Part shown: positions 1 through 64,000 of the stretch, piece by piece | How positions within the stretch are numbered: the first letter of the stretch is position 1 | Layout: every line of letters begins with the position of its first letter | Assembly: GCA_050949565.1 (NCBI GenBank) | Contig: JBMNFY010000007.1 | Span: 64,001 to 128,000 of the forward strand | Direction of reading: 5' to 3' | Origin: Kiritimatiellia bacterium | Lineage (GTDB): Bacteria; Verrucomicrobiota; Kiritimatiellia; RFP12; UBA1067 | Length of the DNA: 64,000 bases | Notes under the pieces: generated by a model | Told to the model about the DNA's origin: nothing | Database searches by the model: none | Seen by the model: only the letters and a program-made list of their open reading frames with translations | Translations under genes and position numbers: made by a program

Positions 1-446
1 CCAGCGCCGTGACGCGTCTGTTGGACATCGGGGTTAAACCTTTCTTGGTTGCGTCCGCCTTGCGCGCGGCGATGGCGCAGCGCTTGGTGCGCTCGATTTG
101 CGATAAGTGCCGCGCGGAGTATGTGCCGACGGAACGAGAGCTGAAGATGCTCGGGGCAATCTCCCAGAACGCCAAGTTCTCAACGACGTCAACCATGTAC
201 AAGGGCAAGGGATGCGCGAGTTGTTCCCAGAGCGGCTACAAGGGACGTAAAGGTATTTTTGAAATTTTCCAGATTGACGATTCGATCCAACGCCTGATCT
301 TTGATCAAGCGCCTGCCACGGTGTTGCGTACCCGCGCGCGAGAGATGGGCATGCGGACGTTGCGTGAGGATGGAATGTTAAAGGTTGCCTCGGGCGTGAC
401 CACGCTTGAGGAAGTGTTGCGGGCCACAATGGGAGATGCAGACTGA
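1..446 (+). CDS. PilB/GspE-family secretion ATPase, C-terminal part (starts upstream of window)
   Basis: AQRLVR..C-x2-C, C-x2-C zinc motif, [27 protein letters not shown] typical of PilB/GspE C-termini. Confidence 0.9.
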
Positions 447-1531
447 TGAGTACAGATATCAACATGAACGATTTGTTACAGGTAACGGTTAATGAAGGAT
501 CTTCCGACCTGCATATCCGCGTGGGTGTGCCGCCGATGCTGCGTATTCACGGCTCGCTGACACCTTTGGACAGTCCGCCGCTTACCGCCGAAGACACCGA
601 GACACTGGCGCGCTCGATCATGGCGGAGGACAAGCAGCAGGAGGTGGAGCAGTGCGGCGGCGCGGACTTCTCTCTGCCGTTTGGCGATCTGGCCCGTTTC
701 CGTGTGAGTGTCTTCAAGGAGCGTGGCAACTACGGCATTGTGCTGCGCCAGATCCCGAACAAGCTACTGACGTTGGAGCAGATCGGTCTGCCGGAGCAGG
801 TCAAAGAACTGCTGTTCAAGCCCCGCGGACTGATCCTGGTGACCGGCCCTACCGGTTCCGGTAAAACCACGACGCTGGCGTCGATGATTGATATCATCAA
901 CCAAGAGCGTGACGTGCACATCATCACGGTGGAAGACCCGATCGAATATTACCACCCGCATAAAAAATCGGTGGTGACCCAGCGCGAGATCGGCCATGAC
1001 GTGCCTACCTTCGCCGAGGCCATCCGCCGCGCGCTGCGCCAAGACCCGGACGTGATATTCGTCGGCGAAATGCGTGACTTGGAAACCATGCAGGCCGCGA
1101 TCACGGCTGCGGAAACCGGCCACTTGGTCTTCGCGACTCTGCATACCACCGGCGCTTCCGCGACGGTCGACCGTATCGTGGACGCCTTCCCCATTGACCA
1201 ACAGGAGCAGGTTCGCACGCAGCTTTCGGTGGGTTTGGTCGCGGTGATCTCGCAGTTGTTGCTGGCGCGCGTGGATAAGCCCGGACGCGTTGCGGCGTTT
1301 GAGATTATGATCTCGACGCCGTCGATCCGCTCGCGCATCCGCGACAACAAAACCTTCCAAATCAACTCCGACATCCAGACCGGTGCGAAGTACGGCATGA
1401 TCTCGCTCGATTCGCACTTGATGAGCCTTTATCTGGGCGGACTGATTTCGTATGACGATCTGGTGACGAAGTCGCAGGATCCTGACACGTTGGTCCAGAA
1501 GCTGAAGGAAGAGTTGCAGACAAGGAGGTAA
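446..1531 (+). CDS. pilT: Type IV pilus retraction ATPase PilT
   Basis: SDLHI, Walker [48 protein letters not shown]. Confidence 0.93.
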
Positions 1532-1534
1532 GGC

Positions 1535-3256
1535 ATGTCGGGAGAAACTTTGGCACCGGTCACGCCGGCGTATGACCCTTTGCTTGATCTGGTGGTCAGC
1601 AATGGGATCATCGATCTGGAGCAGGCCGATGAATTGCGCGGGGATCAAGCGAACACAGGACGTCCGATCCGGCAACTGCTGGTCGACAACGGCTTTGTGA
1701 GCGAAGATGATCTGCTGGGAATGATGGCAGCCTATCAGGGATGCGATGTCGTTGACCTCTCGGTTATGGCTCTGGATCCCGAGGTGATCCAGAGTATTCC
1801 AGCCAGTGTCGCCCGCATGTATAGCGTCCTGCCGATCTATGCAACGGCCGGGACCGTCACGCTCGCCACGTCGAATCTGGTCGATCCACATGTGATGGAT
1901 GAGCTTATGTTCGTCCTGACCAAGGACGTACAGTTCGCAATGGCGCGCCAGAAGGATGTGGCGGACCTCGTCAAGGAACACTACGGGGATGAAAGCGCGT
2001 CGGTTTCCGACATGCTCAACAGCTTGGAGTCTGACCTGACGCTGGATACCTCGCTGGATGTGGACGAGACCGACGATAAGAGTCTGGAATCAGCGGCTGC
2101 GGCTGCCCCGGTCGTGCGGTTCGTAAACCTGGTGTTGTACCAGGCCGTGACGGACCGGGCCTCTGACATTCACTTCGAGCCGTTCGAGACCGATTTCAAG
2201 ATCCGCTACCGCGTAGACGGCGCGCTGTACGAGATGTCGCCGCCGCCGCGCCGTCTGGCGCTGCCGATCATCTCGCGCATCAAGGTCATGTCCGGTCTGA
2301 ACATCGCCGAACGCCGGGTCCCGCAGGACGGCCGTATTGCGTTGACCGTGGCGGGCCATCAGGTGGACCTGCGTGTGTCGTGTTTGCCCACCGCCCATGG
2401 CGAAAGCGTGGTGTTGCGTGTGCTCGACCGTAGCGCGGTCTCGCTCGACATTGAAAACATTGGGTTGCCTGAAGATATCTACGAAGTGTTGACGATGGAC
2501 ATCGAGAAGCCCAACGGCATCATTGTCGTGACGGGGCCGACCGGTTCCGGCAAGACCACGACGCTCTACTCCTGCCTGCGGCGTATTAACTCGGTCGAGT
2601 CTAAGCTGCTTACGGCAGAGGAGCCCGTCGAGTATGATATGGACGGCATCGTTCAGGTACAGATCAATCCCAGCGCCGGTAACACCTTTATCAAGGTGCT
2701 GCGCGCCTTCCTGCGTCAAGACCCTGACATTATCATGATCGGCGAAATTCGTGACTTGGAAACCGCCGAGATTGCGGTGCAGGCGTCGCTGACCGGCCAC
2801 TTGGTCTTCAGTACGTTGCACACCAACGACGCAGCCGGCGCGGTGACGCGGCTGATCGATATGGACGTCGCGCCGTATCTGATCGCCTCGACTTTGGAGG
2901 CAGTGCTGGCGCAACGGTTGGTGCGTACGATCTGCCTGAACTGCAAGGAGGGGTATGTGCCGGATGACGATACGTTGGAACGCATGGAACTCAAACGTCA
3001 GGATGTCGGCGATCGCTCGTTTTACTACGGTCGCGGATGCTCCAAATGTAACGGAACCGGCTACAAAGGCCGGAAAGGCGTGTTTGAGTATCTGCGCGTG
3101 AGTGATCCGATCCGCGATCTGATCAACGAGCGGCGGCCGACCCTGTTCATCCGTGAACGCGCGCGTGAATTGGGCATGCGTACCATGCGTGAGGACGCCA
3201 TCCGTAACGTGCTGGACGGCTACACGACGGTCGATGAGATTTTGCGTTACACGTAA
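1535..3256 (+). CDS. pilB: PilB/GspE assembly ATPase
   Basis: N-terminal MshEN/GSPII_N-like region, [37 protein letters not shown], tetracysteine motif. Confidence 0.9.
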   Translation: MSGETLAPVTPAYDPLLDLVVSNGIIDLEQADELRGDQANTGRPIRQLLVDNGFVSEDDLLGMMAAYQGCDVVDLSVMALDPEVIQSIPASVARMYSVLPIYATAGTVTLATSNLVDPHVMDELMFVLTKDVQFAMARQKDVADLVKEHYGDESASVSDMLNSLESDLTLDTSLDVDETDDKSLESAAAAAPVVRFVNLVLYQAVTDRASDIHFEPFETDFKIRYRVDGALYEMSPPPRRLALPIISRIKVMSGLNIAERRVPQDGRIALTVAGHQVDLRVSCLPTAHGESVVLRVLDRSAVSLDIENIGLPEDIYEVLTMDIEKPNGIIVVTGPTGSGKTTTLYSCLRRINSVESKLLTAEEPVEYDMDGIVQVQINPSAGNTFIKVLRAFLRQDPDIIMIGEIRDLETAEIAVQASLTGHLVFSTLHTNDAAGAVTRLIDMDVAPYLIASTLEAVLAQRLVRTICLNCKEGYVPDDDTLERMELKRQDVGDRSFYYGRGCSKCNGTGYKGRKGVFEYLRVSDPIRDLINERRPTLFIRERARELGMRTMREDAIRNVLDGYTTVDEILRYT

Positions 3257-3275
3257 GAGAGTAAAGAGAGACGGT

Positions 3276-4196
3276 ATGGAAAACGTTGTGATCATTGGAA
3301 GCGGCCCGGCAGGACTGACGGCAGCAATCTATGCGGCTCGGGCCAGTTTGAATCCTATTGTGATCGAGGGGATGCAGCCGGGCGGTCAGCTCACGCAAAC
3401 CTCAGATGTCGAGAACTTCCCCGGGTTTGAGGATCCGATTACGGGTACAGAGCTCGTCACCGCCATGCGCAAGCAAGCCGAGCGTTTGGGTGTACGCTAT
3501 ATGATGGATGAAGTCACGGGATGTGACTTTTCGGGTGAAACCAAAAAGCTCTCGCTGATGGTCGGCGACATGCTGGAAACCCGCACCGTGATTATAGCGA
3601 CTGGCGCTAGTGCTCGTTATCTGGGGCTCGATTCGGAACAAAAACTAATCGGCAAAGGCGTCTCGGCCTGTGCCACGTGCGACGGCGCGTTTTTCAAAGG
3701 ACGCCCCGTGGCGGTCGTCGGCGGCGGTGACACGGCGATGGAGGAGGCCCTCTATCTGTCGCGCATAGCATCGCATGTGACCGTCATCCACCGCCGCGAC
3801 GAGTTCCGCGCGTCCAAAATTATGGCGGATCGCGTACTCGCCGCGCCGGCCATCGACGTGCGCTGGGATTCGGTGGTTGAAGAGGTGCTGGATGTCGCCA
3901 AGGGCGAGGTCACCGGTCTGCGCCTGCGTAACGTCAAGACCCAAGCGATTGACGACCTGCCCGTCGAGGGTGTGTTCATGGCGATCGGACACATACCCAA
4001 TACGGCAGCCTTCGACGGCCAGTTGGAACGCGACGACGAAGGTTACATCGTTACGGAGAACACGCGCACGTCAGTGCCCGGCGTGTTCGCTGCGGGCGAT
4101 GTTCAGGACCGCCACTACAAGCAGGCGGTCACGGCGGCGGGAACAGGCTGCATAGCGGCGTTGGAGGCCGAGCGGTTCCTGGTCACACACGGATAA
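3276..4196 (+). CDS. trxB: Thioredoxin-disulfide reductase
   Basis: IIGSGPAG, CATCDG redox motif, GGGDTAMEEA, GVFAAGDV; start reassigned to ATG 3276. Confidence 0.96.
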   Translation: MENVVIIGSGPAGLTAAIYAARASLNPIVIEGMQPGGQLTQTSDVENFPGFEDPITGTELVTAMRKQAERLGVRYMMDEVTGCDFSGETKKLSLMVGDMLETRTVIIATGASARYLGLDSEQKLIGKGVSACATCDGAFFKGRPVAVVGGGDTAMEEALYLSRIASHVTVIHRRDEFRASKIMADRVLAAPAIDVRWDSVVEEVLDVAKGEVTGLRLRNVKTQAIDDLPVEGVFMAIGHIPNTAAFDGQLERDDEGYIVTENTRTSVPGVFAAGDVQDRHYKQAVTAAGTGCIAALEAERFLVTHG

Positions 4197-4197
4197 T

Positions 4198-6180
4198 ATG
4201 GCTGAGTTTTTCGACAGAGAGTATACGGCCCGGGAAGCGTACGGACGTCTCTACCAGTATGCCCGGAAATACCGCGGACGCCTGTTGGTCGGCCTGCTGG
4301 CCGGCCTTGTCACGGCCGGTTCGTGGGTGCCGATCTTTCAAGTCATTCAGCCGGTTTTAAGGCAAGTACAACGGGCCGATGAGCGAAGCCACGGGATCAT
4401 GCCCGCCGCTCAAGAGGCCCCGCCTGCAAGCCCCGCGCCGCCGCATGCTACGCTTGATGACGACCTGAAGGATCTGATCAAGCAGGATATCGCCGGCGCA
4501 CGCGATGGCAAACGTGAAGTCGCGTTGCCCGCTTGGTTCGACAAAGCGGAGAGTTACGCCAACCGTTTGGGCATCACCTTTCGCGACGCGCAGGGCCACA
4601 TGACCGGCCAATTGCTGATGCTGACGCTCTTCGTAGTGCCGCTCGTGATGCTGCTGAAGATGGTCGCGATGTACATGAACAACTACTTCCTGCGCTGGAC
4701 CGGTGCCAAGGTGGTGCAGGATTTCCGCGTGGCCATGTTCCGCCATCTGCAATCTCAAGGGTTGCATTTTTTTGGGCGGACCGATGTCGGGCAGTTGATG
4801 AGCCGTTGTACCAACGATCCGCAGCAGGTGGATCATGTGATCTCGCATACGCTGGCGGATCTGTGTCGCGCGCCTTTTGAAATTCTCGTGGCGGTCGGGT
4901 ATGTGATCTACTTCGCCATCAAAAACAACATGCTGGAAACCTTGGTGCTGGTGCTGTTCGGGTTCCCGTTGATTCTGTTGCCGATGGCGGTCTTGGGTTC
5001 GCTGGTGCGCCGTTGGTCGCGCAGGGCCCTGCACCGCATCTCGTTCATCTCCTCGAAGATCCATGAAAATCTGACCTGCATCCGTGTGGTGAAGGCCTAC
5101 CATACCGAAGAATACGAGATTGAGAGATATCGGAAAGTCAATCAGCACTATGTGAAGAGTGTGCTGCGTGCGCTGCGGATTGAGTTACTGATCACGCCTT
5201 CGGTGGAGTGCGTAGGCATTTTTCTGATCTTCGTCTTCGTGATCTACTGCTTCTTCCGCAAGATCGCGATTCATGAAATCGTGCCGCTGCTCGTGCCGTT
5301 CTTCGTGGCCTACCGGCCGATGAAACAACTCGGCAAGGTGCAGGCCCAAATTGAGCGGGGACGCGCGGCGCTGACCCGCATGTTTTCACTGTTGGATACG
5401 GATTTCAGTCTGCCGCTGGCGGCGGATCCGGTGCGCAAGGCGAGCTTTGATGACCGCGTGCGCTTTGACCACGTTGATTTCCGTTATGGCGAAGGACCGG
5501 AACTGACCATCAAAGACGTATCATTTGAGATCCCGCTCGGATCGGTCGTCGCGGTGGTCGGCGGCACCGGCTCAGGCAAAACCACGCTCGCCAACTTGCT
5601 GGCCCGCTTCTACGATCCGGTTGCGGGTTCGGTCTCCATGGACGGCATCGATATGCGCCAGCTCGATATCGGCGATTTGCGCAGCTTGATCGGCGTGGTG
5701 ACGCAGGAAACCGTGCTGTTCAATGACACGATCGCATTCAACATCGCCTATGGTACGCCGGATGCCACGCGCGAGCAGATCATCGCAGCCGCCAAGTTGG
5801 CGAACGCGCATGACTTCATCATGGCGCAGCCCGAAGGCTACGACCGCGTAGCAGGCGAAAAGGGATTTGCTCTGAGCGGCGGCGAACGGCAGCGCGTGGC
5901 GATCGCGCGCGCGATTCTCAAAAATCCGCCGATCCTGATTCTGGACGAAGCGACCAGCGCGCTGGACACGGTGACCGAGCGTCTGGTACAGGATGCAATT
6001 AACAAGCTGATGGCGAACCGCACGACGTTTGCAATTGCGCACCGGCTGAGCACGATCCGCAACGCCGATCTGATTTTAGTGCTGGACAAGGGCCGCATCA
6101 TCGAGCGCGGGACACATGAGCAGCTCTACACGGCGTCCGGAGCGTACCGGAAGCTGTGCGATATGCAGATGCTGGCGTGA
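4198..6180 (+). CDS. MsbA-like ABC exporter (permease + ATPase)
   Basis: TM domain followed by GGTGSGKTT, LSGGERQR, ILILDEATSALD, IAHRLST. Confidence 0.9.
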   Translation: MAEFFDREYTAREAYGRLYQYARKYRGRLLVGLLAGLVTAGSWVPIFQVIQPVLRQVQRADERSHGIMPAAQEAPPASPAPPHATLDDDLKDLIKQDIAGARDGKREVALPAWFDKAESYANRLGITFRDAQGHMTGQLLMLTLFVVPLVMLLKMVAMYMNNYFLRWTGAKVVQDFRVAMFRHLQSQGLHFFGRTDVGQLMSRCTNDPQQVDHVISHTLADLCRAPFEILVAVGYVIYFAIKNNMLETLVLVLFGFPLILLPMAVLGSLVRRWSRRALHRISFISSKIHENLTCIRVVKAYHTEEYEIERYRKVNQHYVKSVLRALRIELLITPSVECVGIFLIFVFVIYCFFRKIAIHEIVPLLVPFFVAYRPMKQLGKVQAQIERGRAALTRMFSLLDTDFSLPLAADPVRKASFDDRVRFDHVDFRYGEGPELTIKDVSFEIPLGSVVAVVGGTGSGKTTLANLLARFYDPVAGSVSMDGIDMRQLDIGDLRSLIGVVTQETVLFNDTIAFNIAYGTPDATREQIIAAAKLANAHDFIMAQPEGYDRVAGEKGFALSGGERQRVAIARAILKNPPILILDEATSALDTVTERLVQDAINKLMANRTTFAIAHRLSTIRNADLILVLDKGRIIERGTHEQLYTASGAYRKLCDMQMLA

Positions 6181-6183
6181 GGC

Positions 6184-6234
6184 GTGGCATGGGCGTCCCG
6201 CCCATGAGACACGCGGGCAGGATGCCCGTGCCAC
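6184..6234. repeat. REP-like double hairpin (GTGGCATGGGCGTCCCGCCCATG...GGGCAGGATGCCCGTGCCAC)
   Basis: Inverted near-identical copy at 28780-28828; partial copies near 31608-31632 and 45095-45115. Confidence 0.85.
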
Positions 6235-6278
6235 ATCTGCGATCAGGCAGACGGGGACGGTAGGGGAGGGAGAACGAG

Positions 6279-7901
6279 ATGGGGAAGCACAAGGGGAATC
6301 TTGAGTCGCGCATTTTCAGGGCGGGGGGCTTCGTCCTGATCGCGCATATCTTGTTCAAACTGGCGGGGTTGATTCAGGCGAAGGCCATGGGGCACTACCT
6401 GCCGCAGACGACATTTGATGTCGTCTACGCCTTCGCTTTTGAGAACTGCATCTTCATGTTATTCCTGATCGGCGAGGAGGTGCTGGGGCCGGCATTCTTG
6501 CCGGTCTTCATGCGCGAATTGGACATCGAGTCAGAAAAAAGCGCTTGGTCGTTCGCTAACACTGTCCTAACCTTGCAGTTCATCTTGCTCGTCATCGTGG
6601 CGTGCGCATTGTGCCTCGCGCCGTCACTAGCCGTCAACGTGCTGACACATTGGCGGCCGGATTCCACTCCGGAGAAATATGCGTTGGCGACACAAAGCGT
6701 TCGAACGTTGGCGCCAGCTTTGATCGGCTTGTCGCTGGGCTCGACAACCTACGTGCTGCTCAACAGCTACAAGCGTTTCTTTCTAGCGGCCTTCGGTGAT
6801 GCCGTGTGGAAATTCGCAGTGGTGTTTTTCCTGGTCATTGGCGCGATGTTTGCGTACGACAGCGCGCAGGTGCTGATGTGGGGGCTCGTCGCGGGGTCGT
6901 TGTGCAAGGTCGGTACGCACCTCTTCGGCCTGCGCGATAAACTGCACCACTTCCGTCCCGAGCTTGCGTTCTCGCATCCGGCCTTCAAGCGTTTCTGTTG
7001 GTTGGCACTGCCGCTGCTGGCCGGAATTCTGATGGCCAAGGTCCGCGATACGGTGAATAGCGTTTACCTGTTGAGCGCTCTGGATCAATCCGGACTGATG
7101 CAGGCCAACTCGATGGGACGCAAGTTACAGAGCACGTTGCTTTTCCTGATTCCCTATACGCTGTCGATCGCGGCCTTTCCCTTCTTCTGCGAGCTGGTTG
7201 ACAGAAATGACCACCAAAAGCTCGGCGAATTGGTCACCCGCTTTGGGCGTATGCTGCTCTCGGTGTTTGCGCCTTTCTCCCTGTTTGTCGCTGTGGCTGC
7301 CGTGCCCTTCACTTCATTGATTTTCAGGGGTGGGCACTTCGATGCGGTGGCGGTGCAGCGGACGGCGGTCTCGCTCGCCTGCTACACCCTTGTGCTCCCT
7401 GCTGCCGCGATCGAAGCGCTGGTGATGCAGGCTTTTTTCGCCAACCGCCGCATGCTGGCGGTCACGCTCATCGGCATCCTTTTCTCTTCGTTCAGCATCT
7501 TGGTTAGTTGGGTGGGGCTCAAGGTGAGCGGCGGACACGACTTGCTGCTGCTCGCATTCATCGCGGGCGGGTTCACGCTTTCACGCACATTCAAAAGCGT
7601 GGCATTGGTGGAAATGCTCAAGAAAAACGCGCCGGTTTTCCCGTTTCGCCAGACAGTGGCCTTTCTGCTTCGCGTGGGGCTGGCCGCTGGTTTGGCGTCC
7701 GGGCTGAGTTGGCTGCTGCTGGAGCGGGTGCCGATGATCGCCGACCTGCACGGGCGGACGGGCGACCTGATCAAGCTATCCGTCGCAGGGGCGGCGTTCG
7801 GTCTGGTCTATCTCATTGCCGCCTACGCACTGCGCATCAGTGAAATCCATGAACTGTTCACGTTGCTCTGGAAGGGTCGGCGTCGCCCGAGCCCGAGTTG
7901 A
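6279..7901 (+). CDS. murJ: MurJ/MviN-family lipid II flippase
   Basis: Many TM helices; GEE..GPAFLPVF, IFRGGHFDA, QAFFA motifs. Confidence 0.8.
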   Translation: MGKHKGNLESRIFRAGGFVLIAHILFKLAGLIQAKAMGHYLPQTTFDVVYAFAFENCIFMLFLIGEEVLGPAFLPVFMRELDIESEKSAWSFANTVLTLQFILLVIVACALCLAPSLAVNVLTHWRPDSTPEKYALATQSVRTLAPALIGLSLGSTTYVLLNSYKRFFLAAFGDAVWKFAVVFFLVIGAMFAYDSAQVLMWGLVAGSLCKVGTHLFGLRDKLHHFRPELAFSHPAFKRFCWLALPLLAGILMAKVRDTVNSVYLLSALDQSGLMQANSMGRKLQSTLLFLIPYTLSIAAFPFFCELVDRNDHQKLGELVTRFGRMLLSVFAPFSLFVAVAAVPFTSLIFRGGHFDAVAVQRTAVSLACYTLVLPAAAIEALVMQAFFANRRMLAVTLIGILFSSFSILVSWVGLKVSGGHDLLLLAFIAGGFTLSRTFKSVALVEMLKKNAPVFPFRQTVAFLLRVGLAAGLASGLSWLLLERVPMIADLHGRTGDLIKLSVAGAAFGLVYLIAAYALRISEIHELFTLLWKGRRRPSPS

Positions 7902-7944
7902 TGACTTAGCCGATCATCCAGGCTGTACCACCGCTCGATCGAGA

Positions 7945-8070
7945 CCCTTGTCCGTGTGTTCAGTGTATTCCGTGGTTCCCAAACCCCGAGCCATGCCCCT
8001 CCCACAAAAACCTTCGTGCCCCTCGCGTGAGAAAAAAATGAGCAACACCCCCCTGTCACCAACCGATTAC
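7945..8070 (+). repeat. Composite intergenic repeat ending in CCCCTGTCACCAACCGATTAC
   Basis: Same module order as reverse complement of 43651-43780. Confidence 0.85.
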
Positions 8071-8141
8071 ACCCCACGCTAAATCATTCTTGGTTGTGTA
8101 GATAATATGTGCTACGGTGTAACCACGAAATGGGGAGTCCT

Positions 8142-8327
8142 ATGGCGAAATGTTCATTAACAGCGTTTGTCGAGCGTGAGGGAGACGGTTTTGTTTCCCT
8201 CTGTCCCGAACTGGACATTGCCAGTCAGGGAAAAACGGTTGAAGAGGCTGCGGCTAACTTGCGGGAGGCTGTTGAACTCTACTTGGAGTGTGCTGATGCA
8301 CAAGAAATTAAATTAAGAGCCGTTTAG
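8142..8327 (+). CDS. HicB-like antitoxin (short, no adjacent HicA)
   Basis: EREGDGFVSLCPELDIASQGKTVEEAAANLREAVELYLE. Confidence 0.85.
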   Translation: MAKCSLTAFVEREGDGFVSLCPELDIASQGKTVEEAAANLREAVELYLECADAQEIKLRAV

Positions 8328-8341
8328 AAAAGGATGAACGT

Positions 8342-8572
8342 ATGGCTACGAAGATCGAAGCTCTGGAAACAAAAGTACTGGAACTGGGAATCGAGGATAG
8401 GGCTCGTTTGGCCGAGAAACTCATACTCAGCCTAGACGCGCCAGAGGAAGAGGAGAACCTGCGCCTGTGGGTTGCAGAAGCCGAGCAGCGGCTACATCAA
8501 CTTCGGGCTGGCAAAGCCACAGAGATACCTGCGCGCGATGTGTTTCGCCGCGCGAGGGCTGCGCTTACATGA
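8342..8572 (+). CDS. Putative addiction-module antitoxin component
   Basis: L..EDRARLAEKLILSLD..W.AEAEQR pattern; overlaps downstream toxin start. Confidence 0.85.
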   Translation: MATKIEALETKVLELGIEDRARLAEKLILSLDAPEEEENLRLWVAEAEQRLHQLRAGKATEIPARDVFRRARAALT

Positions 8573-8865
8573 AGCGTGTGACCTTCCACGAGGATGCAGA
8601 CGCCGAACTGATCGAGGCGGCTCGCTACTACGAGGCAAGAACGCCGAGCCTGGGGCTGGCACTCTTGCTTGATATTGAGGATGCTGTCGAGCAGATTCAG
8701 GCCAACCCAGAGGCGTTCCCGTTGGTCGGTACGGAAGTGCGACACAAGTTGCTGCGGCGGTTCCCGTACAGCGTCATGTATGCTATTGAACCCGACCGTA
8801 TACGTGTCGTGGCTGTCGCTCACCAGCGACGGCGACCTAGTTACTGGCTTCACCGTTTGACCTGA
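8569..8865 (+). CDS. ParE/RelE-family toxin
   Basis: FHEDADAELIEAARYY..LRRFPYSVMY..VAVAHQRRRPSYW; ATGA overlap with antitoxin. Confidence 0.9.
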   Translation: MKRVTFHEDADAELIEAARYYEARTPSLGLALLLDIEDAVEQIQANPEAFPLVGTEVRHKLLRRFPYSVMYAIEPDRIRVVAVAHQRRRPSYWLHRLT

Positions 8866-8953
8866 AACACCTGTTCCTGTTTGAGCGTGAGTTTCCAGAT
8901 CTCCGGCAACGACGTTGTGACCGAGGTGCTAAAGTCGTACAGAGGAGAGTGAG

Positions 8954-10162
8954 ATGCAGCTGATTTCAAACAACAAAACTCTTGTTAAGACGCTTGTTCG
9001 ATTGATCAATAGTTATACGGATATCTCATTTGCTGTCGCTTGGGCAACCGCAAATCACAAAATCTTCTCTCTGCTAAAGGAGAATTCTTCGAAGATTTCA
9101 CGAGCGGTAATTGGGATCCACTTTTACCAGACCCATCCAGAGGTTCTAAAATCTTTCAAAGAATCAGAAAACGTGCGATTCATCTTTCAAACAGAAGGCG
9201 TATTCCACCCGAAGATCTACCTGTTCAAGTCGAAACATAAATGGGAGGCCATAATTGGTAGCGCAAATTTGACAGCAGGAGCGCTTGGCCGTAATGCAGA
9301 GGCCGTAATATTGATCGGGGGAATGTTAGATGCAGCGAGCGGAATGCCAATTGAGCTAGACAAGCTGATCGAAAGCTACTGGAACGAAGCGAGATCGGCT
9401 AATTCCCATGATGTCGTCGCGTACCAAGCGGTTTGGACAGAACGGCAGCCCGTTATCAAAAGGCTGTCAGGAAAATACGGGGCGGGCAAGGCATCGAAGA
9501 CGGTAATTGAGTCATCTGTAATGACAATGGCGTGGCCGCAGTACTACCAAGCCGTTACCAGAGACAAGCATCACGGCTTTGAGGGTAGATGTGAATTGCT
9601 AAAGGTCGTATCGGCAGCATTCTTAGATTATGACTCGTTTATGGAAATGACGTTGCCGTTGCGAAAGACTATAGCCGGCCTTCCAAACGATAAGGAGAGC
9701 CATTGGGGCTGGTTCGGAAGTATGCGGGGGGCTGGGCACTACCATCAAGCAGTTAACGAAAATAACGCGCACCTTTCAGCTGCGCTTGATGAAATCCCCC
9801 TTCGCGGCATAATCACAAAACGGGAATATGACTCCTACATAAAGAAGTTCATTCTCGCCTTTCCAAACGGACGGCATGGCGTTGGAATTGCGAGCCGTTT
9901 GCTTGCGATGAAAAGACCGGATCAATTTGTTTGTCTCAGTTCAAAAAACAAAAGAGGTCTGTGTAAGGATTTCGGAATAACGCAGTCGAAAATTGACTAC
10001 GACTTCTATTGGGAGGAATTTATTGAGCGGATACGAGACGCCCCTTGGTGGAAATCCGATGAGCCAGAGGAAAAATCTGAAAGAGGGGTGTGGCTTGGAA
10101 GAGCGGCAATGCTTGATGCAATATTCTACGAGGGAAAAGAAATCAAACCCGACGAACCATGA
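8954..10162 (+). CDS. PLD/HKD-domain nuclease (NgoFVII-like N-terminus) with uncharacterised C-terminal domain
   Basis: FAVAWA, FHPKIYLF, IIGSANLT..N.EA; lower GC than flanks; GAGGAG RBS. Confidence 0.8.
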   Translation: MQLISNNKTLVKTLVRLINSYTDISFAVAWATANHKIFSLLKENSSKISRAVIGIHFYQTHPEVLKSFKESENVRFIFQTEGVFHPKIYLFKSKHKWEAIIGSANLTAGALGRNAEAVILIGGMLDAASGMPIELDKLIESYWNEARSANSHDVVAYQAVWTERQPVIKRLSGKYGAGKASKTVIESSVMTMAWPQYYQAVTRDKHHGFEGRCELLKVVSAAFLDYDSFMEMTLPLRKTIAGLPNDKESHWGWFGSMRGAGHYHQAVNENNAHLSAALDEIPLRGIITKREYDSYIKKFILAFPNGRHGVGIASRLLAMKRPDQFVCLSSKNKRGLCKDFGITQSKIDYDFYWEEFIERIRDAPWWKSDEPEEKSERGVWLGRAAMLDAIFYEGKEIKPDEP

Positions 10163-10926
10163 AAAACGAGAGTAAGAACGCATTGCAACAGGTCTTTCGG
10201 CGGTCACGAGTCTTTCTGCCCGTCATTCACCCCGGCACGAAAAAGAGTGCTCTACAGAGCATTGACACGGCTGTCCGGTCTGGAGCGGATGGCATATTCT
10301 TGTTCAATCAAGGGATGTCTTCCGCCCAAGTTCTCGACTTCATCCCGCAAGTGTATCAACGGCACCCGAACCTTTGGATTGGGGTGAATCTGCTCGGAAC
10401 AGAGCCGGAAGAGGTCATTGGTCTCGTCGCCGGTCTTCCGGTGGGCGGCATCTGGTCAGACAATGCTAAGATTGACGAGATGTCCGATGCGCAGCCCGCC
10501 GGAGAACAGTTCCGGCAAGCACGCAACAAGGCCGGATGGAAAGGGCTTTACTTCGGAGGAGTCGCATTCAAGTACCAGCGAGAAGTGGATGCCGCCCTGT
10601 TGCCTGAAGCGGCCAGAAAGGCAAGCCCCTGGATGGACGTAATTACATCGAGTGGCCCGGGGACCGGATACGCCGCGACGGTAGAGAAGGCAAGGGCCTT
10701 GCGATCTGGGGCCGGGACGCATCCGTTGGCCCTTGCCAGCGGCGTGAGCCCAGAGAATGTAGACGGTTTTCTGCCGTATGTGGATGCCTATTTGGTTGCA
10801 TCTGAAATCGAGACAGCGAAGTACTCCGGCATTCTGGTGCCCGAGCGGACAAAGTTGCTGGCTAAAAAAATTCATGGATGGGAGCGGCAGGGGTGCGTCG
10901 AACCAGCAGGCACAGGAGACGTTTAA
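10159..10926 (+). CDS. BtpA/SgcQ-like TIM-barrel protein
   Basis: LPVIH, GADGIFL, WIGVNLL, GGVAFKYQ, DVITSSGPGTG, LASGVSPEN, LVAS. Confidence 0.7.
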   Translation: MKNESKNALQQVFRRSRVFLPVIHPGTKKSALQSIDTAVRSGADGIFLFNQGMSSAQVLDFIPQVYQRHPNLWIGVNLLGTEPEEVIGLVAGLPVGGIWSDNAKIDEMSDAQPAGEQFRQARNKAGWKGLYFGGVAFKYQREVDAALLPEAARKASPWMDVITSSGPGTGYAATVEKARALRSGAGTHPLALASGVSPENVDGFLPYVDAYLVASEIETAKYSGILVPERTKLLAKKIHGWERQGCVEPAGTGDV

Positions 10927-11122
10927 CAGCGCACCTGCCCCATACCGGTTACAGGCAGATAATCAACCATGATGCATATTCATGGCAGCGGATCGTGCGG
11001 ACAAGACGGGGGGATGGCGAGCGAATGAATCAGCCGTGTGGTTCTTTGACGAGGCGATGCGCCGTGGCCTTGTGCCCCAAGAGACCGTTTTTGACGTACC
11101 GGAAGCAACTGCTTGCCTATAA

Positions 11123-11215
11123 CTTGAGCGTTAAAAGTTGAGCGGTGAGCGTTAAACGTTTTTTAACTCAGAACGCTGAACGTCGAACTCTGAACTCTGA
11201 ACTCTGAAGTCGAAA
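11123..11215. repeat. Opposed heptamer microsatellite arrays (TTGAGCG-type / AACTCTG-type)
   Basis: ttgagcg ttaaaag ttgagcg gtgagcg ttaaacg then aacgctg aacgtcg aactctg x3. Confidence 0.75.
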
Positions 11216-11333
11216 ACACAATAAAGTGTGCGCTTGCTTATAGCCGTCAGAGCGAATACCACCTGGATGCGCGTGGGGGCTACCCGCCTTCGTGAGGTAG
11301 GCTAGGTAGTGCTGTTTGGTAGAGGAGATGAGA

Positions 11334-11894
11334 ATGGAACAACTCGACTTCAATGAGAAAACCGGCAAGCAGAAGTTTCTTGATGTTCTGTGCTGGATTG
11401 TGGCGTTACCTGCTTCTGTTCTTGGTTGTGTCATTGCGTATTGGATCGTTGTTATCTTAAATAGGCTCACCATAACACGGCATGTTGCTCCATATTCCTT
11501 CATGGAGCGGGTCTTCGAGCAAGGGATTGGTCATGCTACCATGGGAGCAGCCTTCGTCTACATCAGCGTCTGCATCGTGCCCTCATACAAAAAGCAGACA
11601 GGCATCGTCATCGCAGGCATTGCCCTTCTCTTCTCAGGGGCATCCCTGTTGGCTGCCATCATGACTCGGAACTATTGGGCCATATTCGGGGTTGTTTGCA
11701 TGAATGTGGGGTCGATAGGGGTCGCACACGATGTGTTCAAACATGAGACGCAAAAAGAGACTGACGATTCTGTGCAACAAGATGCAGGGCATATTTCTGA
11801 AGGCACCCGTCTGGGAAATATCATCGTTTTTGTGGGGCGCAGTTTGACATTAGACGCTCCGAGTGATTTTGAGAAAAAGCTATGTGTCGTTTAG
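11334..11894 (+). CDS. Hypothetical membrane protein (about 4 TM)
   Basis: GAGGAG RBS, hydrophobic segments, lower GC. Confidence 0.65.
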   Translation: MEQLDFNEKTGKQKFLDVLCWIVALPASVLGCVIAYWIVVILNRLTITRHVAPYSFMERVFEQGIGHATMGAAFVYISVCIVPSYKKQTGIVIAGIALLFSGASLLAAIMTRNYWAIFGVVCMNVGSIGVAHDVFKHETQKETDDSVQQDAGHISEGTRLGNIIVFVGRSLTLDAPSDFEKKLCVV

Positions 11895-11960
11895 CTATCT
11901 TTTGCCTAATGTCAAATCACGCCCATTGCGATAGCCGTCATGCTCGCTGTTGGAGATCGT

Positions 11961-12233
11961 ATGAATGACGCTGTTTTTCAAATCATGCCTCTGGTTATCT
12001 GCCCCATCTTTATGATCGTCGGTATTGCCATTTTTCGGGCGGATCCAAAAAAGCTGCTGTCTTGGGATAGGCGCACCGGCTACCATATTTACAAGAACAA
12101 GCTCAAGTCCACGAACGATGAAGCGAGGGCATTGCGCGCAGCAGGTGATTTCTATAAGTTCTTCGGAGGCTGTTTCTTTCTCTTTTCACTGGTCATGTTA
12201 CTTGTTGCCATTGGTGTTTTGTTCCTGAGATGA
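11961..12233 (+). CDS. Small hypothetical membrane protein (2 TM)
   Basis: GGAG RBS, two hydrophobic helices. Confidence 0.6.
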   Translation: MNDAVFQIMPLVICPIFMIVGIAIFRADPKKLLSWDRRTGYHIYKNKLKSTNDEARALRAAGDFYKFFGGCFFLFSLVMLLVAIGVLFLR

Positions 12234-12254
12234 AGCATGACACAGATGGGGCTC

Positions 12255-12405
12255 GGGCTCTTATCACACGAAGGCACCAAGGACACAAAGGTTTTCCCAT
12301 AACACCCTACACCCCTTAGTGCCTTTGTGCCCTTCGTGTGAGAAACAACTTGTTTTTTATCGCGCTTGTTGAGCCTTACAGCCTCACAGCCTTACGGCCT
12401 GACAA
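12255..12405. repeat. Inverted pair of 9-mer arrays (CACGAAGGC type) plus heptamer array
   Basis: tcacacgaaggcaccaaggacacaaagg ... ccttagtgcctttgtgcccttcgtgtgaga; then ttacagc ctcacagc cttacggc. Confidence 0.75.
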
Positions 12406-12443
12406 GCATTTCAGGTTGCGGGGGGCTCCTGCATTAGATTAAA

Positions 12444-13850
12444 ATGCTCGCCATGACACGGAAAAAAGTGATACGGGGCGTCGCGGTGGTCGTGGCGCTG
12501 GGTGTAGTGGGCAACCTGATTGCCTTTGTGGTCCGGCAGCGTCCGCGGCCGGTGCCTTCCGAACCGGCGGCGGTGCGTACGGCGGCGCTTGCGATTTTGG
12601 ACGCCAAGTGTGCCGCATGCCACGACAGCCGAAAATCGTTGCCTTTCTATGTGAAGCTGCCCGGCCCCGGGAGTCTGATACGTCGCGACGTAAAGGACGG
12701 CCTCCGCCATTGGGATCTTTATGATGTGGGGCATCTCGGCGCCGACGCCACAGAGGCTGAGAAGGCGGCGGAGGAAGTCCCGCTCGGGCGTCTGATTAAA
12801 CTCCGTCGAAACGTGGCGGACGGAACCATGCCGCCGATCCAGTACTGGGCGATCCACTGGGGCACCACCCTGACTGCGAGCGAGCGCCAGATTCTGAACG
12901 CATGGGTCGGTCAAGTGTGGGGCGCGTGGCTCGCCAGTTGGGGCATCGAGAACGGTGCCGACGCGGACGTGCATCCGATTCCGCAGACGATCCCGTTCGA
13001 TGCGGCAAAAGCGGCGATGGGCGAGCTGCTCTATTTCGATACGCGCTTCTCCAAGGACAATACAGTTTCATGCGCGTCGTGCCATGCATTCGAGAAGGGC
13101 GGCACCGACAACCTGCAATTCTCCGTGGGCGTTGGCGGCCTCAAGGGCAATGTGAACGCGCCGACCGTTTTCAACGCGGTTTTCAACATGCGCCAGTTCT
13201 GGGACGGTCGCGCCCGTCACCTCGCGGAGCAGGCTGCTGGACCGCCGCTTAATCCCGTCGAAATGGCCTGTGAGAATTGGGATGAGATTATTGCAAAATT
13301 GGAGCAGGATGCCGCCCTCAAAAAGGCCTTCACCGCGCTCTATCCAGAAGGGTTCAGCGAGGCTACGCTCTGCGGCGCGATCGCGGAGTTCGAGCGGCGG
13401 TTGATCACCCCGGGCTCACGCTTTGACCGCTATCTTGCCGGAGAGAAAAACGCGCTCTCGGAAAAGGAGGTCAAGGGCTACACGGCGTTTCAAACGCATC
13501 GCTGCACCACCTGTCACGCCGGTCCTGCAATGGGTGGCCTCTCCTTTGAATACGCCGACCTGAAAGCGGATTACTTCGCTGGCCGCGAGGTGACTGACGG
13601 TGACCAGGGTTTGGCGGCCTTCAGCAAAAACCCGAAGGATGCCAAACGCTTCAAGGTGCCGATCCTGCGCAACATCGCGCTGACCGCGCCTTATCTGCAT
13701 GACGGCAGCCAGCCCGACCTCAAAGAGACGGTGCGCTCGATGATGAAATATCAGGTTGGCGCTGTCGCGTCAGAAGAGGAACTGGACGCGCTCACCGCGT
13801 TCTTGGGAACACTGACCGGCAACCTGTTCGGCAAGTCGCTCGCGCCGTGA
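12444..13850 (+). CDS. Tri-haem cytochrome c peroxidase (YhjA-like)
   Basis: N-terminal TM anchor; three CXXCH (CAACH, CASCH, CTTCH); NAPTVFN, QFWDGRA, FKVPILRNIALTAPYLHDGS. Confidence 0.9.
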   Translation: MLAMTRKKVIRGVAVVVALGVVGNLIAFVVRQRPRPVPSEPAAVRTAALAILDAKCAACHDSRKSLPFYVKLPGPGSLIRRDVKDGLRHWDLYDVGHLGADATEAEKAAEEVPLGRLIKLRRNVADGTMPPIQYWAIHWGTTLTASERQILNAWVGQVWGAWLASWGIENGADADVHPIPQTIPFDAAKAAMGELLYFDTRFSKDNTVSCASCHAFEKGGTDNLQFSVGVGGLKGNVNAPTVFNAVFNMRQFWDGRARHLAEQAAGPPLNPVEMACENWDEIIAKLEQDAALKKAFTALYPEGFSEATLCGAIAEFERRLITPGSRFDRYLAGEKNALSEKEVKGYTAFQTHRCTTCHAGPAMGGLSFEYADLKADYFAGREVTDGDQGLAAFSKNPKDAKRFKVPILRNIALTAPYLHDGSQPDLKETVRSMMKYQVGAVASEEELDALTAFLGTLTGNLFGKSLAP

Positions 13851-13879
13851 CGCCGCGCCCGCGCGGCGGAAAAAGTTGA

Positions 13880-14170
13880 GGTTTTTTAACGCAGAGACGC
13901 GGAGACGCAGAGGTTTTTACGGGGTGGTGGCGTGACCGCCGTCGGGAGGGGCAAGCGTCTGCTTGCCCGCGGACGAGCAGACGCTCGTCCCTCCCCTCCT
14001 GCGGTCAAAGACAAAAAAGAAAAAATCTGCGCAATCTGTGCAAATCTGCGGATAAAACCAGAAAACCGCAAGACACGTTGTCGCAGGCGAGAACGCCCGC
14101 GTTACCTTCTCACGACCTCCTTTTCACCAGAAACATGACCTTCGCATACCCCTCTCACTAACCGATAACG
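13880..14170 (+). repeat. Mosaic intergenic repeat (AACGCAGAG array, 52-bp hairpin, AATCTGYGC array, GGGCGAGGACGCCC-type hairpin, TTTTCACCAGAAAC..CACTAACCGAT end)
   Basis: Module order shared with 31344-31740; last two modules shared with 45180-45290. Confidence 0.85.
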
Positions 14171-14243
14171 ACTTTTTGATTGATTGCTGTCGATAAGTCG
14201 TTACACTTTGGGCTTGAACAGGTGAAAAAGAGGTTACAATGTC

Positions 14244-15227
14244 ATGCCCGGAAAACCTTTCCAGTCAAAACTGAACCCGCACGAGGATGAGATTTTTGTT
14301 CTGCTGGATGCGGGTTGGAGCTTTCGCCGGGTCGCCGAACAGCTTAACCGCACCCACGGCCTCGGGGTGACGCACAACGCGGTGTTCTCTTTTGTGAAGT
14401 GCCGTCGCAAACGGCGCGGTCCCCGTTTCTTTTTCGAGGGGCTCTCTCCCGATATCCGCGACCACATGCTGAAGCAGATTGCCGCTGTCTGGACGCACGA
14501 CTCTACCGCTATCGAGGGGAACACGTTAACGCTGGGCGACACGGCTAAGATTCTGGAGTTGGGGTTGACCATCAGCGGGAAAAGTCTGCGCGAGCATCAG
14601 GAGGTTTACGGACACGCCCGTGCGATTGATCTGATTTACCGGATGTTACGTCAGCCGGGTATCACCGAAAAGGATCTGTTCGCCTTGCACTGCGCCGTGA
14701 TGCAACTCTCGGCGATAGACGCCCTGAATCCGGTGGGGGCGTGGAAGCAGTCATACAACGGCACTACCGGCGTGGTGAACGGTCAGGTCGTTTTCATGGA
14801 GTACGCCGATCCCTTGGATGTGCCGTACCTGATGAAGCGATGGCTTGAAACATTCAATGCGTCGCTGGATGAAGCGCAACAACCGGAAGAGGCCGTCGGT
14901 GCTTATGTCCGGACACATCTGGGCTTCGTGCGGATCCATCCGTTTTTCGATGGTAACGGACGCGTGGCGCGGCTGGTCGCGAATCTGCCTGTGCTACGTG
15001 CCGGTTATCCGCCCGTCACCGTTCCGCTGGAGCGTCGCGGCGATTACATCGACATCCTGTGGGAGCACGAGAACGCGGTCGGCAAGATCCAGCGTGACGA
15101 TCCGCTTGTGCCGCCGTATCCAGCCATCGAGCGATTTACGGCGTTATTGCAGGCCGAATGGCAGCGGACACTGAAGCCCCTAGAAGAGGCTCGCCGCCGG
15201 GAAGCCGAGAGAAAAAGTAATAGGTAG
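14244..15227 (+). CDS. Fic-domain protein (class II) with N-terminal HTH-like segment
   Basis: HPFFDGNGRVAR catalytic motif; STAIEGN inhibitory motif; WSFRRVAEQLNRTHG HTH-like. Confidence 0.9.
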   Translation: MPGKPFQSKLNPHEDEIFVLLDAGWSFRRVAEQLNRTHGLGVTHNAVFSFVKCRRKRRGPRFFFEGLSPDIRDHMLKQIAAVWTHDSTAIEGNTLTLGDTAKILELGLTISGKSLREHQEVYGHARAIDLIYRMLRQPGITEKDLFALHCAVMQLSAIDALNPVGAWKQSYNGTTGVVNGQVVFMEYADPLDVPYLMKRWLETFNASLDEAQQPEEAVGAYVRTHLGFVRIHPFFDGNGRVARLVANLPVLRAGYPPVTVPLERRGDYIDILWEHENAVGKIQRDDPLVPPYPAIERFTALLQAEWQRTLKPLEEARRREAERKSNR

Positions 15228-15315
15228 TAGGTAATGGGTAATAGGTAAGAAGTAATAGGTAAGAAGTAATAGGTAATAGGTAGTAGGTAATAGGTAATGG
15301 GTAATGGGTAATAGT
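15218..15315 (+). repeat. 14 x 7-bp tandem array (TAATAGG/TAGTAGG/TAATGGG/TAAGAAG)
   Basis: Counted directly; related reverse-complement array at 48893-48945. Confidence 0.95.
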
Positions 15316-15402
15316 GTCCCCAAAAAAACCTCTGCGTCTCTGCGCCTCTGCGTTAAACAAACAACTTTTTTATCGTGCTTGTCGGACCGTAAGGCGCTAA
15401 TC

Positions 15403-16068
15403 TCAATACTCGCTCCTACGGATGTCACGCACTTCGTTGCTGAAGATGTTGATGCGGATGTAGCGGGTCACGTTGTCCTTGACGGCGCGTGCGTAGATAA
15501 ATTTCTGTCCCTCTTTGATCGAAGCGGGGAACGTCACTTTGCCTCGCTTGTCGACCTTGGCGGTGATGTCGGTCTCCACGCCGCCCGGTTGCTTGTAGTA
15601 GAGGCGTGAACCCGGTTTGACATTGAAGGTGACCGTGATGGTCGCCGAGGCCGAGACATCAGTGGAGTCGAACGTGACGTCCACGCCTGCGGCGCGCATG
15701 TTCAGCACCTGACGCCGGTTGGCGGTAAGCATCGCGTCGGGATTGTCGAAGAGCAACTGCGGATGCAGGCGGTCGAGGTCGCTCAGCCGCGCCACGCGGA
15801 AGCGGTATTCGGGATAGGAGACGGTGCCGCTCTTGGTGACCGGCCCGACAGCCACCGCGCGGATCGCGTTGTCCACGCGATCCTGATCGGCGGGGCGCGT
15901 CAACATCTTGAAGCGGTAAGTGCAGGGGATGGATACGGTGGCGTTGCGTGAGCCGCCGAGGCTGGCGCAACCGGCGGAGAGCAGCATCGTTGCGGCCAGC
16001 ACGCATCCAAATGCGCGGGCGAGGAGGGCTGCATGGGGGGGGAGGGTGGTGGGGGCGACAGGGTTCAT
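15403..16068 (-). CDS. Hypothetical lipoprotein
   Basis: Lipobox-like LLSAGC after hydrophobic stretch; AGGA RBS. Confidence 0.7.
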   Translation of the reverse strand: MNPVAPTTLPPHAALLARAFGCVLAATMLLSAGCASLGGSRNATVSIPCTYRFKMLTRPADQDRVDNAIRAVAVGPVTKSGTVSYPEYRFRVARLSDLDRLHPQLLFDNPDAMLTANRRQVLNMRAAGVDVTFDSTDVSASATITVTFNVKPGSRLYYKQPGGVETDITAKVDKRGKVTFPASIKEGQKFIYARAVKDNVTRYIRINIFSNEVRDIRRSEY

Positions 16069-16097
16069 AGGGGATTCCTTGGTTTGGGGGTTAGAGG

Positions 16098-16817
16098 TTA
16101 AAGAAGGTGCTGACCACCGTCGACAAACAGGATCTGACCTGTGGTGGATTCGGCTTCCAGCAGAAAACGTACGGCGGCGGCGACCTGACAAACCGTAGGG
16201 CGCACCGACAACGGAAATTCACCGGCTGCTTCACGCGCAGCCGTGTCTGTCGGCGGCAGAACGGCGCCGGGCGCCACTGCGTTGACGCGCAGGCGCGGCG
16301 CGAAGGCCAGCGCCGCAGAGAGCGTGTACGCTTCAAGCGCTTTCTTTGAGACAAGGTAGGGGACAGCCATCGCGTCGGGCTGCGTGATGCGCTGGTCGAG
16401 CAGATTCACGGCGCAACCGACGGCGTCACGCCGCTTCAGATGGTCGGCGAGCCGCTGCGTCAGCATCATCGGCGCGAGTGCGTTGACGCGCCACTGGTGG
16501 TCGAAGTCGGCGGCTGTCGCGTCTGCCAGCGGCTGACGCGCGAACACTGCGGCGTTGTTGACGAGCGCGTCGATACGACCGGCCTGCGCGAGCGCGGCTG
16601 CGAACACCGCGTCCGGACCGCCCACCGCCGCGAGGTCGCCCGCAACGCGCCAGGCCCGTGCACCGGTGTCGGCAGTCAGCGCAGCGCACAACGCATCGGC
16701 CTCCGCCGTCGCGCGGTGCGCGTGGACGACGACATTCCAGCCTGTGCGGGCCAGCGTTTCTGCGATGCCCCGTCCGATACGACGTGCAGCGCCCGTGATG
16801 AGAATAGTCTGCTTCAT
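16098..16817 (-). CDS. SDR oxidoreductase, pteridine reductase/FolM-like
   Basis: ITGAARRIG, NNAAVF, YLVSK, RVNAVAPG, VDGG. Confidence 0.85.
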   Translation of the reverse strand: MKQTILITGAARRIGRGIAETLARTGWNVVVHAHRATAEADALCAALTADTGARAWRVAGDLAAVGGPDAVFAAALAQAGRIDALVNNAAVFARQPLADATAADFDHQWRVNALAPMMLTQRLADHLKRRDAVGCAVNLLDQRITQPDAMAVPYLVSKKALEAYTLSAALAFAPRLRVNAVAPGAVLPPTDTAAREAAGEFPLSVRPTVCQVAAAVRFLLEAESTTGQILFVDGGQHLL

Positions 16818-16857
16818 GGGATTGACAACTGTCACGGAGCATCATACCTTAATCGCA

Positions 16858-17769
16858 ATGCCCAGTCATGTCAAAAGCGTCAATATGAATGTCGCCGAGC
16901 GCGACTTCAAGTACTATATCTTCGATTGGGACGACAATATCCTGCACATGCCTACGCGCATTCACCTTGAGAAACGTCAGCCCGACGGCTCTTGGCGGCC
17001 GCACAGTGTCTCGACTGCAGCGTTCGCAGTGGTGCGCAATGACCACGAAAATTACCGGCCGCCGGACGGTGTGTGGGAGAATGCCTTTGTCGAATTTCAG
17101 GACACGGCGGGCGAGAGCGAGAGCCGCTTCTTGCACGATACGCGGATCTCGTTGGAGCGGGTCATGGCGGGCGAGATTGCGCCCGGCCCCAGTTTTGAAA
17201 CGCTGCGCGAAACGCTGCGCGAGGGACGGCTGTTTGCAATCGTCACAGCCCGCGGTCATGAGTCGGAGTCGCTCAAGAAAGCGGTGCGCCTCTTTATCGA
17301 TGTGGTGCTGACCGACGCTGAGCGTGAAGAGATGATGGCGAACCTCCGGGGCTACCGCGCCTGTTTTGACGGATGTACGACATTCGGCACGGACGAGGAA
17401 GAGCTGACCTACTACCTGAATCTCAACCGCTACCACGCGGTGACGAACCCCTCGTTCAAACGCTGGATGGCCGCAGCGACAGAGGGCGGCGCTTCGTCGG
17501 GAGATGCCAAGCCGTTTGCGATCCGCGATTTTGTGGAGCATGTGGTAAAGATTCTGTCGCGGACCGGCGCGGAGTCCCTGCGCCGACCGATCAGCGTGGG
17601 TTTTTCTGATGACGATGCCGGGAACGTGCGTGCCGTCGAGCGTTACATTCAGGAGGAGCTGTCACGGCGCTTTCCCGGCATCAAGTTTTGCGTGTATGAT
17701 ACGTCGGATCCGGCTGTGCCGGACGGTCGCAAGGTGACCGTATCAGGCCAGCTCGATTTCGGCTTTTAA
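16858..17769 (+). CDS. HAD-superfamily-like protein of unknown function
   Basis: FDWDDNI (motif I), IVTARGH (motif II), GFSDDD (motif IV); start 16858 or 16885. Confidence 0.7.
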   Translation: MPSHVKSVNMNVAERDFKYYIFDWDDNILHMPTRIHLEKRQPDGSWRPHSVSTAAFAVVRNDHENYRPPDGVWENAFVEFQDTAGESESRFLHDTRISLERVMAGEIAPGPSFETLRETLREGRLFAIVTARGHESESLKKAVRLFIDVVLTDAEREEMMANLRGYRACFDGCTTFGTDEEELTYYLNLNRYHAVTNPSFKRWMAAATEGGASSGDAKPFAIRDFVEHVVKILSRTGAESLRRPISVGFSDDDAGNVRAVERYIQEELSRRFPGIKFCVYDTSDPAVPDGRKVTVSGQLDFGF

Positions 17770-17786
17770 CCCGAAAGGAGGCTGCG

Positions 17787-18401
17787 ATGAAAGTGGTCGC
17801 GTTCAATGGAAGTCCGAACCCAGAAGGAAACACGGCTATCCTGCTCATGAAAGTGCTGTCGCGCGTCGCGCGCGCGGGGATCAACACCGAGTTGGTGCAG
17901 GTCGGCGGCAATAAGATTCAAGGATGCATGGCGTGTTACCAGTGCTTCAAGGCCAAGGACAAGTGCTGTGCGATCACCGATGACATCGTCAATGATTGCA
18001 TCGCCAAAATGATCGAGGCGGATGCCATCGTCATGGGTACGCCCACCTATTTCGCGAACATGACGGCTGAGATGAAGGCGTTGATCGACCGTGCGGGATT
18101 GGTGGCGGTCGCCAACGAACAGCTTTTCGCACGCAAAATCGGTGCGGCGGTGGCGGTCAATCGGCGCGGCGGGGCGGTGCATGCGGTTGACGCTATCAAC
18201 CACATGTTTCTGATGACGCGCATGATCGTGCCAGGCTCGATCTATTGGAATTTCGGCGTGGGGATGCGGCCCGGCGATGTGGAGAACGACACCGAGGCGG
18301 TCGAGAACATGCACGATCTGGGTGAAACCATCGTTTGGCTGGTGAAGAGCCTGTGCCGCGGCGATGGACAGGCGGCGGACGCACAAGGGGGGCTCGTATG
18401 A
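17787..18401 (+). CDS. Iron-sulfur flavoprotein / NADPH-dependent FMN reductase family
   Basis: NGSPNPEGNT, C-x2-C-x2-C..C, GTPTYF. Confidence 0.9.
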   Translation: MKVVAFNGSPNPEGNTAILLMKVLSRVARAGINTELVQVGGNKIQGCMACYQCFKAKDKCCAITDDIVNDCIAKMIEADAIVMGTPTYFANMTAEMKALIDRAGLVAVANEQLFARKIGAAVAVNRRGGAVHAVDAINHMFLMTRMIVPGSIYWNFGVGMRPGDVENDTEAVENMHDLGETIVWLVKSLCRGDGQAADAQGGLV

Positions 18402-19165
18402 ATCGCAGATGTACATGGCTGATGGTCGCGGCGCTTGCCGTTTGTGTGTTGGCGCGCGGCGGCGAAGTCGCCTGTCCGGGTGCATATCCGGGGCATTTGC
18501 AAGGGATTGCCCGCGATGACGATGGCAATCTCTACTGGTCGTTCACGACGTTTCTGATCAAGACCGATGCGTCAGGCACCGAGCGCGCGAAGGTGGCGGT
18601 GCCGAACCACTACGGCGATCTGACGTGGCACGACGGCAAAGTTTACGTGGCGGTCAATTACGGTGCGTTCAACAAAGAGCCGGGTAAGGCGAAGTCGTGG
18701 GTCTGCGTGCATGATGCCAACTCGCTCGCGCTGCTCTCCTCGAATGCCGTGCCAGAGGTGGTACACGGCGCGGGCGGCATGGAGTGGCACGATGGCCGCT
18801 TCTTCATTGTCGGCGGACTGCCGGAAACGCATACCGCCAACTACGTCTACGAGTACTCCGAATCGTTTGAGTTCCGGAAGCGTCACGTCATTGAGAGCGG
18901 CTGGACCCATTTGGGCATCCAGACAGTCTGCCGCGCCAACGACGGCACATGGTGGTTCGGCTGCTACGGCAAACCGGCCGTCACGTTGCGCACCGACGAC
19001 TCGTTCCGCTTCCTCGGCAAGCACGCCTTCAACTGCTCGGTGGGTGTTGCGCGTGCGCCGGACAGCGGCGAGTTACTGGTCGCGAAAAACTTCCGCTCCA
19101 AAGAGGACAAGCGCAACACGGCGACTGTGGCGCCAGTCCCGATCAAGACGATCCTCGCGAAATAA
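18398..19165 (+). CDS. Secreted hypothetical protein (beta-propeller-like)
   Basis: Signal peptide; HLQGIA, HYGDLT, HGAGGME blade-like repeats. Confidence 0.65.
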   Translation: MNRRCTWLMVAALAVCVLARGGEVACPGAYPGHLQGIARDDDGNLYWSFTTFLIKTDASGTERAKVAVPNHYGDLTWHDGKVYVAVNYGAFNKEPGKAKSWVCVHDANSLALLSSNAVPEVVHGAGGMEWHDGRFFIVGGLPETHTANYVYEYSESFEFRKRHVIESGWTHLGIQTVCRANDGTWWFGCYGKPAVTLRTDDSFRFLGKHAFNCSVGVARAPDSGELLVAKNFRSKEDKRNTATVAPVPIKTILAK

Positions 19166-19280
19166 ATAATCGGTTGTTTTTAACGCAGAGGCGCAGAGAC
19201 GCAGAGTTTTTCTACGGTGTAGCGGCGGTGCCGCGCCCCGCGCACTCCAGATTGCCGCGGGACAACGTACCTGTTACCCT

Positions 19281-19312
19281 AAAAAGAGCAGTTGAAGTAT
19301 CAACTGCTCTTT
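19281..19312. terminator. Hairpin, likely bidirectional intrinsic terminator
   Basis: AAAGAGCAGTTGA-AGTA-TCAACTGCTCTTT between convergent transcription units. Confidence 0.65.
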
Positions 19313-19628
19313 GGTTTCTGACATGGCTCGGTTTTTCTATCCACAGATGACAGATGACGCAGATTTTTTGGGGGCATGACTCGGGTTTTTCTCACACGAA
19401 GGCACGAAGGTCACGAAGGTTTTGGATGGCGGGTGTCCTCGCCCGCAAAAAGTTGAGGGTGCGTCTAAATATCTGTCCCTTTGTCGCCAAATTCTATCAT
19501 TCTTTGCCTTTCCACTATTCTATTCCCACCAATTAAATTGGGCTGCGGACTCTGCCGCATTAGCACTTGTTGCGACTACACAGTGGATTGCAACGCGAAC
19601 TCCCTACTACAAAGCGCCCCCTGTCAAT

Positions 19629-20087
19629 CTACTCTGCTTCACCTGAATCACTATTCTGAATGCGTTGAATCAAATCAGTAAATGAAGACGCTATCGGCAT
19701 GATCGCACAACTGGGATCGGCTTCTTCATGGAACCACAGTACAATGTCTGGGCTAGTTTTCCCTGCGCCGTAGCGGAAACAAACATAATTTCCCGTTCCG
19801 TCATCAGCAATTGGGAGTAATCCAGCGGGCAGGCGATCACGATAAATATCAAGCAAGAGCAAGACGTTTTCTTTTGTATCGTTTTCCGAAAAACTGATGA
19901 ACGAGTTGATATCAAAAATGCTTCCATCTGGAAGAAGAAGTTCCGAAGGGTTCGGAATCGCCCCGTTGTACCGCCGTAGCCATGCTTTGAAATCTTCGGG
20001 CAGAGACCGCTCTAAAATAGACTCGATGCGAGAAATATCTTGCTCGGTTACCGGCGTTTGCATCAACATCCACTCAAGCTGTTTCAT
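19629..20087 (-). CDS. SMI1/KNR4 (SUKH) immunity protein
   Basis: IESILERSLPEDFKAWL..NG, LLPIADDGTGNYVCF, W.HE, IASSFTDLI. Confidence 0.92.
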   Translation of the reverse strand: MKQLEWMLMQTPVTEQDISRIESILERSLPEDFKAWLRRYNGAIPNPSELLLPDGSIFDINSFISFSENDTKENVLLLLDIYRDRLPAGLLPIADDGTGNYVCFRYGAGKTSPDIVLWFHEEADPSCAIMPIASSFTDLIQRIQNSDSGEAE

Positions 20088-21097
20088 GATTGAATTCCTT
20101 CCGTCGAATCGGTTTTTTTGAGGAGATCGCTTAAAGCTTGGTCATTAGCTGTCCGCACTGAGTCTAACTGTTGCCAGCGTGCTTTCGATTCAGCTTCCCG
20201 GCAGATTTGCTCTTGGATTTGCAACTGTTGCAAGCGATAACTCTCCCAACAGTAATCTACGAGAGCGCGCGTAGCCGCATAAGACAAGGTCGCCCCCCAG
20301 GTAGCCGGGCTTCCATAAAGAATCCGAATGCCATGAAACCAGCCGGGCGGCGGGGCTGCGGCCTGAGGAAGTAGTTTCGCTATGAGATATTCTGTGCTGA
20401 ATGCAGCTGTACCGCCCGCAACTGCTCGGGTTGTCGCCTGCGCAAAATGGTCAACATCCAATTCGCCATCGGCTAGCAACCCCGCCGAACTGGCGGCAAT
20501 GTCAAAGACCGCAACAGAACCCCATCGTAAAGCAGTCAAACGTAAGGCGCGTTTACTGTCGAATTGACCCCACGTCTTCGCGCCGCCTACATGATCAGTA
20601 GAATGTTCGTTTTTATCCACGAGTTGCATTCGGCCCCCTTTCCCATCGTGGTGCCATGCTTTTCCCCGCGGGGTTTTGCGTTGCTTTAGTATTAGTAGTT
20701 GAATGTCTTCCTCGGTAAGTTTAAGTTTCTTTATCAAATCTGGATTCTTCTTGCATGCTTCTAGGAGCTTCTCACTGCAGTGTTTTGCGTAGGAAGAACT
20801 GCGATATTGGGAAGGCTCTAGTTGAACATCAAACTGTGATTTGAACTTTGGAAATCCCCGCCAATCATAGTGAACTCCAGTGCGAGCATCAACTGTGTTT
20901 GCAAGCTTATGTAATTTTTGATAGTTCGCATTACTCAAGAAGTCGCTACGCAACAAAAAGGAACGTCCGTATGGCGCAAGGGTACCCGAAGACGACAATG
21001 CGTCTGATGCCGTAGAAGGGTCTGATGCATCCGCATAAGTAATTGAAAATGAGGTGCAAAGCACCACCAGAGCAAGTAAAACCTTAGAAGTCATCAA
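20084..21097 (-). CDS. Signal-peptide protein with WHH/colicin-DNase-type HNH nuclease and C-terminal hydrophobic helices
   Basis: TGVHYDWRGFPKF..TPRGKAWHHDGKGGRMQLVDKNEHSTDHVGGAKTWG; N-terminal LLALVVLCTSFSITYA. Confidence 0.85.
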   Translation of the reverse strand: MMTSKVLLALVVLCTSFSITYADASDPSTASDALSSSGTLAPYGRSFLLRSDFLSNANYQKLHKLANTVDARTGVHYDWRGFPKFKSQFDVQLEPSQYRSSSYAKHCSEKLLEACKKNPDLIKKLKLTEEDIQLLILKQRKTPRGKAWHHDGKGGRMQLVDKNEHSTDHVGGAKTWGQFDSKRALRLTALRWGSVAVFDIAASSAGLLADGELDVDHFAQATTRAVAGGTAAFSTEYLIAKLLPQAAAPPPGWFHGIRILYGSPATWGATLSYAATRALVDYCWESYRLQQLQIQEQICREAESKARWQQLDSVRTANDQALSDLLKKTDSTEGIQS

Positions 21098-22094
21098 GGG
21101 TTTTCCTTTTTTCTAAATTGCGTATTGCTTGATATCGCACCCGCTCTTTAGATTTGAGGGCATCGATACTGTCATAAAGCTCATAAAGCCTTTTTGTTAT
21201 TTCCCTTGAGAGCGAAGGTTCGGCAACAAGCGACACGTTTACCTCGCTCAGCCGCCTGTAAAGCTCCATTGCTTTGGCTTCATCCAACTTACGCGACACA
21301 TTCATTGGATCAGTTTCTCTATAAAGACCTTCGGCCCAGAGTGTATACTTGAGGCGCTGCCTTTCCCTCAGTACGGAAGCGGCATGACCTAGGTGAGCCA
21401 TTGCGGCCTCCCATTTCTCGCGAGCAGTTCCGGTTGCATCAGGAGAAAGAGACATCAGAATCTGACGTGCGGATTCGCACTCCTGAAGGCAGGTGCTTAA
21501 AAGTCCGTTTGCTTTGGCGTTTTCAATAATTGAGAGATTTTCTTTTTTTGCCTTTTCTACAGCCGAATTGATAATTACGATGGCCTTTTCAATTGAGTCC
21601 AGTGTTGTTGAAGCAGCGACAGTCGAAGACTCCTGATGATTTGAATCCGCCCTGTTTGCGTCATTGTCATCAGACAAGTTTGATTCCGTCTCAATTGTTT
21701 TAACGAGTTCTAAAGCCCATCTTTGGTCTTCAGCAGATAGCCACCCGAAGGGGATAGCCTGAATAATCGACAGCGCGTCAAGCTGAATGGCTTCACGCAT
21801 GAACGGGCTCACATCTTTATCAGGTACAGAGGCGATGCGTTTACGCGCAAGCTCAATCATCTGCTGGGCATGCTTTCGCTTTTCCACTTCATACTTCGCA
21901 TCAGTAATGAGGGCCTGGATGACTTGCTTGTCAACATCCTTGTTAGGATTCGCCAACAAGGCTTCCAGACGTACAATTCTGTCCTGCGGCGAGAGCGTGT
22001 GGTTGTTCCGAATTTCGGATAATGTGTCCGCCCTTGCAGAAAAAACCGTCAGCAGCCCCCCGAATGATAAAATTGAAAGGATTATGGTTCTCAT
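21084..22094 (-). CDS. Secreted alpha-helical hypothetical protein
   Basis: Signal peptide ending ARA; helical/coiled-coil composition; overlaps both neighbours. Confidence 0.75.
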   Translation of the reverse strand: MRTIILSILSFGGLLTVFSARADTLSEIRNNHTLSPQDRIVRLEALLANPNKDVDKQVIQALITDAKYEVEKRKHAQQMIELARKRIASVPDKDVSPFMREAIQLDALSIIQAIPFGWLSAEDQRWALELVKTIETESNLSDDNDANRADSNHQESSTVAASTTLDSIEKAIVIINSAVEKAKKENLSIIENAKANGLLSTCLQECESARQILMSLSPDATGTAREKWEAAMAHLGHAASVLRERQRLKYTLWAEGLYRETDPMNVSRKLDEAKAMELYRRLSEVNVSLVAEPSLSREITKRLYELYDSIDALKSKERVRYQAIRNLEKRKTLDDF

Positions 22095-23197
22095 TTCAAA
22101 GGCCCGAATGTTTCAAAAGCAACGAAACTTTTGTCTGCGACATCATCGGCCGATGCCTTACCGATGAATGCCCAGCTCTTGCCATCAATCTTGCCAATTT
22201 TTGACGAGAAAACTAAGGCGTCTCGACGAACGCGGTTTTTCTTGTAAATAAGCACTTCCGTACCATCGCCTGTATTCTTGAGAACGGTAATGATCGGAAT
22301 TTTAACGTTGATGTCTGTTGTAAGCGCAAAAGGAGCCTCCTTCCGAAATGGATACTCATTGGCACCTTGTTTGAGCACGACATAATACTTCGCACTGTCA
22401 ACCTTCTTCCCGCCTTTCAAAGCCGCTGCCTGACTCAGGTGGATGCTTCGAATCCGCACAATATACCTCTCGCCAAGCGCTAAATTTCCCTGCTCAACCG
22501 GGGTCTTCGCTTCGCGAAGTCGAAACGCTACGGACGCTGTATGTTTTTCTCCTAGATTAGTCTCGTCGTAATCAAGCCTGCCGTTAAGCGGGAACTCTTC
22601 ACTTTCCGGACATTTCATCTCAAATACAATCCGATCATTGGCTGACAACGCTCCGGTCGCGGTACCCGCAGCAATTCCTGTGCAACCTCCAATGACCGCA
22701 CCGATGAGTGCCCCAGCAGGAGCACCCAGCCCTCCAGTAAAGACTCCGGCAGCTATGCCACCGATGAGAGCTCCTACGCCTATTAATCCCACGACACCAA
22801 TTCTGCCAGCCGTTGCCGATGCCTCAACTTCTTCAGAGATCTCAACTTTTTTATCGGAAAAAAACACATTGATGCTGATCGTGTTCCCTTTTTCCCACAG
22901 CAATGCGGGCATCGCGTCATGCGTTGCCGGCCATTCAAAAACAGTCTGATTTCTGCGTACCTTTTTCTTCGGTGATGTCCACACAGGCACCCCATCGCTT
23001 TTGATGACAAGATAAACGTACGTGCTAGACAGTATAGCTAGGTGTTTTTTGGAAGCCTTTTCCTGAAAATAACGCGGCATCGTTATTGATTGCAGTTGCG
23101 TTGCGTACAGTTTTGCACCTTCGGCTTGCTCCGCCGCATAAGCGCCTAGAGACACCACGAGGCTAAGAATGATGGTCGTCAGCAGGGTTCTGGACAT
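22091..23197 (-). CDS. Secreted protein with central glycine-zipper hairpin
   Basis: Signal peptide ending AYA; GALIGGIAAGVFTGGLGAPAGALIGAVIGGCTGIAAG; GAGGAG RBS. Confidence 0.75.
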   Translation of the reverse strand: MSRTLLTTIILSLVVSLGAYAAEQAEGAKLYATQLQSITMPRYFQEKASKKHLAILSSTYVYLVIKSDGVPVWTSPKKKVRRNQTVFEWPATHDAMPALLWEKGNTISINVFFSDKKVEISEEVEASATAGRIGVVGLIGVGALIGGIAAGVFTGGLGAPAGALIGAVIGGCTGIAAGTATGALSANDRIVFEMKCPESEEFPLNGRLDYDETNLGEKHTASVAFRLREAKTPVEQGNLALGERYIVRIRSIHLSQAAALKGGKKVDSAKYYVVLKQGANEYPFRKEAPFALTTDINVKIPIITVLKNTGDGTEVLIYKKNRVRRDALVFSSKIGKIDGKSWAFIGKASADDVADKSFVAFETFGPLK

Positions 23198-23296
23198 GTC
23201 TTTCTCCTCTATCGCTTGTTAAACGGTGTGTTGGGTTCAATTTCGCGCACACGCGACATCAACCCAAAATTTTCCTCAAAACTCCTAACTTCTGGA

Positions 23297-23326
23297 ATAG
23301 TATTGTTTTCATTGAGGGCTTGTCAA
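23297..23326 (-). promoter_or_regulatory. Sigma70-like promoter of the toxin operon
   Basis: Minus strand TTGACA-18 bp-TACTAT. Confidence 0.55.
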
Positions 23327-23487
23327 ACGCTGTTTTCAATCGTGGCGCGATCATGATCGATTAGTAACAGGGGCATGCGAGTCGAGTGCGCGTTTTGTTG
23401 CGCAGTCGGGGGCAATGCCCTCAAAAAAACCTTTGTGCCCTTTGTGCCTTTGTGTGAGATTGGCACGCCTCGCGAAATAGGCGCGCG

Positions 23488-24297
23488 TTACGCGTCTTCG
23501 AGGGCGACCGGGTTGGTGAGTTCACCGATGCCGTCGATAGCGACGGTCACGGTGTCGCCCGCCGCGAGATAAAGCGGCGGTATGCGCGAGAAGCCAGCCC
23601 CGGCAGGGGTGCCGGTGAAGATCGCCGTGCCGGCCGGCAACGTGGTGCTGCCGCTCAGGAAGACGATCAGGTCGACCACGCTGAAGATGTGGTCCGCCGT
23701 GTTGGAGCATTGGCGCAGGTCGCCGTTGACCCAAGCCTTCAGGGCGAGGTTCTGTGGATCGGGAATCTCGTCGCGGGTGACGATCACGGGGCCGAGCGGC
23801 GCGAAGGTATCGAAGGATTTGCCGCGGCACCACTGATTACCGCCAAAGCTCTTTTGCCAGTCGCGCGCCGTGACGTCATTGCCGCAGGTGTAGCCCAGCA
23901 CATAATCAAGTGCATTGTCAGGCGTGGCATTCTTACACGGCTTGCCGAGAATCACGACCAACTCGGCCTCATAGTCCACTTGGGTGCTGGGCAGATGCGT
24001 GGGGATGAGGATCGGATCGCCGGGGTGCTGCACGCTCCACGGGCTTTTCATGAAGAGCACCGGATGCTCCGGAATCGGCTGCCGCGTCTCGTGGGCGTGG
24101 GCGCGGAAGTTGAGGCCGATCGCCAAGATGACGGGCGGCTGGAGCGGGGCGAGCAGCTTGGCGACGCGCTCGCGGCGTCCGCTGGGCTGCCAAGATCCGA
24201 AGAGGTCGCCGATGATCGGCTCGGCCGAGCCGTCGGGATGGAGGATGCCGGTCTGCGGTTCGGCGCAGGTGTCTGTCAGGAAGCGAATGATTTTCAT
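23488..24297 (-). CDS. Fumarylacetoacetate hydrolase family protein
   Basis: IGLNF, LFMK, DYEAEL, GNDVTARD, GKSFDTFAPLGP, TGTP. Confidence 0.92.
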   Translation of the reverse strand: MKIIRFLTDTCAEPQTGILHPDGSAEPIIGDLFGSWQPSGRRERVAKLLAPLQPPVILAIGLNFRAHAHETRQPIPEHPVLFMKSPWSVQHPGDPILIPTHLPSTQVDYEAELVVILGKPCKNATPDNALDYVLGYTCGNDVTARDWQKSFGGNQWCRGKSFDTFAPLGPVIVTRDEIPDPQNLALKAWVNGDLRQCSNTADHIFSVVDLIVFLSGSTTLPAGTAIFTGTPAGAGFSRIPPLYLAAGDTVTVAIDGIGELTNPVALEDA

Positions 24298-25424
24298 GCG
24301 GGTATCGTAGCAGGTTTTTCTAGAATCGTGTCAAGCAGGGACGAGACGTCATCCGCCGTGACGGGGCGGGGATTGGCGGCGGTCGAACCCGAGGCGAGCG
24401 TCTCGCGGATGAAGGCCTCGCGGTCGGCCACCTGTTGGCCGGCAAAGGGATTTTTCAGTTCCATCGCCGTCATCCAAGCGGCGATCTGCGCTTCCACGTC
24501 CAGCCCGTGCTGTGATTTAAGCGTGTTGAGATCGCGAGCCACGGCTTTCCGGTTGAAGGCAAGACAGGCTGGCAGGCAGCAAGCGCAGACCAGCCCGTGC
24601 GCGACGTTGAAGCGCACGCCCAGCGGGTGAGCGAGACCGTGGATGATGCCCAGGCGCGCGTGCGACAGCGCGACGCCCGCCAGATAACTCGCCTCCAGCA
24701 TCTCGCCTGCCAGATCGCTGTTGCCTTGATAGAACGGCAGCAACGCGCGTGCAATGCGTGTCAAGGCCAGTTCCGAGAGCGCCCGCGTGAAGGGCGTGGC
24801 GTGCAGGCTGGTGTAGGACTCAAAGGCCTGCACGAAGGCGTCGAATCCCGCCGCCGCGCGCGTGTTCGACGGACAGCACCGGAGCAGGCAGGGGTCGAGG
24901 ATCACCAGACGCGGCATGTAGGAGGGATGGCGGATCGATTGTTTCACGGTTCGCGACGGGTCGGTCAGCACCGACACCACCGTAGCTTCCGCGCCGGTAC
25001 CGGCGGTGGTGGGCGCCGCGATCAGTGGCAGTGCCGCCGGGGGAATCGACGCCGGATGCATCTGGTAAAACGCGGTGTTTTCCGGCGCGTCCAGCAGTCC
25101 CGCCGCCGCCTTGGCCAGATCGATCACACTGCCGCCGCCGACTGCCGCCACCCAATCGGGACGGTCGGCTTTCAGATCGGCGCGCAGTGCATCGACCGCG
25201 TCGACGGTCGGTTCGTTACCGGCATGGCGCCAAGCGCGAACTCGCATGCCGAACGGTGGCTCGTTTAAGATCGCGTCCAGTAGCTCGGAGCGTTGCAACG
25301 AACAACCGTGAACCAATACACCGCTCGAACCGAACTCAGCGGCAAGGTTGGTGAGGCGCAACACCGCGCCTTCAGCGGCGACGGTCCGTTGCGGCAGGAG
25401 CAGGGATGCGGGCAAAAGATTCAT
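24294..25424 (-). CDS. Iron-containing alcohol dehydrogenase
   Basis: VGGGSVIDLAK, PTTAGTGAE, GIIHGLAH..HG. Confidence 0.9.
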   Translation of the reverse strand: MNLLPASLLLPQRTVAAEGAVLRLTNLAAEFGSSGVLVHGCSLQRSELLDAILNEPPFGMRVRAWRHAGNEPTVDAVDALRADLKADRPDWVAAVGGGSVIDLAKAAAGLLDAPENTAFYQMHPASIPPAALPLIAAPTTAGTGAEATVVSVLTDPSRTVKQSIRHPSYMPRLVILDPCLLRCCPSNTRAAAGFDAFVQAFESYTSLHATPFTRALSELALTRIARALLPFYQGNSDLAGEMLEASYLAGVALSHARLGIIHGLAHPLGVRFNVAHGLVCACCLPACLAFNRKAVARDLNTLKSQHGLDVEAQIAAWMTAMELKNPFAGQQVADREAFIRETLASGSTAANPRPVTADDVSSLLDTILEKPATIPA

Positions 25425-25465
25425 AAGGATTTTCTCTGAAGATAAAGATGTGGGTACGGGTAGAC

Positions 25466-25819
25466 TCAGGCAACCTGCACGATGATGGCGGCGATGACCA
25501 GCGGTTCGCTGCCGGTGTTTTCGACGCCGTGTGAAGCGCCCTTGCCGGTCAGGATCGCGTCGCCGGGCTGGATGGGCACCCATTTGCCCTGCTCTTCGAT
25601 AAGTCCGCTGCCGGAGAGAACCAGATAGATCTCGTCCTCGCCGTCGTGCGTGTGGCTGCCGATAGAGCCGCCGGGCTCAATCGTCAAGCGTGCGCAAAGT
25701 CGCGCCTTGGCACTGAACGCTTCGGGCTTGAACCAGTGCTCGACCTTAACCGTACCTTTGCCACCGCGCATGTTTGGACGGAGTTCCATTTGAAGCGCAT
25801 CATTTCTCGCAATCATCAC
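25466..25819 (-). CDS. Cupin-domain protein
   Basis: SIGSHTHDGEDEIY, GASHGVEN; GAGGAGG RBS. Confidence 0.88.
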   Translation of the reverse strand: MMIARNDALQMELRPNMRGGKGTVKVEHWFKPEAFSAKARLCARLTIEPGGSIGSHTHDGEDEIYLVLSGSGLIEEQGKWVPIQPGDAILTGKGASHGVENTGSEPLVIAAIIVQVA

Positions 25820-25978
25820 AACCTCCTCTATTATTAAAACGTCATCTTAGCATATGAGCGCTGTCGGACGAATCGTTTTTTGAAGAGATCATTTGGGCCG
25901 CGGTTACGCGCTTATTCGTGAAGGGCCGAAAGTACGGCTTGCGGATTCTTTGCTGCCACGGTGAGGAGCGCTCGCCAA

Positions 25979-26550
25979 ATCGGGATCGGGATCGCTATCG
26001 AAATCGGAACCGATTGGCGAACAGCAGAGCAGGGCTTTTACACTCATCATTGCGACCACTGGGTGGCCGCAATAAGAGGTGGTTGACTCGCGACTTGCGA
26101 CCTACGACGCGCGCGATACCGATAGCGATACCGATCCCGATACCGATAGCGATGCGCTGCAAGTTTGAAGTGACCTTTCTGGCCACCATGCCTTTCGCTC
26201 CCGGACCCAGGGCTGCGCTACGTTTGCCCTGGCTAAGGTGATGCCGCCCCTTCGGGGCTGTGATTCCGCGCACGGCGCGGAAGGCGGCTCGCGGGGACGC
26301 TCGCCCTCCAACCTATGATCGGACTTGCGGAGCGCCGGGAGGGACGAACGTCTGCTCTGAAAGTTTGGCTAAAGAATTTGGAGTGCGTGCGGCAAGCGGT
26401 ATTCCGCGCGACGCCGCTTTTCAAGCATGAGTACGGCGGCAGGGCGGTGCGCAAAAGCGGTGCCGCGAATCGCACGTAGCGCGACTCTTGTCACCGCACT
26501 CCAACTTTCGCGCACCAAAACCTACTGCCTACTGCCCATTGCCTACTGCA
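25979..26550. repeat. Mosaic repeat region (inverted hexamer arrays, REP-like hairpins, TTGGAGTGC..GCACTCCAA element, CCTACTG array)
   Basis: Modules recur at 41135-41340 and 44748-44877. Confidence 0.8.
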
Positions 26551-26553
26551 GAT

Positions 26554-27375
26554 TTACATCAGACTTTGGATTTTGGCGCGGACGTAGGCTTGTACGTCTG
26601 CCTCGACCGGTTTGAAACACAGGTCGATGGGTTTGAATGTGTCGCCGCAAGCCGCGATTTCGGCCGCGACACGTTTGAGGAATAGGCTCTGCAACTCGGT
26701 GGCGATATTGATCTTGGCTACGCCGTTGTCAATAGCCAGCCGGAGCTGGTCTTCTGGGACGCCGGTACCGCCGTGAAGAACAAGCGGGACATCCACTTTC
26801 TCGCCGATTTCCCGCGCGCGCTCGATGTCCAGCATGGGTGCCTTTTTATAGAAGCCGTGGACTGTACCGATGGAGATGGCCAGGGCGTCGACACCGGTCT
26901 TCGAGACGAATTCGTGAGCCTCTGCGGCGGTGGATAGTTCGATCGTGCCGTCGCCGAAGGGCACGTGCCCGATCTCGGCTTCCAGCGTGACTCCGGCGTC
27001 GTGCGCGATGCGCGCGGCCTCGGCACTGAGCGCGATATTCTCAGCAAAAGAGAGCTTGGAGCCATCGATCATGACCGAGGTATAGCCGATTGCGATTGCC
27101 GCGCGGAGCTGTTCCAGCGATTCTCCGTGATCCAGATGCAGGACAACGGGAATGTCGGACTCCGATGCCAGACGCGTCACCATGGCTGCTATCAGGCTTG
27201 CGCGTTCATCTTTGAAAAGGCGTTGGTATACCTGAATGATCACAGGCGCTTTCAACGCTTCCGCCTCCTTGAAGACCGCGAGCACGGTCTCCAAGTTGGC
27301 GACGTTGAAGGCGGCCACGGCCCGCTTTTCAGCGCGGGCCTGTGGCAGGATTTCGTTAACCGTGACAAGAGGCAT
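26554..27375 (-). CDS. Class II fructose-bisphosphate aldolase family
   Basis: VVLHLDHG, SVMIDGS, AISIGTVHG, LVLHGGTG, KINIAT. Confidence 0.92.
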   Translation of the reverse strand: MPLVTVNEILPQARAEKRAVAAFNVANLETVLAVFKEAEALKAPVIIQVYQRLFKDERASLIAAMVTRLASESDIPVVLHLDHGESLEQLRAAIAIGYTSVMIDGSKLSFAENIALSAEAARIAHDAGVTLEAEIGHVPFGDGTIELSTAAEAHEFVSKTGVDALAISIGTVHGFYKKAPMLDIERAREIGEKVDVPLVLHGGTGVPEDQLRLAIDNGVAKINIATELQSLFLKRVAAEIAACGDTFKPIDLCFKPVEADVQAYVRAKIQSLM

Positions 27376-27383
27376 GATTTTCC

Positions 27384-28733
27384 TTATTTCACGAGCACGG
27401 GCTTGATGTCCAGCCAGCGGCAGAGTTCGAGCAGGTCGTTCTCGATGTCGGCGTGGATGATCGAGTAGTGGTGCTTGAAGCCCTCGGTCATGATCGTGTT
27501 GACCAGCCGCTCGGCGGTGCAGTCGAAACGGACGTTCAGCGGATTGCCGCGGATGAACGGCTCGGTGTCGAGCGCGGTGCCCTTGGCGATCAGCATGCGG
27601 TAGCCGTCGCCGTCTTCATCGAGCTGCGCCAGCGTGATCGGGCCGGCCTTCATCGAGAATTCGTTCGTGAGCCCTTTCTTGTTGCCGCCGTCCACGCGGA
27701 AGTGCTGGGATAGGGTGGTCTCCTCGAACTTGCGGCAGATGGCGGAGGGCGCCGCGCCGCAATGCCAGAGCACGGCCGTGTCTTGGTCGTAGTCGAATGA
27801 GATGAGGTCGGCGAAGAAGGGAATGCCGCCGCTCAGCGACGCTTCGATCTGCATCAGGACCGCGCCCAGCACGTCGCCTTCGCAACTGCTGACGAGGCGG
27901 TCGTTGTTGAGCATGCCGATCACGGCGCACGGCGCGATGCCGTAAATGTCCGACCACTCCGGCCAGCAGCGGATGGCGTATGCGGAGAGCGCGTACTTCT
28001 TGGCGGTCTTGCGGAACGATGCGTACATCCTTCCGGCGGGCTCGATATCCTTCTCGATCGTTTTGGCGCAGACGGCGGCGGTCTTGCGGACGGTGTCGAC
28101 GCCCTGCTTGACCTCAGCCTCGCTCAGTTTTTTGGCGGTGTCGACAATCTCGAGGAGGTCGATGATCTCGATCTCCGTGCCGAGCTTGGCGCGCAGCCGC
28201 ATCTCGTCGCAGTTGGAGGTGTAGAAGCCGGGGACGCGTCCGCCGACGAGGCCGACTTTGCCAGCGGCGAGGTCAGAGACGCACTTCAGGATTTCGAGGG
28301 GGCGCTTGACAAGCTCCCCGGCCTGTTCGGCCGGCCCGAAGACGAAGGTGTTCTTGCGGCCGAGTTGGCGCAGCGTGTGCACGGCCATGTTCGATCCGCA
28401 GAAGGAGTTCTGCGTCCACATGCGGTTGGCCTGCGGTTTTTCAGGCGTGGAGATCAGCACCACCGGCACCGGCAGTTCCTTGGCGATGACCGGAACGATC
28501 GCGCCGACCGGGAAGGTCGCCATGAAGACGATGACGGCGCTGACATCCTGCTTACGCAGGTCGGCGCAGAGCGCGGACGCCTCCGCTGCGGTCGTGGTCA
28601 GGCTGTCGTCGGCCACGATCTCGTAGGGGAGGGTCTTGAGACTGGCCAGCATGGTCTTGCGCAGGTTGTCGATCTCGGGCGTAGCCCAACTGGCTTTGGT
28701 AAGTGCGATGAATCCGACTTTGAATACTTTCAT
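27384..28733 (-). CDS. L-fucose/L-arabinose isomerase family protein
   Basis: NSFCG, AIRCWPE, SCEGD, LWHCG, GFKHHY. Confidence 0.8.
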   Translation of the reverse strand: MKVFKVGFIALTKASWATPEIDNLRKTMLASLKTLPYEIVADDSLTTTAAEASALCADLRKQDVSAVIVFMATFPVGAIVPVIAKELPVPVVLISTPEKPQANRMWTQNSFCGSNMAVHTLRQLGRKNTFVFGPAEQAGELVKRPLEILKCVSDLAAGKVGLVGGRVPGFYTSNCDEMRLRAKLGTEIEIIDLLEIVDTAKKLSEAEVKQGVDTVRKTAAVCAKTIEKDIEPAGRMYASFRKTAKKYALSAYAIRCWPEWSDIYGIAPCAVIGMLNNDRLVSSCEGDVLGAVLMQIEASLSGGIPFFADLISFDYDQDTAVLWHCGAAPSAICRKFEETTLSQHFRVDGGNKKGLTNEFSMKAGPITLAQLDEDGDGYRMLIAKGTALDTEPFIRGNPLNVRFDCTAERLVNTIMTEGFKHHYSIIHADIENDLLELCRWLDIKPVLVK

Positions 28734-28906
28734 TGATGGGTTTCCTTTGAGGCGCTTGCAAAACTTCTTGCTTGCGGGTGTGGCACGGGCATCTTGCCCG
28801 TGTTTCATGGGCGGGACGCCCATGCCACGAGGGTCTTGCAAGAGTCTCGTTTGGTTAGTGGTTAAGGACTGGTGAACCAGAGTGACCAAATTGACCGAAG
28901 TGACGG

Positions 28907-29878
28907 TTAATCCTGTGACAGAGCGACCGCTTCTTCGAGCGTGATGACATCGAAGGCGGGGTTGTACTTCTTCAGGGTGTCTTTCACGGTCTGCGACGCG
29001 GTGATGAAACGGGTCTTTCCGAGTCCCTCGGCAAGATCGTAGACGCGCTGGCAGAGCCGTTCGGCGAGTGTCGGGTAGAGCGTGTCGTAGACTACGGCGC
29101 CTTCGCCCACGGCGTAGGACTCTTCCACGTTGGTACCGAACGGCACGAGCTTGTAGCCGAGCTGCTTGAGCAGGTCGCGCGGCGCGGAAGGATTGCCGCA
29201 GTAGTTCTTGAGGAAATCGCTTTCCAAATAAACCGCCTTGCGCGAGCCGGTCTTGTTCATGCCTTGCTCCACGAAGTACGCGGCGCTGTGGATGACCTTG
29301 ACGTCGGGCAGGCGGTCGTGCAGGAACTCAAACGCCGAGGGCTCCGCCACGATCAGGGTCTTGCAGCCGCTGTCGGTGACCGCCTTCTTGAAGCGCGCGA
29401 AGACCTTTTTCGAAGCGGCTTCGAAGCCCAGCACCGCAAGAGCCTTGCCGGGGTCGCCGCCGGTGATCACCGCGCATCCTTTGTACAGTTCGGGCGTGGG
29501 GCCGAAGTAGAGCGCGTTCCCTTTGCCCTTGACGCTAAAGGCGTCCTTTTCCAGTGTCTTGGCCAGTGCCTTCACTGCGGCGGGTGCGAGGTCCGCCTCA
29601 ACGATATCCCGGCGCACCGCGAGGACGAGGCCAGTTTCGTCATAGTCGCTCACGCAGTGGAAGCGGTTGGCGGCGCTCAATGCGCTGCGATAGAACGCGT
29701 CGATGTAGTCGGGATTCGACAGGTTGGCGGCATCCATGCGGATGCGGTCGCACATCAGCGCACGGCCGCGCGGGGTGTCGGCTTCACGGAAGGTGACGTT
29801 CCCCACCGGGTCGAGATGCCTGCACATGAAGCAGAAGCGGCAGGCGTCAATCACATTCAGATAATTTTCGATATGCAT
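28907..29878 (-). CDS. Fe-S oxidoreductase-like (GlcF-like) subunit with degenerate cysteine motifs
   Basis: CRFCFMCRHLDPV..TPRG; adjacent to FAD oxidase gene. Confidence 0.7.
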   Translation of the reverse strand: MHIENYLNVIDACRFCFMCRHLDPVGNVTFREADTPRGRALMCDRIRMDAANLSNPDYIDAFYRSALSAANRFHCVSDYDETGLVLAVRRDIVEADLAPAAVKALAKTLEKDAFSVKGKGNALYFGPTPELYKGCAVITGGDPGKALAVLGFEAASKKVFARFKKAVTDSGCKTLIVAEPSAFEFLHDRLPDVKVIHSAAYFVEQGMNKTGSRKAVYLESDFLKNYCGNPSAPRDLLKQLGYKLVPFGTNVEESYAVGEGAVVYDTLYPTLAERLCQRVYDLAEGLGKTRFITASQTVKDTLKKYNPAFDVITLEEAVALSQD

Positions 29879-29882
29879 GTTG

Positions 29883-31325
29883 TTACACTCCTTTTCCGGG
29901 GAAACCCATTTTGCCGGGGTTCATGATGTTGTTGGGGTCGAGCACTTTCTTGAGAGACTCAAGCACATTGAAGGCTGGCCCGTAAAGGTCGCGCATGATG
30001 CGGCCGAGCTTGAGGCCCACGCCGTGGTGCTCGTTGATCACGCCACCCTCGCGGATCGCCGCGCGGATCGCCATGTCCCAGATGCGGTTGTAGAGCGCGA
30101 CCGCCTCGTTCGGGTCCTGTGGCGGTTCCTCGATGATGAAGCGCGCATAGAGCATGCAGCCCCAGTCGTACCAGTGCGAGAAGTGACCGATGAAGGCGGC
30201 CTGCGGGAAGTTCTCTTTGACGACATTCTTCATGGCCCAGTAGACATTCTCGATGTTGGCGAAGGTGGCGACCGTGTCGAGTGTGCCGAAAGCCTGCGGC
30301 AACTGGAACATATAGGGCGGGTAGAAGAACTTGTAGCGGTTTTTCCACCACGACTGCCCGGCCTCTGTGCCCAGATCCTCCTTGGAGGTTCTTTCACAGA
30401 TTTTGCAGGCCTCTTCCATCTCCAGATCCACGATCTTTTCCGGGCCGTCAAAGCCGAACACCAAGTACGCGCCCTTGCGGTCGATGTTGAGCACCCGCTT
30501 GATGACCCTGGCGGTCGAGGCCTCGTCATAGAGACGGATGACGGCGGGACGCATGCGGCTGATCATAAGTTGGGAACCCGCCACCATGGCATCGTGCATG
30601 GTTTCGAACAGGTAGGCGTGGAACTTACGCGCGGCCGGGATCGGGTGAATCTTCATGACCGCCTTGGTCACGACTCCCAGTGTGCCCTCGCTGCCCAAAA
30701 AGAGTTCAGTGAGGGAGGGGCCGGAGGCGTGACGCGGTACCGGCAGGGTGTTGATGATTTCGCCGGTCGGTGTGACCACCTCCAGCGACATGATCATGTC
30801 TTCGATCTTGCCGTACTTGGTGCTGAGCACACCGGTACCGCGGTGCGCGATGAAGCCACCGAGTGTGGCGCAGGAAATCGAGGCGGGGAGGTGCATGGTG
30901 CTGAAACCAGCTTTCTCGACCTCCCACTCCAGATGCTGCGCGTTGATGCCGGCTTCCGCAGTAACGCACATCGTGACCGGATCAATTTCGATCACTTTGT
31001 TCATGCGCTTCATGTCCAGCACGATGCCGCCGTAGATCGGCAACGCGCCGCCTTGGGAGCCCGAGCCGCCACCCCACGGGGTCACGGGAATATTGTGGGT
31101 GTTGGCGATCTTGAGAATCGCGGCGACCTCCTGCGTGTTGCCGGGATAGACAACAAGATCCGGCGGCGTGGGTCTTTCACCGCGATCGTGCCAGCACTCC
31201 GGCACCCAATAGTAGTCGATGGAGTGGCCGAGATTATCGGCCTCGTTAGCTTGGACATACTCGTCGCCGACCACCCAGGTCAGCTCGCTACGAATCATCT
31301 CGTAGAGGTAGTTTTTTGGTGTCAT
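29883..31325 (-). CDS. FAD-binding oxidoreductase (GlcD/alkyl-DHAP synthase type)
   Basis: TPWGGGSGSQGG, LGSEGTLGVVT, HFSHWY, EHHGVG, LDPNNIMNPGK. Confidence 0.9.
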   Translation of the reverse strand: MTPKNYLYEMIRSELTWVVGDEYVQANEADNLGHSIDYYWVPECWHDRGERPTPPDLVVYPGNTQEVAAILKIANTHNIPVTPWGGGSGSQGGALPIYGGIVLDMKRMNKVIEIDPVTMCVTAEAGINAQHLEWEVEKAGFSTMHLPASISCATLGGFIAHRGTGVLSTKYGKIEDMIMSLEVVTPTGEIINTLPVPRHASGPSLTELFLGSEGTLGVVTKAVMKIHPIPAARKFHAYLFETMHDAMVAGSQLMISRMRPAVIRLYDEASTARVIKRVLNIDRKGAYLVFGFDGPEKIVDLEMEEACKICERTSKEDLGTEAGQSWWKNRYKFFYPPYMFQLPQAFGTLDTVATFANIENVYWAMKNVVKENFPQAAFIGHFSHWYDWGCMLYARFIIEEPPQDPNEAVALYNRIWDMAIRAAIREGGVINEHHGVGLKLGRIMRDLYGPAFNVLESLKKVLDPNNIMNPGKMGFPGKGV

Positions 31326-31343
31326 GTTTTCTCCTTTAAGAGT

Positions 31344-31875
31344 TGTTTTTTAACGCAGAGACGCAGAGGTTTTGATGGATGCGGCGTGACCGCCGCTGGG
31401 AGGGGCAAGCGTCTGCTTGCCCGCGGACGAGCAGACGCTCGTCCCTCCCGGTGCTCCGCAATGAACCCTGAAACCATCCTTCCGCACAGCGGAAGGCGGC
31501 TCGTGGGGACACTCGCCATCCATTGCCCGTCCCTGCGGCTCGTGGGGACACTCGCCATCCAAATCATGTCAATCATGTCAATCATGTCAAAAAAATGAAA
31601 CCATGGAACACGGGCAAGATGCCCGTGCCACACCCTTTTGCAAGACACGTTGTTGCGGGCGAGGACGCCCGACTCCAAATCTCTGCTCCCCTTTTCACCA
31701 GAAACGCACGATCTTCGCACATCCCTGTCATTAACCGACTGTGGATGGTCATGGAAAAACCTTTGTGTCCTTTGTGCCTTTGTGTGAGATTGAATTGGGT
31801 TGCGGGCTTTACCCGCGCTAGGTGAAAGGATCTAATAACGTTCAACGCTTAACGCTCAACTTTTAACGCTCAAGT
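31344..31875 (+). repeat. Long mosaic intergenic repeat
   Basis: AACGCAGAG array, 52-bp hairpin, GGCTCGTGGGGACACTCGCC x2, AATCATGTC x3, REP-like hairpins, CCTGTCATTAACCGA motif, CTTTGTG array, heptamer array. Confidence 0.9.
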
Positions 31876-33352
31876 TTTGAAGGGCGAGGTTCCTGTAGCA
31901 CGGAGCCAGCACGTCGTGGATGGCGCGGTAGCGTTGGAACTGACTGTTGTAAAACTCCGCGCGTCCGGCGTCGGGCAACAACTCGCGATCAAAACGCAGG
32001 CACTGCTTGACGGCGCTGACCACATCGTCAAAAACGCCGATACCAACACCGGCGAGCAGGGCACTGCCGAACGAAGCGTCGCAACAGGCGGGGCACTTGA
32101 CCGGCGCGTTGAAAAGGTCGCAGACAATGCTGCTCCAAAGCGCGCTCTTGGCACCGCCGCCGATCAACAGGAACTCGTGAACCGGAAGCTTCATCTTCTC
32201 GATGGTACGGTAGCAGTCGCGCAACGAGTACGCCACGCCTTCAAGCAGCGCACGCGACGCATCGCCGCGTGTGCTGGCCATGCTGAACCCAGTGAAGCTG
32301 CCGCGCAGATCCGCGTCCCAGTAGGGCGAGCGCTCGCCCTGCAGATACGGGTGGAAGAAGACGCCGTTGCTGCCGGGCGGCGCTTGGGCGGCCTCGGCGT
32401 CGATGGCGTCGTAGTGCGTTCCCGGTGTGCAAAAGGTGTCGCGGTACCAGCGCTGGCAGACCGCCGCTGCGTTGGTCGCGGTGACGGTGTACCACATGCC
32501 GGGCACGACATGCGAGTAGGTGAGCGTCTCGCGGTGCGGGTGAGCCTTGGCGGTCATCACATTGACATTGCCGGCGGTGGCGAGTTTGAGCACGCACTGG
32601 CCGGGCTCGATCGCGCCGGCTGCGTAATCCTCGACCGCTGAATCGCTGGCTCCCATAATGACGGGCGTACCGACCGGCAGACCTGTGTCGGCCGCCGCCT
32701 GCGCCGTGATGTGTCCCGCCAAGTCCGTCGGATCGCCGATGCGCGGCAGGGCTTTCAGCGGGATGCCGGCCAACTCGCAGAGCGCCTCCGACCAGCACGC
32801 TTTGCGCATGTCCCAGAAGAGCGTACCTTGCGCCTCGATGCTGTCGCAGGCCATCTCGCCGGTCAGGAGATAACGGATGTAATCTTTGACGAACGAGATG
32901 TGCCGCGTCTGCTTGAGGGTGCGCGGCTCGTTGTTGCGCAACCACAGCATCTGCGGCAGTGTCCACGTCGGCGTCGGCGCCTGATAGGCGGTCTTGAAGA
33001 TCAGGTCGAAATGATTCCGCTTCAGGGCCGCGCACTCCTGCACGCTGCGCTGGTCGGTCCAGATGATGGTCGGGCGCACCACGTTGAGTTTGCTGTCGAG
33101 CAGCACCGCGCCGTGCGTGTAGCTGTCGAGCGCAATGGCCGCGATGCGGCGGCGCTGCTTGAGCTTCTTGAGCACCTCGCACATGACGCGATACCAGTCG
33201 GCAGGATCCTGTTCGGCCCAGGCCGGTCGCGGGTGGTGGGTGGGGTATTCGCCGGACACACTCTCGACCACGTTGCCCGCAAGGTCGATCAATGTCACCT
33301 TGCAGCCGCCCGTGCCGAAATCGATTCCAAGTAAAAGGTCTTGGCGTTTCAT
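31856..33352 (-). CDS. FGGY carbohydrate kinase (xylulokinase-like)
   Basis: LGIDFGTGGCK, EQDPADW, PYLQGERSP, GGGAKS. Confidence 0.88.
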   Translation of the reverse strand: MKRQDLLLGIDFGTGGCKVTLIDLAGNVVESVSGEYPTHHPRPAWAEQDPADWYRVMCEVLKKLKQRRRIAAIALDSYTHGAVLLDSKLNVVRPTIIWTDQRSVQECAALKRNHFDLIFKTAYQAPTPTWTLPQMLWLRNNEPRTLKQTRHISFVKDYIRYLLTGEMACDSIEAQGTLFWDMRKACWSEALCELAGIPLKALPRIGDPTDLAGHITAQAAADTGLPVGTPVIMGASDSAVEDYAAGAIEPGQCVLKLATAGNVNVMTAKAHPHRETLTYSHVVPGMWYTVTATNAAAVCQRWYRDTFCTPGTHYDAIDAEAAQAPPGSNGVFFHPYLQGERSPYWDADLRGSFTGFSMASTRGDASRALLEGVAYSLRDCYRTIEKMKLPVHEFLLIGGGAKSALWSSIVCDLFNAPVKCPACCDASFGSALLAGVGIGVFDDVVSAVKQCLRFDRELLPDAGRAEFYNSQFQRYRAIHDVLAPCYRNLALQNLSVKS

Positions 33353-34146
33353 CAACCCAATATCCATTTGTGGTCGGGATCGGGCACCGACAAAAACTTG
33401 CGGTGGTTCGGGCCGGCCATGACCCACAGGTAGTACATGGTGTAGCCCGGCGCGTTGATTACGGGGTGGTAGCCGCGCGGGATCAGCGTGGTGTCGTTCT
33501 GTTGCACCGTGCAGGTGAAATCGATCGAACGGTCATCGGTGTAGATCTTCTGGATGCCGTAGCCCTGCGATGGATTGAAGCGGAAGAAGTAGACCTCTTC
33601 CATATCCACCTCGACCGGCAGGTTGTCGAAATCGTGACGGTGCGGCGGATAGCTCGCATGATTGCCCGAGGGCACAAACGCCTCGCCGATGAAGAAGTGG
33701 CTGGAAGGAAACTCGTCGGTCAACATGAGCAACGCATCGCGTTGGTAACTCTCCTTGCCGATGCGGGCTTCCTTTACCTGTTCGGGTGTGATCTCATACG
33801 CGGCGGTCTTGAGGTCGGATGGCGAGGCCGCCCAAGCGATCTCGACATCGGTCGTGCCGGTCACGGTGTAGGCGGTGCCGCACGGAATGTAGACGGTGTG
33901 CGGCTTGCCGGAGAAGACATCCTTGCGCGTGCCGACCTTCGCGAAATTGAAGCTCTCGCCGGTGACGGCACAGGTTCCGCCCAGCACGACCAGGGCGACC
34001 TCAAACGCGCCGGACTCGGCTTTGTACGACTCGCCTGCTTTGAGCGTGATGATGCCGAACTCGGTCAGTTTCAAATCGCCGTCGCCGATCGAGGCGATCT
34101 TGGTGAACGTGCCTTGGTTCTTGTAGTGTTTCAGATACTCTTTCAT
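33352..34146 (-). CDS. iolB: 5-deoxy-glucuronate isomerase (IolB family)
   Basis: SYPPHRHD, EEVYFF, IPRGYHP, YYLWVMAG. Confidence 0.85.
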   Translation of the reverse strand: MKEYLKHYKNQGTFTKIASIGDGDLKLTEFGIITLKAGESYKAESGAFEVALVVLGGTCAVTGESFNFAKVGTRKDVFSGKPHTVYIPCGTAYTVTGTTDVEIAWAASPSDLKTAAYEITPEQVKEARIGKESYQRDALLMLTDEFPSSHFFIGEAFVPSGNHASYPPHRHDFDNLPVEVDMEEVYFFRFNPSQGYGIQKIYTDDRSIDFTCTVQQNDTTLIPRGYHPVINAPGYTMYYLWVMAGPNHRKFLSVPDPDHKWILG

Positions 34147-34193
34147 GATGCTCCTTTCTTTACGCCGGTATGCCCCGGCTTGCCGCGCGCGGA

Positions 34194-35120
34194 TCACGCG
34201 TCGCGGATTGTGGTTTCAAACTTCTTCAAATGCTGTTCTGCCGTTTTGAGATTCGGTATGCCGGTTCTGCCGCCGAGCTGCGTGCATTTCAGCGCGGCGA
34301 CGACGGTCGCGAAGCGCATGCAGGACTCCCAAGGGCGCCCCTGCGCAACGGCGAATGTGAAAGCGCCGTGATAGGTGTCGCCCGCGCCGGTGGTGTCGAC
34401 CTCAGCAGGCACCTCGTACTGCGGACAACTGAACACCTGCTTCCCGTCAAAGCCGATCGAACCGCGCTTGCCGAGGGTGATCCCCGCGAAGCGGCAACCG
34501 GGCACAAACAGTTTGCGCACCGCAGCGGTCGGCGAGCGCGATCCCGTAAACCGGGCGGCGAAAGGCTGTGAGGCGATGATGATATCGCTCAACGCCAACA
34601 GCTCTTCGATGCCTGGGACGAGCGTTCCGGCGTCGATAGAAACACACACGCCATGTTTGCGGGCGGTTTTGGCCGCAGCGAGCGCGGCTTGCATCTGGTG
34701 TCCGTCAAGATGCAGCAGGTCGCTGGCGCGGATCCGCTCGCGGCAGAACTCGCGTGCCGAGAGAGGACGGGCTGTGCCGCGCGTCCAGGCGATGCTGCGC
34801 TTGCCGCTTGGCTGATCGATCCAGCAAAAGCCAGCCGGTGACTCGGCGTTTTTGCGGACTTTGATGCCTGCGGTGTCGACGCCCTCATCCGCGATGCCGC
34901 GCACGATCTGCTCGCCGCGCTCGTCGTCTCCGACCACCCCGCAAAACGCAGTGTCCGCGCCTAGACGGGCAGCGGCGACGATGGCGGTGGCGGCCGGACC
35001 GCCACCCTGTATGAGGCTCTCGACGATCTCGACTTTGTCGTCATGCGGGATATGCGGCAGGACACAGAGGTAGTCCATGCCGCAATAGCCGATACCGATG
35101 AGCTTGGGGGTTCGCTTCAT
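34194..35120 (-). CDS. PfkB-family carbohydrate kinase
   Basis: GGGPAATA, VDTTGAGDTYHGAF. Confidence 0.92.
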   Translation of the reverse strand: MKRTPKLIGIGYCGMDYLCVLPHIPHDDKVEIVESLIQGGGPAATAIVAAARLGADTAFCGVVGDDERGEQIVRGIADEGVDTAGIKVRKNAESPAGFCWIDQPSGKRSIAWTRGTARPLSAREFCRERIRASDLLHLDGHQMQAALAAAKTARKHGVCVSIDAGTLVPGIEELLALSDIIIASQPFAARFTGSRSPTAAVRKLFVPGCRFAGITLGKRGSIGFDGKQVFSCPQYEVPAEVDTTGAGDTYHGAFTFAVAQGRPWESCMRFATVVAALKCTQLGGRTGIPNLKTAEQHLKKFETTIRDA

Positions 35121-36379
35121 TCTCGCGCGACGCTTTCCTCGTTGATGAAGTCATCCTTAAAACTGGTGAGCGCGGCGACCAGCAGAACGACGCCTCCGAG
35201 CACGAACCCGATGGAGAGGTAGGACATCGCGGTGGTCAGGCCAACCGTCTGCTTGGCCCAGCCCAGGATGACCGGGGCAAAGGCGCCGACAAAGAAAATA
35301 CAGGTCAGCATCAGGCCGGTGGCCGAGCCGCGGTATTTGGGCTCGATCACATCAAAAAGCGTGGCATAGATATTTGAGTCGAAGATCCCGCGGAAGATGC
35401 CGAAACCAGCCAGAGCGGCGTAGCAGACCCACAGCGTGCTGGTCGCGCCCATGAGATAAACGAAGGGGGCGGCCAGGAACAGGCCGAAGACCACGACCTT
35501 GATCCGGACACGCGGGAAACGCACTGCCAGCAGGTCGGAGATCCGTCCGCCCAGCAACACACCGGTGGCGGCCGCGACCTGATGGTAGAACATCGAGGAA
35601 AAACCGACTTTGGCCAGTTTGAGTTCGTATTTCTCGTACAGGAAGGTGGAGATCCAGGTGTTGAAACCGCAGATTACAAAGAAAAACGCGCTGAACGAGA
35701 GGCAGAGCGCCCAGAAAGTCGGTTTGCACAGGACACCGTGGAACAACTCCTTGAGAGGGATACGGCTGACCTTTTTGCGGTCGTCGGTCTGTGAGGGCTG
35801 CCCCACATCCTTGACGCGCCAAAGGATGATGAAGCAGAGGATCAGCGCCATGGTGCCGAAGAGAAAGAAGGGGGTCCGCCAACCGAAGTGCTCGCCCATC
35901 CATCCGGCAATCAGGCCGCTGAAGATCAGGCCGAAGTAGAGCGCCGTCTGATGGATGCCCATGGCGAGCGCGCGGGTCTTGTGATGGTACTGACCGATCA
36001 GCGAATTTGCGGAGGGAAAGTAGCATGCCTCGCCGCCGCCGTTGCCGAATCCCCGGATCAGGATGAGACTTGTCATGCCGCCCGCAATGCCGGAGAGGAA
36101 GGTACAGCCGCTCGCCAGCAAGAGGCTGAAAAAAAGCACCCACTTGCGGCGCGAGATATCGCCCAAGTACCCGCCCAGCGGAACCAGCAGCGCGTAGCAC
36201 CAGAGAAAGATGGAGCCGATGAGCCCGGTCTGCACCGAGGAGAGCCCCAAGTCTTTCGTCAGCAGCGGCAGGACCACGTTGTAGGACTGTCGGTCGGCTT
36301 GGTTAAAGAAAAACGCGAACCAGAGCAGCGCGATCAGTTCCCATTTGTAGGGCAACCAGGTTTTTTTCGTGTCAGTCAT
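35117..36379 (-). CDS. MFS transporter
   Basis: NQADRQ, GYLGDISRRK, about 12 TM helices. Confidence 0.92.
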   Translation of the reverse strand: MTDTKKTWLPYKWELIALLWFAFFFNQADRQSYNVVLPLLTKDLGLSSVQTGLIGSIFLWCYALLVPLGGYLGDISRRKWVLFFSLLLASGCTFLSGIAGGMTSLILIRGFGNGGGEACYFPSANSLIGQYHHKTRALAMGIHQTALYFGLIFSGLIAGWMGEHFGWRTPFFLFGTMALILCFIILWRVKDVGQPSQTDDRKKVSRIPLKELFHGVLCKPTFWALCLSFSAFFFVICGFNTWISTFLYEKYELKLAKVGFSSMFYHQVAAATGVLLGGRISDLLAVRFPRVRIKVVVFGLFLAAPFVYLMGATSTLWVCYAALAGFGIFRGIFDSNIYATLFDVIEPKYRGSATGLMLTCIFFVGAFAPVILGWAKQTVGLTTAMSYLSIGFVLGGVVLLVAALTSFKDDFINEESVARE

Positions 36380-36544
36380 CGGAAACTTCCTTCTTTTGGA
36401 GTAGCACAGGGGTGATAACGCTCAACGTTCAACTTCAGCTTTATCATGCTCTGGAATCGGGGAGGGACGAGCGTCTGCTCGTCCTCGGGCAAGCAGACGC
36501 TTGCCCCTCCCGTTTCGTACTTGATGTGTTGAGCGTTGAACATT

Positions 36545-37816
36545 TCACTTGTCTTTGCCCGGGCGCGGGGCGACGTTCTCTTCGGGCAACTCGATATCCG
36601 CCGTGCCTTCGAAGTCAATCGCGGCAGGCTTACAGTTCATGTTGTAGAACGGCGAGTCCTTGTTCGTCAAAATGTCAGACATGCGCACGACCTGTCCGGT
36701 ATAAGCCGAGAGACGCCCCATGATCGCTGCCGCCGTGGCGTAGGCGATGGTCTCGCCCTCGTTAAGTTGCTTGCCGTGGATCACACTGTCCAGCAGGGCC
36801 GAGTGCTCGTTAACGTAGGGGTTGCCTTCGTTACCGACATCTTCCAGTTTTATCTCCTCGCCGTCATAACGGCGGACTTTGCCGCCGCCGGAAATCTCTG
36901 CCAGTTCGGTTGCAAACAACTCGCCCACGCGGCCGGCGCAACCGGGGATTTGGCGTGCGAGACTGTGGATGTGCAATCCGTCGCCGTAGTCGAAGTCTAC
37001 GCTGAAAAAGTCATACTGATTGCCGGTGGGACGGCGTACGCGTGCGCCCACGCCCATCGCGGTGCGCGGATAGCGCCCGATGAACCAGTTGGCCACGTCG
37101 ATGTTGTGGACGTGCTGCTCGACGATGTGGTCGCCCGACATCTCGGCCCAGTTCATCCAGTTGTTGCACATATACTGTGCGTTGGTGACGCCCTCCTTAC
37201 GCGGACGGATACTACCGCGTGCCTGGCACCAATAGATGTTGCCGCCGCGGATTGTGCCGAGCTGACCTTTTTGAAACGCCAGCGCCTGACGCATGTAGGC
37301 ACCCTGATGGCGACGTTGCGTACCGGTCACCAGTGTCAACTGCTTGGCTTTGGCGGCAGCCGTGATTTCCAGAATATGGCGCACGCCTTGCGGGTCAACC
37401 GCGATTGGCTTTTCCGCGAACACATGCTTGCCGGCCTTGATGCAGGCGTCGAGGTGGCGCGGGCGGAAGGCGGGCGGCGCGCCGAGGATTACGATCTCGA
37501 TGCCCGGTACATCGAGCATCTTGAAGTAGCCGTCGCCGCCGCCGAAGGCGAATTTCTCATCGCAGCCGAACTGCTTACAGCGGCGCTGCGCCTCTTCGAG
37601 GAAAAAGTCGTGTGCGGCCACCAGTTGAATGTTATGGCCGATCTTTTTGGCGGCTTCGGCCATGTTGTTGAAAGCATCGGCAGCGCGTCGGCCCGAGCCG
37701 ATCATGGCGACCTTGAAGGTGCGTGCCGCGCCTTGCGCGGACACGATCGTGGGAGCTGCGGCCATCATGGCCGAGAATAAGGATGCATTTTTAATGAATT
37801 CTCTACGGTTCTGCAT
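36545..37816 (-). CDS. Tat-exported Gfo/Idh/MocA oxidoreductase
   Basis: NRREFIK Tat motif; AEKP, GTQRR, EQHVHNID. Confidence 0.9.
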   Translation of the reverse strand: MQNRREFIKNASLFSAMMAAAPTIVSAQGAARTFKVAMIGSGRRAADAFNNMAEAAKKIGHNIQLVAAHDFFLEEAQRRCKQFGCDEKFAFGGGDGYFKMLDVPGIEIVILGAPPAFRPRHLDACIKAGKHVFAEKPIAVDPQGVRHILEITAAAKAKQLTLVTGTQRRHQGAYMRQALAFQKGQLGTIRGGNIYWCQARGSIRPRKEGVTNAQYMCNNWMNWAEMSGDHIVEQHVHNIDVANWFIGRYPRTAMGVGARVRRPTGNQYDFFSVDFDYGDGLHIHSLARQIPGCAGRVGELFATELAEISGGGKVRRYDGEEIKLEDVGNEGNPYVNEHSALLDSVIHGKQLNEGETIAYATAAAIMGRLSAYTGQVVRMSDILTNKDSPFYNMNCKPAAIDFEGTADIELPEENVAPRPGKDK

Positions 37817-37877
37817 GGTTGGTACCTTTTGGTTGTGCCGGACGTGGCTGACAGGCCAGACACGTCCGACGGGGTTA

Positions 37878-38822
37878 TTACGCTTGAGCCCACTGCTCGC
37901 GCATGAGCGCGGCGGCTTGTGCCAGAAGCTTTCGTTTTTGATCGTCGGAAACGCCTTTCGGATAACCGGCCTCAATGCTGATTGCGCCACGGTATCCGAT
38001 CAGCTTCAAGCCTTTGAAGCCGAGCACATAATTGTCAGCCTCGCTATCGACACCCGGGATCTTGCGGGTCTTGCGCGAGGCGATGTGGACGTGCTTGAGA
38101 TAAGCGCCCGCTGAGATAAACGCCCCCATGTCGTTGGTCTCTTCAGCGGTCATGTGCCAGAAGTCGCCGAGCACGCCGATGGCGGGGCTGTTCGCATCGC
38201 GTGCGATGGCGGCGGCGTCCGCCACGAGACGCAGGAACATGGTTTCGTTACGATTAAGCGGCTCCATGATCAGGCAGACGCCCAGTTTCTCTGCATGAGC
38301 GAGGATTTCCGGCAGGATCTCCTTGAGGTAACGTTCACGCAGTTCGGGGAAGGGCAGGTCGATCTTCTTGCGCGCCGGCACGGTGATGACGCCGGTGGCA
38401 CCGAGCTTGGCCGCGCTCTCTAAGATGCTCTTGGTGGTGTCGATCACCGCGCGGCGCTCTGTGGGATCGGCCATACCTGCGTTGCCGCGTGCGCTGATGC
38501 AGGTCACACTGAAGCGTAGGTTGCGATTTTTGATCGCAGCGGCCATCTCGTCGACGTTTTTGGCCAGCCACTCCCAGTTGCCGCCGTTGATCTCGATGCG
38601 GTCATAGCCGTTAGCCTCAAGGAAATCGTAGCGCTCCGCGAAGCTTTTGCCCGGCACCAGCATCTGCTGGCAGCCGATGTGCAACTCAGCGGGCGGTTCA
38701 GGTGCCTTGAGAACCGGCATGCCGCTCGTGGTGGCGGCGTGCGCCTGCCGTGCGCCGAACAGCGCCGCACCGCCCAGTCCCGCTGCACTGAATGTGAAAA
38801 ACTGTCTTCTGTTGATAGCCAT
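37878..38822 (-). CDS. Tat-exported sugar phosphate isomerase/epimerase (TIM barrel)
   Basis: NRRQFF; MEPLNRNE, DFWHM, HVHIAS. Confidence 0.88.
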   Translation of the reverse strand: MAINRRQFFTFSAAGLGGAALFGARQAHAATTSGMPVLKAPEPPAELHIGCQQMLVPGKSFAERYDFLEANGYDRIEINGGNWEWLAKNVDEMAAAIKNRNLRFSVTCISARGNAGMADPTERRAVIDTTKSILESAAKLGATGVITVPARKKIDLPFPELRERYLKEILPEILAHAEKLGVCLIMEPLNRNETMFLRLVADAAAIARDANSPAIGVLGDFWHMTAEETNDMGAFISAGAYLKHVHIASRKTRKIPGVDSEADNYVLGFKGLKLIGYRGAISIEAGYPKGVSDDQKRKLLAQAAALMREQWAQA

Positions 38823-38851
38823 GTGTGTCTGTCTTTTCCCCGTGTTAGAAG

Positions 38852-40210
38852 TTAGAGTGTCCAAGGTTTTCGCAACGTGCGGCTCAGCATCGCACTGGCC
38901 GCATCGTTTCCGACGATCTTTTCCGCAACGGGATCCCATTTGAGGTTCGCGTGTCCCAGACGCAGACCGATGACTGCCAGCGCACCGATGGTGTTTGAGC
39001 GGTGCCCGACTTCGCAAGGGGCGACGGTAGGCTTGCCGCTGTAGATGCAATCGATGAAATTCCGTTCGTGAGAGCGGCTGGCATAGACGCGGATCTCGTC
39101 CTCCTTGATCTTTTCACGGATCAACTCGGCGGGATTCGTCGAGATGCTGCCGCGCGTGACGAAAAGCGATCGATCATTTTCACCGTAGAAACGGATGCCA
39201 ACTTTAAATTCGTTGTTCACCGTAACGCGCGCGCCCTCGGGGTACACGAAATCGTAGGAGAACCCCTTGGCCACGTTGAAGACGTCACCGGCTGGCGGCA
39301 TCTCCACCGCCTTGATGTTCTCGATCGAAGTCGGTCCGGAATGATCTTTGTCAAAGGCCCACTGCACGATGTCGGAGTGATGCGCGCCCCAGTCGGTCAA
39401 CACACCGCCCGCGAAATCGTAGTTGCTGCGCCACGAGAGCGGCTGCAGCGCGGAGCAGTAGGGGCGCATCGGGGAAGGCCCCGTCCAAAGCTCGTAATCC
39501 AGCCCGTCCGGAACCGCGCACGGTTCGAAGCTGGCCAGCGCGCCGGTGCGTCCGTAAAACTTATGCCACGCCTTGGGCAATCCGATTTCAACCTTGTGGA
39601 TTTTTCCCAGCCGGTTGTTGCGGATGAACTCGACAGCCATCTTGAAGTAGGTGTCGGAGCGTTGTTGCGAGCCGGTCTGAAACGTCACGCCGCTCTCCTT
39701 GGCGACGTTGGCCATGGCACGGCCTTCGGCGACCGAGAGCGAAAGCGGCTTTTGGCAGTACACGTGCAGGCCTTTGCGCATAGCGGTGATCGCCATGACC
39801 GCATGCCAGTGGTCGGGCGTGCAGATCATCACGGCGTCGAGTCCGGGGATTTCCAGCAACTCACGGAAGTCGACAAAAGACGCGCATCCGTTATACGATG
39901 ACTGGCCTGTCTTTTTTGCGTAATGCGCATTGATCGCGCGTGTGCCGTGATCGCGCCCGCCCGGCTCTCCGGAGTTATATCCATAGAGCGAGGACTCGCG
40001 GTTGCAGTCGCAGACCGCTACGGCCTGCACGCGGTCATCCTGCAGGAAGTTACTCGTGTTGTAGCGGCCCTGCGTGCCGTAGCCAATGATGCCGAGCGTG
40101 ATACGGTCAGACGGCGCGGGACGGCCCGCGCGGCCAAGCGCCGAAGCCGGTATCAGCGCGGGGAAGCCGAGAGCGGCCGCGGTTGCTTTGATGAATGAGC
40201 GACGTTTCAT
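38852..40210 (-). CDS. Tat-exported Gfo/Idh/MocA oxidoreductase
   Basis: KRRSFIK; TPDHWH, CQKP, GSQQRS, DWGAHH. Confidence 0.9.
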   Translation of the reverse strand: MKRRSFIKATAAALGFPALIPASALGRAGRPAPSDRITLGIIGYGTQGRYNTSNFLQDDRVQAVAVCDCNRESSLYGYNSGEPGGRDHGTRAINAHYAKKTGQSSYNGCASFVDFRELLEIPGLDAVMICTPDHWHAVMAITAMRKGLHVYCQKPLSLSVAEGRAMANVAKESGVTFQTGSQQRSDTYFKMAVEFIRNNRLGKIHKVEIGLPKAWHKFYGRTGALASFEPCAVPDGLDYELWTGPSPMRPYCSALQPLSWRSNYDFAGGVLTDWGAHHSDIVQWAFDKDHSGPTSIENIKAVEMPPAGDVFNVAKGFSYDFVYPEGARVTVNNEFKVGIRFYGENDRSLFVTRGSISTNPAELIREKIKEDEIRVYASRSHERNFIDCIYSGKPTVAPCEVGHRSNTIGALAVIGLRLGHANLKWDPVAEKIVGNDAASAMLSRTLRKPWTL

Positions 40211-40211
40211 A

Positions 40212-41030
40212 TTAAGCTCTCCCTAGTTTTTTCATGTACGCGAGACAGTCGCGCACGTCATCCAGCGTGTCGGGTCGGACTTCGGCCTCGACCACATACC
40301 ACTCAGTGACATCGGCCTCGCACGCAGCGAAAACCTTCTCCCAATCCGCGCCATCGGTGCCGATTACGCCGGTGGTTTTGGAGGCGGCCTTGACATGCAC
40401 GGCGGGGTTGCGGTTCGGGTATTTCTTCAACCAGAAGGCGGGCGATTCTCCGGCCAACAGGCAGTGTCCGAGATCAAGTTGTTGCAAGACGTCCGGCGAG
40501 GCGTTCTGATAGAGGATATCCCACTTGCACACGCCGTCAAAGCGGTCGCGGAACTCATGCTGGTGATTGTGGTAGCCCAAACCGATCCCAGCCGCCTTGA
40601 AAGCCTGCGCGGCAACGGACATCTGCTCCGCGAAGCGCTTCCAGCCATCCGCTGTCTTGGCGTCGAACCAAGGAACAAACAGATAGGGGGCGCCCAACTC
40701 GCTGGCAAATGTCACCGATTCCGCGATGTTCTCGGGCTTGATGATCCGGTCGGCCTGCATCTGCATACCGGCTGCCGCGAGACCGTGGTCTTTAAAAAGC
40801 GTGTTCAGTTCCTTGGCGGTGCGACCAAAAAAGCCGCCGCACTGCACCCCCTCGTAGCCCATCGCTTTGAGCGCACGCAGCGTACCGGGAAAATCCCGCT
40901 CGCAAAGCTTACGTACCGAATAGAGTTGAACCCCCGCTTTTACACGCCGCGTCGGCGCGGCACCGAGCCCAGACAGCGCCAAACCCGCCGTAGCGGCGAA
41001 GCCTGTCCTTAGAAAAGAGCGTCTGTTCAT
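40212..41030 (-). CDS. Tat-exported sugar phosphate isomerase/epimerase (TIM barrel)
   Basis: NRRSFL; VQLYSVR, GYHNHQHEF, QLDLGH. Confidence 0.88.
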   Translation of the reverse strand: MNRRSFLRTGFAATAGLALSGLGAAPTRRVKAGVQLYSVRKLCERDFPGTLRALKAMGYEGVQCGGFFGRTAKELNTLFKDHGLAAAGMQMQADRIIKPENIAESVTFASELGAPYLFVPWFDAKTADGWKRFAEQMSVAAQAFKAAGIGLGYHNHQHEFRDRFDGVCKWDILYQNASPDVLQQLDLGHCLLAGESPAFWLKKYPNRNPAVHVKAASKTTGVIGTDGADWEKVFAACEADVTEWYVVEAEVRPDTLDDVRDCLAYMKKLGRA

Positions 41031-41134
41031 GAAAGCATTCCCCTTGGTTACTCGCTGTATCATAGCAAATTATGAGAGTCATATACCACCAAATGCGAAA
41101 AAATAATAATGCATTTTGCGCAATGAGGGAGGAG

Positions 41135-41400
41135 CGGAAGGCGGCTCGCGAGGACGCTCGCCCTCCAGTCTATGATCAGGCTTGCGGAACGCCGAGAGTA
41201 AGCGTCTACTGCAAAATTTGGAGACAAGAACTGCGCTGTGCGCGGGTCGCGGCACCGCTTTTGCGTACCATCCTGCCGTCGCACTCCTACTCAAAAAGCG
41301 GCGTCGCACGGAATACCGCTTGCCGCCGCACTCCAAATTTTTTCGCCAGACTTGCGGGTTCCGAAGGAAACAAACGTTCAACGCTCAGCTTTCAACTTTG
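41135..41400. repeat. Mosaic repeat (GGAAGGCGGCTCGC..CGCCCTCCA hairpin, inverted TTGGAG..CTCCAAA element, heptamer array)
   Basis: Homologous to 26279-26504. Confidence 0.8.
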
Positions 41401-42178
41401 ACTGCAAAGCGCGGCCGACGTCCGGCACTGCCTCTAGCAGTGTGCGCGTGTAGGCGTGGCGGGGCACGTCGAGCACATCGGCGGCAATGCCGGTTTCGAC
41501 GAACACGCCGTCATGCATCACAGCCACGCGGTCGCAGATGTTGCGGACGACGGCGAGGTCGTGCGAGATGAGGATGATGGAGAGGCCGAGGCGCTGCTGC
41601 AAGGAACGTACGAGATTGAGGATGCGGGCTTGGACCGAGACGTCGAGCGCGCTGACCGGTTCGTCCGCGATGATCAGGCGCGGTTCGAGCGCCAGGCAAC
41701 GCGCGAAGCTGACACGCTGACACTGGCCGCCGCTGATTTCACGCGGGAAGGCGTCCAGCACTGTCGTGGGCAGTCCCACCAGGTCCAGCAGTTCGTCGAC
41801 GCGTTGCGGAATCGCCGCCGCCGGGCGCATGCGGTGGACGCGTAGCACTTCGTGCAGCGTCTGTCGAACCGTCATACGCGGATTGAGCGAGCCCGTGGCA
41901 TCTTGGAAGACCATCTGCACGGCGCGCCGGTAGTCGCGGAAGCCCTGACGCGAGAGCCGGTCGACCGCCCGGCCTTCAAACGTGAGTGTTCCGGCGCTGG
42001 CCGGTTGCAAGCCGATCAGCGCGCGGGCGAGCGACGATTTACCACAACCGCTTTCGCCGACGATGCCGAGTGACGCGCCAGCCGCGAGGCTGAATGAAAC
42101 GCCGCGCACGGCGCGGACCGGCGGCTGGCCGGGCGTGCGATAGGTGACGTGCAGGTCTTGGACGGTCAGGAGTGACAT
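41378..42178 (-). CDS. Oligopeptide ABC transporter ATP-binding subunit (OppF-like)
   Basis: GESGCGKS, QMVFQD, ISGGQCQR, ADEPVSALD. Confidence 0.9.
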   Translation of the reverse strand: MSLLTVQDLHVTYRTPGQPPVRAVRGVSFSLAAGASLGIVGESGCGKSSLARALIGLQPASAGTLTFEGRAVDRLSRQGFRDYRRAVQMVFQDATGSLNPRMTVRQTLHEVLRVHRMRPAAAIPQRVDELLDLVGLPTTVLDAFPREISGGQCQRVSFARCLALEPRLIIADEPVSALDVSVQARILNLVRSLQQRLGLSIILISHDLAVVRNICDRVAVMHDGVFVETGIAADVLDVPRHAYTRTLLEAVPDVGRALQSKLKAER

Positions 42179-43137
42179 GGCTGTGTATGCCAGCAGCGCG
42201 AACGGTGGCTGTCGGCGTCGTCGGTTTCAGGGGGTTGTTCGGCGTGGCAACGCGCGTCGGCCTGTGCGCAGCGCGGCGCAAAGGCACAACCGGCGGGCCA
42301 GGCGTCCGGCGAGGGCACGGTGCCGGGAATATCCTGCAGCGGAGCGTTGCGCGGTGCGTCAAGCATCGGCACCGCGGCGAGCAGGCCGCGCGTGTAGGGG
42401 TGGCGCGGGTTCGACAGCACGTCGGTCACGGCACCGGACTCTACCACCTGCCCCGCATACATCACATACACGCGCGTCATGCGCCCGGCGACCAATCCGA
42501 GGTTGTGGGTGATCAGCAACACCGCCATGCCGTCGGCGTCAGCCAGTGTGTCAATCAGGTCGAGCACCTGCTGTTGGGTTGTGACGTCAAGAGCGGTGGT
42601 CGGTTCGTCTGCAACCAACAGCTTGGGACGCGCGGCTAACGCCATGGCGAGCATGACGCGCTGCTGCTGGCCGCCGCTGAGTTCGCACGGGAAAGCGCGG
42701 GCCGCGCGGGCGGGATCTGGGAGTCCAGTCCGCGTGAGCAGTTCAACGCAGGCGTCGCGGTGCGCGGCGCGCGGCAAGTCAGGCAGGCATTCCGCGATTT
42801 GATCTTGTACGCGCATCACCGGGTTGAGGCTTGCAGAGGGGTCTTGAAAGACATACGCGATACCGCGACCGCGTACGCGGGTCAGGGCGTCGGGACTGAG
42901 CGCCAGAGTGTCCGTGCCGTCAAACAGCACACGTCCCTGCAGGCGGGCGCGATCCGTGGGCGAGAGCCGCGTGAGCGACAGGGCGGTGAGACTTTTGCCG
43001 CAACCGCTTTCACCGACTACAGCGACGCGCTCGCCGGCCTGGACGGTCAGCGAGACATCACGCACAGGCGTGGTCAGCATTCCGTCACGTCGGAACGTGA
43101 CGGAGAGGTGATCAACTTGGAGTAGGGGATGGGGCAT
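42166..43137 (-). CDS. Oligopeptide ABC transporter ATP-binding subunit (OppD-like)
   Basis: GESGCGKS, LSGGQQQR, ADEPTTALD, HPYTRGL, C-terminal Cys motif. Confidence 0.92.
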   Translation of the reverse strand: MPHPLLQVDHLSVTFRRDGMLTTPVRDVSLTVQAGERVAVVGESGCGKSLTALSLTRLSPTDRARLQGRVLFDGTDTLALSPDALTRVRGRGIAYVFQDPSASLNPVMRVQDQIAECLPDLPRAAHRDACVELLTRTGLPDPARAARAFPCELSGGQQQRVMLAMALAARPKLLVADEPTTALDVTTQQQVLDLIDTLADADGMAVLLITHNLGLVAGRMTRVYVMYAGQVVESGAVTDVLSNPRHPYTRGLLAAVPMLDAPRNAPLQDIPGTVPSPDAWPAGCAFAPRCAQADARCHAEQPPETDDADSHRSRCWHTQPCHS

Positions 43138-43164
43138 GATTAGGCAACTCTCAACTTTCAACTC

Positions 43165-43401
43165 TTAACTCTCAACTTTCAACTCTTTTTCGTCCCCGTC
43201 ATCTTTTGTTCGCCGCCGATTTCTGGTTGTTTTGAGCCTCAAAAAATAATCGATTAACCCCAGAAGAACGATACACGTCCACAACACGACATGCCACTTC
43301 AAACGGCTGGAAGCTTGGGAGTACATGCGATAGTACGAGCTAACCGTGTTGAACAGCGCTATGGCCACAGCAATGATCCAAATGATTGTTCGCATTTTCA
43401 T
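43165..43401 (-). CDS. Small 2-TM hypothetical protein
   Basis: Two hydrophobic segments; lower GC; ends in heptamer array. Confidence 0.55.
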   Translation of the reverse strand: MKMRTIIWIIAVAIALFNTVSSYYRMYSQASSRLKWHVVLWTCIVLLGLIDYFLRLKTTRNRRRTKDDGDEKELKVES

Positions 43402-43416
43402 GGGAAACTCGTAGAT

Positions 43417-43548
43417 TCAATTTTCACCGACTACAGCGACACGCTCGCCGGCCTGGACGGTCAGCGAGACATCACGCACGGGCGTGGTCAGCATTCCGTC
43501 ACGCTGGAACGTGACGGAGAGGCGATCAACTTGGAGCGTGAGTGCCAT
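43417..43548 (-). pseudogene. Truncated duplicate of the oppD 5' end (43 aa)
   Basis: 43422-43536 matches 43008-43122 at 110/115 nt; reads MALTLQVD..VAVVGEN then stop. Confidence 0.85.
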
Positions 43549-43938
43549 GATTTACCTGCCTTTCGCCGACGCGGTATACTCCCAGATTTCGAACATGGCG
43601 ACATGGTATCTTTTGCGTTACATAAATCAACAACTTTTTTATTCCGCGTGGTAATCGGTTGGTGACAGGGGGGTGATGCTTGGTTTTTTTATCACACGAA
43701 GGCACAAAGGGCACGAAGGTTTTTTGGGGGCATGGCCCGGGTTTGTTTAACCACGGAATACACTGAACACACGGAAAGGCACAGCTCTGCTGTTTCACGC
43801 GAAGACGCGAAGATTGGAGGGCGAGTGGTCCCCACGAGCCGCCTTCCACTGTGCGGAAGGATGGTTTCAGGGTTTATTGCGGAGCGCCGGGAGGGGCAAG
43901 CGTCTGCTTGCCCGCGGACGAGCAGACGCTCGTCCCTC

Positions 43939-44634
43939 GTGCGCCCAGCATGGGCATGTACTAGTCAACTGAAAGGAGTTGATCGCAAAAGCAGTGACAG
44001 CAAGCGTAGCGAAACGGCAAGGCCGCGACCGCAAGGGAGTGAGCTGAAGGAAGCCGATAGCAAAGACACGGCCGCAGGAACACGAACGGGCAGTGAGGCA
44101 TGGTCCGGGCGATGAGTGTGCGAGGAAACACGAAATCCGACAGTCACCGAAAGACGCACTGTGTAGAGCCCGGCGGCACGGGTCGAAAGTACATGCACCT
44201 TACCTGGGGAGGCCCCGTGCGTGAGAGCGGACGGGGAGTCAGCAGAGGCCGTAGTAGTGAAGAGGCCCGCCGAAAGGCGGGAGGAGCGAAGGGCCGAAGG
44301 ACAACGAAAGTGCGGTCAGCCGACCGCCTTGGAAGCATGGCGAGGAGGGATGTGAAACAAAGGGGCGCGACAACTACGGTAGCCACCTCTGCGGCGCGGC
44401 GGGTCGGAGCCGGTGGATTCCGGTTCTGTCCAGTCGCACGCGGCCTGAGTCAGGCTTTCAGCGGCATGGAGGTGATGGATGATGCACAATGAAGCGAACA
44501 TGGCGTTGCCACGCCGTGGGACTTCGCGGGGGCGCGTCAGCGACCCCCGCCGTGTCCAACCGCCGTATGCGGAAAACCGCACGTACGGTGGTGTGGGAGG
44601 GGCACGGGGCGCAATCCCCGTGCCCCCACCCGAT
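43939..44634 (+). ncRNA. ORF-less group IIC intron (696 nt)
   Basis: 5' GTGCGCCCAGCATGGGC; domain V AACCGCCGTATGCGGAAAACCGCACGTACGGTGGTG with CGC triad; domain VI ending CCCGAT; lies directly after a hairpin. Confidence 0.9.
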
Positions 44635-45289
44635 CCTGGCGGCGGTCACGCCGCCACCCCGTAAAAAAATCTCTGCGCCTCTGTGTCTGCGTTAAAAAAC
44701 TTTCAACGCTCAACTCTCATTTCGGCACTCACAAGTCAGGCGAAAGATTTGGAGTGCGGCGGCAAGCGGTATTCCGCGCGACGCCGCTTTTTGAGCAGTG
44801 TTTTTCCGCGCGTGGCGCGGAGGGAAAGCGGTGCCGCGACCCGCGCACAGCGCGGCTCTTGTCACCGCACTCCAAATTTTCCGCCGCGCCATGCGCGGCA
44901 CAACCTTTTGCGCCCGCGCAGCGGAAAATCATGTCAATCCTGTCAATCGTGTCAAAAAAAACATCCTGCTTTTCACCAGAAACGCATAATCCTCGCGCCC
45001 CCCTGTCACTAACCGCGCGATTACCGCGCACTGTAATCGGTTGGTGACAGGGGGGGGCATGCGAGTCGAGCGCGTGTTTTGTGCGCATGCAAAGGTGGCG
45101 TGGGCGTCCCGCCCGCTCTGTGAAAGGCCACTCGTGATTCCGGCGCGCGGTTTGGTTTCGAAATGAAATACGCGCATCACCCTTTTGCAAGGCACGTTGT
45201 CGCGGGCGAGGACGCCCACGCTACCTTCTCACGGCCCCCCTTTTCACCAGAAACGCACGATCTTCGCACCCCCCTGTCACTAACCGATT

Positions 45290-46699
45290 CGCGGTCCGTC
45301 AAATAGAAAAGACACCGTAGGTTTTTTTGAGGCGGTGACGATCCGTCAAATACTGGACACCGAGGGGGTCAAGGGACGAGGGGCTGGTCAACGGCGTGAA
45401 GGGCGCGGAACCCGGGGTGGTCATCCCTTGCGCTTCGCGTTTGGCGAGCTTGTTCTGCTTGCGCAGGATCAGCGCGTATCGGCGGCGGATGTCCTCAAGG
45501 AGGCGGATCGGATTGGTCTTTTCGCGGAGCGCGGTAAGACGCCGGATCACGGCGGGGTCCGCGTATCCCGACGCAATCACCCTGTCGAGGGGCGTGGCGG
45601 GCTTGTCGTAACGCTTGGAGAAGCCGTGCGAGTCCGGCCTTTTGGTTTTGGAGATGAGCCGCTTGCAGGGGCGGAAGAGGTTGTTGTACAGCGATATCTT
45701 CGCGCACAGGACGTCCATGTCCTTCTTGAGCTCGAGGCGGTCGATGCGCTCGTAGCCGAAATACTCGCGGACGACGGAGGCGTTCTTCTGCTCCACGCGG
45801 GCGTTGTCGTTCTTGTTCCCGGGGCGGGAACGGGTGAAGGCGAGGGGGCGGGGGCGGTCCCGCGCGTAGCCGAGCACGTGGGCGTTGAGGAACTCCAGCC
45901 CGCTGTCCGAGTGCATGGCCGTGAGCGGGAACGGGAACGCGGCCTCGGCGTCGGCGAGGCCTTCCTTGGTCGCGGCCGCGCCGCGGTTCCAGACGCAGCG
46001 CAGCTCCGTCCACTGCGTCAGGCGGTCCGTGAGCGTGAGGATCCAGAAGAAGTTGCCGCTCATGTCGCCCCCGCAGAGCGCGACCGTGTCGACCTGCGTG
46101 TCGCCGGGGGCGGCGGGCGGCAGCGCCTCGCCCGGGACGCAGGGGACGCTCGACGCCAGCGCGTTCGCCCCGCTGCGGCGGTTGCGGCGGCGCGGGGCCT
46201 CGCGCGGGTGCTTGCGGAGGATGCGCTCCATCGTCGACGCGCTCATGCGCAGAACCTGCGCCGCGGCCGCCTCGTCGACATGCTCGAGCTCGCGCAGCGC
46301 GGCCATCTGGCGGTCCGCCACGGTCACAAGGTACCGGGGCGTCATGCGTCCCGAGGCGCGCCAGAGACGCAGGAACAGGGCTTCCGCCCCGGGCGTGTAC
46401 GTCTTCCCGCGCCCGGCGTGATCGCGGTACTTCCGGTTGCCGGTCAGCAGCCGGATGGCGTATTTGCGCTCGGCCCCCGTGACCTGGCAGAAGTCGTCGA
46501 TCGCGGCACTCTTGGCCTTCTTGCTCTTCAGTTTTGAATAGGCGCGACGCTTCGCGCCGACGTATCCCATCGTGGCTTTCCGTGACATCTCGTTTCTCAT
46601 GCGAGCCGATTCTAGCACGGTGTCCAGTATTTGACGGATGCGCTTGATTTCCGGACACCGCGATTTTGGCTACGGTGTCCATGACTATGACATACCGCG
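45290..46699 (-). mobile_element. IS element with rve-type transposase
   Basis: Imperfect terminal IR CGCGGT..GTCA; perfect 22-bp subterminal IR ATCCGTCAAATACTGGACACCG (45341-45362 / 46618-46639); flanking GATT direct repeat. Confidence 0.75.
45299..46600 (-). CDS. Integrase-core (rve) DDE transposase, ISNCY-like
   Basis: QVDTVALCG, HSDSGLEF, NDNARVEQKN; very high GC3. Confidence 0.88.
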   Translation of the reverse strand: MRNEMSRKATMGYVGAKRRAYSKLKSKKAKSAAIDDFCQVTGAERKYAIRLLTGNRKYRDHAGRGKTYTPGAEALFLRLWRASGRMTPRYLVTVADRQMAALRELEHVDEAAAAQVLRMSASTMERILRKHPREAPRRRNRRSGANALASSVPCVPGEALPPAAPGDTQVDTVALCGGDMSGNFFWILTLTDRLTQWTELRCVWNRGAAATKEGLADAEAAFPFPLTAMHSDSGLEFLNAHVLGYARDRPRPLAFTRSRPGNKNDNARVEQKNASVVREYFGYERIDRLELKKDMDVLCAKISLYNNLFRPCKRLISKTKRPDSHGFSKRYDKPATPLDRVIASGYADPAVIRRLTALREKTNPIRLLEDIRRRYALILRKQNKLAKREAQGMTTPGSAPFTPLTSPSSLDPLGVQYLTDRHRLKKTYGVFSI

Positions 46700-46722
46700 G
46701 ATTACCCGCGCACTTACGTTGC

Positions 46723-48171
46723 AAGGACTTTCCCCAAAAAATCGGGGGCAATTATATCTAAGTCCTTGAAAACAAAGGGGATGCGTCTCTGACGGGCGTG
46801 CCTGAAAGTGAAAAAGTGGTTTTCCTCCGCCGGTTCTGCCAAAATGGCGGTTCAACCAAAAACCAAAAACCGGAAAGGAAAACCGACATGAATCATAGCG
46901 CAACGGCGTTCAAAGCGCGAGAGCAACTCAAGAATTTTTTGGGGGAACTTTCCCCCCGGTTTTCCAAGCCGCTCGGCAAGTTCGTGGGCGACATGGTCTA
47001 CGGGATACAGGCGTCGCAGGACGTGAAGCTCAGCCGGATCGCCCGCGCGCTCGACGAGCCGATATCGATGAAGAAACTGGAGGACAGGCTGAGCCGGATG
47101 CTCGGGAGCGAGGGCATCGAGCAGGGGATTTCCGACGCTGTCGCCCGTCTGGGCTCGCGTCACGTCCATCAGGACACGCTGATCGTCATCGACCCGACCG
47201 ACATCCGTAAGCTGTACGCGAAGAAGATGGAATATCTCGCCCGCGTCCGGGACGGGAGCACGGGGGAGATCGGCAACGGATACAGCGCCTGCCTGGCGGT
47301 CGCCTGCGAGAGCGGCGGCCGCCGGATCACGCCGTTGCACATGCGGCTGTGGTCGAGCGAGGCGGAGGGCTTCATCAGCCAGAACGACGAGGTGCTCGGC
47401 GTCATCGACCAGATCAGCTCCCGCGCGAAGAAGCGCGGCATCTACGTCATCGACCGCGGAGGCGACGGAGACTGGCTGTTCGACGGCCTGGACCGGCGCA
47501 AACTGGACTACATCGTGCGCCTCGTGGGCAACCGCAACCTGCTCCACGGCCGGCGGACCGCGCTGGCCGAAGAACTGGCGGCATCCTGCCCCATGAAGCA
47601 CATCGAGATCGTCACGAGGGAGACGGGGGACGGGGTGAAAAGCTATAAGCTGGAGTTCGGCGCCATGACCGTCGCCCTGCCGCAGAGGCCCGACAAGCCC
47701 CTGCGCATGGTCGTGGTGAAGGGGTTCGGCGAGCGGCCGATGCTCCTGCTGACCACGCTGGCCGGGACGACGTCGCGCAAGTCCCTGTGGCAGGTCGTCG
47801 AGGGCTATCTGACGCGGTGGCGCGTCGAGGACGCGATCCGCTTCGTCAAGCAGAGCTACAACCTCGAGGACATCCGGGTCCTGACGTACCGGCGCCTGAA
47901 AAACATGGTCGCTCTGCTGCTGGCCGTCATCTACTTCAACTGCGTCTGGCTGGCCGGACGGCTGCGCTGCGAGATCCTGACGACCAACATCACCCACGCC
48001 GCCAAGCGCATCTACGGCGTGGCCGAGTTCCTCCACTACGCCGTCGCCGACGGCCTCGGGAGGCTCTTCACGCGCCACGGGAAATGGTACGGCTACAAGC
48101 CGCCAGACCCCGAATCAAACCCGCTCGGACTGGTCTTTCTGGAATGACCAGATTTTTTGGGGAAACTCCTT
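46723..48171 (+). mobile_element. IS4-like insertion sequence (1449 bp)
   Basis: 21-bp IRs AAGGA(C/G)TTTCCCCAAAAAATC with 1 mismatch; 9-bp TSD TTACGTTGC (46714-46722, 48172-48180). Confidence 0.92.
46888..48147 (+). CDS. DDE transposase, IS4-like
   Basis: IVIDPTD, VIDRGGD, Y..RWRVEDAIRFVK (YREK-type signature). Confidence 0.9.
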   Translation: MNHSATAFKAREQLKNFLGELSPRFSKPLGKFVGDMVYGIQASQDVKLSRIARALDEPISMKKLEDRLSRMLGSEGIEQGISDAVARLGSRHVHQDTLIVIDPTDIRKLYAKKMEYLARVRDGSTGEIGNGYSACLAVACESGGRRITPLHMRLWSSEAEGFISQNDEVLGVIDQISSRAKKRGIYVIDRGGDGDWLFDGLDRRKLDYIVRLVGNRNLLHGRRTALAEELAASCPMKHIEIVTRETGDGVKSYKLEFGAMTVALPQRPDKPLRMVVVKGFGERPMLLLTTLAGTTSRKSLWQVVEGYLTRWRVEDAIRFVKQSYNLEDIRVLTYRRLKNMVALLLAVIYFNCVWLAGRLRCEILTTNITHAAKRIYGVAEFLHYAVADGLGRLFTRHGKWYGYKPPDPESNPLGLVFLE

Positions 48172-48220
48172 TTACGTTGCGCATGGACGATTAGAAACGA
48201 ATCGGGTACAATGTGTTGAG

Positions 48221-48781
48221 GTGCTGGGTTCTCTCACACAACTAGCTCAATGCGATCCGGCCAAGTACAATCCTCGCCTACAGGCCCTCCTTAAACCACA
48301 GTTGAAGCAGACCAACAAGAGTGTTAAGGATATCCTGCTAGCTGTCTGGTCGGCGGATCTGCGCGATCTGGCACCCGCCTTAGAAAACATCGCCACTTCC
48401 TCACCTGACGACTACGAGGACGAAAGAGCCCGCAGTTGCGGAGGCGAAGTGCGTGCTATTGAAGGGCGTTTTCATTTGGCCAGGCAGATTCTGTCCCTGT
48501 GGAACGAAGAAGATGCGATGACTCGGTGCAGATTGTTGTTGGCTTTCGGATTCAATCATGCGTACGAGTTTGTTGAAGAACCGGTACCTGAACGGCTGGC
48601 CCGCATGAAGATCGAACTTGCCAAGACAGCACAGGCGCTGACTTGTGATGAGCGGAAGGAAGCGACCGACTTCCTTCAGTGGTATCAAGATGAACACATC
48701 AACAAAGAGAATGAACCGGTGTATCGTGATCGTCTCGTCAAGTTCGCCGCATTGGCCCAAGCCGTGCTGAATCTCCAGTAA
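48221..48781 (+). CDS. Hypothetical helical protein, possibly a 5'-truncated fragment
   Basis: 186-aa ORF, lower GC, GTG start with weak RBS; stop codon lies within the inverted repeat motif. Confidence 0.5.
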   Translation: MLGSLTQLAQCDPAKYNPRLQALLKPQLKQTNKSVKDILLAVWSADLRDLAPALENIATSSPDDYEDERARSCGGEVRAIEGRFHLARQILSLWNEEDAMTRCRLLLAFGFNHAYEFVEEPVPERLARMKIELAKTAQALTCDERKEATDFLQWYQDEHINKENEPVYRDRLVKFAALAQAVLNLQ

Positions 48782-48945
48782 TCGATCAGTGACAGGGGGG
48801 ACGAGGGGCATGCGTTTCTGGTGAAAAGTAGAGTAGAGAGTCGGGAGCGCGGGCGTCCTCGCCCGCAACAACGCGTCTTGCAAAAGAACGGACTATTACC
48901 TATTGCTTATTACTTATTACTTCTTACCTATTACTTCTTACTTCT
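48778..48945 (-). repeat. Inverted copy of the 45180-45290 composite repeat plus heptamer array
   Basis: GTAATCGATCAGTGACAGGGGGG..GCGTTTCTGGTGAAAA..GGGCGTCCTCGCCCGCAACAACGCGTCTTGCAAAA. Confidence 0.85.
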
Positions 48946-48966
48946 CTCCGCCCAGTCCACTGCTCA

Positions 48967-51657
48967 TTATTTTTTGTTCGTGATCCGGCACGCTCCGCCG
49001 GTGGTTGTGAAAGAGAGTGTATGGTTGCCGGCGGCGCAGTTGGCTGTTGTCTTGCCTTGCGGTCCGGCGATGTGCCAAGTGCCTGCGGCGAGACCGGCCA
49101 GCACAACCTCGTAGCGTGTGCCGTCCGAAGGCACTAAGATGTCAAGAGTGCCGTCGAACAGTTTGCCGCCGTGTGACAGGCAGACGATCCGGTCGGCGAT
49201 ACGGAGGATCATGTGGTCGGCGGTCTCGGAGAGCGTGTGCGGCAGGGGCGTTGCGGCATCGTCATGCGCCTGCATCAGGACGAGGAAGGTGTCGTGCGCT
49301 CGCGCTTGTTGAGGCGAAACGAGTACGCGGTGGCCGTTGGCCTCGGGCCGGGCGGGGAAGGGCGGCGTGACTCGGTAGCCGAACACATCGTAAACATCGG
49401 CACCGCTCTTGATCTCGATGGTCTGGTCGTTCGACGCGGGACGCAGCACGCAGACATCGACGCGGCCCGTCACGTTGTTCACCGCGTTGTGAAACTGGAC
49501 GCCGCGCGGCGTACGGCGCGGCGGATTCAGTGTGTTGACCTGCCAGTATTTCTTGAAACTGGGATCGGCGGTACGGATGTCATCCAACACGATCACACAT
49601 GCGGGATGACTGGGCTTACCAAGGTTGAGGAAGCAAAACGAGCGTGTGAATGAGGCGACCTTGTCGCTATAGGCGGCGGTCAGGTCGGCGGCGTAGTAGC
49701 TGTACGAAGGGCGCAGAGCATCGGGGCCGAAACCGCATGCGAGTTTGCGTCCGTAGTGAAAGAGGGGAGTCTCCTGAAGGTGCTTAGGTGTACGCGGAGC
49801 GCTTTGGATAAAGCGCGAACCGCCGTCGTTGGCCGGCCTATTGAGAAACTTCTCGTTGGGATCGAGCACCAGCAGCATGCTGTGCGCGATGGAGCGCTTG
49901 TTGAAATTCATGTCGTACGGGGTGCCGTAAAATCCGTATTGGCCGAGATCTGCGACCTGTAGGCCGCGATAGTAGAGCTGGATCGCGCCGACGTCCGCAT
50001 GCTGATGGTTGCCGAAGTGATAGCCGCCGCCCTTGATCTCCGCGACGACCGTGTTGTTGATGTTGCTGTCGATGTTCCAGTCTGTGCGGGCGATCATGCT
50101 GCTCAGCACCGGGCCGAAGTCAATAGTGGTCGGGAGGGTCTCGAATCCCTGCACAGGCTGGAGTGTGGGGTCGTTGAGCAGTAGGTAGAGCAGGGGATCG
50201 GCCTTGCCGCCCTGTCGTTGGAACTCGCCTTTAAGAATCGGGTCGCCGTTGTAGGCGTAACAGAGCAGGGCAGTCTGCGCGAAGCTGTAACGTCCGGACG
50301 GAACACCATCGCCGTCACGCAGCATCTCCAAGTTCGGCAGCCGCATATTGAGCCAATAGAGCGGCACGGTTTTGATGTTGGGGTCAAACACTTCTTTTCC
50401 GGACATGCGGAGGAAGAGCCAGGCCGCGTGCATTTCCCATCCAAAGCGGTAGGTCGCGTAACTGACACCTTGATTGTGGCGTGGCGACTGATACTCGAAA
50501 CGCCGCATCGGGACGAGTTCTTCGAGGACGCGGTAGGCGCAGTAGCGGTAGGGCACGGGGTCTTCGTCATATAGCGCGATGCCCATGGCAAGGAGGTCGC
50601 GATTGATCATGGCCTCATTGCCGTGTCCATTGACGATCAGCCCCTTGAAGGGGGGCCAGCCGCACTCCATCTCTTCGGCGAGACGCATCATGTGGCGACG
50701 CAGGATCGCACGGTCGGCGGGCGTGCAGAGTGCGTAGCACCAGTCATAAACGAGGGCGGCGGTGTAGATCGCGGCGCCGGTTTCACGCGTGATATCAAGC
50801 AGATTGCCGAAAGAGACGCGCGACAGATACTCGCGCATCAAACGGACTGCCTCAAGGCCGTGCTGTTTGTCGTCGGTCATCAACCAGACGAACGCCTTCG
50901 CAGCCACGGCGCGTTCAAGCGCCGTGTTGTAGGACATTTCCGCATCATCCGGGAAGGAGACCTTCAGGGGTTTGGTCGCCAGTCCACGGACAGAGCGCCA
51001 CTGTGCCGCATGCTCCGGATGAGCAAGACGGGCGCGGACATTCGCGAGCGTGTTGCTGGTGACCCACAGGCGCGGATGGCCGGAAGGCGGCTGTACGGGG
51101 GGACGATACGCGGCGGCCTCTTTCGGTACGGCCGGCGCACGGTAGGGGTGCACTTCAAGCCGGTCAAGCCGTACATGGGGCGGCAACCAGAACTTGATTG
51201 ATTGCGTACCGTTGGTCAGGTCGAAAATGCCGAGGACTTGGGTGCAGAGTTCCGGTGCGCTCCACGGGACAAAAACGACGCGCCGCGTGGGGCGTCGCGC
51301 GTCGATTTGGATATCGGCGAATAACGAGTGATGCTTGCTTGAGGCACGGCGCATTTGTTCGGCACCGGCATCGTCCACGGCGGCGTAGGTGCGCAGAACG
51401 AAACGTCCAGCGGTCGGTTCGTTGATGGAAAAGATGAGGTCCGGAGGCGTATCGTTTGTCGGGCCGACGGCGGGCATACCGTCTTTGAGCGCGACGCCTC
51501 GTCCATCTTTAAACGAGGCCTGCTCCACGATTTCAGCACGTTTTGGGTTGATGTGGGCAGACTCCGCCTGATAGACCAGCGTGCGCTTCGCCGGTGCAGC
51601 GACAAGTGCACAGGGAAATCCGAGGAGCGGAATAATAAGGAGGGTTATTTTTCTCAT
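48967..51657 (-). CDS. Secreted heparinase II/III-like polysaccharide lyase
   Basis: Signal peptide; HPRLW, ALVYDWCY, GHGNE, HNQGVSY, GNHQHADVG. Confidence 0.8.
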   Translation of the reverse strand: MRKITLLIIPLLGFPCALVAAPAKRTLVYQAESAHINPKRAEIVEQASFKDGRGVALKDGMPAVGPTNDTPPDLIFSINEPTAGRFVLRTYAAVDDAGAEQMRRASSKHHSLFADIQIDARRPTRRVVFVPWSAPELCTQVLGIFDLTNGTQSIKFWLPPHVRLDRLEVHPYRAPAVPKEAAAYRPPVQPPSGHPRLWVTSNTLANVRARLAHPEHAAQWRSVRGLATKPLKVSFPDDAEMSYNTALERAVAAKAFVWLMTDDKQHGLEAVRLMREYLSRVSFGNLLDITRETGAAIYTAALVYDWCYALCTPADRAILRRHMMRLAEEMECGWPPFKGLIVNGHGNEAMINRDLLAMGIALYDEDPVPYRYCAYRVLEELVPMRRFEYQSPRHNQGVSYATYRFGWEMHAAWLFLRMSGKEVFDPNIKTVPLYWLNMRLPNLEMLRDGDGVPSGRYSFAQTALLCYAYNGDPILKGEFQRQGGKADPLLYLLLNDPTLQPVQGFETLPTTIDFGPVLSSMIARTDWNIDSNINNTVVAEIKGGGYHFGNHQHADVGAIQLYYRGLQVADLGQYGFYGTPYDMNFNKRSIAHSMLLVLDPNEKFLNRPANDGGSRFIQSAPRTPKHLQETPLFHYGRKLACGFGPDALRPSYSYYAADLTAAYSDKVASFTRSFCFLNLGKPSHPACVIVLDDIRTADPSFKKYWQVNTLNPPRRTPRGVQFHNAVNNVTGRVDVCVLRPASNDQTIEIKSGADVYDVFGYRVTPPFPARPEANGHRVLVSPQQARAHDTFLVLMQAHDDAATPLPHTLSETADHMILRIADRIVCLSHGGKLFDGTLDILVPSDGTRYEVVLAGLAAGTWHIAGPQGKTTANCAAGNHTLSFTTTGGACRITNKK

Positions 51658-51851
51658 GGATCGTCAAAAGTTGGTGACGGCCGTCAAGGCCCAACGTGGG
51701 TGACAAGCATTGCTGGAATCGACATACAGGAGTATGGTACGGTCACTCGGTCTCAAAGGCAAGCCGAGAGAGTGTGAATAACGAATGGCACGAATGCGCA
51801 TAACGGGGCATGGGTGTGCGGTTTTTTCATGTGAATAGAAGTGAGTTGTGA

Positions 51852-51880
51852 TTGACAATCGCGGTCGCTTGTACTAAATT
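51852..51880 (+). promoter_or_regulatory. Sigma70 promoter for tRNA-Val
   Basis: TTGACA-17 bp-TAAATT followed by GC-rich discriminator. Confidence 0.65.
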
Positions 51881-51904
51881 GCTCCCCGTTTTCACGCCCT
51901 ATAC

Positions 51905-51981
51905 GGGGGATTAGCTCAGTTGGTTAGAGCACTTGCTTGACATGCAAGGGGTCGGTGGTTCGAGTCCACTATCTCCCACCA
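51905..51981 (+). tRNA. tRNA-Val(GAC)
   Basis: Acceptor stem GGGGGAT/ATCTCCC, anticodon arm CTTGC-TTGACAT-GCAAG, GTTCGAG T-loop, encoded CCA. Confidence 0.97.
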
Positions 51982-51987
51982 GATTTC

Positions 51988-52020
51988 GACCCCGTTTTTT
52001 GCAAAACGGGGTTTTTTGTT
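51988..52020 (+). terminator. Intrinsic terminator after tRNA
   Basis: ACCCCGTTTT..AAAACGGGGT followed by T-run. Confidence 0.7.
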
Positions 52021-52035
52021 AAAGGAGAGAACTGA

Positions 52036-52701
52036 ATGAAGACGCTGATATTCCTCATGACCTTGTTATGCAGCCTGCATGTTGTCGCGGATGCGATGAC
52101 CGTGAAAGAGGTGCCGGTGACGCCCACGCAGACCGTTAGTCTGTTCAACGGCACTGATTTTTCCGGCTGGACCAAAGTGATCACCGCAGAGCCGGGTAGC
52201 GATCCGGACAAGACGTGGACGGTCGCAGACGGCGTCATCCGCTGCACGGGAAAGCCGTTCGGCTATCTAATGACACAGCAGAGTTACGCTAACTTCACCT
52301 TGAAACTTGAGTACCGCTGGTACGCGCAGTCCGAACAGATGAACAGTGGTATCTTTGTTTTGAAAACGGGGCCGGATAATTTCTTTTTGCCCAAAGCGAT
52401 TGAGGCCCAGCTTAAGAAAGGTAGCGCCGGTGATTTCGTGTTGCTTTCTCAAGCCACGATGAACGGTCTGGAAAACCCCAGAATCAAGTCTGTCAAAAAA
52501 ATGGCAGAGTCCTCGGAAAAGCCTGATGGCGAGTGGAACAGCGTCGAGATCGTCGTGAAAGCGAATACCGTCACGGTGAGCGTCAACGGAGTGTTGCAAA
52601 ACAAGGGCACCGCGGCCTACACCGATGCCGGTGCTATCTGCCTCCAGAGCGAAGGCGGTCCGATTGAGTTCCGTAACATCACCATCGGCCCTGCGAAATA
52701 A
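52036..52701 (+). CDS. DUF1080 (3-keto-disaccharide hydrolase-like) secreted protein
   Basis: SLFNGTDFSGW, NSGIF, GEWN, ICLQSEG..IEFRNI. Confidence 0.88.
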   Translation: MKTLIFLMTLLCSLHVVADAMTVKEVPVTPTQTVSLFNGTDFSGWTKVITAEPGSDPDKTWTVADGVIRCTGKPFGYLMTQQSYANFTLKLEYRWYAQSEQMNSGIFVLKTGPDNFFLPKAIEAQLKKGSAGDFVLLSQATMNGLENPRIKSVKKMAESSEKPDGEWNSVEIVVKANTVTVSVNGVLQNKGTAAYTDAGAICLQSEGGPIEFRNITIGPAK

Positions 52702-52911
52702 GCGCGCCGGATGCACGTCCAGAGCTGACGCGCATCCAAAGTGAGAAAGAAGAGAGAAGAGTTTGCTGGAACCGGCTTGTTGCTGGTTGTGGCAAACTCT
52801 TTTTTCATTTGTTCTGAGAGGACGTTGAGATTCACAACTTCTTTTTCGATCGTTCTTGTCTGTCTGGGGACACTCGCCTATAATTGACAAACACAATTGG
52901 AGATTTCAGAA

Positions 52912-53916
52912 ATGTTGAATTGGCCCCCTGAATTGTATGGACGCTCGCTTTTGCGGATAGCGGACCTGACTGATACGGAAATGCTGGACTTGATTGACCT
53001 GGCGGTCGCGCTGAAGGCGCGGCGGCGCGCAGGCACCCGCGGCGATCTGCTCAAGCGACGTCAAGTCGCACTGATTTTTGAGAAAAGCTCTACGCGCACG
53101 CGCAACTCCGCGGCGGTGGCGATCCGTGACGAGGGCGGTTCGACGGAGTATCTGACCAAAAATGACATCCATCTGGGGGTCAAAGAGTCGGTCAAGGATA
53201 CCGCCCGCGTGTTGGGCCGGATTTTTGACGGCATCCTGTTCCGCGGCTTCTCGCAGGAGACGGTTGCCGCGTTGGCGCGTTACTCGGGCGTGCCGGTCTG
53301 GAATGGCCTGACCGACCTGTTTCACCCGACGCAGATCCTTGCGGATTTGATGACGATCAAAGAGGCCTTCGGGCGGCTCAAGGGCATCAAGCTGGCATAT
53401 GTGGGCGACGGGCGCAACAATGTGGCGAATTCACTGATGATCGGTTGCGCCAAAGCCGGCGTCCACTATGTGAACTGCACGCCGTCCGAATTGTCGCCCG
53501 ATCCGGTGCTGGTCAAGGAGGCGTCCGAGGTGGCCGCACGTAATGGGGTGACGCTGGAGATCGTCAACGATCCCAAGCGGGGCGTGGCCGGTGCCAACGT
53601 CCTCTACACGGATGTGTGGGTCTCGATGGGGGAGGAGGCGAAGCAGGAGGCGCGGCTGCGCCTGTTGCGCCCCTATCAGGTGAACATGGAGCTGGTCGAG
53701 GCGACCGGTAATGCGGGCGGCGAGTTGATCTTTCTCCACTGCCTGCCGGCTCTTCATGATCATGATACCGCAATAACGGCCGAGAGCGGGGCACTGGAAG
53801 TGACCGACGAGGTTTTTGAGGCGCCTTTCTCTAAAGTGTTTGACGAGGCTGAAAACCGCATGCACACGATCAAGGCGTTGTATGTGTCGGCAATGGCTGA
53901 TCTGTCCGCCCTGTGA
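52912..53916 (+). CDS. argF: Ornithine carbamoyltransferase
   Basis: FEKSSTRTR, HPTQILAD, TDVWVSMG, FLHCLP, AENRMH. Confidence 0.93.
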   Translation: MLNWPPELYGRSLLRIADLTDTEMLDLIDLAVALKARRRAGTRGDLLKRRQVALIFEKSSTRTRNSAAVAIRDEGGSTEYLTKNDIHLGVKESVKDTARVLGRIFDGILFRGFSQETVAALARYSGVPVWNGLTDLFHPTQILADLMTIKEAFGRLKGIKLAYVGDGRNNVANSLMIGCAKAGVHYVNCTPSELSPDPVLVKEASEVAARNGVTLEIVNDPKRGVAGANVLYTDVWVSMGEEAKQEARLRLLRPYQVNMELVEATGNAGGELIFLHCLPALHDHDTAITAESGALEVTDEVFEAPFSKVFDEAENRMHTIKALYVSAMADLSAL

Positions 53917-53942
53917 TGCGGCAATTCGGAATGGGAGGAAAT

Positions 53943-55025
53943 ATGGCTAAAAAACTGTTCAATATCGCATGGGAAGAGTTCAGCGCGTTGCCGCTGGTGG
54001 AAAAAACCCCTTATTTGATGCAGCCGGACGGCTCGCCGTATCACACGCTGTTCGCGCAGCAGTTTGACAGCGTGCTGCTTGATAAACTCGCGGCACTGGC
54101 GAACGAGATCCGCGCGATTGCCAAGACCCGCATCGGAGCGGAATACCTGCGCCAACAGGTCACGCACAAGCGGGCCATGCTCTATTTTTCACAGCCCAGC
54201 TCGCGTACTTTCCTCTCGTTTGTTTCCGCCTGCCAGATTCTGGGCGTGCCGGTCGGCGAGGTGCGTGATACCTCCATCTCGTCGGAGTTCAAGGGGGAGT
54301 CGCGCGAGGATTCGGTGCGCACCTTCAGCTCTTACTTCGACTTGATTATCATGCGCACGCCGGAGAAGGGATTGGCCGAGCACATGGCCTGGGTCATCTC
54401 CAACTCCGACCGCCCCATCCCGATCATCAACGCGGGGTCGGGCAAAGACCAGCACCCGACCCAGGCGCTGCTCGACATCTACACCCTGCTGCGCAGCTTT
54501 GATCGCGGCGGCGGGCTGCACGACAAGACGGTGGTCTTTTGCGGCGATCTGTTGCGCGGCCGGACGGTGCGCTCGCTGTCGTACCTGCTGACCAACTATC
54601 CCCGCATCCGGCAGATTTTTGTGGCGCCTGATCCGCTCCAGATCGACACCGATGTTTTGGATATCCTTCGCGAGAAGGGCGTGGAATTTGTGCAAACCGA
54701 CAATTTCCGTTCGGTGATCCCTGAAGCCGACGCGGTCTACATGACGCGCATGCAGGATGAGTGGGACAACTACAAAAATGAAAGCGCGGCGATCGATACC
54801 AGCCATTTCAAGTTCGGATTGGAAGAGCTGGCATTGCTGCCGCCCCGCGCCATCATCATGCACCCGCTGCCGCGCCGCGATGAAATCGCGGTCGCAATAG
54901 ACGACGATCCGCGCGCCATGTACTGGCGGCAGATGCGCAACGGCATGTGGATCCGCACGGCGCTGATTGCCATGACCTTTGGCTGTGAAAGACGCATCCA
55001 CGACTATTACTGCCATAACAATTGA
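53943..55025 (+). CDS. pyrB: Aspartate carbamoyltransferase catalytic subunit
   Basis: QPSSRT, KGES, HPTQALLD, GRTVRSL, YMTRMQ, MHPLPR. Confidence 0.85.
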   Translation: MAKKLFNIAWEEFSALPLVEKTPYLMQPDGSPYHTLFAQQFDSVLLDKLAALANEIRAIAKTRIGAEYLRQQVTHKRAMLYFSQPSSRTFLSFVSACQILGVPVGEVRDTSISSEFKGESREDSVRTFSSYFDLIIMRTPEKGLAEHMAWVISNSDRPIPIINAGSGKDQHPTQALLDIYTLLRSFDRGGGLHDKTVVFCGDLLRGRTVRSLSYLLTNYPRIRQIFVAPDPLQIDTDVLDILREKGVEFVQTDNFRSVIPEADAVYMTRMQDEWDNYKNESAAIDTSHFKFGLEELALLPPRAIIMHPLPRRDEIAVAIDDDPRAMYWRQMRNGMWIRTALIAMTFGCERRIHDYYCHNN

Positions 55026-56314
55026 TCGCTGATTTGCACACACCTTTCTGCTGTACTCGCGCTTTAGTCGCCGCGTTGGCGTGCGTAACGGCCCTAGCGG
55101 CGGGGGCGACCAATAGTGCGCCGGATCATGTGGTTCGACGCTTCCGGCTGGGTCCTTTTTTCGAGTACAGCGCCACCCGCGACGGCGCGACGTTCTGGGC
55201 GCTGCGGCCGTTCTATTCGAAAGTCCAAGACCCGGCCATCGACACGCGCGTCACCGATGTGGTCTGGCCGCTCGGTACTTTTCACCGTGACCGTGAGCAG
55301 TCCTGGTGGCGCTTTCTGCTGGCCTACGGGTCGGACGATGATGTCGCCTGCGACGCATCCGCATGGAAGTTCACACTGCTTCCTATCTGGTTCCAGGGGC
55401 GCAGCAAAGCGGGCGAGGATTACTGGGCGCTTTTCCCGATCCACGGTCACCTGCCGCACATGGCCTTGATGGATGACATCGACTTCACGCTGTTTCCGCT
55501 CTACTTCAATTACGAGGTCAACGGTGTCGAGCGGGTCTACACCCCCTGGCCGTTTTACTCGCGTCTGACGGAGAATCCGCATCTGCGCGAAGAGGGGATT
55601 TTCCCCATCTGGAGCAGCAAGATCAACACCAAGCGACAGGTAGAGCACCATTATGCGTTCTGGCCGTTCTGGACTTCGGCGGTCTACAGCGACGCGCGTA
55701 ATCCGGGTTCATCGTTCCTGCTCTTTCCGCTCTACGGTGAGGTCAACCGCACCAACGAGACACAGCGCCTAGTGCTACCGCCCTTCTTCTCCTATGCGCG
55801 TACCGATTCGGCGGAGCGCTGGCGTTTGCCCTGGCCTTTTTATGAGACGCATGAAGTCTGGGCGACCGCCACCACCAAGCCGGCGATGAAGCGTTCCTAC
55901 TGGCCGTTTTATGCGAGTGTTGTTGGCGAGGGCGATCGCCGCTGGTATGCGGCATGGCCGCTGTTGTGGTACTCAAGCTCCGAGAGCAAGAACCGCCGCG
56001 CCGAGCGTACTCGCTTCTTCCCGTTTTACGCACATGAGACCGTCCGCAATACCGACAAGGCCGGGAGAGAGTACGAGGCCGAGCACTACACGCGGCTCTG
56101 GCCCCTCTACTTGCGGGACGAGACGCCGGAGCGCACACGTTTGCGTGTGTTGGAGCTCAATCCGATCCGACACAGCGGCGGCATCGAGCGCAACTGGGCA
56201 CCCTTCTGGACGCTTTACGAATGCACTCGCACGCCGGACGGAACAGCGCGGCATGATCTGCTGTGGGGACTGGTGCAGTGGACGACCCGCGGACTTACGG
56301 TAGCGCCGCCTTGA
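55022..56314 (+). CDS. Hypothetical exported Trp/Phe/Pro-rich repeat protein
   Basis: Recurrent (L/F)(F/W)P(F/L)Y motifs; signal-like N-terminus; start uncertain. Confidence 0.7.
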   Translation: MIADLHTPFCCTRALVAALACVTALAAGATNSAPDHVVRRFRLGPFFEYSATRDGATFWALRPFYSKVQDPAIDTRVTDVVWPLGTFHRDREQSWWRFLLAYGSDDDVACDASAWKFTLLPIWFQGRSKAGEDYWALFPIHGHLPHMALMDDIDFTLFPLYFNYEVNGVERVYTPWPFYSRLTENPHLREEGIFPIWSSKINTKRQVEHHYAFWPFWTSAVYSDARNPGSSFLLFPLYGEVNRTNETQRLVLPPFFSYARTDSAERWRLPWPFYETHEVWATATTKPAMKRSYWPFYASVVGEGDRRWYAAWPLLWYSSSESKNRRAERTRFFPFYAHETVRNTDKAGREYEAEHYTRLWPLYLRDETPERTRLRVLELNPIRHSGGIERNWAPFWTLYECTRTPDGTARHDLLWGLVQWTTRGLTVAPP

Positions 56315-57848
56315 GGCGGAAGAAGCCACGTTGCGCGGCGTCGGGTGCGTCGCGGCGGAACCGCGCCGCACCCTCTGGCGTACCCTCAGTCACCGGCACG
56401 GCGTTGACCCACTGCGGGGTGCCGGTCAGCGCGCCGGTTGTCTCAACCCACACGTTGACAAAACCGACGGCGTCGGGATCTTTCACGGCGGTCTCCGCAA
56501 CGGGCCCTGTCGGCGTGTGGCGAATCGTCAGGAGCGCGCCGTCCACACGGTTGGTTCCGAACGCATAATCGAGACCATTGGGGATACCGTCGTTGTTGTG
56601 GTCACGAGCGAACTGGTCATTGACGTCGATGGGCAGGTCGCGCCGGTGCAGCCAAAGTTCGAAACCGTAATAGTCGATAATGGCAGGGTTGTGTTCATAC
56701 GCGCCCATGTCGACCGCCGCGCCCTGAACGCGCGTGTTGCCATTCAGGTCCGGACCGGCTGGCGCGGAGGCTGTCGATCCGGCATTCGTGCAGGGCGAGT
56801 GGGAGAGTAACGAATAATCGTACGCGTTCCGATCCCGGAAACGCGGATAGGCGGCGATGTTGCCTGGGCCGGGCGCGAGCGGTTCGGCGCAGCTCCAGGC
56901 GAGCGTTGAGGCCGCGTCGTAGTTTTTCCCAATCGACGCATGGTTGTCGTACAAGATTGAGTTGGTCACGCTCGCGCCGCAAACGCCTCCGCCTTGGTGG
57001 CCGGCGGTGTTCCCGACGAGTGTGCAGTTGACCGCCGTGCCACCGTAGAGCGCGGCGCCGCTCTGGTTGGCGGTGTTCTGCATCAGCAGTGTGTTGGCCA
57101 GATCGGCTTGAGAGGCACCGCCGCCAAAGACAGCCCGGTTGCCGTTGAACAGGCAGCGCGTTGCCCGTCCATGCAAGAGTCCGCCGCCTTGTTCCAACGC
57201 CTGGTTCTCTTCGAAGACGCAATCCTCAAGCACGGCATACGCCGCCGCACCGCCCTTGTCCGCGCTGTTGCCGAAGAATGTGCAGTTGCGGTAGAGCCCG
57301 CGCATCGCGCCGCCGCCCTGCTGCGACGCGGTGTTGCCGCTGATGATGGAGTGGTCAACCGTGAGGCTGGCATCTGCACCCGGCATGCAGTACAGCCCGC
57401 CGCCATTGGCGGCTGAGTTCCCGGAAACCACGCAGTTCGAGACGATCACACGTCCTTCCCCAACGAAAATCGCACCGCCTGAACCGTCCGTCACGCCGTT
57501 GCTCAGTGTGAGGTTCAGGAAAACGACAGGAAGCGTGACGCCATATTCTACAGGAATGGAGACTGAGGCAATCCGCGTGTCACCTGCCGGTTGAATGATC
57601 GTGTCCAACGCACCGGCACCCTGCAACGTGACGGCGTAGTTGATCGTCAACTCCGGTTCTTCGAAGACACCTGACGTGAGCGCGAGAGTCTGGCCGTCGG
57701 CATTCACCGCTGCAAGGGCTTCAGCCAACGTGGCATGAACGGCATGCGTGGTGGTGTTGGAGACGCTCGTCGCGGCGTTCAGCCAACCGGCAAGCATGCA
57801 CACGCCGGAAATCAGCAGGCTGGTGATGGTTTTGATTCGGTTATTCAT
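56295..57848 (-). CDS. Secreted parallel beta-helix protein with choice-of-anchor-Q-like segment
   Basis: Signal peptide; N.A..GGG repeats; SPCTNAG..DLNGNTR..VDMGAYE; C-terminal GFFRLKA. Confidence 0.8.
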   Translation of the reverse strand: MNNRIKTITSLLISGVCMLAGWLNAATSVSNTTTHAVHATLAEALAAVNADGQTLALTSGVFEEPELTINYAVTLQGAGALDTIIQPAGDTRIASVSIPVEYGVTLPVVFLNLTLSNGVTDGSGGAIFVGEGRVIVSNCVVSGNSAANGGGLYCMPGADASLTVDHSIISGNTASQQGGGAMRGLYRNCTFFGNSADKGGAAAYAVLEDCVFEENQALEQGGGLLHGRATRCLFNGNRAVFGGGASQADLANTLLMQNTANQSGAALYGGTAVNCTLVGNTAGHQGGGVCGASVTNSILYDNHASIGKNYDAASTLAWSCAEPLAPGPGNIAAYPRFRDRNAYDYSLLSHSPCTNAGSTASAPAGPDLNGNTRVQGAAVDMGAYEHNPAIIDYYGFELWLHRRDLPIDVNDQFARDHNNDGIPNGLDYAFGTNRVDGALLTIRHTPTGPVAETAVKDPDAVGFVNVWVETTGALTGTPQWVNAVPVTEGTPEGAARFRRDAPDAAQRGFFRLKAALP

Positions 57849-57868
57849 GTCGGTTCTTCCTTTACAAC

Positions 57869-58873
57869 TCACATCTGTGCCGGGGCGGCCGAGGCACGGA
57901 TCGGCACCTCGATGATCCGGCAGATCGGATGGTCGGTTGTGATGCGCACCATGGCACCATGGAGCGATTCGGCTAATGCGTTTGAGGTCACATGGATGCG
58001 GGGGCGTTCCTCTGCAGGATCAAGGGTGACGCGGATGCGCGCGTCGGTGGCGTTCACTTGCGTGACGCGGAAAGCGATGCGGTGCGCCGAAAACAGTGTG
58101 AGCGAGGCGTCCAGTCCGACACCGCGCCGGGCGGCGATCACGGAGGGCTGAGCCTCAATGAGCGGGGCGGCGAGGCCTTGGTAGGGGATCTGCACCTGCG
58201 GCATCTCTGGCAGGTCGGTGGTGGCAATCGCAAAACCTGAAAACGCGCCGATGCGTAGCGGCACCGGCAGGGTCAAATGGATAAGATGGCGCGGGCTCGC
58301 GGTGTCGGCTTGGTAATCGGCACGCGCGTCGGCACGATCAAGCCCGACGTTGTGGATGCGGAAAGCGTGTGCCTGACCGGCGGCGAGTTCCACCGTTCCG
58401 GTCGCCGTGCCGCCCGGTACCTGCACACCGAGGTCAAGGCTGTCCGGGTAGCGCATCACCGGCGTGAGAATTGTCCCTTGCACGGTGAACGTCAGCGTCC
58501 GTGTGCCATCAGGCGCATCGGGCGTGCGGTAGACAAGATGCACGGCTCGCCGCTGCGCACCTGAGCGACCTTGAAACATGAGATGAACCGGCAGCGCCAG
58601 CGCCTCGCCGGGCCGTATGGTTTTGCGTTCCAACTCAGCCGTGAGACAATCGCAGGAGGTGCTCACGGCTAAGACCTCAACGGTTTCAGTGCTCGTGTTC
58701 TCCACGTCAAAGGTGTGCGAAGCGCTCTGTTCGCTTGCGGGCAGGGTGCCGAAATCGAAGCAGGGCTGTGCGCATGTGAGCAATGCCTGCCGGATGTCGT
58801 CACACCGGCCACCGACGGTCGTCAGCAGACATAACGCGTATGCAGCAGCCCATCTGGAGCGTGGTTGGAACAT
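57869..58873 (-). CDS. DUF1573 / Ig-like domain protein
   Basis: FDFG..HTFDVEN..TSCDCL..IRPGE. Confidence 0.75.
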   Translation of the reverse strand: MFQPRSRWAAAYALCLLTTVGGRCDDIRQALLTCAQPCFDFGTLPASEQSASHTFDVENTSTETVEVLAVSTSCDCLTAELERKTIRPGEALALPVHLMFQGRSGAQRRAVHLVYRTPDAPDGTRTLTFTVQGTILTPVMRYPDSLDLGVQVPGGTATGTVELAAGQAHAFRIHNVGLDRADARADYQADTASPRHLIHLTLPVPLRIGAFSGFAIATTDLPEMPQVQIPYQGLAAPLIEAQPSVIAARRGVGLDASLTLFSAHRIAFRVTQVNATDARIRVTLDPAEERPRIHVTSNALAESLHGAMVRITTDHPICRIIEVPIRASAAPAQM

Positions 58874-58880
58874 GTCGCGT

Positions 58881-60443
58881 TTAGCGTTCAGCTTTGATCC
58901 TGAAAAAGAGGGTGGGCTTTCCTTCAATCTGAATCGCACAGGTGCCGATCGTCTCGGTGGGCGGCAGATTGGTAGAGACGGGACGCCATGTGCCGGTCGC
59001 CAGATCACCCTCCAGCATTTCGACGATCTGCATGGCTTCGCGTCCGCCCTGCCACGTCAGGTTGGCGGTGACGCCGTTTTTCGACAGTGCCGTGATCCGA
59101 AGATTAGAGGCACGGTTGGTAGGGGAGGTGTCCGCGAGCCACTCTTGCAGATTGCTCATGCCGTCTTTGTCGGGGTCGGCACTCATATCGCGATCCGCGC
59201 CGACCAGTCCGGCTTGTGTGAGCCACCATTCTGGCATGCCCTGTCCGCCCGGCACGAGGACGGGCTGGAAGGCGGCGACCAGTTGTCCGGGCGACGATAC
59301 TGTGAAAGCGGTCACGGGGTCGGAGCCCGATGCCATGCCGGACCAGCCGTCAAACAGCCATTCGGCGTCCGGTGTCGCTTGTGCGCTGAGCGAAGCGCCC
59401 GCGCGATACCATCCCGGCGACAGATCGACAACGCCGTGTTCCGCGACGACATCCAACCAGTAGTTGGTGCGCCAGTTCCAGATGACTTCCGAATCGGCAG
59501 AGAGCGCGAAGGTGAATGCGGTGGTGCGTCCGCTGACCGGCACCGAGCCGCTGCCGCTCCAGCCGTAGGCGACGAACTGGGTGTCCACCTGCGTGACGGT
59601 GGTTTGAGCCACGCGGCAGGTAATCGCGCTGCCGTCGAAAAAGAAGTTTTCGCCGGGTGCCGGTTCGGTGACGCTCTGCGCGGCTGACGCGATCATGAGG
59701 CGGAGCAGCGGTGCGACCTCGGTGCTCAGCACCGCGACGGCGGCATCCTGCGCGTCGGGCGCTGCGTAGGTCATGGTGCGCTGCGTTGCGGGTGCGCCGC
59801 CCCTGCCGTAGAGACGGAAGGTAATCGGGGTGCCTGCAACCGGTGTGAACGGTGCGCCCGTTTCATCGGCGAGGTCGGCGTAGTTGAAGAAGAAGCAGGT
59901 GTTGGTAGGGGTGCCGTCGCCGCACACGGCCAGCAAAGGCGCGTATGCGCCCAGCACGGTCAACACGCCTACCCAGCCGTCGCCGGGCCTGTGTACATCG
60001 ATCATTGTCTGGTGCGTGGTAGGGCGCCAGGCACCAATGGGCAGCGTGCGCACCTCTTGGAGGCCGCTCGCCGGCCATGTGACGTCATCGGCCACAACGC
60101 GTACATGGTAGACGGTGTCGAGCGTGGCGTTATCCACCCGGAACAGCAGGTTACCGCACGCGGTCATGGCACTGCGAATCTGCCGGTCCGCGCAGCGGCG
60201 CGCATAGTCGTCGCCACTCGTCGCGCCGGTGAAGAGCGCCTGCCGCTCGATGGTCACCGCCGTCTCGGGCTGGGTGCCTGCGGCGTCGCGGTAGATCTCC
60301 AGCCGACAGGAGGCCGGTGGCGAGTCGGTGCGCAGAAAAACATCGAAGCCGCGCGAAGCGACGTTCGCGATCACGCCTTCGGCGGATGCGATACAGAGTC
60401 CGCGCGCGGCACATACCAACAGCGCAAGGATCAGGCGTTTCAT
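58881..60443 (-). CDS. Secreted surface protein with InlB-B-repeat-like unit and C-terminal FFRIKA tail
   Basis: Signal peptide; ATPDAEWLFDGWSG; DPDKDGMSNLQEWLADTSP; LFFRIKAER. Confidence 0.75.
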   Translation of the reverse strand: MKRLILALLVCAARGLCIASAEGVIANVASRGFDVFLRTDSPPASCRLEIYRDAAGTQPETAVTIERQALFTGATSGDDYARRCADRQIRSAMTACGNLLFRVDNATLDTVYHVRVVADDVTWPASGLQEVRTLPIGAWRPTTHQTMIDVHRPGDGWVGVLTVLGAYAPLLAVCGDGTPTNTCFFFNYADLADETGAPFTPVAGTPITFRLYGRGGAPATQRTMTYAAPDAQDAAVAVLSTEVAPLLRLMIASAAQSVTEPAPGENFFFDGSAITCRVAQTTVTQVDTQFVAYGWSGSGSVPVSGRTTAFTFALSADSEVIWNWRTNYWLDVVAEHGVVDLSPGWYRAGASLSAQATPDAEWLFDGWSGMASGSDPVTAFTVSSPGQLVAAFQPVLVPGGQGMPEWWLTQAGLVGADRDMSADPDKDGMSNLQEWLADTSPTNRASNLRITALSKNGVTANLTWQGGREAMQIVEMLEGDLATGTWRPVSTNLPPTETIGTCAIQIEGKPTLFFRIKAER

Positions 60444-61342
60444 GGTTGTTCCTCCTGCTGAATAACGGTGGCGAATCCGGCGTTTCCGGCAGGCGCGTCA
60501 TCCGTCAGCCCGGTTCCGGGGCCGCGCCGCAAGAGGCCGGGTTCGCCCTTGCGCCGGATGATGGTTTCGCCACCGGCCAGAATCGCTACGCGCGAGATGC
60601 CTGCCGCTCGCAGTGTCTGCGCGGTGCGTTCGGCTGTGCCGTCGCCTGCGTCAATCAACACGTAGAGCGGCGGGACGGTCTGCGCTTCGCCCGGTGTTGC
60701 GGTGGCCGCCAGCATGCCGCGCTGCGGCCGGGTTCCGGGAATCGTGCGCGTGATGCTGTAGCCGGGCAGTTCGGATGCCAGATCAAGACGCGGCAGCGCC
60801 GTTGCGGCGGGCGTCGCGCTGGCTTCTGTTCCTTCGCCTGCGGCGAGGGCGGCGGCGGGTGCGCGCGGCGGCGCGGGCCGCAGATCGACGAGCACGATGT
60901 CGGCTGCGTCTTCCGTCATGTCGCCGGTCACCTCTTGATAACTGACATACCGCGTCAGGGTGGGGCGCAGCCCTTTGGCCTCGCTGGTCTGGCCGCCCGC
61001 GTCGCACCAAGCGGCGTATCCGCCCGCCAAGGCGTCGGCGGACACGTTGCTGTTCGCCTCCGCAAGCTGTGCGGCGGCGCGGCGCGCGAGGTTAGGGCCG
61101 GTGCCGTCGTCGAAGAAGATGACCTCGCCGGTGAGCGGTTTTTGCGTCGCCTCGCGCGCCGTCATGCGGATGGCGTTCGGCAGTGTGCCGGCTTCGTAGG
61201 CGTCGCGCGGCCTGAGATCGATCAGGGTGACGCGATCACCGCGGGCGAGCCGATCGCGCAGTTCGGCCGGCGTGACGGCGGCGCAGGCCGCGCCGACGGC
61301 ACCTAGCGCGACGATCAAGCTGATAAGCGTGTGACTGTTCAT
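60440..61342 (-). CDS. Secreted tandem rhodanese-like protein
   Basis: LIDLRP..Y..GTLPNA, LAGGYAAW; second VLVDLRP..ILAGG. Confidence 0.7.
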   Translation of the reverse strand: MNSHTLISLIVALGAVGAACAAVTPAELRDRLARGDRVTLIDLRPRDAYEAGTLPNAIRMTAREATQKPLTGEVIFFDDGTGPNLARRAAAQLAEANSNVSADALAGGYAAWCDAGGQTSEAKGLRPTLTRYVSYQEVTGDMTEDAADIVLVDLRPAPPRAPAAALAAGEGTEASATPAATALPRLDLASELPGYSITRTIPGTRPQRGMLAATATPGEAQTVPPLYVLIDAGDGTAERTAQTLRAAGISRVAILAGGETIIRRKGEPGLLRRGPGTGLTDDAPAGNAGFATVIQQEEQP

Positions 61343-61376
61343 GGTTTCACCTCGTTGGGTTCGCTGTCTCTGCGTG

Positions 61377-64000
61377 TCATTGCGGCATCCATCCGTTGAC
61401 CGCATGCGTCATGTCAATCAGGATCACCGCGATGCGCGGGATCGGGAAGTCGGTTCCGACCAGTCGGCCCGCCTCGACCTGCACGGTCTGCCAACGTCCG
61501 GAGGACGGATCATGCAGACGCAGCGCACGGACATTTTGCAGACCGAGCTGGCGCATCATGCGGAAGGCCGAATAGTCGATCGGGAAGCCGCTGTACGTCA
61601 GAACACTGGTGCCCTGCGGCAGATCGAGCGGCGTGCTCTCGGATGGGCCGAAATCGATGAGCTGGGCGCGGTCGAAGCCCAGCCAGACAAACATACCGAG
61701 CGTCAGCGGGAAATCTTCGCCTTGCAGGGTGCCGGTGGTGCCGTCACGCCATGCACGGCGTGTCTCCACCGTCGGCCAGAGTTGCTCGTAGGTCGCGACC
61801 TCAATGACATTTGCGTCCATGCGCCAACGGTCAAGCAGTTGGAACGCCGTGGCAGCGGTTTCGAGCATCTGCGCAGTGACCGGAACTGCGTTGCGCTCGG
61901 CATAGACACCCCGCAGCGAGGGCAGCGCACCGGCTACCACGCGCGTCCCGGCTGGCGTGACATCCAGCCAGGCGATGTGGCGCGTCAGCAACGCAGGATA
62001 ACGCTTCTGCGTTTCCGTGCGCGTCATCGGCGCATGCCGCAGCGAGGCCAGATGCAGGAGACTCAGGTTTTCGAGGCCGGCTCCGAGTGCATTGTCGGTG
62101 AAGAGGACCCAGTCGCCGTACACCGCAGGCAAAGTCTCGTCATACGGCGTATCGGTCAGGCGGGTCTCGCGACCGTCCCGTAAATCAAAGGCGTACAGAT
62201 CCTGTTGCCCGTTGCGGTTGTCCTGCCAGACGATGATGGGGCCGTCCATCGCGGGCTTGTATTGACCGGCGGTGCTGGTCGTGATGCGGCGTTCTTCGCC
62301 GGTCTCGAGGTCTTGGAAGTAGATCTCGCCGGGGCCGACATCGCGCCAATCCTGCCAGACCACGCGGTCGGCGTTGACGTGCGGATCCAATTGATCCTGC
62401 GTGGTGGGCGAAACGGCACGCCGGGCACCGGTCACAAGGTTTTTCGCGTACAGTTGTGTCGGAGCCGAGGCGATGCGTACGTCGCGTGCTTGCCAGACCG
62501 CCCACGGCCAGTAGATTGAGGGGTTGGTCTCGTCGATGTCCGGCAGTGCCGAGAGCACATGGATCGGCATGCCGGGGTCGGTCAGATCTGTCCAATACAC
62601 CGCCCAGGTGCTGTCTTCCTGACGCCCTTGCCACACGACATAGCGCCCGTCGGTGAAGGGATCGTCCTGCGTGTTGGCCGATGAAGTCAGCGCGAACGCC
62701 GCGCCGTTGGTCGCAATGTTGCGCGCCCAGATCTGCCACTGCTCGCCCGAGCGGTCGGTCCAGACCACCCAATCGCCGCGTCCGTGCATGCGTTGCACAC
62801 CGCGGCTGGCGGCGGCGACCTCGCTGTCGCTTCCGCCCAGCTCCTCGACGGCGACATAAGCTTTGGCCCAGATGACCTGCCCCAGCGCATTGCTGGCGCT
62901 GACCCGCACCGTGTACCATCCCGGGAAGACCAGCACACCGGCATCGTTGCGTCCGTCCCAGACGAAATTCGTGCCAGCATCGAGCGGCATTGCCGGGGCG
63001 GTTCTGACGCATGAGAGTCCGGTGCAGTCATACCCGTATGCCAGCCGGTTCGTCCAGTGATAAGCGGCATATCCCTCTTCGGTGTGTTCGCCGTTCGGCA
63101 GGTTGGGGAAGATGCGCACTTCGTAAGCGCCATCGGTCAGGTTGGAAACGGCAAACGGTTGGCTCACGGGCGCGCTGGGACGGATGTAATTCGCGTTCAA
63201 CGACCAGCGGTAGGTGGTGATGTCCGTGCCGGAGACGCGGAACGGCGCGGTCTTCGCGGTATGCGGATGCGTGGGCGCTTCGAGCAATACAACGCCCGGC
63301 GCGTCGTCGGCCACGGCCCACGAAGCGCGGACGGCATCGGCATCCGGCGGATAGCCGCCGTGCGCACTACGAGCGACCACATCCAGCGTGTAACCGCCTG
63401 CGGTCGTGCAGTTCAGCGCGATCGGTTCGCTGACCGGTGCTTCCGCCGACCATGCGCCGCCGTTCAGCCGCCAGCGATAGTGGTCAACCGCTTCGCCCGA
63501 GACCGTGATTGAAAGCTCGCCGGGGCGCATGGGCGTGGCGGGCAGACCGCCAAGCTGCGGCCAGGCGCGGATGCCGCGGAACACCTCGACGCTCGCGTAT
63601 AGCGGAACCGGTCCGGGCGGTGCCGAGAATTCGAAGCGGATGTCGTCAGGACGTGCGCTGGCAAGTCCGGAGAGTAGCGAGAGTCCTGTGCGGTTGGCCG
63701 CCAGCGTCAGCGCCGTACCGTCCCCGGCCGGATCGAGTACGACGATCTGTGCGGTCTTTGTTTCTTCCACGTTCATCGCGGCGTCGGTCGCGCGATAGGC
63801 GATGGCGTGAGTGCCGACCGGCAACGAGAAGGGGAGTGCCGGCAACCAGGCAGCCTCGGGCGTTGGCTTGTACTCGATGGACACCGCGCTCTCATCCTGC
63901 GAGAGGAAGTAGACCTGCGTGGCCGGCGCGATGTAGTTCGTACCTTGGTGAAGCAGGTGCTTGCCTGAGAACTCGATTGATGTGACCGGCGGCGTGGTGT
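61377..64000 (-). CDS. Large surface protein (Ig-like/FlgD-like domains + beta-propeller repeats); start upstream of window end
   Basis: Frame open to 64000; WDGRNDAG..PGWY FlgD-like; repeated VVWQD.R propeller blades. Confidence 0.8.
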   Translation of the reverse strand, partial: TTPPVTSIEFSGKHLLHQGTNYIAPATQVYFLSQDESAVSIEYKPTPEAAWLPALPFSLPVGTHAIAYRATDAAMNVEETKTAQIVVLDPAGDGTALTLAANRTGLSLLSGLASARPDDIRFEFSAPPGPVPLYASVEVFRGIRAWPQLGGLPATPMRPGELSITVSGEAVDHYRWRLNGGAWSAEAPVSEPIALNCTTAGGYTLDVVARSAHGGYPPDADAVRASWAVADDAPGVVLLEAPTHPHTAKTAPFRVSGTDITTYRWSLNANYIRPSAPVSQPFAVSNLTDGAYEVRIFPNLPNGEHTEEGYAAYHWTNRLAYGYDCTGLSCVRTAPAMPLDAGTNFVWDGRNDAGVLVFPGWYTVRVSASNALGQVIWAKAYVAVEELGGSDSEVAAASRGVQRMHGRGDWVVWTDRSGEQWQIWARNIATNGAAFALTSSANTQDDPFTDGRYVVWQGRQEDSTWAVYWTDLTDPGMPIHVLSALPDIDETNPSIYWPWAVWQARDVRIASAPTQLYAKNLVTGARRAVSPTTQDQLDPHVNADRVVWQDWRDVGPGEIYFQDLETGEERRITTSTAGQYKPAMDGPIIVWQDNRNGQQDLYAFDLRDGRETRLTDTPYDETLPAVYGDWVLFTDNALGAGLENLSLLHLASLRHAPMTRTETQKRYPALLTRHIAWLDVTPAGTRVVAGALPSLRGVYAERNAVPVTAQMLETAATAFQLLDRWRMDANVIEVATYEQLWPTVETRRAWRDGTTGTLQGEDFPLTLGMFVWLGFDRAQLIDFGPSESTPLDLPQGTSVLTYSGFPIDYSAFRMMRQLGLQNVRALRLHDPSSGRWQTVQVEAGRLVGTDFPIPRIAVILIDMTHAVNGWMPQ

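Follow-up and report, generated by a model that had tools for sequence, protein, structure and literature searches.

The repeat and its copies in the window

The window (the whole 64,000-nt stretch of DNA analysed here) carries repeated copies of one short motif, located among accessory-looking genes, composite repeat units and insertion sequences. The features discussed below are the following:

7945..8070, plus strand: one-ended copy, C-type internal module and terminal repeat 8050-8070 (0 mismatches)
13868..15401 (approximate): Fic islet, absent in the relative G005, where the convergent genes lie 23 bp apart
14068..14169, plus strand: one-ended copy, A-type module and terminal repeat 14149-14169 (2 mismatches)
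19155..23469: polymorphic-toxin islet with minus-strand ORFs, namely a SUKH immunity ORF, a Colicin-DNase/WHH ORF and two further ORFs of no assigned family
23353..23373, minus strand: degenerate copy of the terminal repeat (4 mismatches), beta-type module on its right
31635..31740, plus strand: A-type module with a decayed terminal repeat at 31720-31740 (5 mismatches, counted by hand)
43651..45020: composite two-ended unit, left repeat 43651-43671 (0 mismatches), right repeat 44997-45020
45033..45291: complete two-ended element of 259 bp, left repeat 45033-45053, right repeat 45271-45291
45289..46699, minus strand: IS-1, an insertion sequence of ~1.4 kb, inserted into the end of a terminal repeat
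46722..48171, plus strand: IS-2, a 1449-bp insertion sequence of the IS701/IS4 type (DDE_Tnp_1)
48778..48886, minus strand: one-ended copy, terminal repeat 48778-48798 (2 mismatches) and A-type module

When the window was searched with CCCCTGTCACYAACCGATTAC at up to three mismatches, six matches were recovered (8050-8070, 14149-14169 and 45271-45291 on the plus strand; 43651-43671, 45033-45053 and 48778-48798 on the minus strand), against none in each of 100 shuffles. The motif described in a first-pass annotation of this DNA is thus real, and the remaining three sites claimed there are degenerate copies of the same 21-bp repeat. Across the genome (G000), 125 copies were found at up to four mismatches. 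Read tip first, the terminal inverted repeat is GTAATCGGTTRGTGACAGGGG, and the two outer ends of an element unit are written here as GTAATCGGTT...AACCGATTAC. Homology among genome copies stops at the last bases of GATTAC (1199 pairwise alignments; modal end 0, next commonest -2 and +1), which agrees with the earlier description of the motif as the inner end of a longer repeat. No RNA family matching the repeat was found in Rfam.

The individual copies differ in what they adjoin. The 8050-8070 repeat is followed by 19 nt, TTGGTT (8090-8095), 17 nt, TACGGT and a hicB-like ORF (ATG at 8143), the 14149-14169 repeat is separated by 74 bp from the downstream Fic ORF (14244-15227), and 26 nt lie between the degenerate repeat at 23353-23373 and TTGACA-N18-TACTAT, behind which the toxin operon starts (23197); no gene start lies behind the 31635-31740 copy. 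In the composite unit, the right repeat (44997-45020, plus strand) contains a 3-bp insertion, and the interior holds a C-type module, a REP-like double hairpin (43888-43938) and the RNA domains of an ORF-less group II intron (44025-44197, 44558-44634). The supposed head-to-head pair at 44998-45057 consists of the repeats of two neighbouring elements that abut tip to tip.

The ~110-bp inverted repeats previously noted around 3.5 kb are likewise present (arms 45182-45273 and 48795-48886, 92 nt, 79% complementary), with two unrelated insertion sequences and one 186-aa ORF making up the 3.5 kb between them. IS-1, present in nine genome copies, displaced the last bases of the right repeat 45271-45291 and generated a 4-bp target duplication (GATT at 45289-46699); its 439-aa ORF has a weak IS481/IS3-type match only. 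IS-2 (at least 12 full genome copies, 8-bp duplication TTACGTTG) separates the repeat from the promoter of ORF 48221-48781, into the gap before which it inserted; the stop codon of this ORF is the TAA within the repeat tip (GTAATC) of the 48778-48798 copy. Neither of these, nor an IS5-like element that duplicates CTAAG, was retained as a parent of the repeat: all have different ends of their own and are nested insertions.

A family of small elements with 9-bp target duplications

Genome-wide, 57 of the 125 copies have an inverted partner (at most 6 mismatches) within 1.2 kb, compared to 2 of 125 for a reversed-motif control, and the other 68 are one-ended. Adjacent inverted pairs number 24 in this genome (78-974 bp), and complete elements extend from 78 bp to ~1 kb, with the repeat at each end and interchangeable modules inside. 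Other genomes and metagenomes supplied 49 unique two-ended elements, and a 9-bp target duplication borders 25 of them (at least 8/9 identity, 17 perfect), versus 0 for shuffled pairings and 0/49 in both the 8-bp and the 10-bp registers; in G000, a duplication of at least 8/9 is seen in 2 of 23 pairs (null 0/506). The one-ended copies, about half of those in G000, are remnants lying within a mosaic that other small repeats help to form. Terminal inverted repeat pairs and target duplications bear out the earlier suggestion of a dispersed transposon end, and we consider the motif, with high probability, to be the 21-bp terminal inverted repeat that ends the members of a Kiritimatiellia-specific, non-autonomous MITE family whose insertion is non-random and phased to promoters, and which does not capture genes.

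The motif was detected in 19 of 41 relatives (copy number 0-115), and the copy-rich genomes G082 and G046 hold 99 and 257 copies, many of them at contig ends. Nearly all of the 109 loci retrieved from the genome collection come from Kiritimatiellia-type MAG records. Lineage-specific consensus variants and this patchy presence would fit bursts of transposition. At the dnaX site the element is present in G000 and in the sister species G004 and absent in G005, and the argS, tolB and hicB-like promoters were found without the element in relatives. Judged from these comparisons, the insertions are recent relative to the dnaX, argS, tolB and hicB-like promoters, conserved as these are in relatives lacking the element; the relatives are fragmented MAGs with diverged flanks at dnaX, argS, tolB and oppD, and the empty-site junctions are not base-exact.

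From the repeats at both ends, the interchangeable modules and the 9-bp duplication, we infer a DDE-type transposase supplied in trans. No transposase or autonomous copy, and no parent insertion sequence sharing these terminal repeats, was found in G000 or in 130 metagenome and viral loci, in line with the earlier proposal that the enzyme is not encoded beside the motif. The ORFs that long pairs enclose belong to ordinary genes or to nested elements, with no transposase gene inside, and the long inverted pairs of 0.7-4.5 kb, tried as autonomous copies, contain ordinary genes in both G000 and the metagenome loci. A 279-aa ORF (P0001), located in a 1663-bp two-ended element of G082 with a perfect duplication (AAATTAAAG), was also considered as a transposase and rejected as a nested passenger: it represents a multicopy family that, among 151 genomes of the order, is present in 51 and is lacking from G000, four of its homologue loci are free of the motif, and the gene carries palindromes of its own (TGTAATCTTG...CAAGATTACA). 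To our knowledge, no cognate transposase of the Correia elements is encoded in Neisseria genomes, and by this analogy the absence of a parent insertion sequence would not exclude membership among MITEs.

Islet boundaries and the origin of the motif

The motif had been proposed to mark the entry of nearly every accessory islet, as a gene-capture or integration site; on an integron- or att-like reading, foreign cassettes would enter there and cargo would start at the motif. Five window copies do precede accessory-looking genes (a toxin-antitoxin cassette, Fic, the polymorphic toxin operon, an oppD fragment and the 186-aa ORF), four AAA_14/DUF4143 ATPase paralogues lie just 3' of copies elsewhere in the genome, and downstream windows of low GC are in slight excess (11 of 121 below 0.53, vs. 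5.7% of background). However, core genes are as frequent downstream as accessory ones: the downstream ORFs (51 scanned) include tolB, ybgC, dnaX, argS, PEP carboxykinase, fpg, rnpA, pgsA and miaB, a functionally unrelated set which also led us to discard a single regulon. The expected low-GC enrichment did not materialize either, as the 1 kb downstream has a mean GC of 0.602 against 0.604 for the genome (121 copies), and low GC was abandoned as a proxy for accessory cargo since this downstream DNA is no different from the genome.

The islet edges, moreover, are found ~100-280 bp beyond the motif, and the comparison of filled and empty sites placed the breaks away from it for both the Fic and the toxin islet. 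At the edges of the Fic islet stand inverted triple-repeat modules of the TTTAACGCAGAG type (13882-13924, 15318-15360) rather than the motif, which lies ~280 bp inside the boundary. The toxin islet has a 10-bp direct repeat, TCGCGAAATA, at both edges and the motif ~100 bp inside; it is missing from four metagenome runs (three DNA and one RNA-library run), whose contigs join 19154 to 23470, the uncovered positions 19675-23009 being counted only because these contigs bridge them. This comparison used assembled contigs, and short-sided joints (sides of 20-35 letters), which are repeat-derived, were left out. In G004, the same hicB-like cassette and its promoter are present without the motif. The 9-bp duplications border the element rather than any cargo, the long inverted pairs contain no recombinase among their ordinary genes, and as to an associated recombinase, one XerC/D-like gene lies downstream of one of the 51 copies scanned, with nothing recurring. 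Because the element lands in intergenic DNA before core and accessory genes alike, the motif is no mark of foreign-gene entry, and a gene-capture site is very improbable; the element does not capture genes, and the window islets simply carry or adjoin copies. Mobilization by a different class of enzyme, i.e., as a REP/REPIN-type element moved by a RAYT (HUH Y1) or as an IS200/IS605-type palindrome-associated element, appears extremely improbable. The genome is full of REP-like hairpins, the best of seven Y1_Tnp matches is located 240 bp from a motif copy, and the motif ends in TTAC, which is the target of IS608. Yet the Y1_Tnp genes carry their own flanking repeat family (TAATGTCAAACTACGACCCC, 20 bp, 46 copies), for which reason a RAYT/Y1 transposase was rejected as partner, and the motif is not a hairpin but the end of a family with terminal inverted repeats and 9-bp duplications, whereas we know of no HUH element that makes a target duplication; IS200/IS605-type elements, which insert 3' of a fixed tetra- or pentanucleotide, are not known to have terminal inverted repeats either.

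Placement relative to promoters

In every set examined, 16-21% of copies have a -35-like TTG at a distance of exactly 20 bp downstream of the element end, far more than expected by chance. Copies with TTG beginning at +21 number 18 of 124 in G000, 21 of 119 in other species and 33 of 160 in the metagenome set, these three sets partly overlapping, with some loci from the same or near-identical species; for the unique copies combined the count is 39 of 237, a -10-like signal following at +44 to +50, and TTG starts at other offsets in about 1-9 copies each. Within G046 and G082, 44 of 71 matches to ACCGATTAC-N-TTGAC have a spacer of exactly 20 (8-32 allowed; hand tally), and 35 of 51 do in G046 alone. 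By contrast, 2170 ends of other repeat blocks used as a control gave a flat distribution with no phasing, although these ends are k-mer-defined, include only 16 motif ends and serve as a control for other repeats only.

The 20 bp correspond to the 9-bp duplication plus 11 bp before the -35-like TTG(AC). Within the repeat, TGAC is found 12 nt away from the tip, and at phased promoters it recurs 12 nt beyond the duplication; otherwise, the 12 nt between duplication and -35 box bear no likeness to the repeat tip. A comparable spacing is found where elements meet tip to tip (nine sites, spacers 9, 9, 9, 9, 9, 9, 8, 7 and 6, with 0-30 allowed). Together, the phasing and the tip-to-tip spacing suggest, on geometrical grounds, a targeted insertion. 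The transposase may read TTGAC at the target as an element end, with TGAC mimicking the box within its own repeat, and purifying selection would then retain only intergenic insertions, mostly at real promoters. We thus tentatively propose, with somewhat less than even confidence, a promoter-seeking transposon that targets -35-type TTGAC through TGAC mimicry or a mark left by RNA polymerase.

RNA polymerase-dependent targeting or selection could produce the same phasing. One variant keeps the same MITE and lets RNA polymerase or sigma distort or mark the DNA ~50 bp upstream of the start, a distortion that the transposase would prefer. Full -35/-10 promoters at the phased sites are consistent with this, as is the first T of TTG, which is as enriched as TGAC even though the repeat has a G there, but the tip-to-tip junctions share the 9-bp geometry where no promoter is involved, and we regard a purely polymerase-guided choice as rather unlikely. 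A cis-regulatory site spread by the mobile element seems improbable. Here, a host- or element-encoded protein would bind the repeat at about -57 to -77 and modulate the promoter, the phased copies being kept by selection rather than produced by targeting. The constant spacing to a -35 box that is followed by a -10 box would fit, as would the strong conservation of the 21 bp across families of the order where internal modules differ, and the Correia element offers a precedent as a MITE with promoters and an IHF site (summarized in PMC10969869). The phased genes are nonetheless functionally mixed, including dnaX, argS and tolB, whose promoters work in relatives that lack the element, and many copies abut stop codons or other repeats. 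In addition, phasing is sharpest in the youngest and most uniform copies (those of G046), which favours an insertion mechanism over slow selection.

With the 9-bp duplication and 11 bp placed before TTGAC, promoter-seeking insertions would fall at about -56, just clear of the promoter, so that hundreds of upstream regions, including those of essential genes, could be colonised without killing expression; if this is true, regulatory DNA further upstream gets replaced by the element. Such targeting would make this a bacterial transposon homing to the upstream edge of promoters, at once a safe niche for the element and a ready-made swap of upstream regulatory DNA. The 20-bp distance to -35 boxes is itself fixed across species and sharpest in copy-rich genomes. 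More generally, these results remove a tempting but wrong reading of the motif as a chromosomal gene-capture site, and define a MITE family that had gone unannotated and that breaks the assemblies of Kiritimatiellia genomes, which are common in anaerobic digesters.

Comparison with known systems

Among the literature matches listed, none describes such Kiritimatiellia repeats or promoter-phased insertion, and several known systems share part of the features reported here. Integron attC/attI sites and MITE-bracketed cassettes are also short conserved sites beside accessory genes, but no integrase is encoded in the vicinity of the motif, the cassettes come with promoters of their own and the motif lies off the cargo boundaries; for a MITE-bracketed composite, the inward-facing copies have the wrong orientation. 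REP/BIME and REPIN-RAYT systems resemble the family in being abundant intergenic repeats, often in inverted pairs and in mosaics with other repeats, and differ in that the motif forms no palindromic hairpin, the elements make a 9-bp duplication and another repeat accompanies the Y1 genes of this genome.

IS30 integrates beside its own inverted repeat, forming tandem dimers with an IR-IR junction and a characteristic target duplication (as summarized in PMC9333248). This targeting of inverted repeats by IS30 and IS911 resembles the arrangement of the Kiritimatiellia tips, where the spacer between abutting tips is 9 bp, as long as the target duplication. IS30, however, is autonomous and makes 2-bp duplications, and the putative pseudo-end of the Kiritimatiellia family is the -35 box of a promoter.

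Correia elements, the MITEs of Neisseria, are small, non-coding and flanked by terminal inverted repeats, exist in >100 copies mostly just 5' of genes, influence or adjoin promoters and carry sigma-70-like promoters of their own (summary in PMC10969869). The Kiritimatiellia family is likewise small, non-coding, gene-upstream and present in >100 copies. The sequences are unrelated, and where Correia elements have 26-bp repeats and a TA duplication, the Kiritimatiellia elements combine a 21-bp repeat, a 9-bp duplication and a modular, mosaic interior with target promoters that pre-existed. Pneumococcal BOX, RUP and SPRITE are also described as small interspersed repeats of modular build, found in clusters and inserted one into another (PMC3049150, PMC10969869). 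Their modularity is shared by the Kiritimatiellia family. We know of no terminal inverted repeats or target duplication in BOX elements, whereas the Kiritimatiellia family is a classical transposon with both terminal inverted repeats and target duplication.

Motif copies and element anatomy

Searching the window with CCCCTGTCACYAACCGATTAC, the repeated 21-bp motif with GATTAC at its tip, gave six matches at ≤3 mismatches (0 in each of 100 shuffles), and three other sites hold degenerate copies, which bears out the recurrence reported in the first-pass annotation. The features involved are as follows.

8050, 14149, 23353, 31720 and 48778: one-ended copies
23353-23373: degenerate motif copy, 4 mismatches
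31720-31740: degenerate motif copy, 5 mismatches, counted on the sequence
43651-45020: composite element; inside are a REP-like double hairpin and group II intron RNA domains without an ORF
44997-45020: degenerate motif copy with a 3-bp insertion
45033-45291: complete element, 259 bp
45289-46699: IS-1, insertion sequence, 9 genome copies, 4-bp duplication, inserted into the last bases of the repeat
IS-2: IS701/IS4-like insertion sequence, at least 12 full copies, 8-bp duplication TTACGTTG

The genome of the window (G000; 4.66-Mb assembly, 60% GC, the window being C7:64001-128000) carries 125 copies at ≤4 mismatches, 26 of them exact. Distribution among relatives is patchy (19 of 41 carry the motif, 0 to 115 copies per genome), and consensus variants are lineage-specific. 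In two copy-rich genomes, G082 (99 copies) and G046 (257), many copies stop just 30-50 nt short of a contig end, which fits a recently amplified repeat. Many metagenomes from digesters, bioreactors and landfills contain window 39001-49000.

In all copies the sequence 3' of GATTAC is unique and the 5' side is one of several interchangeable repeat modules. Homology stops at the last bases of GATTAC in the 1199 pairwise alignments containing the motif, which is thus a sharp repeat terminus. An inverted partner on the repeat side (≤6 mismatches, ≤1.2 kb) accompanies 57 of 125 copies vs. 2 of 125 for a reversed-motif control, and 24 adjacent pairs make units of 78-974 bp. A flanking 9-bp direct repeat (≥8/9) is kept in only 2 of 23 G000 units (null 0/506), and in 25 of 49 unique two-ended units from other genomes and metagenomes (17 perfect; at least one pair among the 49 is a single locus read on both strands); mismatched pairings gave none, and the 8-bp and 10-bp registers 0/49. 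One 1663-bp unit in G082 is flanked by a perfect AAATTAAAG duplication. Because of its terminal inverted repeats, fixed 9-bp target duplication, small size, high copy number and lack of an internal transposase, the motif family is a MITE, and the earlier proposal of a transposon end served by an enzyme supplied in trans is upheld.

Two arrangements described previously could be refined. The "head-to-head pair" (44998-45057) is the junction of the neighbouring elements 43651-45020 and 45033-45291. Inward-facing copies at 45271 and 48798 bracket 3.5 kb made up of IS-1, IS-2 and one 186-aa ORF, whose stop codon is a TAA within the repeat tip.

IS-1 recurs at 8 other genome sites and measures 1457 bp, about 47 bp more than the window copy; its ends read CGCGGTCCGTCA.../...ACCGCG, and it makes 4-bp duplications. 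No Pfam family matches its 439-aa ORF, for which NCBIfam gives only a weak IS481/IS3 match (E 1e-5). At 44025-44634, directly after the REP-like double hairpin (43888-43938), Rfam group II intron domains D1-D4 (95.8 bits) and V-VI (46.3 bits) lie ~610 bp apart without a reverse-transcriptase ORF; an intron with no ORF, or a decayed one, has inserted here behind the hairpin. GTAATAG-type heptamer tracts adjoin A-type internal modules at 15198-15323 and 48893-48941, in inverted orientation. The oppD 5' end is duplicated over 115 bp (43008-43122 and 43422-43536), and between the copies lie a CTCAACT heptamer tract and a 78-aa ORF. After four codons (MALT) the upstream copy is joined to the beginning of a gene that the relative G004 has intact.

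Islet boundaries and downstream genes

Filled and empty sites in relatives and metagenomes showed that the boundaries of the Fic and polymorphic-toxin islets do not coincide with the motif. In the relative G005 the genes on either side of the Fic islet are only 23 bp apart; in G000 the 1.5-kb insert has inverted TTTAACGCAGAG-type modules at its edges and the motif ~280 bp within. The 4315-bp toxin islet, with a 10-bp direct repeat TCGCGAAATA at either edge and the motif ~100 bp inside, is skipped by contigs from one RNA library and from three DNA runs of different studies, in which 19154 runs straight into 23470. The hicB-like toxin-antitoxin cassette has the same promoter and no motif in G004, and window 43138-48980 is wholly absent from G005, with only decayed motif-like sequence upstream of oppD there.

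Over most of 5-16 kb the metagenome contigs without the toxin islet match the window almost exactly, with 0-8 differences per kb-scale piece; in the stretches beside the islet (16699-19154 and 23470-25000) they diverge by 3-6%. Homologous recombination apparently brought the islet in as part of a diverged block. Triple 8-mer modules (AACGCAGAG..., CCTTTGTG...) stand at the outer edges of the Fic and toxin islets and, rather than the motif, may mark mobile units.

13882-13924: triple 8-mer module
15318-15360: triple 8-mer module
19177-19211: triple 8-mer module
23425-23462: triple 8-mer module
31755-31792: triple 8-mer module

Mean GC of the 1 kb downstream was 0.602 (121 copies) vs. 0.604 (20,000 random windows), with 9.1% vs. 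5.7% of windows below 0.53. A co-directional ORF starts within 350 bp in 70 of 125 copies, and the 51 downstream ORFs scanned include many core genes (tolB, ybgC, dnaX, argS, PEP carboxykinase, B12-dependent ribonucleotide reductase, fpg, rnpA, pgsA, miaB, menA, carbamate kinase). Convergent-gene 3' ends adjoin 19 of 56 classified copies, mostly at -4 to +14 bp, and some other copies adjoin other repeats. With core genes downstream, GC near background and islet edges away from the motif, the gene-capture interpretation is not supported: the motif is not an entry site for foreign genes.

Four G000 copies have AAA_14 + DUF4143 ATPase paralogues directly downstream (C15:29413-30690, C16:50033-51286, C17:1777626-1778801 and C5:13624-14823), a tentative association.

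Phasing with promoters

Counting offsets from the base following GATTAC, TTG occurs at +21 in 18 of 124 G000 copies (0-8 at other offsets), 21 of 119 copies from other species and 33 of 160 unique copies from metagenome and viral contigs, these sets sharing some loci from near-identical species; pooling the first two gives 39 of 237 unique copies. The 39 carry a -10-like signal (+44 is T in 22, +45 is A or T in 34, and +49 and +50 are each T in 22). The pattern TTGnnn-N16-18-TAnnnT lies within 60 bp of 37 of 125 G000 copies, 22 of them at offsets 19-22. Searching G046 and G082 for ACCGATTAC-N(8-32)-TTGAC returned a spacer of exactly 20 in 44 of 71 matches (35/51 in G046, where one sequence is present on two contigs, and 9/20 in G082). 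At 2170 ends of other G000 repeat blocks, used as a control, TTG is evenly spread (mean 38, sd 7; 32 at +21) and the promoter pattern has no peak.

The promoters are older than the insertions and are conserved in relatives without the element: the dnaX promoter is kept in six such genomes (G001, G003, G005, G006, G009, G010), a 37-bp spacer in G005 standing where G000 and G004 have a 550-bp element, and those of argS and tolB are likewise conserved.

The 20-nt distance is made up of the 9-bp duplication plus 11 nt, so that the -35 box TGAC starts 12 nt past the duplication. Inside the repeat, TGAC likewise starts 12 nt from the tip (GTAATCGGTTAG|TGACAGGGG), and tip-to-tip spacers at nine sites in G046 and G082 measure 9, 9, 9, 9, 9, 9, 8, 7 and 6 bp (0-30 allowed). 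From this matching geometry and spacing we infer that a repeat end, or a sequence like its inner box, would steer a new insertion into the 9 bp beside its tip; intragenic insertions beside TTGAC would be purged, so that survivors would sit at promoters. Three points count against this model: enrichment is just as strong for the first T of TTG as for TGAC, the other 12 nt are unlike the repeat tip, and the search described below found no enzyme. Polymerase-guided targeting or selection for a regulatory effect could possibly produce the phasing instead of end- or box-directed insertion.

Search for the enzyme

Units that combine two terminal repeats with a 9-bp duplication do not exceed 674 bp in G000, and the longer inverted pairs, both there and among 130 metagenome and viral loci, have ordinary genes between them. 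P0001, a 279-aa ORF in a G082 element, was rejected as the transposase: it is a nested passenger with its own palindromic ends and four homologue loci without the motif. Pfam gave no match to it, and its multicopy family is spread over 51 of 151 genomes of the order. Palindromes of the form TGTAATCTTG-N-CAAGATTACA border the ORFs of this family (up to 14 matches per genome; loci L386:904-2200 in G082:C171, L390 and L395), which is possibly a mobile gene not yet described.

Genes with an N-terminal Y1_Tnp (HUH) domain are bordered by inverted copies of another REP-like repeat, TAATGTCAAACTACGACCCC, which is present 46 times at ≤3 mismatches and partly arranged in tandem arrays of 3-4. The stop codons of these genes fall within the repeat; genes and repeat together look like a RAYT-type system of its own.

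G000:C8:242526-243582 (L018:1527-2582): Y1_Tnp gene with TAATGTCAAACTACGACCCC flanks; 45 other repeat sites

Comparison with known systems

Limited word searches of the literature returned no description of the MITE family or of such promoter phasing; this is a new MITE family with an unusual, testable target rule. The tip-directed insertion inferred here resembles what has been described for IS30 and IS911, namely IR-targeting and the formation of IS dimers (PMC9333248). As a kind of MITE, the family is like Correia and similar elements (PMC10969869); it differs from them in sequence, 9-bp duplication and mosaic interior and, chiefly, in lying at a fixed distance from promoters that the element does not itself supply.

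Follow-up and report, generated by a model that had tools for sequence, protein, structure and literature searches.

A WHH-type nuclease encoded beside an SMI1-type gene, with two further putatively exported proteins ahead of it and no recognisable toxin carrier, raises the question of what such a locus does and how its nuclease is handled. We addressed this for one four-gene locus in the window, that is, the whole 64,000-nucleotide stretch of DNA analysed. The reading that we prefer, to which we would give an even chance, is an interbacterial nuclease toxin-immunity module in which B serves as chaperone or adaptor and A as a membrane-inserting partner.

A four-gene cassette on an accessory island

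The features of the locus are as follows.

23426..23459, minus strand: right copy of the CACGAAGG-type repeat, inverted relative to the left copy and about 88% alike by eye
23297..23326, minus strand: sigma-70-like promoter candidate, TTGACA-18 nt-TACTAT (10/12 matches)
22091-23197, minus strand: gene A, 368 aa, Sec-type N-terminus 1-21 (AYA/A)
22643..22843, minus strand: glycine-zipper insertion in A, residues ~119-185, from conservation and hydropathy
21084-22094, minus strand: gene B, 336 aa, Sec-type N-terminus (ARA/D), all-alpha, two domains
21330..21626, minus strand: three-helix bundle of B, residues 157-255, predicted by the complex model to dock the C-terminal helix of C
20084-21097, minus strand: gene C, 337 aa from TTG (336 aa from ATG at 21094), Sec-type N-terminus (TYA/D)
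20564..20869, minus strand: WHH/Colicin-DNase domain of C, residues 77-178 (PF12639 and PF14414 above cut-off)
20087..20551, minus strand: conserved C-terminal module of C, residues 183-337, from the profile search
20111-20191, minus strand: helix 303-329 of C, the B-binding element predicted by the complex model
19629-20087, minus strand: gene D, 152 aa, SMI1/KNR4 (SUKH; PF09346), without signal peptide
19389..19423, plus strand: left copy of a dispersed, genome-wide octamer-run repeat of CACGAAGG type, at the island's edge
19283..19312, minus strand: perfect 13-bp hairpin downstream of D, a candidate terminator with a weak T tail

All four minus-strand ORFs lie where the sequence-only reading had placed an operon, and every neighbouring pair overlaps (A/B by 4 nt, ATGA; B/C by 11-14 nt; C/D by 4 nt); the genes are translationally coupled. 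A Shine-Dalgarno sequence, AGGAG, precedes the ATG of A. The promoter proposed in that reading stands only in part: the site is present, ~100 nt 5' of the ATG of A, but the region has no excess of promoter-like sites (7, with 4.5 +/- 2.0 expected from shuffles), so that position is the sole argument for it. The hairpin downstream of D was not picked by the terminator scan. Transcription of the operon is hinted at by two short, 100%-identical contigs (depth ~3) from one metatranscriptome, which could be DNA carry-over.

The lower GC content ascribed to the operon genes is confirmed, at 0.44-0.53 across positions ~19250-23400 and 0.57-0.68 in the flanks. The cassette is single-copy in its genome, and the DNA of the island was absent among the matches listed for six same-genus genomes; in two of these, the flanks are joined in another way. 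The cassette forms an accessory, horizontally acquired island. In other contigs from the read data, the two arms of the flanking repeat type lie 15-21 nt apart.

The nuclease, its neighbour and two putatively exported partners

Protein C contains, in order, a Sec-type N-terminus, a conserved RPxLLRSDxLS motif, the WHH/colicin-DNase domain, an Ala/Gly-rich helical module and an amphipathic helix. Its assignment as a WHH/HNH-type nuclease is borne out by Colicin-DNase PF12639 (E 3.5e-15, 57 bits, cut-off 25, residues 77-170) and WHH PF14414 (E 2.2e-7, 30.9 bits, cut-off 25.1). Residues H149, H150, H165, H169, G171 and G172 are invariant in 12/12 sequences, short variants included; metal binding and catalysis in WHH nucleases are attributed to an HH dyad and two later histidines (PMC3113570). 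Among phage records, the nearest relatives of the domain come from SPbeta-like phages, as the C-terminal end of an HNH protein that has SMI1 genes on its flanks.

No carrier had been visible to the sequence-only reading, and Pfam likewise detected no Rhs, CDI, LXG or PAAR domain in C. We rejected the possibility that the nuclease is C-terminal cargo, as the domain belongs to the N-terminal half of C and it is the reusable, conserved module that is C-terminal. This module was found in 37 proteins at E <= 1e-3 among 1.84 billion representatives, always C-terminal in full-length matches, with a WHH-like N-terminal part in 20 and two other kinds of N-terminal region in 6. Besides the WHH-like part, at least two kinds of N-terminal region thus precede the module; these alternatives matched no known toxin domain, so payload exchange is suggestive only. 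The module is only marginally hydrophobic: no 19-residue hydropathy window reaches 1.4 in this copy, and the relatives checked gave 1.1-1.95, one short fragment excepted. The cysteine at position 14 of C is not conserved, and C has no lipobox.

Protein D is, as proposed, of the SMI1/KNR4 type, matching PF09346 at E 6.7e-24 and 85.3 bits, with SUKH_6 and SUKH_5 also matching. It is encoded 3' of C in 6/6 long-form loci, and was confirmed by Pfam in three (L004, L006 and L014). For SUKH proteins encoded beside WHH nucleases, the described role is toxin immunity (PMC3113570).

Signal peptides were called by eye and from hydropathy. The Sec-type signals claimed for A, B and C are supported by the candidate cleavage motifs listed above, and by a hydrophobic N-terminal region in their homologues (C 16/16, B 24/25, A 14/21); the A homologues missing it are mostly truncated or extended gene calls, with two just under the threshold. 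D has no hydrophobic N-terminus. The genome is that of a diderm with secretins, and the operon contains no gene for a device crossing the outer membrane.

Neither A nor B matched a Pfam family above cut-off or any toxin-related family. A models as two C2-like beta-sandwiches (AF2 pLDDT 74.2), with a glycine zipper of ~60 residues inserted in the first; the first sandwich comprises residues 29-118 and 185-232 (Z 8.4-9.2 over the model range 20-232), and the second residues 240-368 (Z 10.5 against VIA, rmsd 2.5-3.0 over 110-119 residues). The best Foldseek matches were tandem-C2 proteins (E 9e-8 to 1e-5). The zipper noted in the sequence-only reading is evident from 21/21 sequences, in which G142, A143, I145, G146, A150, G151, G156, P160, G162, A163, G166 and G170 are invariant; two membrane-length hydrophobic segments flank an invariant G-x-x-x-P-x-G turn, and hydropathy reaches 2.3 (KD19, Kyte-Doolittle). 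The segment is unmodelled, because pLDDT there is below 50. Since the zipper is hydrophobic enough for membrane capture during Sec export, A is unlikely to be a soluble subunit that is freely secreted; its zipper probably stays in the producer's inner membrane, as would suit a complex residing in the envelope more than one that is released. A-like modules also form the ends of an 827-aa and a 938-aa protein (L016, L017), without B, C or D.

The model of B (pLDDT 88.6) has no PDB match at E <= 0.001; residues 157-250 form a generic three-helix bundle whose Z of 9-11 is under the bar for helical folds. Short variants retain only the C-terminal half of B (~157-336). Modelling of the helical protein with the nuclease, as suggested in the sequence-only reading, predicted that this bundle clamps the C-terminal helix of C, with an ipSAE of 0.65 (runs 0.65, 0.61 and 0.69) and 0.00 for the best of three controls. 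The ipSAE mark is reached by 58/80 solved complexes and 2/110 mismatched pairs, a calibration that holds only roughly because our own alignments were used. The runs share at least 95% of contacts, with partner pLDDT of 66-73. On B the interface comprises residues 172-188, 234-255 and 291-295, of which R245 is fully conserved, and L252 and E255 almost or entirely so, in alignment A3; the lowest-error contact joins B R245 to C N318, both invariant. The half of B that makes the interface is the half surviving in short variants.

Co-conservation, the short form and alternative readings

Co-conservation of the upstream genes with nuclease/immunity pairs, set beforehand as the refutation test of the sequence-only reading, was found: A-B-C-D synteny occurs in 6/13 related loci examined, representing 4 distinct loci (A identity 39-60%; records labelled as Hydrogenedentota and Bacteroidota MAGs), and the A-B-C triad, as a divergent short form, in 3 further loci. 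Profiles of A, B and the C-terminal module of C matched the same 5/401 genomes sampled from the phylum.

These data bear on the idea that A and B act as a pair in a separate process, such as membrane stress or lipid handling, and are simply carried along with a two-gene WHH/SMI1 toxin-immunity pair. The solitary A-like modules on the two large proteins, and the lack of toxin-family matches for A and B, would suit it; however, translational coupling extends over all the genes, the sampled genomes contain A, B and the C module either together or not at all, even the loci diverged to 27-40% identity keep the triad, and the predicted B-C interface consists of invariant residues. We consider this reading very improbable.

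The short form has no SMI1 gene, no other linked immunity gene and no conserved downstream gene, and nucleotide similarity between two short modules ends at the stop codon of C. Thus, the triad is not strictly tied to toxin-immunity logic, and an immunity-free form is odd for a kin-directed toxin. The cassette could instead encode an envelope-resident defence nuclease, in which A is the anchor in the producer's inner membrane, B retains C, and the DNase in the periplasm breaks down foreign DNA arriving by phage, conjugation or transformation, with D only a fail-safe against nuclease folded in the cytoplasm. The zipper of A is hydrophobic enough for a stop-transfer hairpin, which would leave the two parts of the split C2 sandwich facing the periplasm; the neighbours of the short modules are phage-like replication/recombination genes or a transposase-like ORF (judged by ORF N-terminal sequences), and a WYL-WCX regulator lies upstream of one long-form locus (L006). 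D also resembles the PADLOC candidate PDC-M40A (E 5e-6), over 36 residues only, and a distant C-module protein (P0085) resembles PDC-M40B (E 2.6e-5), but A, B and C of the window match no PADLOC model, PDC-M40B included, at E <= 1. No established defence system is known to us in which a periplasmic DNase is the effector. PDC systems are candidates only, and PDC-M40 is absent from the main text of 10.1101/2024.01.29.577857. The immunity role described for SUKH neighbours of WHH nucleases also speaks against defence, which is the main rival reading but which we hold to be unlikely.

Metagenomes from digesters, bioreactors, wastewater and soil contain the module, with at least half of the sampled words in 18 of the 24 runs listed, 12 of which may be the source sample. 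Such DNA-rich settings, and an exported nuclease with a cytoplasmic binding-type partner, would be compatible with a nutritional or housekeeping enzyme, extracellular or periplasmic, that scavenges eDNA or remodels biofilm and is held by an intracellular inhibitor; barnase-barstar and NucA-NuiA are secreted nucleases with a cytoplasmic inhibitor. The distribution is, however, very patchy, both in the phylum sample and among the matches listed for the same-genus genomes, the island is of low GC, the nuclease domain belongs to the colicin/WHH toxin type, and two obligately co-inherited membrane/adaptor partners are needless for a scavenging enzyme. We judge this explanation improbable.

Proposed envelope handling of the nuclease and its known relatives

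The toxin-immunity reading is supported by the Pfam nuclease and immunity domains, the invariant HH...H...H residues, the overlaps, A-B-C-D synteny, retention of the A-B-C triad in the divergent short form and co-occurrence in the phylum sample; by the B-C model, the tandem-C2 fold of A, the 37-protein C module and the low-GC, single-copy island in a diderm with secretins; and by the phage-record relatives of the nuclease and the Tde1 and sitBAI precedents considered below. It is weakened by the SMI1-free short form, the probable retention of A through its zipper, the lack of an outer-membrane device, the weak RNA support, the marginal hydropathy of the C module and the alternative N-terminal regions that match no known toxin domain. 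Toxicity, secretion and delivery are what we infer.

The cassette would be a mobile, self-contained unit of a diderm, whose toxin is handled in the envelope by two dedicated partners, without a known carrier or secretion apparatus. A single promoter would drive the four coupled genes, and Sec would export A, B and C; D would remain cytoplasmic and, by analogy with SUKH/WHH pairs, neutralise C that folds before export or enters from neighbours. In the periplasm, the three-helix bundle of B may capture the amphipathic C-terminal helix of C, and so, in the manner of a chaperone or adaptor, maintain the solubility or orientation of the Ala/Gly-rich module. The zipper hairpin may then seat A in a membrane, with both C2 domains on the lipid surface, and A would anchor or permeabilise, allowing the B-C complex to exit the producer or cross a target membrane; this role is suggested by the fold of A and the precedent of glycine-zipper-dependent DNase translocation. 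The WHH DNase would finally degrade DNA in cells without D. The C-terminal module of C could be a system-specific handle, and its N-terminal region an exchangeable payload. A and B are previously undescribed exported partner proteins that travel with the toxin, and the cassette points to a new way of handling or delivering a nuclease toxin without known secretion carriers.

Polymorphic WHH/colicin-DNase and SUKH toxins (Zhang, Iyer and Aravind 2011/2012) share the nuclease family, catalytic residues and adjoining downstream SMI1-type gene, and C, with a Sec signal as its only trafficking signal, resembles what is described as their 'T2SS' class (PMC3113570, PMC3482391). Their toxin domain is C-terminal, whereas that of C is N-terminal to central, without a Rhs, FilH, PAAR, LXG or MafB-N scaffold; the conserved part is here a new C-terminal helical module, accompanied by two extra exported proteins and, in the short form, no immunity. 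In the myxobacterial sitBAI system of outer-membrane exchange, SUKH immunity is described as acting together with an exported nuclease toxin and with an accessory gene that overlaps the toxin gene and has a type I signal (PMC5562445), a likeness in operon grammar that extends to the accessory/toxin overlap of ~11 bp and location on mobile DNA. SitA is, however, a lipoprotein with a C-terminal toxin, unlike C; SitB is a predicted beta-barrel and B all-alpha, and nothing is equivalent to A. The Agrobacterium Tde1/Tap1/Tdi1 system offers zipper-dependent passage of a DNase, cytoplasmic immunity and an adaptor on a non-catalytic part of the toxin: in the T6SS DNase Tde1 the zipper is reported to be needed for membrane permeabilisation and delivery, and the adaptor to bind the same region (PMC10240207). 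There the toxin carries its own zipper and is delivered by T6SS, whereas here the zipper is on the separate, Sec-exported tandem-C2 protein A. No T6SS element was linked to the cassette.

Operons of nuclease colicins comprise colicin, immunity and lysis protein, and share with the cassette a colicin-type DNase, an immunity gene and an extra envelope-active gene in a small mobile operon. The cassette lacks receptor-binding and translocation domains as well as a lysis lipoprotein, and differs further in the Sec signal of its toxin; the PDB profile match of the nuclease to colicin E7 is only at E 0.3-0.6. Eukaryotic tandem C2 proteins, such as extended synaptotagmin and the copine BON1, share both domain folds and the tandem arrangement with A, which in contrast is bacterial and exported, and carries a glycine-zipper hairpin in its first C2 (identity 4-18%).

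Organisation and genomic setting of the cassette

The cassette comprises four overlapping genes over 3.6 kb, here termed A to D, and is single-copy in its own genome.

22091-23197, minus strand: gene A, ORF of 368 aa
21084-22094, minus strand: gene B, ORF of 336 aa
20084-21097, minus strand: gene C, ORF of 337 aa from TTG
19629-20087, minus strand: gene D, ORF of 152 aa
About 100 nt upstream of A: promoter-like TTGACA-18-TACTAT
19283-19312, 3' of D: perfect 13-bp hairpin

An ATGA is common to the A/B and C/D junctions (the latter a 4-nt overlap), B and C overlap by 11-14 nt, and Shine-Dalgarno-like purine-rich stretches are found upstream of the genes, indicating that all four are translationally coupled. 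An alternative start for C, an ATG one codon downstream of the TTG, was adopted in one public gene call. Promoter-like sites were not enriched in the region (7, against 4.5 +/- 2.0 in shuffles), so the TTGACA-18-TACTAT is supported by its position alone, and the hairpin was missed by the terminator scan owing to its weak T tail. The GC content is 0.44-0.53 over approximately 19250-23400, against 0.57-0.68 in the flanks, where the genes are ordinary metabolic ones (FMN reductase, FAA hydrolase, Fe-ADH and cupin). A 404-aa ORF at 16555-17769 has an Ala/Ser/Pro-rich N-terminal third and no Pfam family; its listed start is probably too far upstream.

Signal peptides were assessed by eye and by hydropathy, with candidate motifs AYA/A in A, ARA/D in B and TYA/D in C. 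An N-terminal hydrophobic region was found in all 16 homologues of C, in 24 of 25 of B and in 14 of 21 of A; among the A homologues lacking one, most have a gene call that is truncated or extended, and two narrowly miss the threshold. With an Omp85 protein at 199.8 bits and five secretins passing the cut-off, the genome is diderm, and Sec export therefore ends in the periplasm.

We compared window positions 17787-25583 with the DNA of 20 relatives. Same-genus genomes contained the flanks of the cassette (identity up to 97%), and no match to the island interior was found among the matches listed. In one relative (G404) the left flank is joined to the ADH gene, without the cassette or the FAA hydrolase gene; in another (G406) the FMN reductase gene is joined to the FAA hydrolase gene, and the cassette and the gene for a 276-aa exported protein (18335-19165) are absent. 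These differing junctions identify the locus (18335-24297) as a variable spot within the genus, and the cassette is therefore a recent gain or is frequently lost. Neither an integrase nor long direct repeats were found around the island, and the only tRNA, at 51905, is not nearby. A candidate empty site, in which 19131 is joined to 23468 with 21 other letters between, occurred in one contig in each of two runs; its short side fits only 30-32 letters, and it was not relied on.

Inverted copies of a short dispersed repeat, in which consecutive CACGAAGG-type octamers lead into stretches of T or A, bracket the island at 19170-19486 and 23363-23462. This genome and its relatives carry dozens of copies of the repeat, some of them in tandem arrays with 300-nt spacing in contigs C5 and C18, and its two arm types lie 15-21 nt apart in other contigs. 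Its motif has 7 matches in the window against 0.19 expected, with the pair at 12275 and 12322 forming a close hairpin. The cassette may be located within such elements or have arisen by recombination between them.

Identical DNA was identified in many digester, bioreactor, wastewater and soil metagenomes. Among the runs listed, 18 of 24 hold at least half of the sampled words, although 12 of these are possibly the source sample; two holder runs not flagged in this way contain cassette DNA in pieces of up to 2.6 kb that show no differences. Transcription is weakly hinted at by one metatranscriptome, with two short contigs of 100% identity within B and A at a depth of about 3, a type of library in which DNA can occur. 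Two RNA-labelled runs left most of the operon uncovered, which is not evidence of silence.

The nuclease, its SUKH partner and a conserved C-terminal module

Protein C matched the Pfam families Colicin-DNase (PF12639, E 3.5e-15, 57 bits, cut-off 25) and WHH (PF14414, E 2.2e-7, 30.9 bits, cut-off 25.1), with the nuclease domain at residues 77-178 of 337. Residues H149, H150, H165, H169, G171 and G172 are invariant in all 12 aligned family members (identity down to 28%), and the tryptophan of the WHH motif is a valine in three of them. The paper that defined the WHH group ascribes metal binding and water activation to the HH dyad and two later histidines (PMC3113570). Profile matches to PDB entries were weak (Rhs nuclease 8bd1, E 0.14; colicin E7, E 0.3-0.6). 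Protein D has no signal peptide and matched SMI1/KNR4 (SUKH; E 6.7e-24, 85.3 bits, cut-off 25.4). Judged by these matches, C and D are members of known families of nuclease and immunity-type proteins.

In C, a Sec-type N-terminus and a conserved RPxLLRSDxLS motif come before the nuclease domain. After it comes a conserved 155-residue region (residues 183-337) that is rich in Ala, Gly, Ser and Thr and ends in an amphipathic helix. No classical transmembrane helix was found in this module of the window's C (no 19-residue stretch with a Kyte-Doolittle (KD) value of 1.4 or more), and KD values reach 1.1-1.95 in almost all relatives checked. ESM Atlas scores of 0.86-0.88 for the module, to unnamed, colicin pore-forming and glycine-zipper clusters, all fall below the 0.9 bar; they are leads only and were not used.

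A profile of residues 183-337 was compared with 1.84 billion representative sequences, and returned 37 proteins at E <= 1e-3, 32 of them at E <= 1e-10, with the module C-terminal in full-length matches. We sorted these by their N-terminal parts using a local HMM of the nuclease part. A WHH-like N-terminal part was found in 20 of the 37, and enlarged versions of it in P0069 and P0073; eight are fragments, and P0099 is a weak, repetitive match. The remaining six (P0085, P0088, P0089, P0091, P0093 and P0095) carry N-terminal regions of two other kinds, with a Sec-type N-terminus in four. These regions have no likeness to A, B or the nuclease, and no Pfam, PDB-sequence or convincing PADLOC match. 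A variable N-terminal part on a constant C-terminal module would be the polarity reverse of classical polymorphic toxins.

Predicted folds of A and B, and a predicted B-C complex

Neither A nor B matched a Pfam family above cut-off, and A, B and C gave nothing exceeding noise against NCBIfam, PHROGs and PADLOC. We modelled A from a 21-sequence alignment (pLDDT 74 overall, 85-95 outside the glycine-zipper region). In the predicted model residues 240-368 form a C2 domain (VIA Z 10.2-10.6, rmsd 2.5-3.1, 110-119 residues aligned, to many C2 domains), and strands at 29-114 and 188-231 together form another C2-like sandwich, the first in sequence order (range 20-232, VIA Z 8.4-9.2, which is middling). 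Foldseek ranks tandem-C2 proteins highest, extended synaptotagmin 2 and BON1 among them (E 9e-8 to 1e-5). As the strands of the first sandwich lie on both sides of the zipper (approximately residues 119-185), the zipper is an insertion within it. It is the best-conserved part of A in the alignment, with KD values of up to 2.3, and is left unmodelled (pLDDT below 50). Inserted into a membrane as a hairpin, it would keep both halves of the sandwich on one side. The conserved residues D338, D351, D352, D355 and N308 are at most suggestive of Ca2+/phospholipid-binding loops. The BFVD viral structure library gave one row for the A model (E 9e-4, TM 0.11), which is not meaningful.

A-like modules, with tandem C2 and zipper, also form the C-terminal ends of two signal-peptide proteins of 827 aa (L016:22-2505) and 938 aa (L017:4198-7014) without a Pfam family. 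B, C and D are absent nearby, indicating that A-type modules are used in other contexts.

The model of B is confident (pLDDT 88.6) and all-alpha, with two helical domains, and had no Foldseek match in the PDB at E <= 0.001. Residues 157-250 aligned by VIA only to generic three-helix bundles (Z 9-11, where helical folds call for about 13), and no fold family is named; in the ESM Atlas the best feature score was 0.80 and every structure had TM < 0.5, a lead that was not used.

We modelled mature B with mature C using custom alignments. The complex had an ipSAE of 0.65 (runs 0.65, 0.61 and 0.69), against 0.00 for the best of three controls; in calibration, 58 of 80 solved complexes scored this high, as did 2 of 110 mismatched pairs, counts that hold only roughly for such input. 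The runs share at least 95% of contacts, with partner pLDDT of 66-73. The predicted interface places B 172-188, 234-255 and 291-295 against C 303-329, and the pair with the lowest predicted error, B R245 and C N318, is invariant on each side in its own alignment. The model thus supports binding of B to the C-terminal helix of C. We know of no similar complex, which makes it unlikely that the score stems from model memory.

Co-inheritance and candidate functions

The families are small and alike in size, with 21 A, 16 C and 26 B proteins (the last including the window's own), and many of them agree in the length of their longest contig. Profiles of A (E < 1e-12), B and the C-terminal module matched the identical five of 401 genomes sampled from the phylum (G000, G037, G073, G277 and G382). 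Three other rows were weak and isolated, two of them zipper-only matches to A (4.5e-5 and 4.3e-4) and one a match to the C module (3.8e-4). In this sample 17 same-family genomes gave no match; as the sampled genomes are incomplete, absence here means not found in those searched. The order A-B-C-D was kept in 6 of 13 loci examined (L004, L005, L006, L013, L014 and L015), with A proteins of 39-60% identity to that of the window and an SMI1-type gene directly downstream of C in all six. Two pairs, L004/L005 and L014/L015, have near-identical scores, leaving four distinct long-form loci. The other seven comprise three A-B-C loci, two cut by contig ends (L007 and L018) and the fusions L016 and L017. 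The records are labelled as Hydrogenedentota and Bacteroidota MAGs.

A and B are thus tied to the nuclease, as the sequence-only reading had supposed, and it is most improbable that they are merely hitch-hiking, given the translational coupling and the five genomes shared by all three proteins. That C is a scavenging nuclease is also quite improbable.

The three A-B-C loci (G277, G037 and G382) represent a short form. Here A has 205-259 aa, with one C2-like sandwich and the zipper; B has 195-198 aa and retains only its C-terminal half, which is the part that forms the predicted interface; and C is full length (323-330 aa) with its catalytic histidines intact. No SMI1 gene was found within 16 kb, and ORFs directly downstream of C had no family match. 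The G037 and G382 loci share 92.7% nucleotide similarity, ending at the stop codon of C. Thus, the conserved core is A-B-C, and linkage to immunity is not constant. By the N-terminal sequences of neighbouring ORFs alone, the short modules adjoin phage-like replication/recombination genes or a transposase-like ORF. Lipoprotein-like ORFs lie immediately 3' of two of them (L023:7601-8116, 171 aa; L024:7222-7728, 168 aa), with lipobox-like LFAGC and LFSAC; they are mutually unrelated and of no family.

The best-supported reading, with about an even chance of being correct, is a nuclease toxin-immunity cassette in which the toxin is handled in the envelope by B and A. B would act as chaperone or adaptor on the C-terminal handle of C, and A as a lipid-binding partner inserted in the membrane. 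Two precedents inform these proposed roles. In Tde1, a T6SS DNase, a glycine zipper is described as needed for membrane permeabilisation and prey entry, and this non-catalytic region is also where an adaptor binds (PMC10240207); in myxobacterial sitBAI, a nuclease toxin that is exported, and that a SUKH protein neutralises, is delivered with the help of an accessory gene, which overlaps the toxin gene and encodes a type I signal (PMC5562445).

The sequence-only reading proposed a secreted tripartite toxin in which A and B deliver the nuclease, with D as immunity. The co-inheritance of A and B with the nuclease bears this out in part. The zipper of A is so hydrophobic that Sec would probably release A into the producer's inner membrane, the operon encodes no outer-membrane device, and the short form has no linked immunity; these three points weigh against such a toxin in its simple form, and feed the main rival, that C is an envelope-resident nuclease acting on incoming DNA. 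This rival, which we consider unlikely, gains a little from the defence candidate PDC-M40 of PADLOC, matched by D (M40A, E 5e-6, 36 residues only) and by one distant C-module protein, and from a WYL-WCX regulator gene approximately 500 nt upstream of A-B-C-D in one Hydrogenedentota MAG (L006:6349-7392). C itself matched no PADLOC model at E <= 1, leaving PDC-M40B unmatched. If the defence reading were true, this would be, to our knowledge, the first envelope-located nuclease defence.

Returning to a handled toxin, it is conceivable, if rather doubtful, that A-B-C is a self-contained nuclease delivery machine needing no secretion system, in which a reverse-polarity scaffold would carry an exchangeable N-terminal payload, the three-helix bundle of B would load the handle of C, and the tandem-C2 protein A would drive the toxin through membranes via a glycine-zipper hairpin. 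It would then be an interbacterial weapon of a new class, in phyla that have received little study.

The whole system is not a member of any family tested. In classical polymorphic toxins the toxin domain is at the extreme C-terminus of a conserved scaffold, whereas in C the nuclease lies at 77-178 of 337 and the conserved module is C-terminal. A further hallmark of those toxins is that one conserved scaffold bears different toxin domains; among the 37 C-module proteins, six bear two other kinds of N-terminal region, which match no known toxin family. The cassette resembles sitBAI in having an accessory gene with a type I signal (B), which overlaps C from upstream, and a SUKH gene downstream. 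It differs in that the sitBAI toxin has a lipobox, whereas the alignment of 12 C proteins shows no conserved cysteine where the signal peptide ends, and in that SitB is described as a predicted beta-barrel (PMC5562445), whereas B is modelled as all-alpha. Nuclease colicins carry translocation and receptor domains on the toxin and a lysis lipoprotein gene in the operon, whereas the DNase domain is all that Pfam detects in C, A and B have no match, and the signal peptides of A, B and C have no lipobox. Among open-access papers and bioRxiv preprints, we found none linking a WHH or SUKH system to a glycine-zipper or C2 partner. The putative toxin-immunity pair is thus of a known kind, and what is new is its accessory apparatus and its apparently reversed scaffold.

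The cassette is a compact candidate answer to how Sec-exported nuclease toxins of diderms leave the producer and cross two target membranes without Rhs, CDI, T6SS or colicin-type domains. It yields a clear prediction, a clamp of B on the C-terminal helix of C that is formed by invariant residues, and in A presents an unusual membrane partner, a putative tandem C2 protein of bacteria into which a glycine zipper is inserted. Should the C-terminal module prove to be a handle that different payloads can share, it would establish a new architecture of polymorphic toxins, opposite in polarity to those known, and provide a search key for further toxins.

No plasmid record matched A or the C module, and in phage records the nuclease domain was the sole part of the system with a match. 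Its closest relative in SPbeta-like phages, in Bacillus phage BUCT083 (record positions 74744-78582, locus L038), is the C-terminal end of a 293-aa HNH protein, whose gene is flanked by two SMI1/KNR4 genes and adjoins a YobL-type toxin gene.

Follow-up and report, generated by a model that had tools for sequence, protein, structure and literature searches.

The window analysed here, a stretch of 64,000 nt, carries on its forward strand at 43939-44634 a 696-nt group II intron which starts with GTGCG and ends with CCCGAT. We regard it as very likely that this element is a non-autonomous (ΔORF) group IIC intron which was mobilised in trans to sites consisting of a hairpin and CTC, and which is now stranded. 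Its reverse splicing, its dependence on a helper and its present immobility are what we infer from the copies, junctions and genomes described below.

The ribozyme and its class

The whole 64-kb window was searched against Rfam at gathering thresholds, which gave three matches, two of them inside the intron. RF02001 (group-II-D1D4-3) matches 44025-44197 on the forward strand, the domain I core, with 95.8 bits (E 3.4e-18) over model positions 1-170 of 170, and RF00029 (Intron_gpII, D5/D6) matches 44558-44634 with 46.3 bits compared with a gathering score of 40. No reverse transcriptase (RT) ORF is present within 43939-44634, where the longest in-frame remnant is 61 aa. An earlier reading of this DNA, the first-pass annotation, had described a 696-nt intron with an intact 5' end and domains V and VI but no RT ORF, and both the Rfam matches and the short remnant agree with that description.

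The fold of domains I-III was examined in an alignment of 12 family sequences, which has 96 consensus pairs with compensatory changes in 40 of them. Folding of domain I is thus supported by covariation as well as by the full RF02001 match. Within the RT-less lineage itself (five sequences) changes are few, and two compensated pairs are among them. Domain V (44559-44592, forward strand, pairing intron nt 621-654) was placed by the Rfam alignment and has CGC at the catalytic-triad position (44561-44563), a 2-nt AC bulge and a G·U wobble. CGC at this position is typical of IIC introns. The triad is described as "usually AGC or CGC" (PMC12350094). Domain VI (44594-44632, forward strand, pairing intron nt 656-694) has a bulged A at 44628, 7 nt from the 3' end, and the RNA termini GUGCG and GAU fit the pattern GUGYG...AY. 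A remnant of domain IV, with approximate limits of 44303-44556 on the forward strand taken from the structures, keeps its 5' part through the start codon. As judged from its sequence, the window element is a genuine group II ribozyme and apparently intact. In the copies from another genome, G033, domain V has one U-C mismatch, which is a possible sign of decay.

The window intron keeps only remnant codons of an RT, and its class was therefore also assessed through two RT-bearing relatives, L063 and L056, whose RTs (424 aa each) both gave their top score with the GsI-IIC RT. The L063 RT, from a relative whose RNA is 78-85% identical to the window intron, was compared with solved structures and matched the GsI-IIC RT (6ar1) best at 392.5 bits, followed by 7uim (286.8 bits), 5hhl (236.4 bits) and 5hhj (233.5 bits), which we take to be RTs of IIC introns. 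The scores were 115.6 bits against LtrA and 104.9 bits against 6me0, which presumably stand for classes IIA and IIB. The group II RT/maturase model TIGR04416 matches the L063 protein at 358.7 bits. Additionally, IIC introns are described as inserting 3' of a stem-loop with a short EBS1-IBS1 pairing (PMC4424553, PMC12584367), and insertion of this type, 3' of a DNA stem-loop with a short IBS1 pairing, was seen at nine of nine junctions of the lineage. The Rfam matches, the hairpin and CTC junctions and the RT-bearing relatives together uphold the earlier assignment to a group IIC-type intron which lacks the RT gene and lies 3' of a stem-loop.

Origin by deletion from an RT-encoding intron

Scanning one genome per species with a 24-nt 5' motif gave 57 loci. 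Two of these, L056 and L063, each have a length of 1905 nt and an intact ORF of 424 aa, and align with the window intron on both sides of a gap. In L056, nt 1-562 correspond to nt 1-565 of the window intron at 86% identity and nt 1771-1905 correspond to nt 562-696 at 82%; in L063, the corresponding segments are nt 1-561 (78%) and nt 1771-1905 (85%). Of the RT-bearing relatives, L056 is the nearest (86% identical), and the hairpin in front of it is the GACGAGC..GCTCGTC+CCTC that also precedes the window intron.

Alignment with these two relatives also explains the GGAGG and ATG stub noticed in the first pass. The Shine-Dalgarno GGAGG (44468-44472) and the ATG (44482-44484), together spanning 44468-44484 on the forward strand with the translation MMHNEAN.., precede the gap, and this ATG is homologous to the parental RT start codon. 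The deletion junction lies at 44500-44503 (forward strand, intron nt ~562-565), where ~1209 nt of the RT ORF are gone, and the parental borders of the deletion share a short ACGGG/ATGGG similarity. An N-terminal remnant of the ORF, MHNEANM (44482-44502, forward strand), corresponds to parental MHNEENT or MRNEGNT, and a C-terminal remnant, PWDFAGAR (44514-44537, forward strand), to parental PWDFARAHV or PWDLAGART, in a frame that differs from that of the N-terminal remnant. Because remnants of both ends of the ORF are retained and the parental alignment is two-sided, we conclude that the ~1209 nt were removed in one step.

On this comparison, the window intron derives by deletion from an RT-encoding IIC intron of 1905 nt. 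Such a parent, with an RT/maturase of 424 aa and probably no endonuclease domain, lost ~1209 nt in a single deletion in domain IV. The ribozyme was left complete, and domain IV kept its 5' part with the Shine-Dalgarno sequence and start codon, together with ~7 N-terminal and 8 C-terminal codons. By the example of other group II introns, the retained 5' part of domain IV (through the start codon) is presumably the region that binds the intron-encoded protein (IEP).

Insertion into a repeated palindrome

The 5' exon (43889-43938, forward strand) is by pattern match the first 50 nt of a 52-bp palindrome (GGGAGGG..CCCTC). Over 43889-43940 the palindrome has 2 mismatches, which fall on its final two bases, at the start of the intron. 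The window holds three empty copies, which the first-pass annotation had already placed: 13944-13995 and 31398-31449, both exact matches on the forward strand, and 36460-36511 on the reverse strand with 1 mismatch. Measured against the flanks around the intron-bearing copy, the copy at 31398-31449 has an inverted core. The palindrome pattern had zero matches in 100 shuffles. The genome to which the window belongs, G000 (4.66 Mb, 21 contigs, 92% complete), has 71 palindrome copies at ≤6 mismatches, with CCCTC/CC on both strands, i.e., ~142 sites (here and below, the slash in a target marks the insertion point). A REP/REPIN-type repeat is by definition a multi-copy extragenic palindrome, short and imperfect, which goes with a RAYT (Y1 transposase); in the same genome, PF01797 has 7 matches, 5 of them above the cut-off.

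The inner hairpin of the palindrome, GACGAGC-AGAC-GCTCGTC (43917-43934, forward strand), ends 4 nt before the insertion, and the 3' exon begins with CC (44635-44636, forward strand; IBS3 = C), which completes the palindrome arm CCCTCCC. Cutting out 43939-44634 yields ..CCCTC+CC followed by TGGCGGCGGTCACGCC, a flank seen beside empty copies, e.g., in contig C17 at 374704. At the joint, ..GCTCGTCCCTC is brought next to CCTGGCGGCGGTCACGCC and CCCTCCC is recreated, so that the earlier claim that removal of the intron restores both hairpin and flank holds true. A paralogue in the same genome (C17:374492-375160) matches both flanks contiguously, with the intron absent. The ~2 kb of intergenic DNA around the intron are rich in repeats, which form a mosaic and have many paralogues. 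On one side of the intron are minus-strand ABC-transporter ATPase genes (41378-43161), divergent from it, and on the other a DDE transposase gene (46798-48147).

Copies at other sites

The intron is single-copy in its own genome (100% self match), and full-length copies which are 94-98% identical were found elsewhere. In G033, a genome of the same family but another genus, two different loci hold full copies (95% and 94% identical). The pattern of the deletion junction was additionally found at 11 metagenome loci. Two of these repeat the window's locus and two repeat the G033 loci, while two are new full copies at two further sites (L124 and L126; 695 nt, 98% identical). One 5'-truncated copy type (intron nt 333-694, 91%) makes up four more, and at the last the 3' part alone is visible. 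Full copies of 695-696 nt (94-100% identical) with the same deletion breakpoint are thus present at five distinct insertion sites, the window's own included.

Further insertions are visible by their 5' junctions. G004, a genome of the same genus, has five different 5' junctions at contig ends, where the first 41-52 nt of the intron are 100% identical. One of them, on contig C201, is the orthologue of the window's locus and another is the L124 site. L070 adds one further 5' junction. At four of the nine distinct junctions of the lineage, those of this contig-end type, only 28-52 intron nt are visible, and the copies could be full-length. Matches in G006 and G076 were rejected as intron copies, being only ~120-nt 3' fragments, and viral contigs had 0 matches to the 5' motif.

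Since the same deletion junction occurs at five sites, the RT-less form appears to have spread after the deletion, i.e., in trans. The mobilisation in trans proposed in the first-pass annotation is thereby strengthened, with the copies in G033 and at L124 and L126 as the other members of the set. A related full-length intron would supply the RT in trans, and the 696-nt RNA would reverse-splice into several Kiritimatiellia hairpin sites. These sites would include the inner hairpin of the 52-bp REP-like palindrome, and the window copy would be one such insertion, shared with a genome of the same genus.

Target recognition

All nine distinct 5' junctions of the lineage end in CTC, and at all nine a stem of ≥6 consecutive pairs ends 2-5 nt upstream. 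As a control, the same hairpin criterion was applied to the own genome, where it selected 186 of 1500 positions drawn at random after a CTC and 149 of 1500 drawn without this condition; we attach no probability to the difference from nine of nine, because the sites are partly related repeats. The nine sites are not fully independent, as several belong to repeat modules that are related, and the junction on G004 C201 is orthologous to the window site. When all 56 junctions with ≥45 nt upstream were considered, the strict hairpin was present in 32. Of the 57 motif loci, many of those outside the PVC group share only the first 24-37 nt, beyond which no alignment was possible, and these were left out of the lineage counts of covariation and hairpins.

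The hairpins themselves are of four kinds. Two of the nine sites follow the top strand of the 52-bp palindrome, one (L126) follows its bottom strand, and one (L017/L047) has only its inner half, GACGAGC-AGAC-GCTCGTC. The palindrome or its half thus precedes four of nine sites, and the other five follow three other hairpin types: GGCGGCGGTCACGCCGCC at two sites, GCGGGCGRGGACGCCCGC at two and GCGGCGTGGAACGCCGC at one. The first-pass annotation had proposed a REP-type repeat family as the homing target. Insertion 3' of a stem-loop stands, but the repeat family as such does not define the target, as only four of the nine sites are in the palindrome or its half. Because L017/L047 has only the inner half, the element recognised appears to be the inner 7-bp hairpin plus CCTC, and the target with its insertion point can be written as GACGAGCAGACGCTCGTC+CCTC/CC.

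The pairing between intron and exon could be assigned by covariation. EBS1 is the GAGG in a hairpin loop of domain I (44122-44125, forward strand), which is complementary to IBS1 CCTC (43935-43938, forward strand) and covaries with the exon. Among 13 related introns, this loop has GAG in seven of the nine with CTC exons and UAGG in all four with CTA exons, so that EBS1 and IBS1 covary in 11 of the 13 sequences, L060 and L050 being the exceptions. Two other EBS1 candidates were rejected, a GGGGAGG at ~44207 which is invariant whatever the exon, and a UGAGAG loop at ~44220 which is a conserved GAGA tetraloop. The 3' exon opens with C in all eight own-lineage 3' junctions seen, and EBS3 was not located in the window intron. 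As read from these junctions, a homing target has a small GC hairpin, then 3-7 nt of which the last three are CTC, and C as the next base. The 696-nt RNA would keep the rule of its parent, which requires a DNA stem-loop, 3-7 nt later a CTC that pairs with EBS1 (GAGG), and then C (IBS3).

The same set of sites bears on a very different history, in which the deletion ended mobility at once and left a dead relic, and the copies arose by DNA-level duplication or recombination of repeat modules. Such a history would suit the mosaic of paralogous repeats around the intron, the common descent of the window site and G004 C201, and the presence of a single copy in G000 against 71 candidate palindromes. 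However, the copies with the same junction follow four different hairpins and have unrelated outer flanks, while the boundary is always a precise ..CTC/C. Additionally, the L126 copy lies on the opposite strand of the palindrome, and there are paralogous repeats from which the intron is precisely absent. We therefore consider duplication of a relic very unlikely, and favour mobilisation in trans after the deletion.

Helper functions and present state

In G000, PF00078 has one match, a 242-aa RT+X fragment (on contig C8) which belongs to another lineage and is ~31% identical to the L056 RT. An IS-like DDE gene truncates this fragment on the 5' side. TIGR04416 has no match above the cut-off in G000 or G004 (78% complete) and none at all in G033 (90% complete), where PF00078 is likewise without a match. 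Searches with PF00078 and TIGR04416 thus found no intact group II RT in G000, G004 and G033, which are 92%, 78% and 90% complete; that these genomes have no helper is unproven, because they are incomplete and multi-copy RT-bearing introns are often missing from assemblies. Full RTs are present in two other genomes, G076 and G077, and belong to other lineages.

With one copy and no intact group II RT in G000, the copy is probably stranded, and the 71 empty palindromes fit this. The window copy would thus probably be a stranded but structurally intact ribozyme in G000: the genome would now be without a helper, leaving the intron in repeat-rich intergenic DNA. The earlier description of the intron as MITE-like does not apply within its own genome, where it has one copy despite 71 palindromes with CCCTC/CC on both strands, and where no intact group II RT was found.

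Contigs from four metatranscriptome runs, which come from four different studies, lie on the intron region, although such RNA libraries may carry over DNA. X16 has a 663-nt contig over 43900-44564, in which both the exon-intron boundary and the deletion junction are included, X18 covers 43828-44229, and X19 has a 178-nt piece with no differences. A 1641-nt contig of X15 matches 43899-44500 with 35 differences and then departs exactly at the deletion junction, and we read it as a closer RT-bearing relative. Together with L056, which follows the same hairpin, the X15 contig indicates that a helper-type intron exists in nature. The contigs of X15, X16 and X18 cross the unspliced 5' junction, and no ligated exons distinguishable from empty paralogues were found in the RNA-library contigs. 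Joints in X19 that skip 699/700 nt were rejected as evidence of splicing: they have CCC or CCCA between the two sides and match empty paralogous palindromes, and therefore say nothing about splicing.

These contigs could also be taken to mean that the intron is still active here, being spliced or mobilised by a non-cognate or unassembled RT, which might lie in the missing 8% of the genome, on a plasmid or in another RT family. The intact ribozyme and 5' part of domain IV would allow this, and parts of the intron are covered in RNA libraries of all four studies. However, the single copy contrasts with ~142 unused CCCTC/CC sites, and the one group II RT found has lost its 5' part to an IS and is ~31% identical to the cognate type. 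As the libraries can hold DNA and show no ligated exons that differ from empty paralogues, continued activity in this genome seems highly improbable, and a stranded copy remains the preferred reading.

A third possibility is that the ribozyme has been adopted by its host or is self-sufficient, i.e., that it self-splices like C.te.I1 and is kept for an altered hairpin or an outward promoter, as in IIC-attC introns. Its conservation of 94-100% across two genera, with some compensatory changes, would agree with this, and precedents are described in PMC4424553 and PMC3001079. Against it, the site is repeat-rich and intergenic, divergent from the adjacent ABC-transporter genes, and different copies have no conserved downstream gene in common. 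Adoption by the host is hardly credible on this evidence, even less so than continued activity or duplication of a relic, and we keep to an intron that was mobilised in trans and then stranded.

Relation to known introns and RT loss in the clade

The TeI3 family of Thermosynechococcus elongatus is the closest precedent. Its small form is described as proliferating via IEPs acting in trans (Mohr, Ghanem and Lambowitz, 2010; PMC2882425). As reported there, TeI3 shares with the present lineage one ancestral domain IV deletion with identical breakpoints in all copies and remnants of the N- and C-terminal ends of the ORF. In contrast, TeI3 has eight ORF-containing relatives in the same genome and long EBS/IBS homing sites (PMC2882425), whereas the present lineage is of class IIC, targets hairpins and has copies over two genera, and an intact group II RT was found in none of its three carrier assemblies.

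Bacterial ORF-less introns are described as rare and nearly always found beside related IEP-encoding introns, with C.te.I1 as the one exception (PMC4424553). In the same paper, this Clostridium tetani intron is called the "sole known" case among bacteria of an intron that lacks an ORF and whose host genome has no IEP at all (PMC4424553). The window intron resembles it as an ORF-less group II intron with no cognate IEP gene found in the genome. A C. tetani intron is reported to splice alternatively within coding mRNAs (PMC4024640), while the window intron is intergenic and its lineage is found at multiple sites. The parts of the literature covered by our searches describe no proliferating ORF-less IIC lineage.

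Compared with known group IIC introns, i.e., B.h.I1, O.i.I1 and GsI-IIC at terminators and the IIC-attC introns at attC sites, the window intron has the same small ribozyme with CGC at the triad position of domain V, a similar EBS1-IBS1 pairing of 3-4 bp, and the same insertion a few nt 3' of a DNA hairpin. Its parent type likewise appears to have an IEP without an endonuclease domain, with an RT nearest to that of GsI-IIC, whereas the window copy has no IEP. Unlike terminators and attC sites, the hairpins here are GC-rich palindromic repeat modules with no T-run after them. To judge by the junctions, this is known IIC behaviour, here applied to GC-rich palindromic repeats rather than to terminators.

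Insertion of mobile elements into REP/BIME repeats offers a further comparison. For a group II intron of Pseudomonas putida KT2440, two of nine copies are listed as associated with REP (Tobes and Pareja, 2006; PMC1525189). The present case is similar in that a mobile element lies inside a repeated extragenic palindrome, but here the association follows from the hairpin rule of IIC introns, four of nine sites lie in the palindrome, and the repeat family is uncharacterised. Because they present a stem-loop, REP-like palindromes can be landing pads for IIC introns, which bears on how repeat families gather other mobile DNA.

As a natural ΔORF derivative in the IIC class, which targets hairpins, the lineage is clean: its parent can be recognised, and one breakpoint is found at five or more sites. 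It offers a compact, apparently intact IIC ribozyme of 696 nt with a readable rule, a hairpin plus CTC/C, and a natural case for how non-autonomous retroelements persist and pass between genomes. A wider proposal is rather doubtful and is put forward tentatively: in the IIC clade of Kiritimatiellia, Lentisphaerae and Opitutia, RT loss may be common and recurrent, and one RT-less lineage may have moved between genera and multiplied without a resident RT. If true, a transferred element would provide the helper for a time, or a non-cognate RT would take its place, and the intron would be a free-riding ribozyme "MITE" without a resident master.

The RT is absent in six of the 12 copies resolved end to end, the window's own included, and these represent at least three different RT-less forms. 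The second such form in the clade comprises L060 and L071 (693 and 688 nt), which are 93% and 90% identical to the RT-bearing L055 and L094 in domains I-III, with an unrelated domain IV. The third is a 2001-nt copy in G077 (L042/L045), which was considered as an RT-bearing parent and rejected, since its insert is a DruA-like ORF on the opposite strand and not an RT.

The 52-bp palindrome and its surroundings

The palindrome whose first 50 nt form the 5' exon of the RT-less intron is present in 71 copies across the window's own genome when up to 6 mismatches are allowed, and the majority of these are exact. The copies in the window lie at 13944-13995, 31398-31449, 36460-36511 and 43889-43938, the last being the exon itself. 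Two folds are open to the palindrome: one long imperfect hairpin, or a T-shape that contains two small inner hairpins. With the GCGGAGC flank as reference, the asymmetric core has one orientation in 50 of the 71 copies and is inverted in 10; 11 are unclassifiable. The inverted core is seen only beside the GGCGGTCACGCC flank (10 of the 34 copies with that flank), and the core orientations form a flip/flop-like pattern.

The same genome holds seven matches to the Y1-transposase family (PF01797), five of them above the cut-off (C8:242562, C4:30024, C17:1660627 and others, in loci L111-L115). These matches are candidate RAYT-type partners of the hairpin repeats.

The intergenic DNA around the intron (window 43100-45400) is repeated almost throughout, with matching sequences at 75-100% identity elsewhere in this genome and in genomes of the same genus; a 110-nt module (window 45290-45400), for example, has several copies at 100% identity. 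A tRNA gene at window 51905-51978 (RF00005, 68.7 bits) has no relation to the intron.

RT-less, RT-replaced and truncated introns

In another genome, an intron on the minus strand of locus L042 (G077:C35:18800-21700, locus positions 436-2436) has a ribozyme 83% identical to that of the RT-less intron, and its domain IV carries a 1.5-kb insert in place of the RT. This insert encodes a 263-aa DruA/DUF4338-like ORF on the opposite strand (PF14236, E 1.6e-26). A second RT-less lineage was also observed in one Opitutia MAG and one Lentisphaerae MAG, comprising introns of 693 nt (L060:6174-6866, minus strand) and 688 nt (L071:4748-5435, minus strand). Across domains I-III and V-VI they are 93% and 90% identical to the RT-bearing L055/L094, but their domain IV is unlike either parent.

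In loci L117, L119, L121 and L125 the RT-less intron is represented by a 5'-truncated copy that spans nt 333-694 (91% identical; e.g., L125:10446-10807); it starts 3' of a T-run, and the flank module of the palindrome still follows it. A 5'-truncated fragment comprising the RT tail and domains V/VI was found at 2517-2637 of locus L043 (G076:C89:2400-5400), overlapping the end of a 790-aa RHS/YD-repeat ORF (174-2546). This ORF ends in LKRYGFIIPWDFAEANV, which is the motif at the C-terminus of the intron's RT; the sequence that once followed the RHS core has been replaced by the intron fragment.

A further group II intron of the window's genome (C8:45141-46400, L002/L003) has domains V/VI scoring 51.7 bits and a 242-aa RT+GIIM remnant, and lies, with its 5' end missing, beside a divergent DDE-type ORF.
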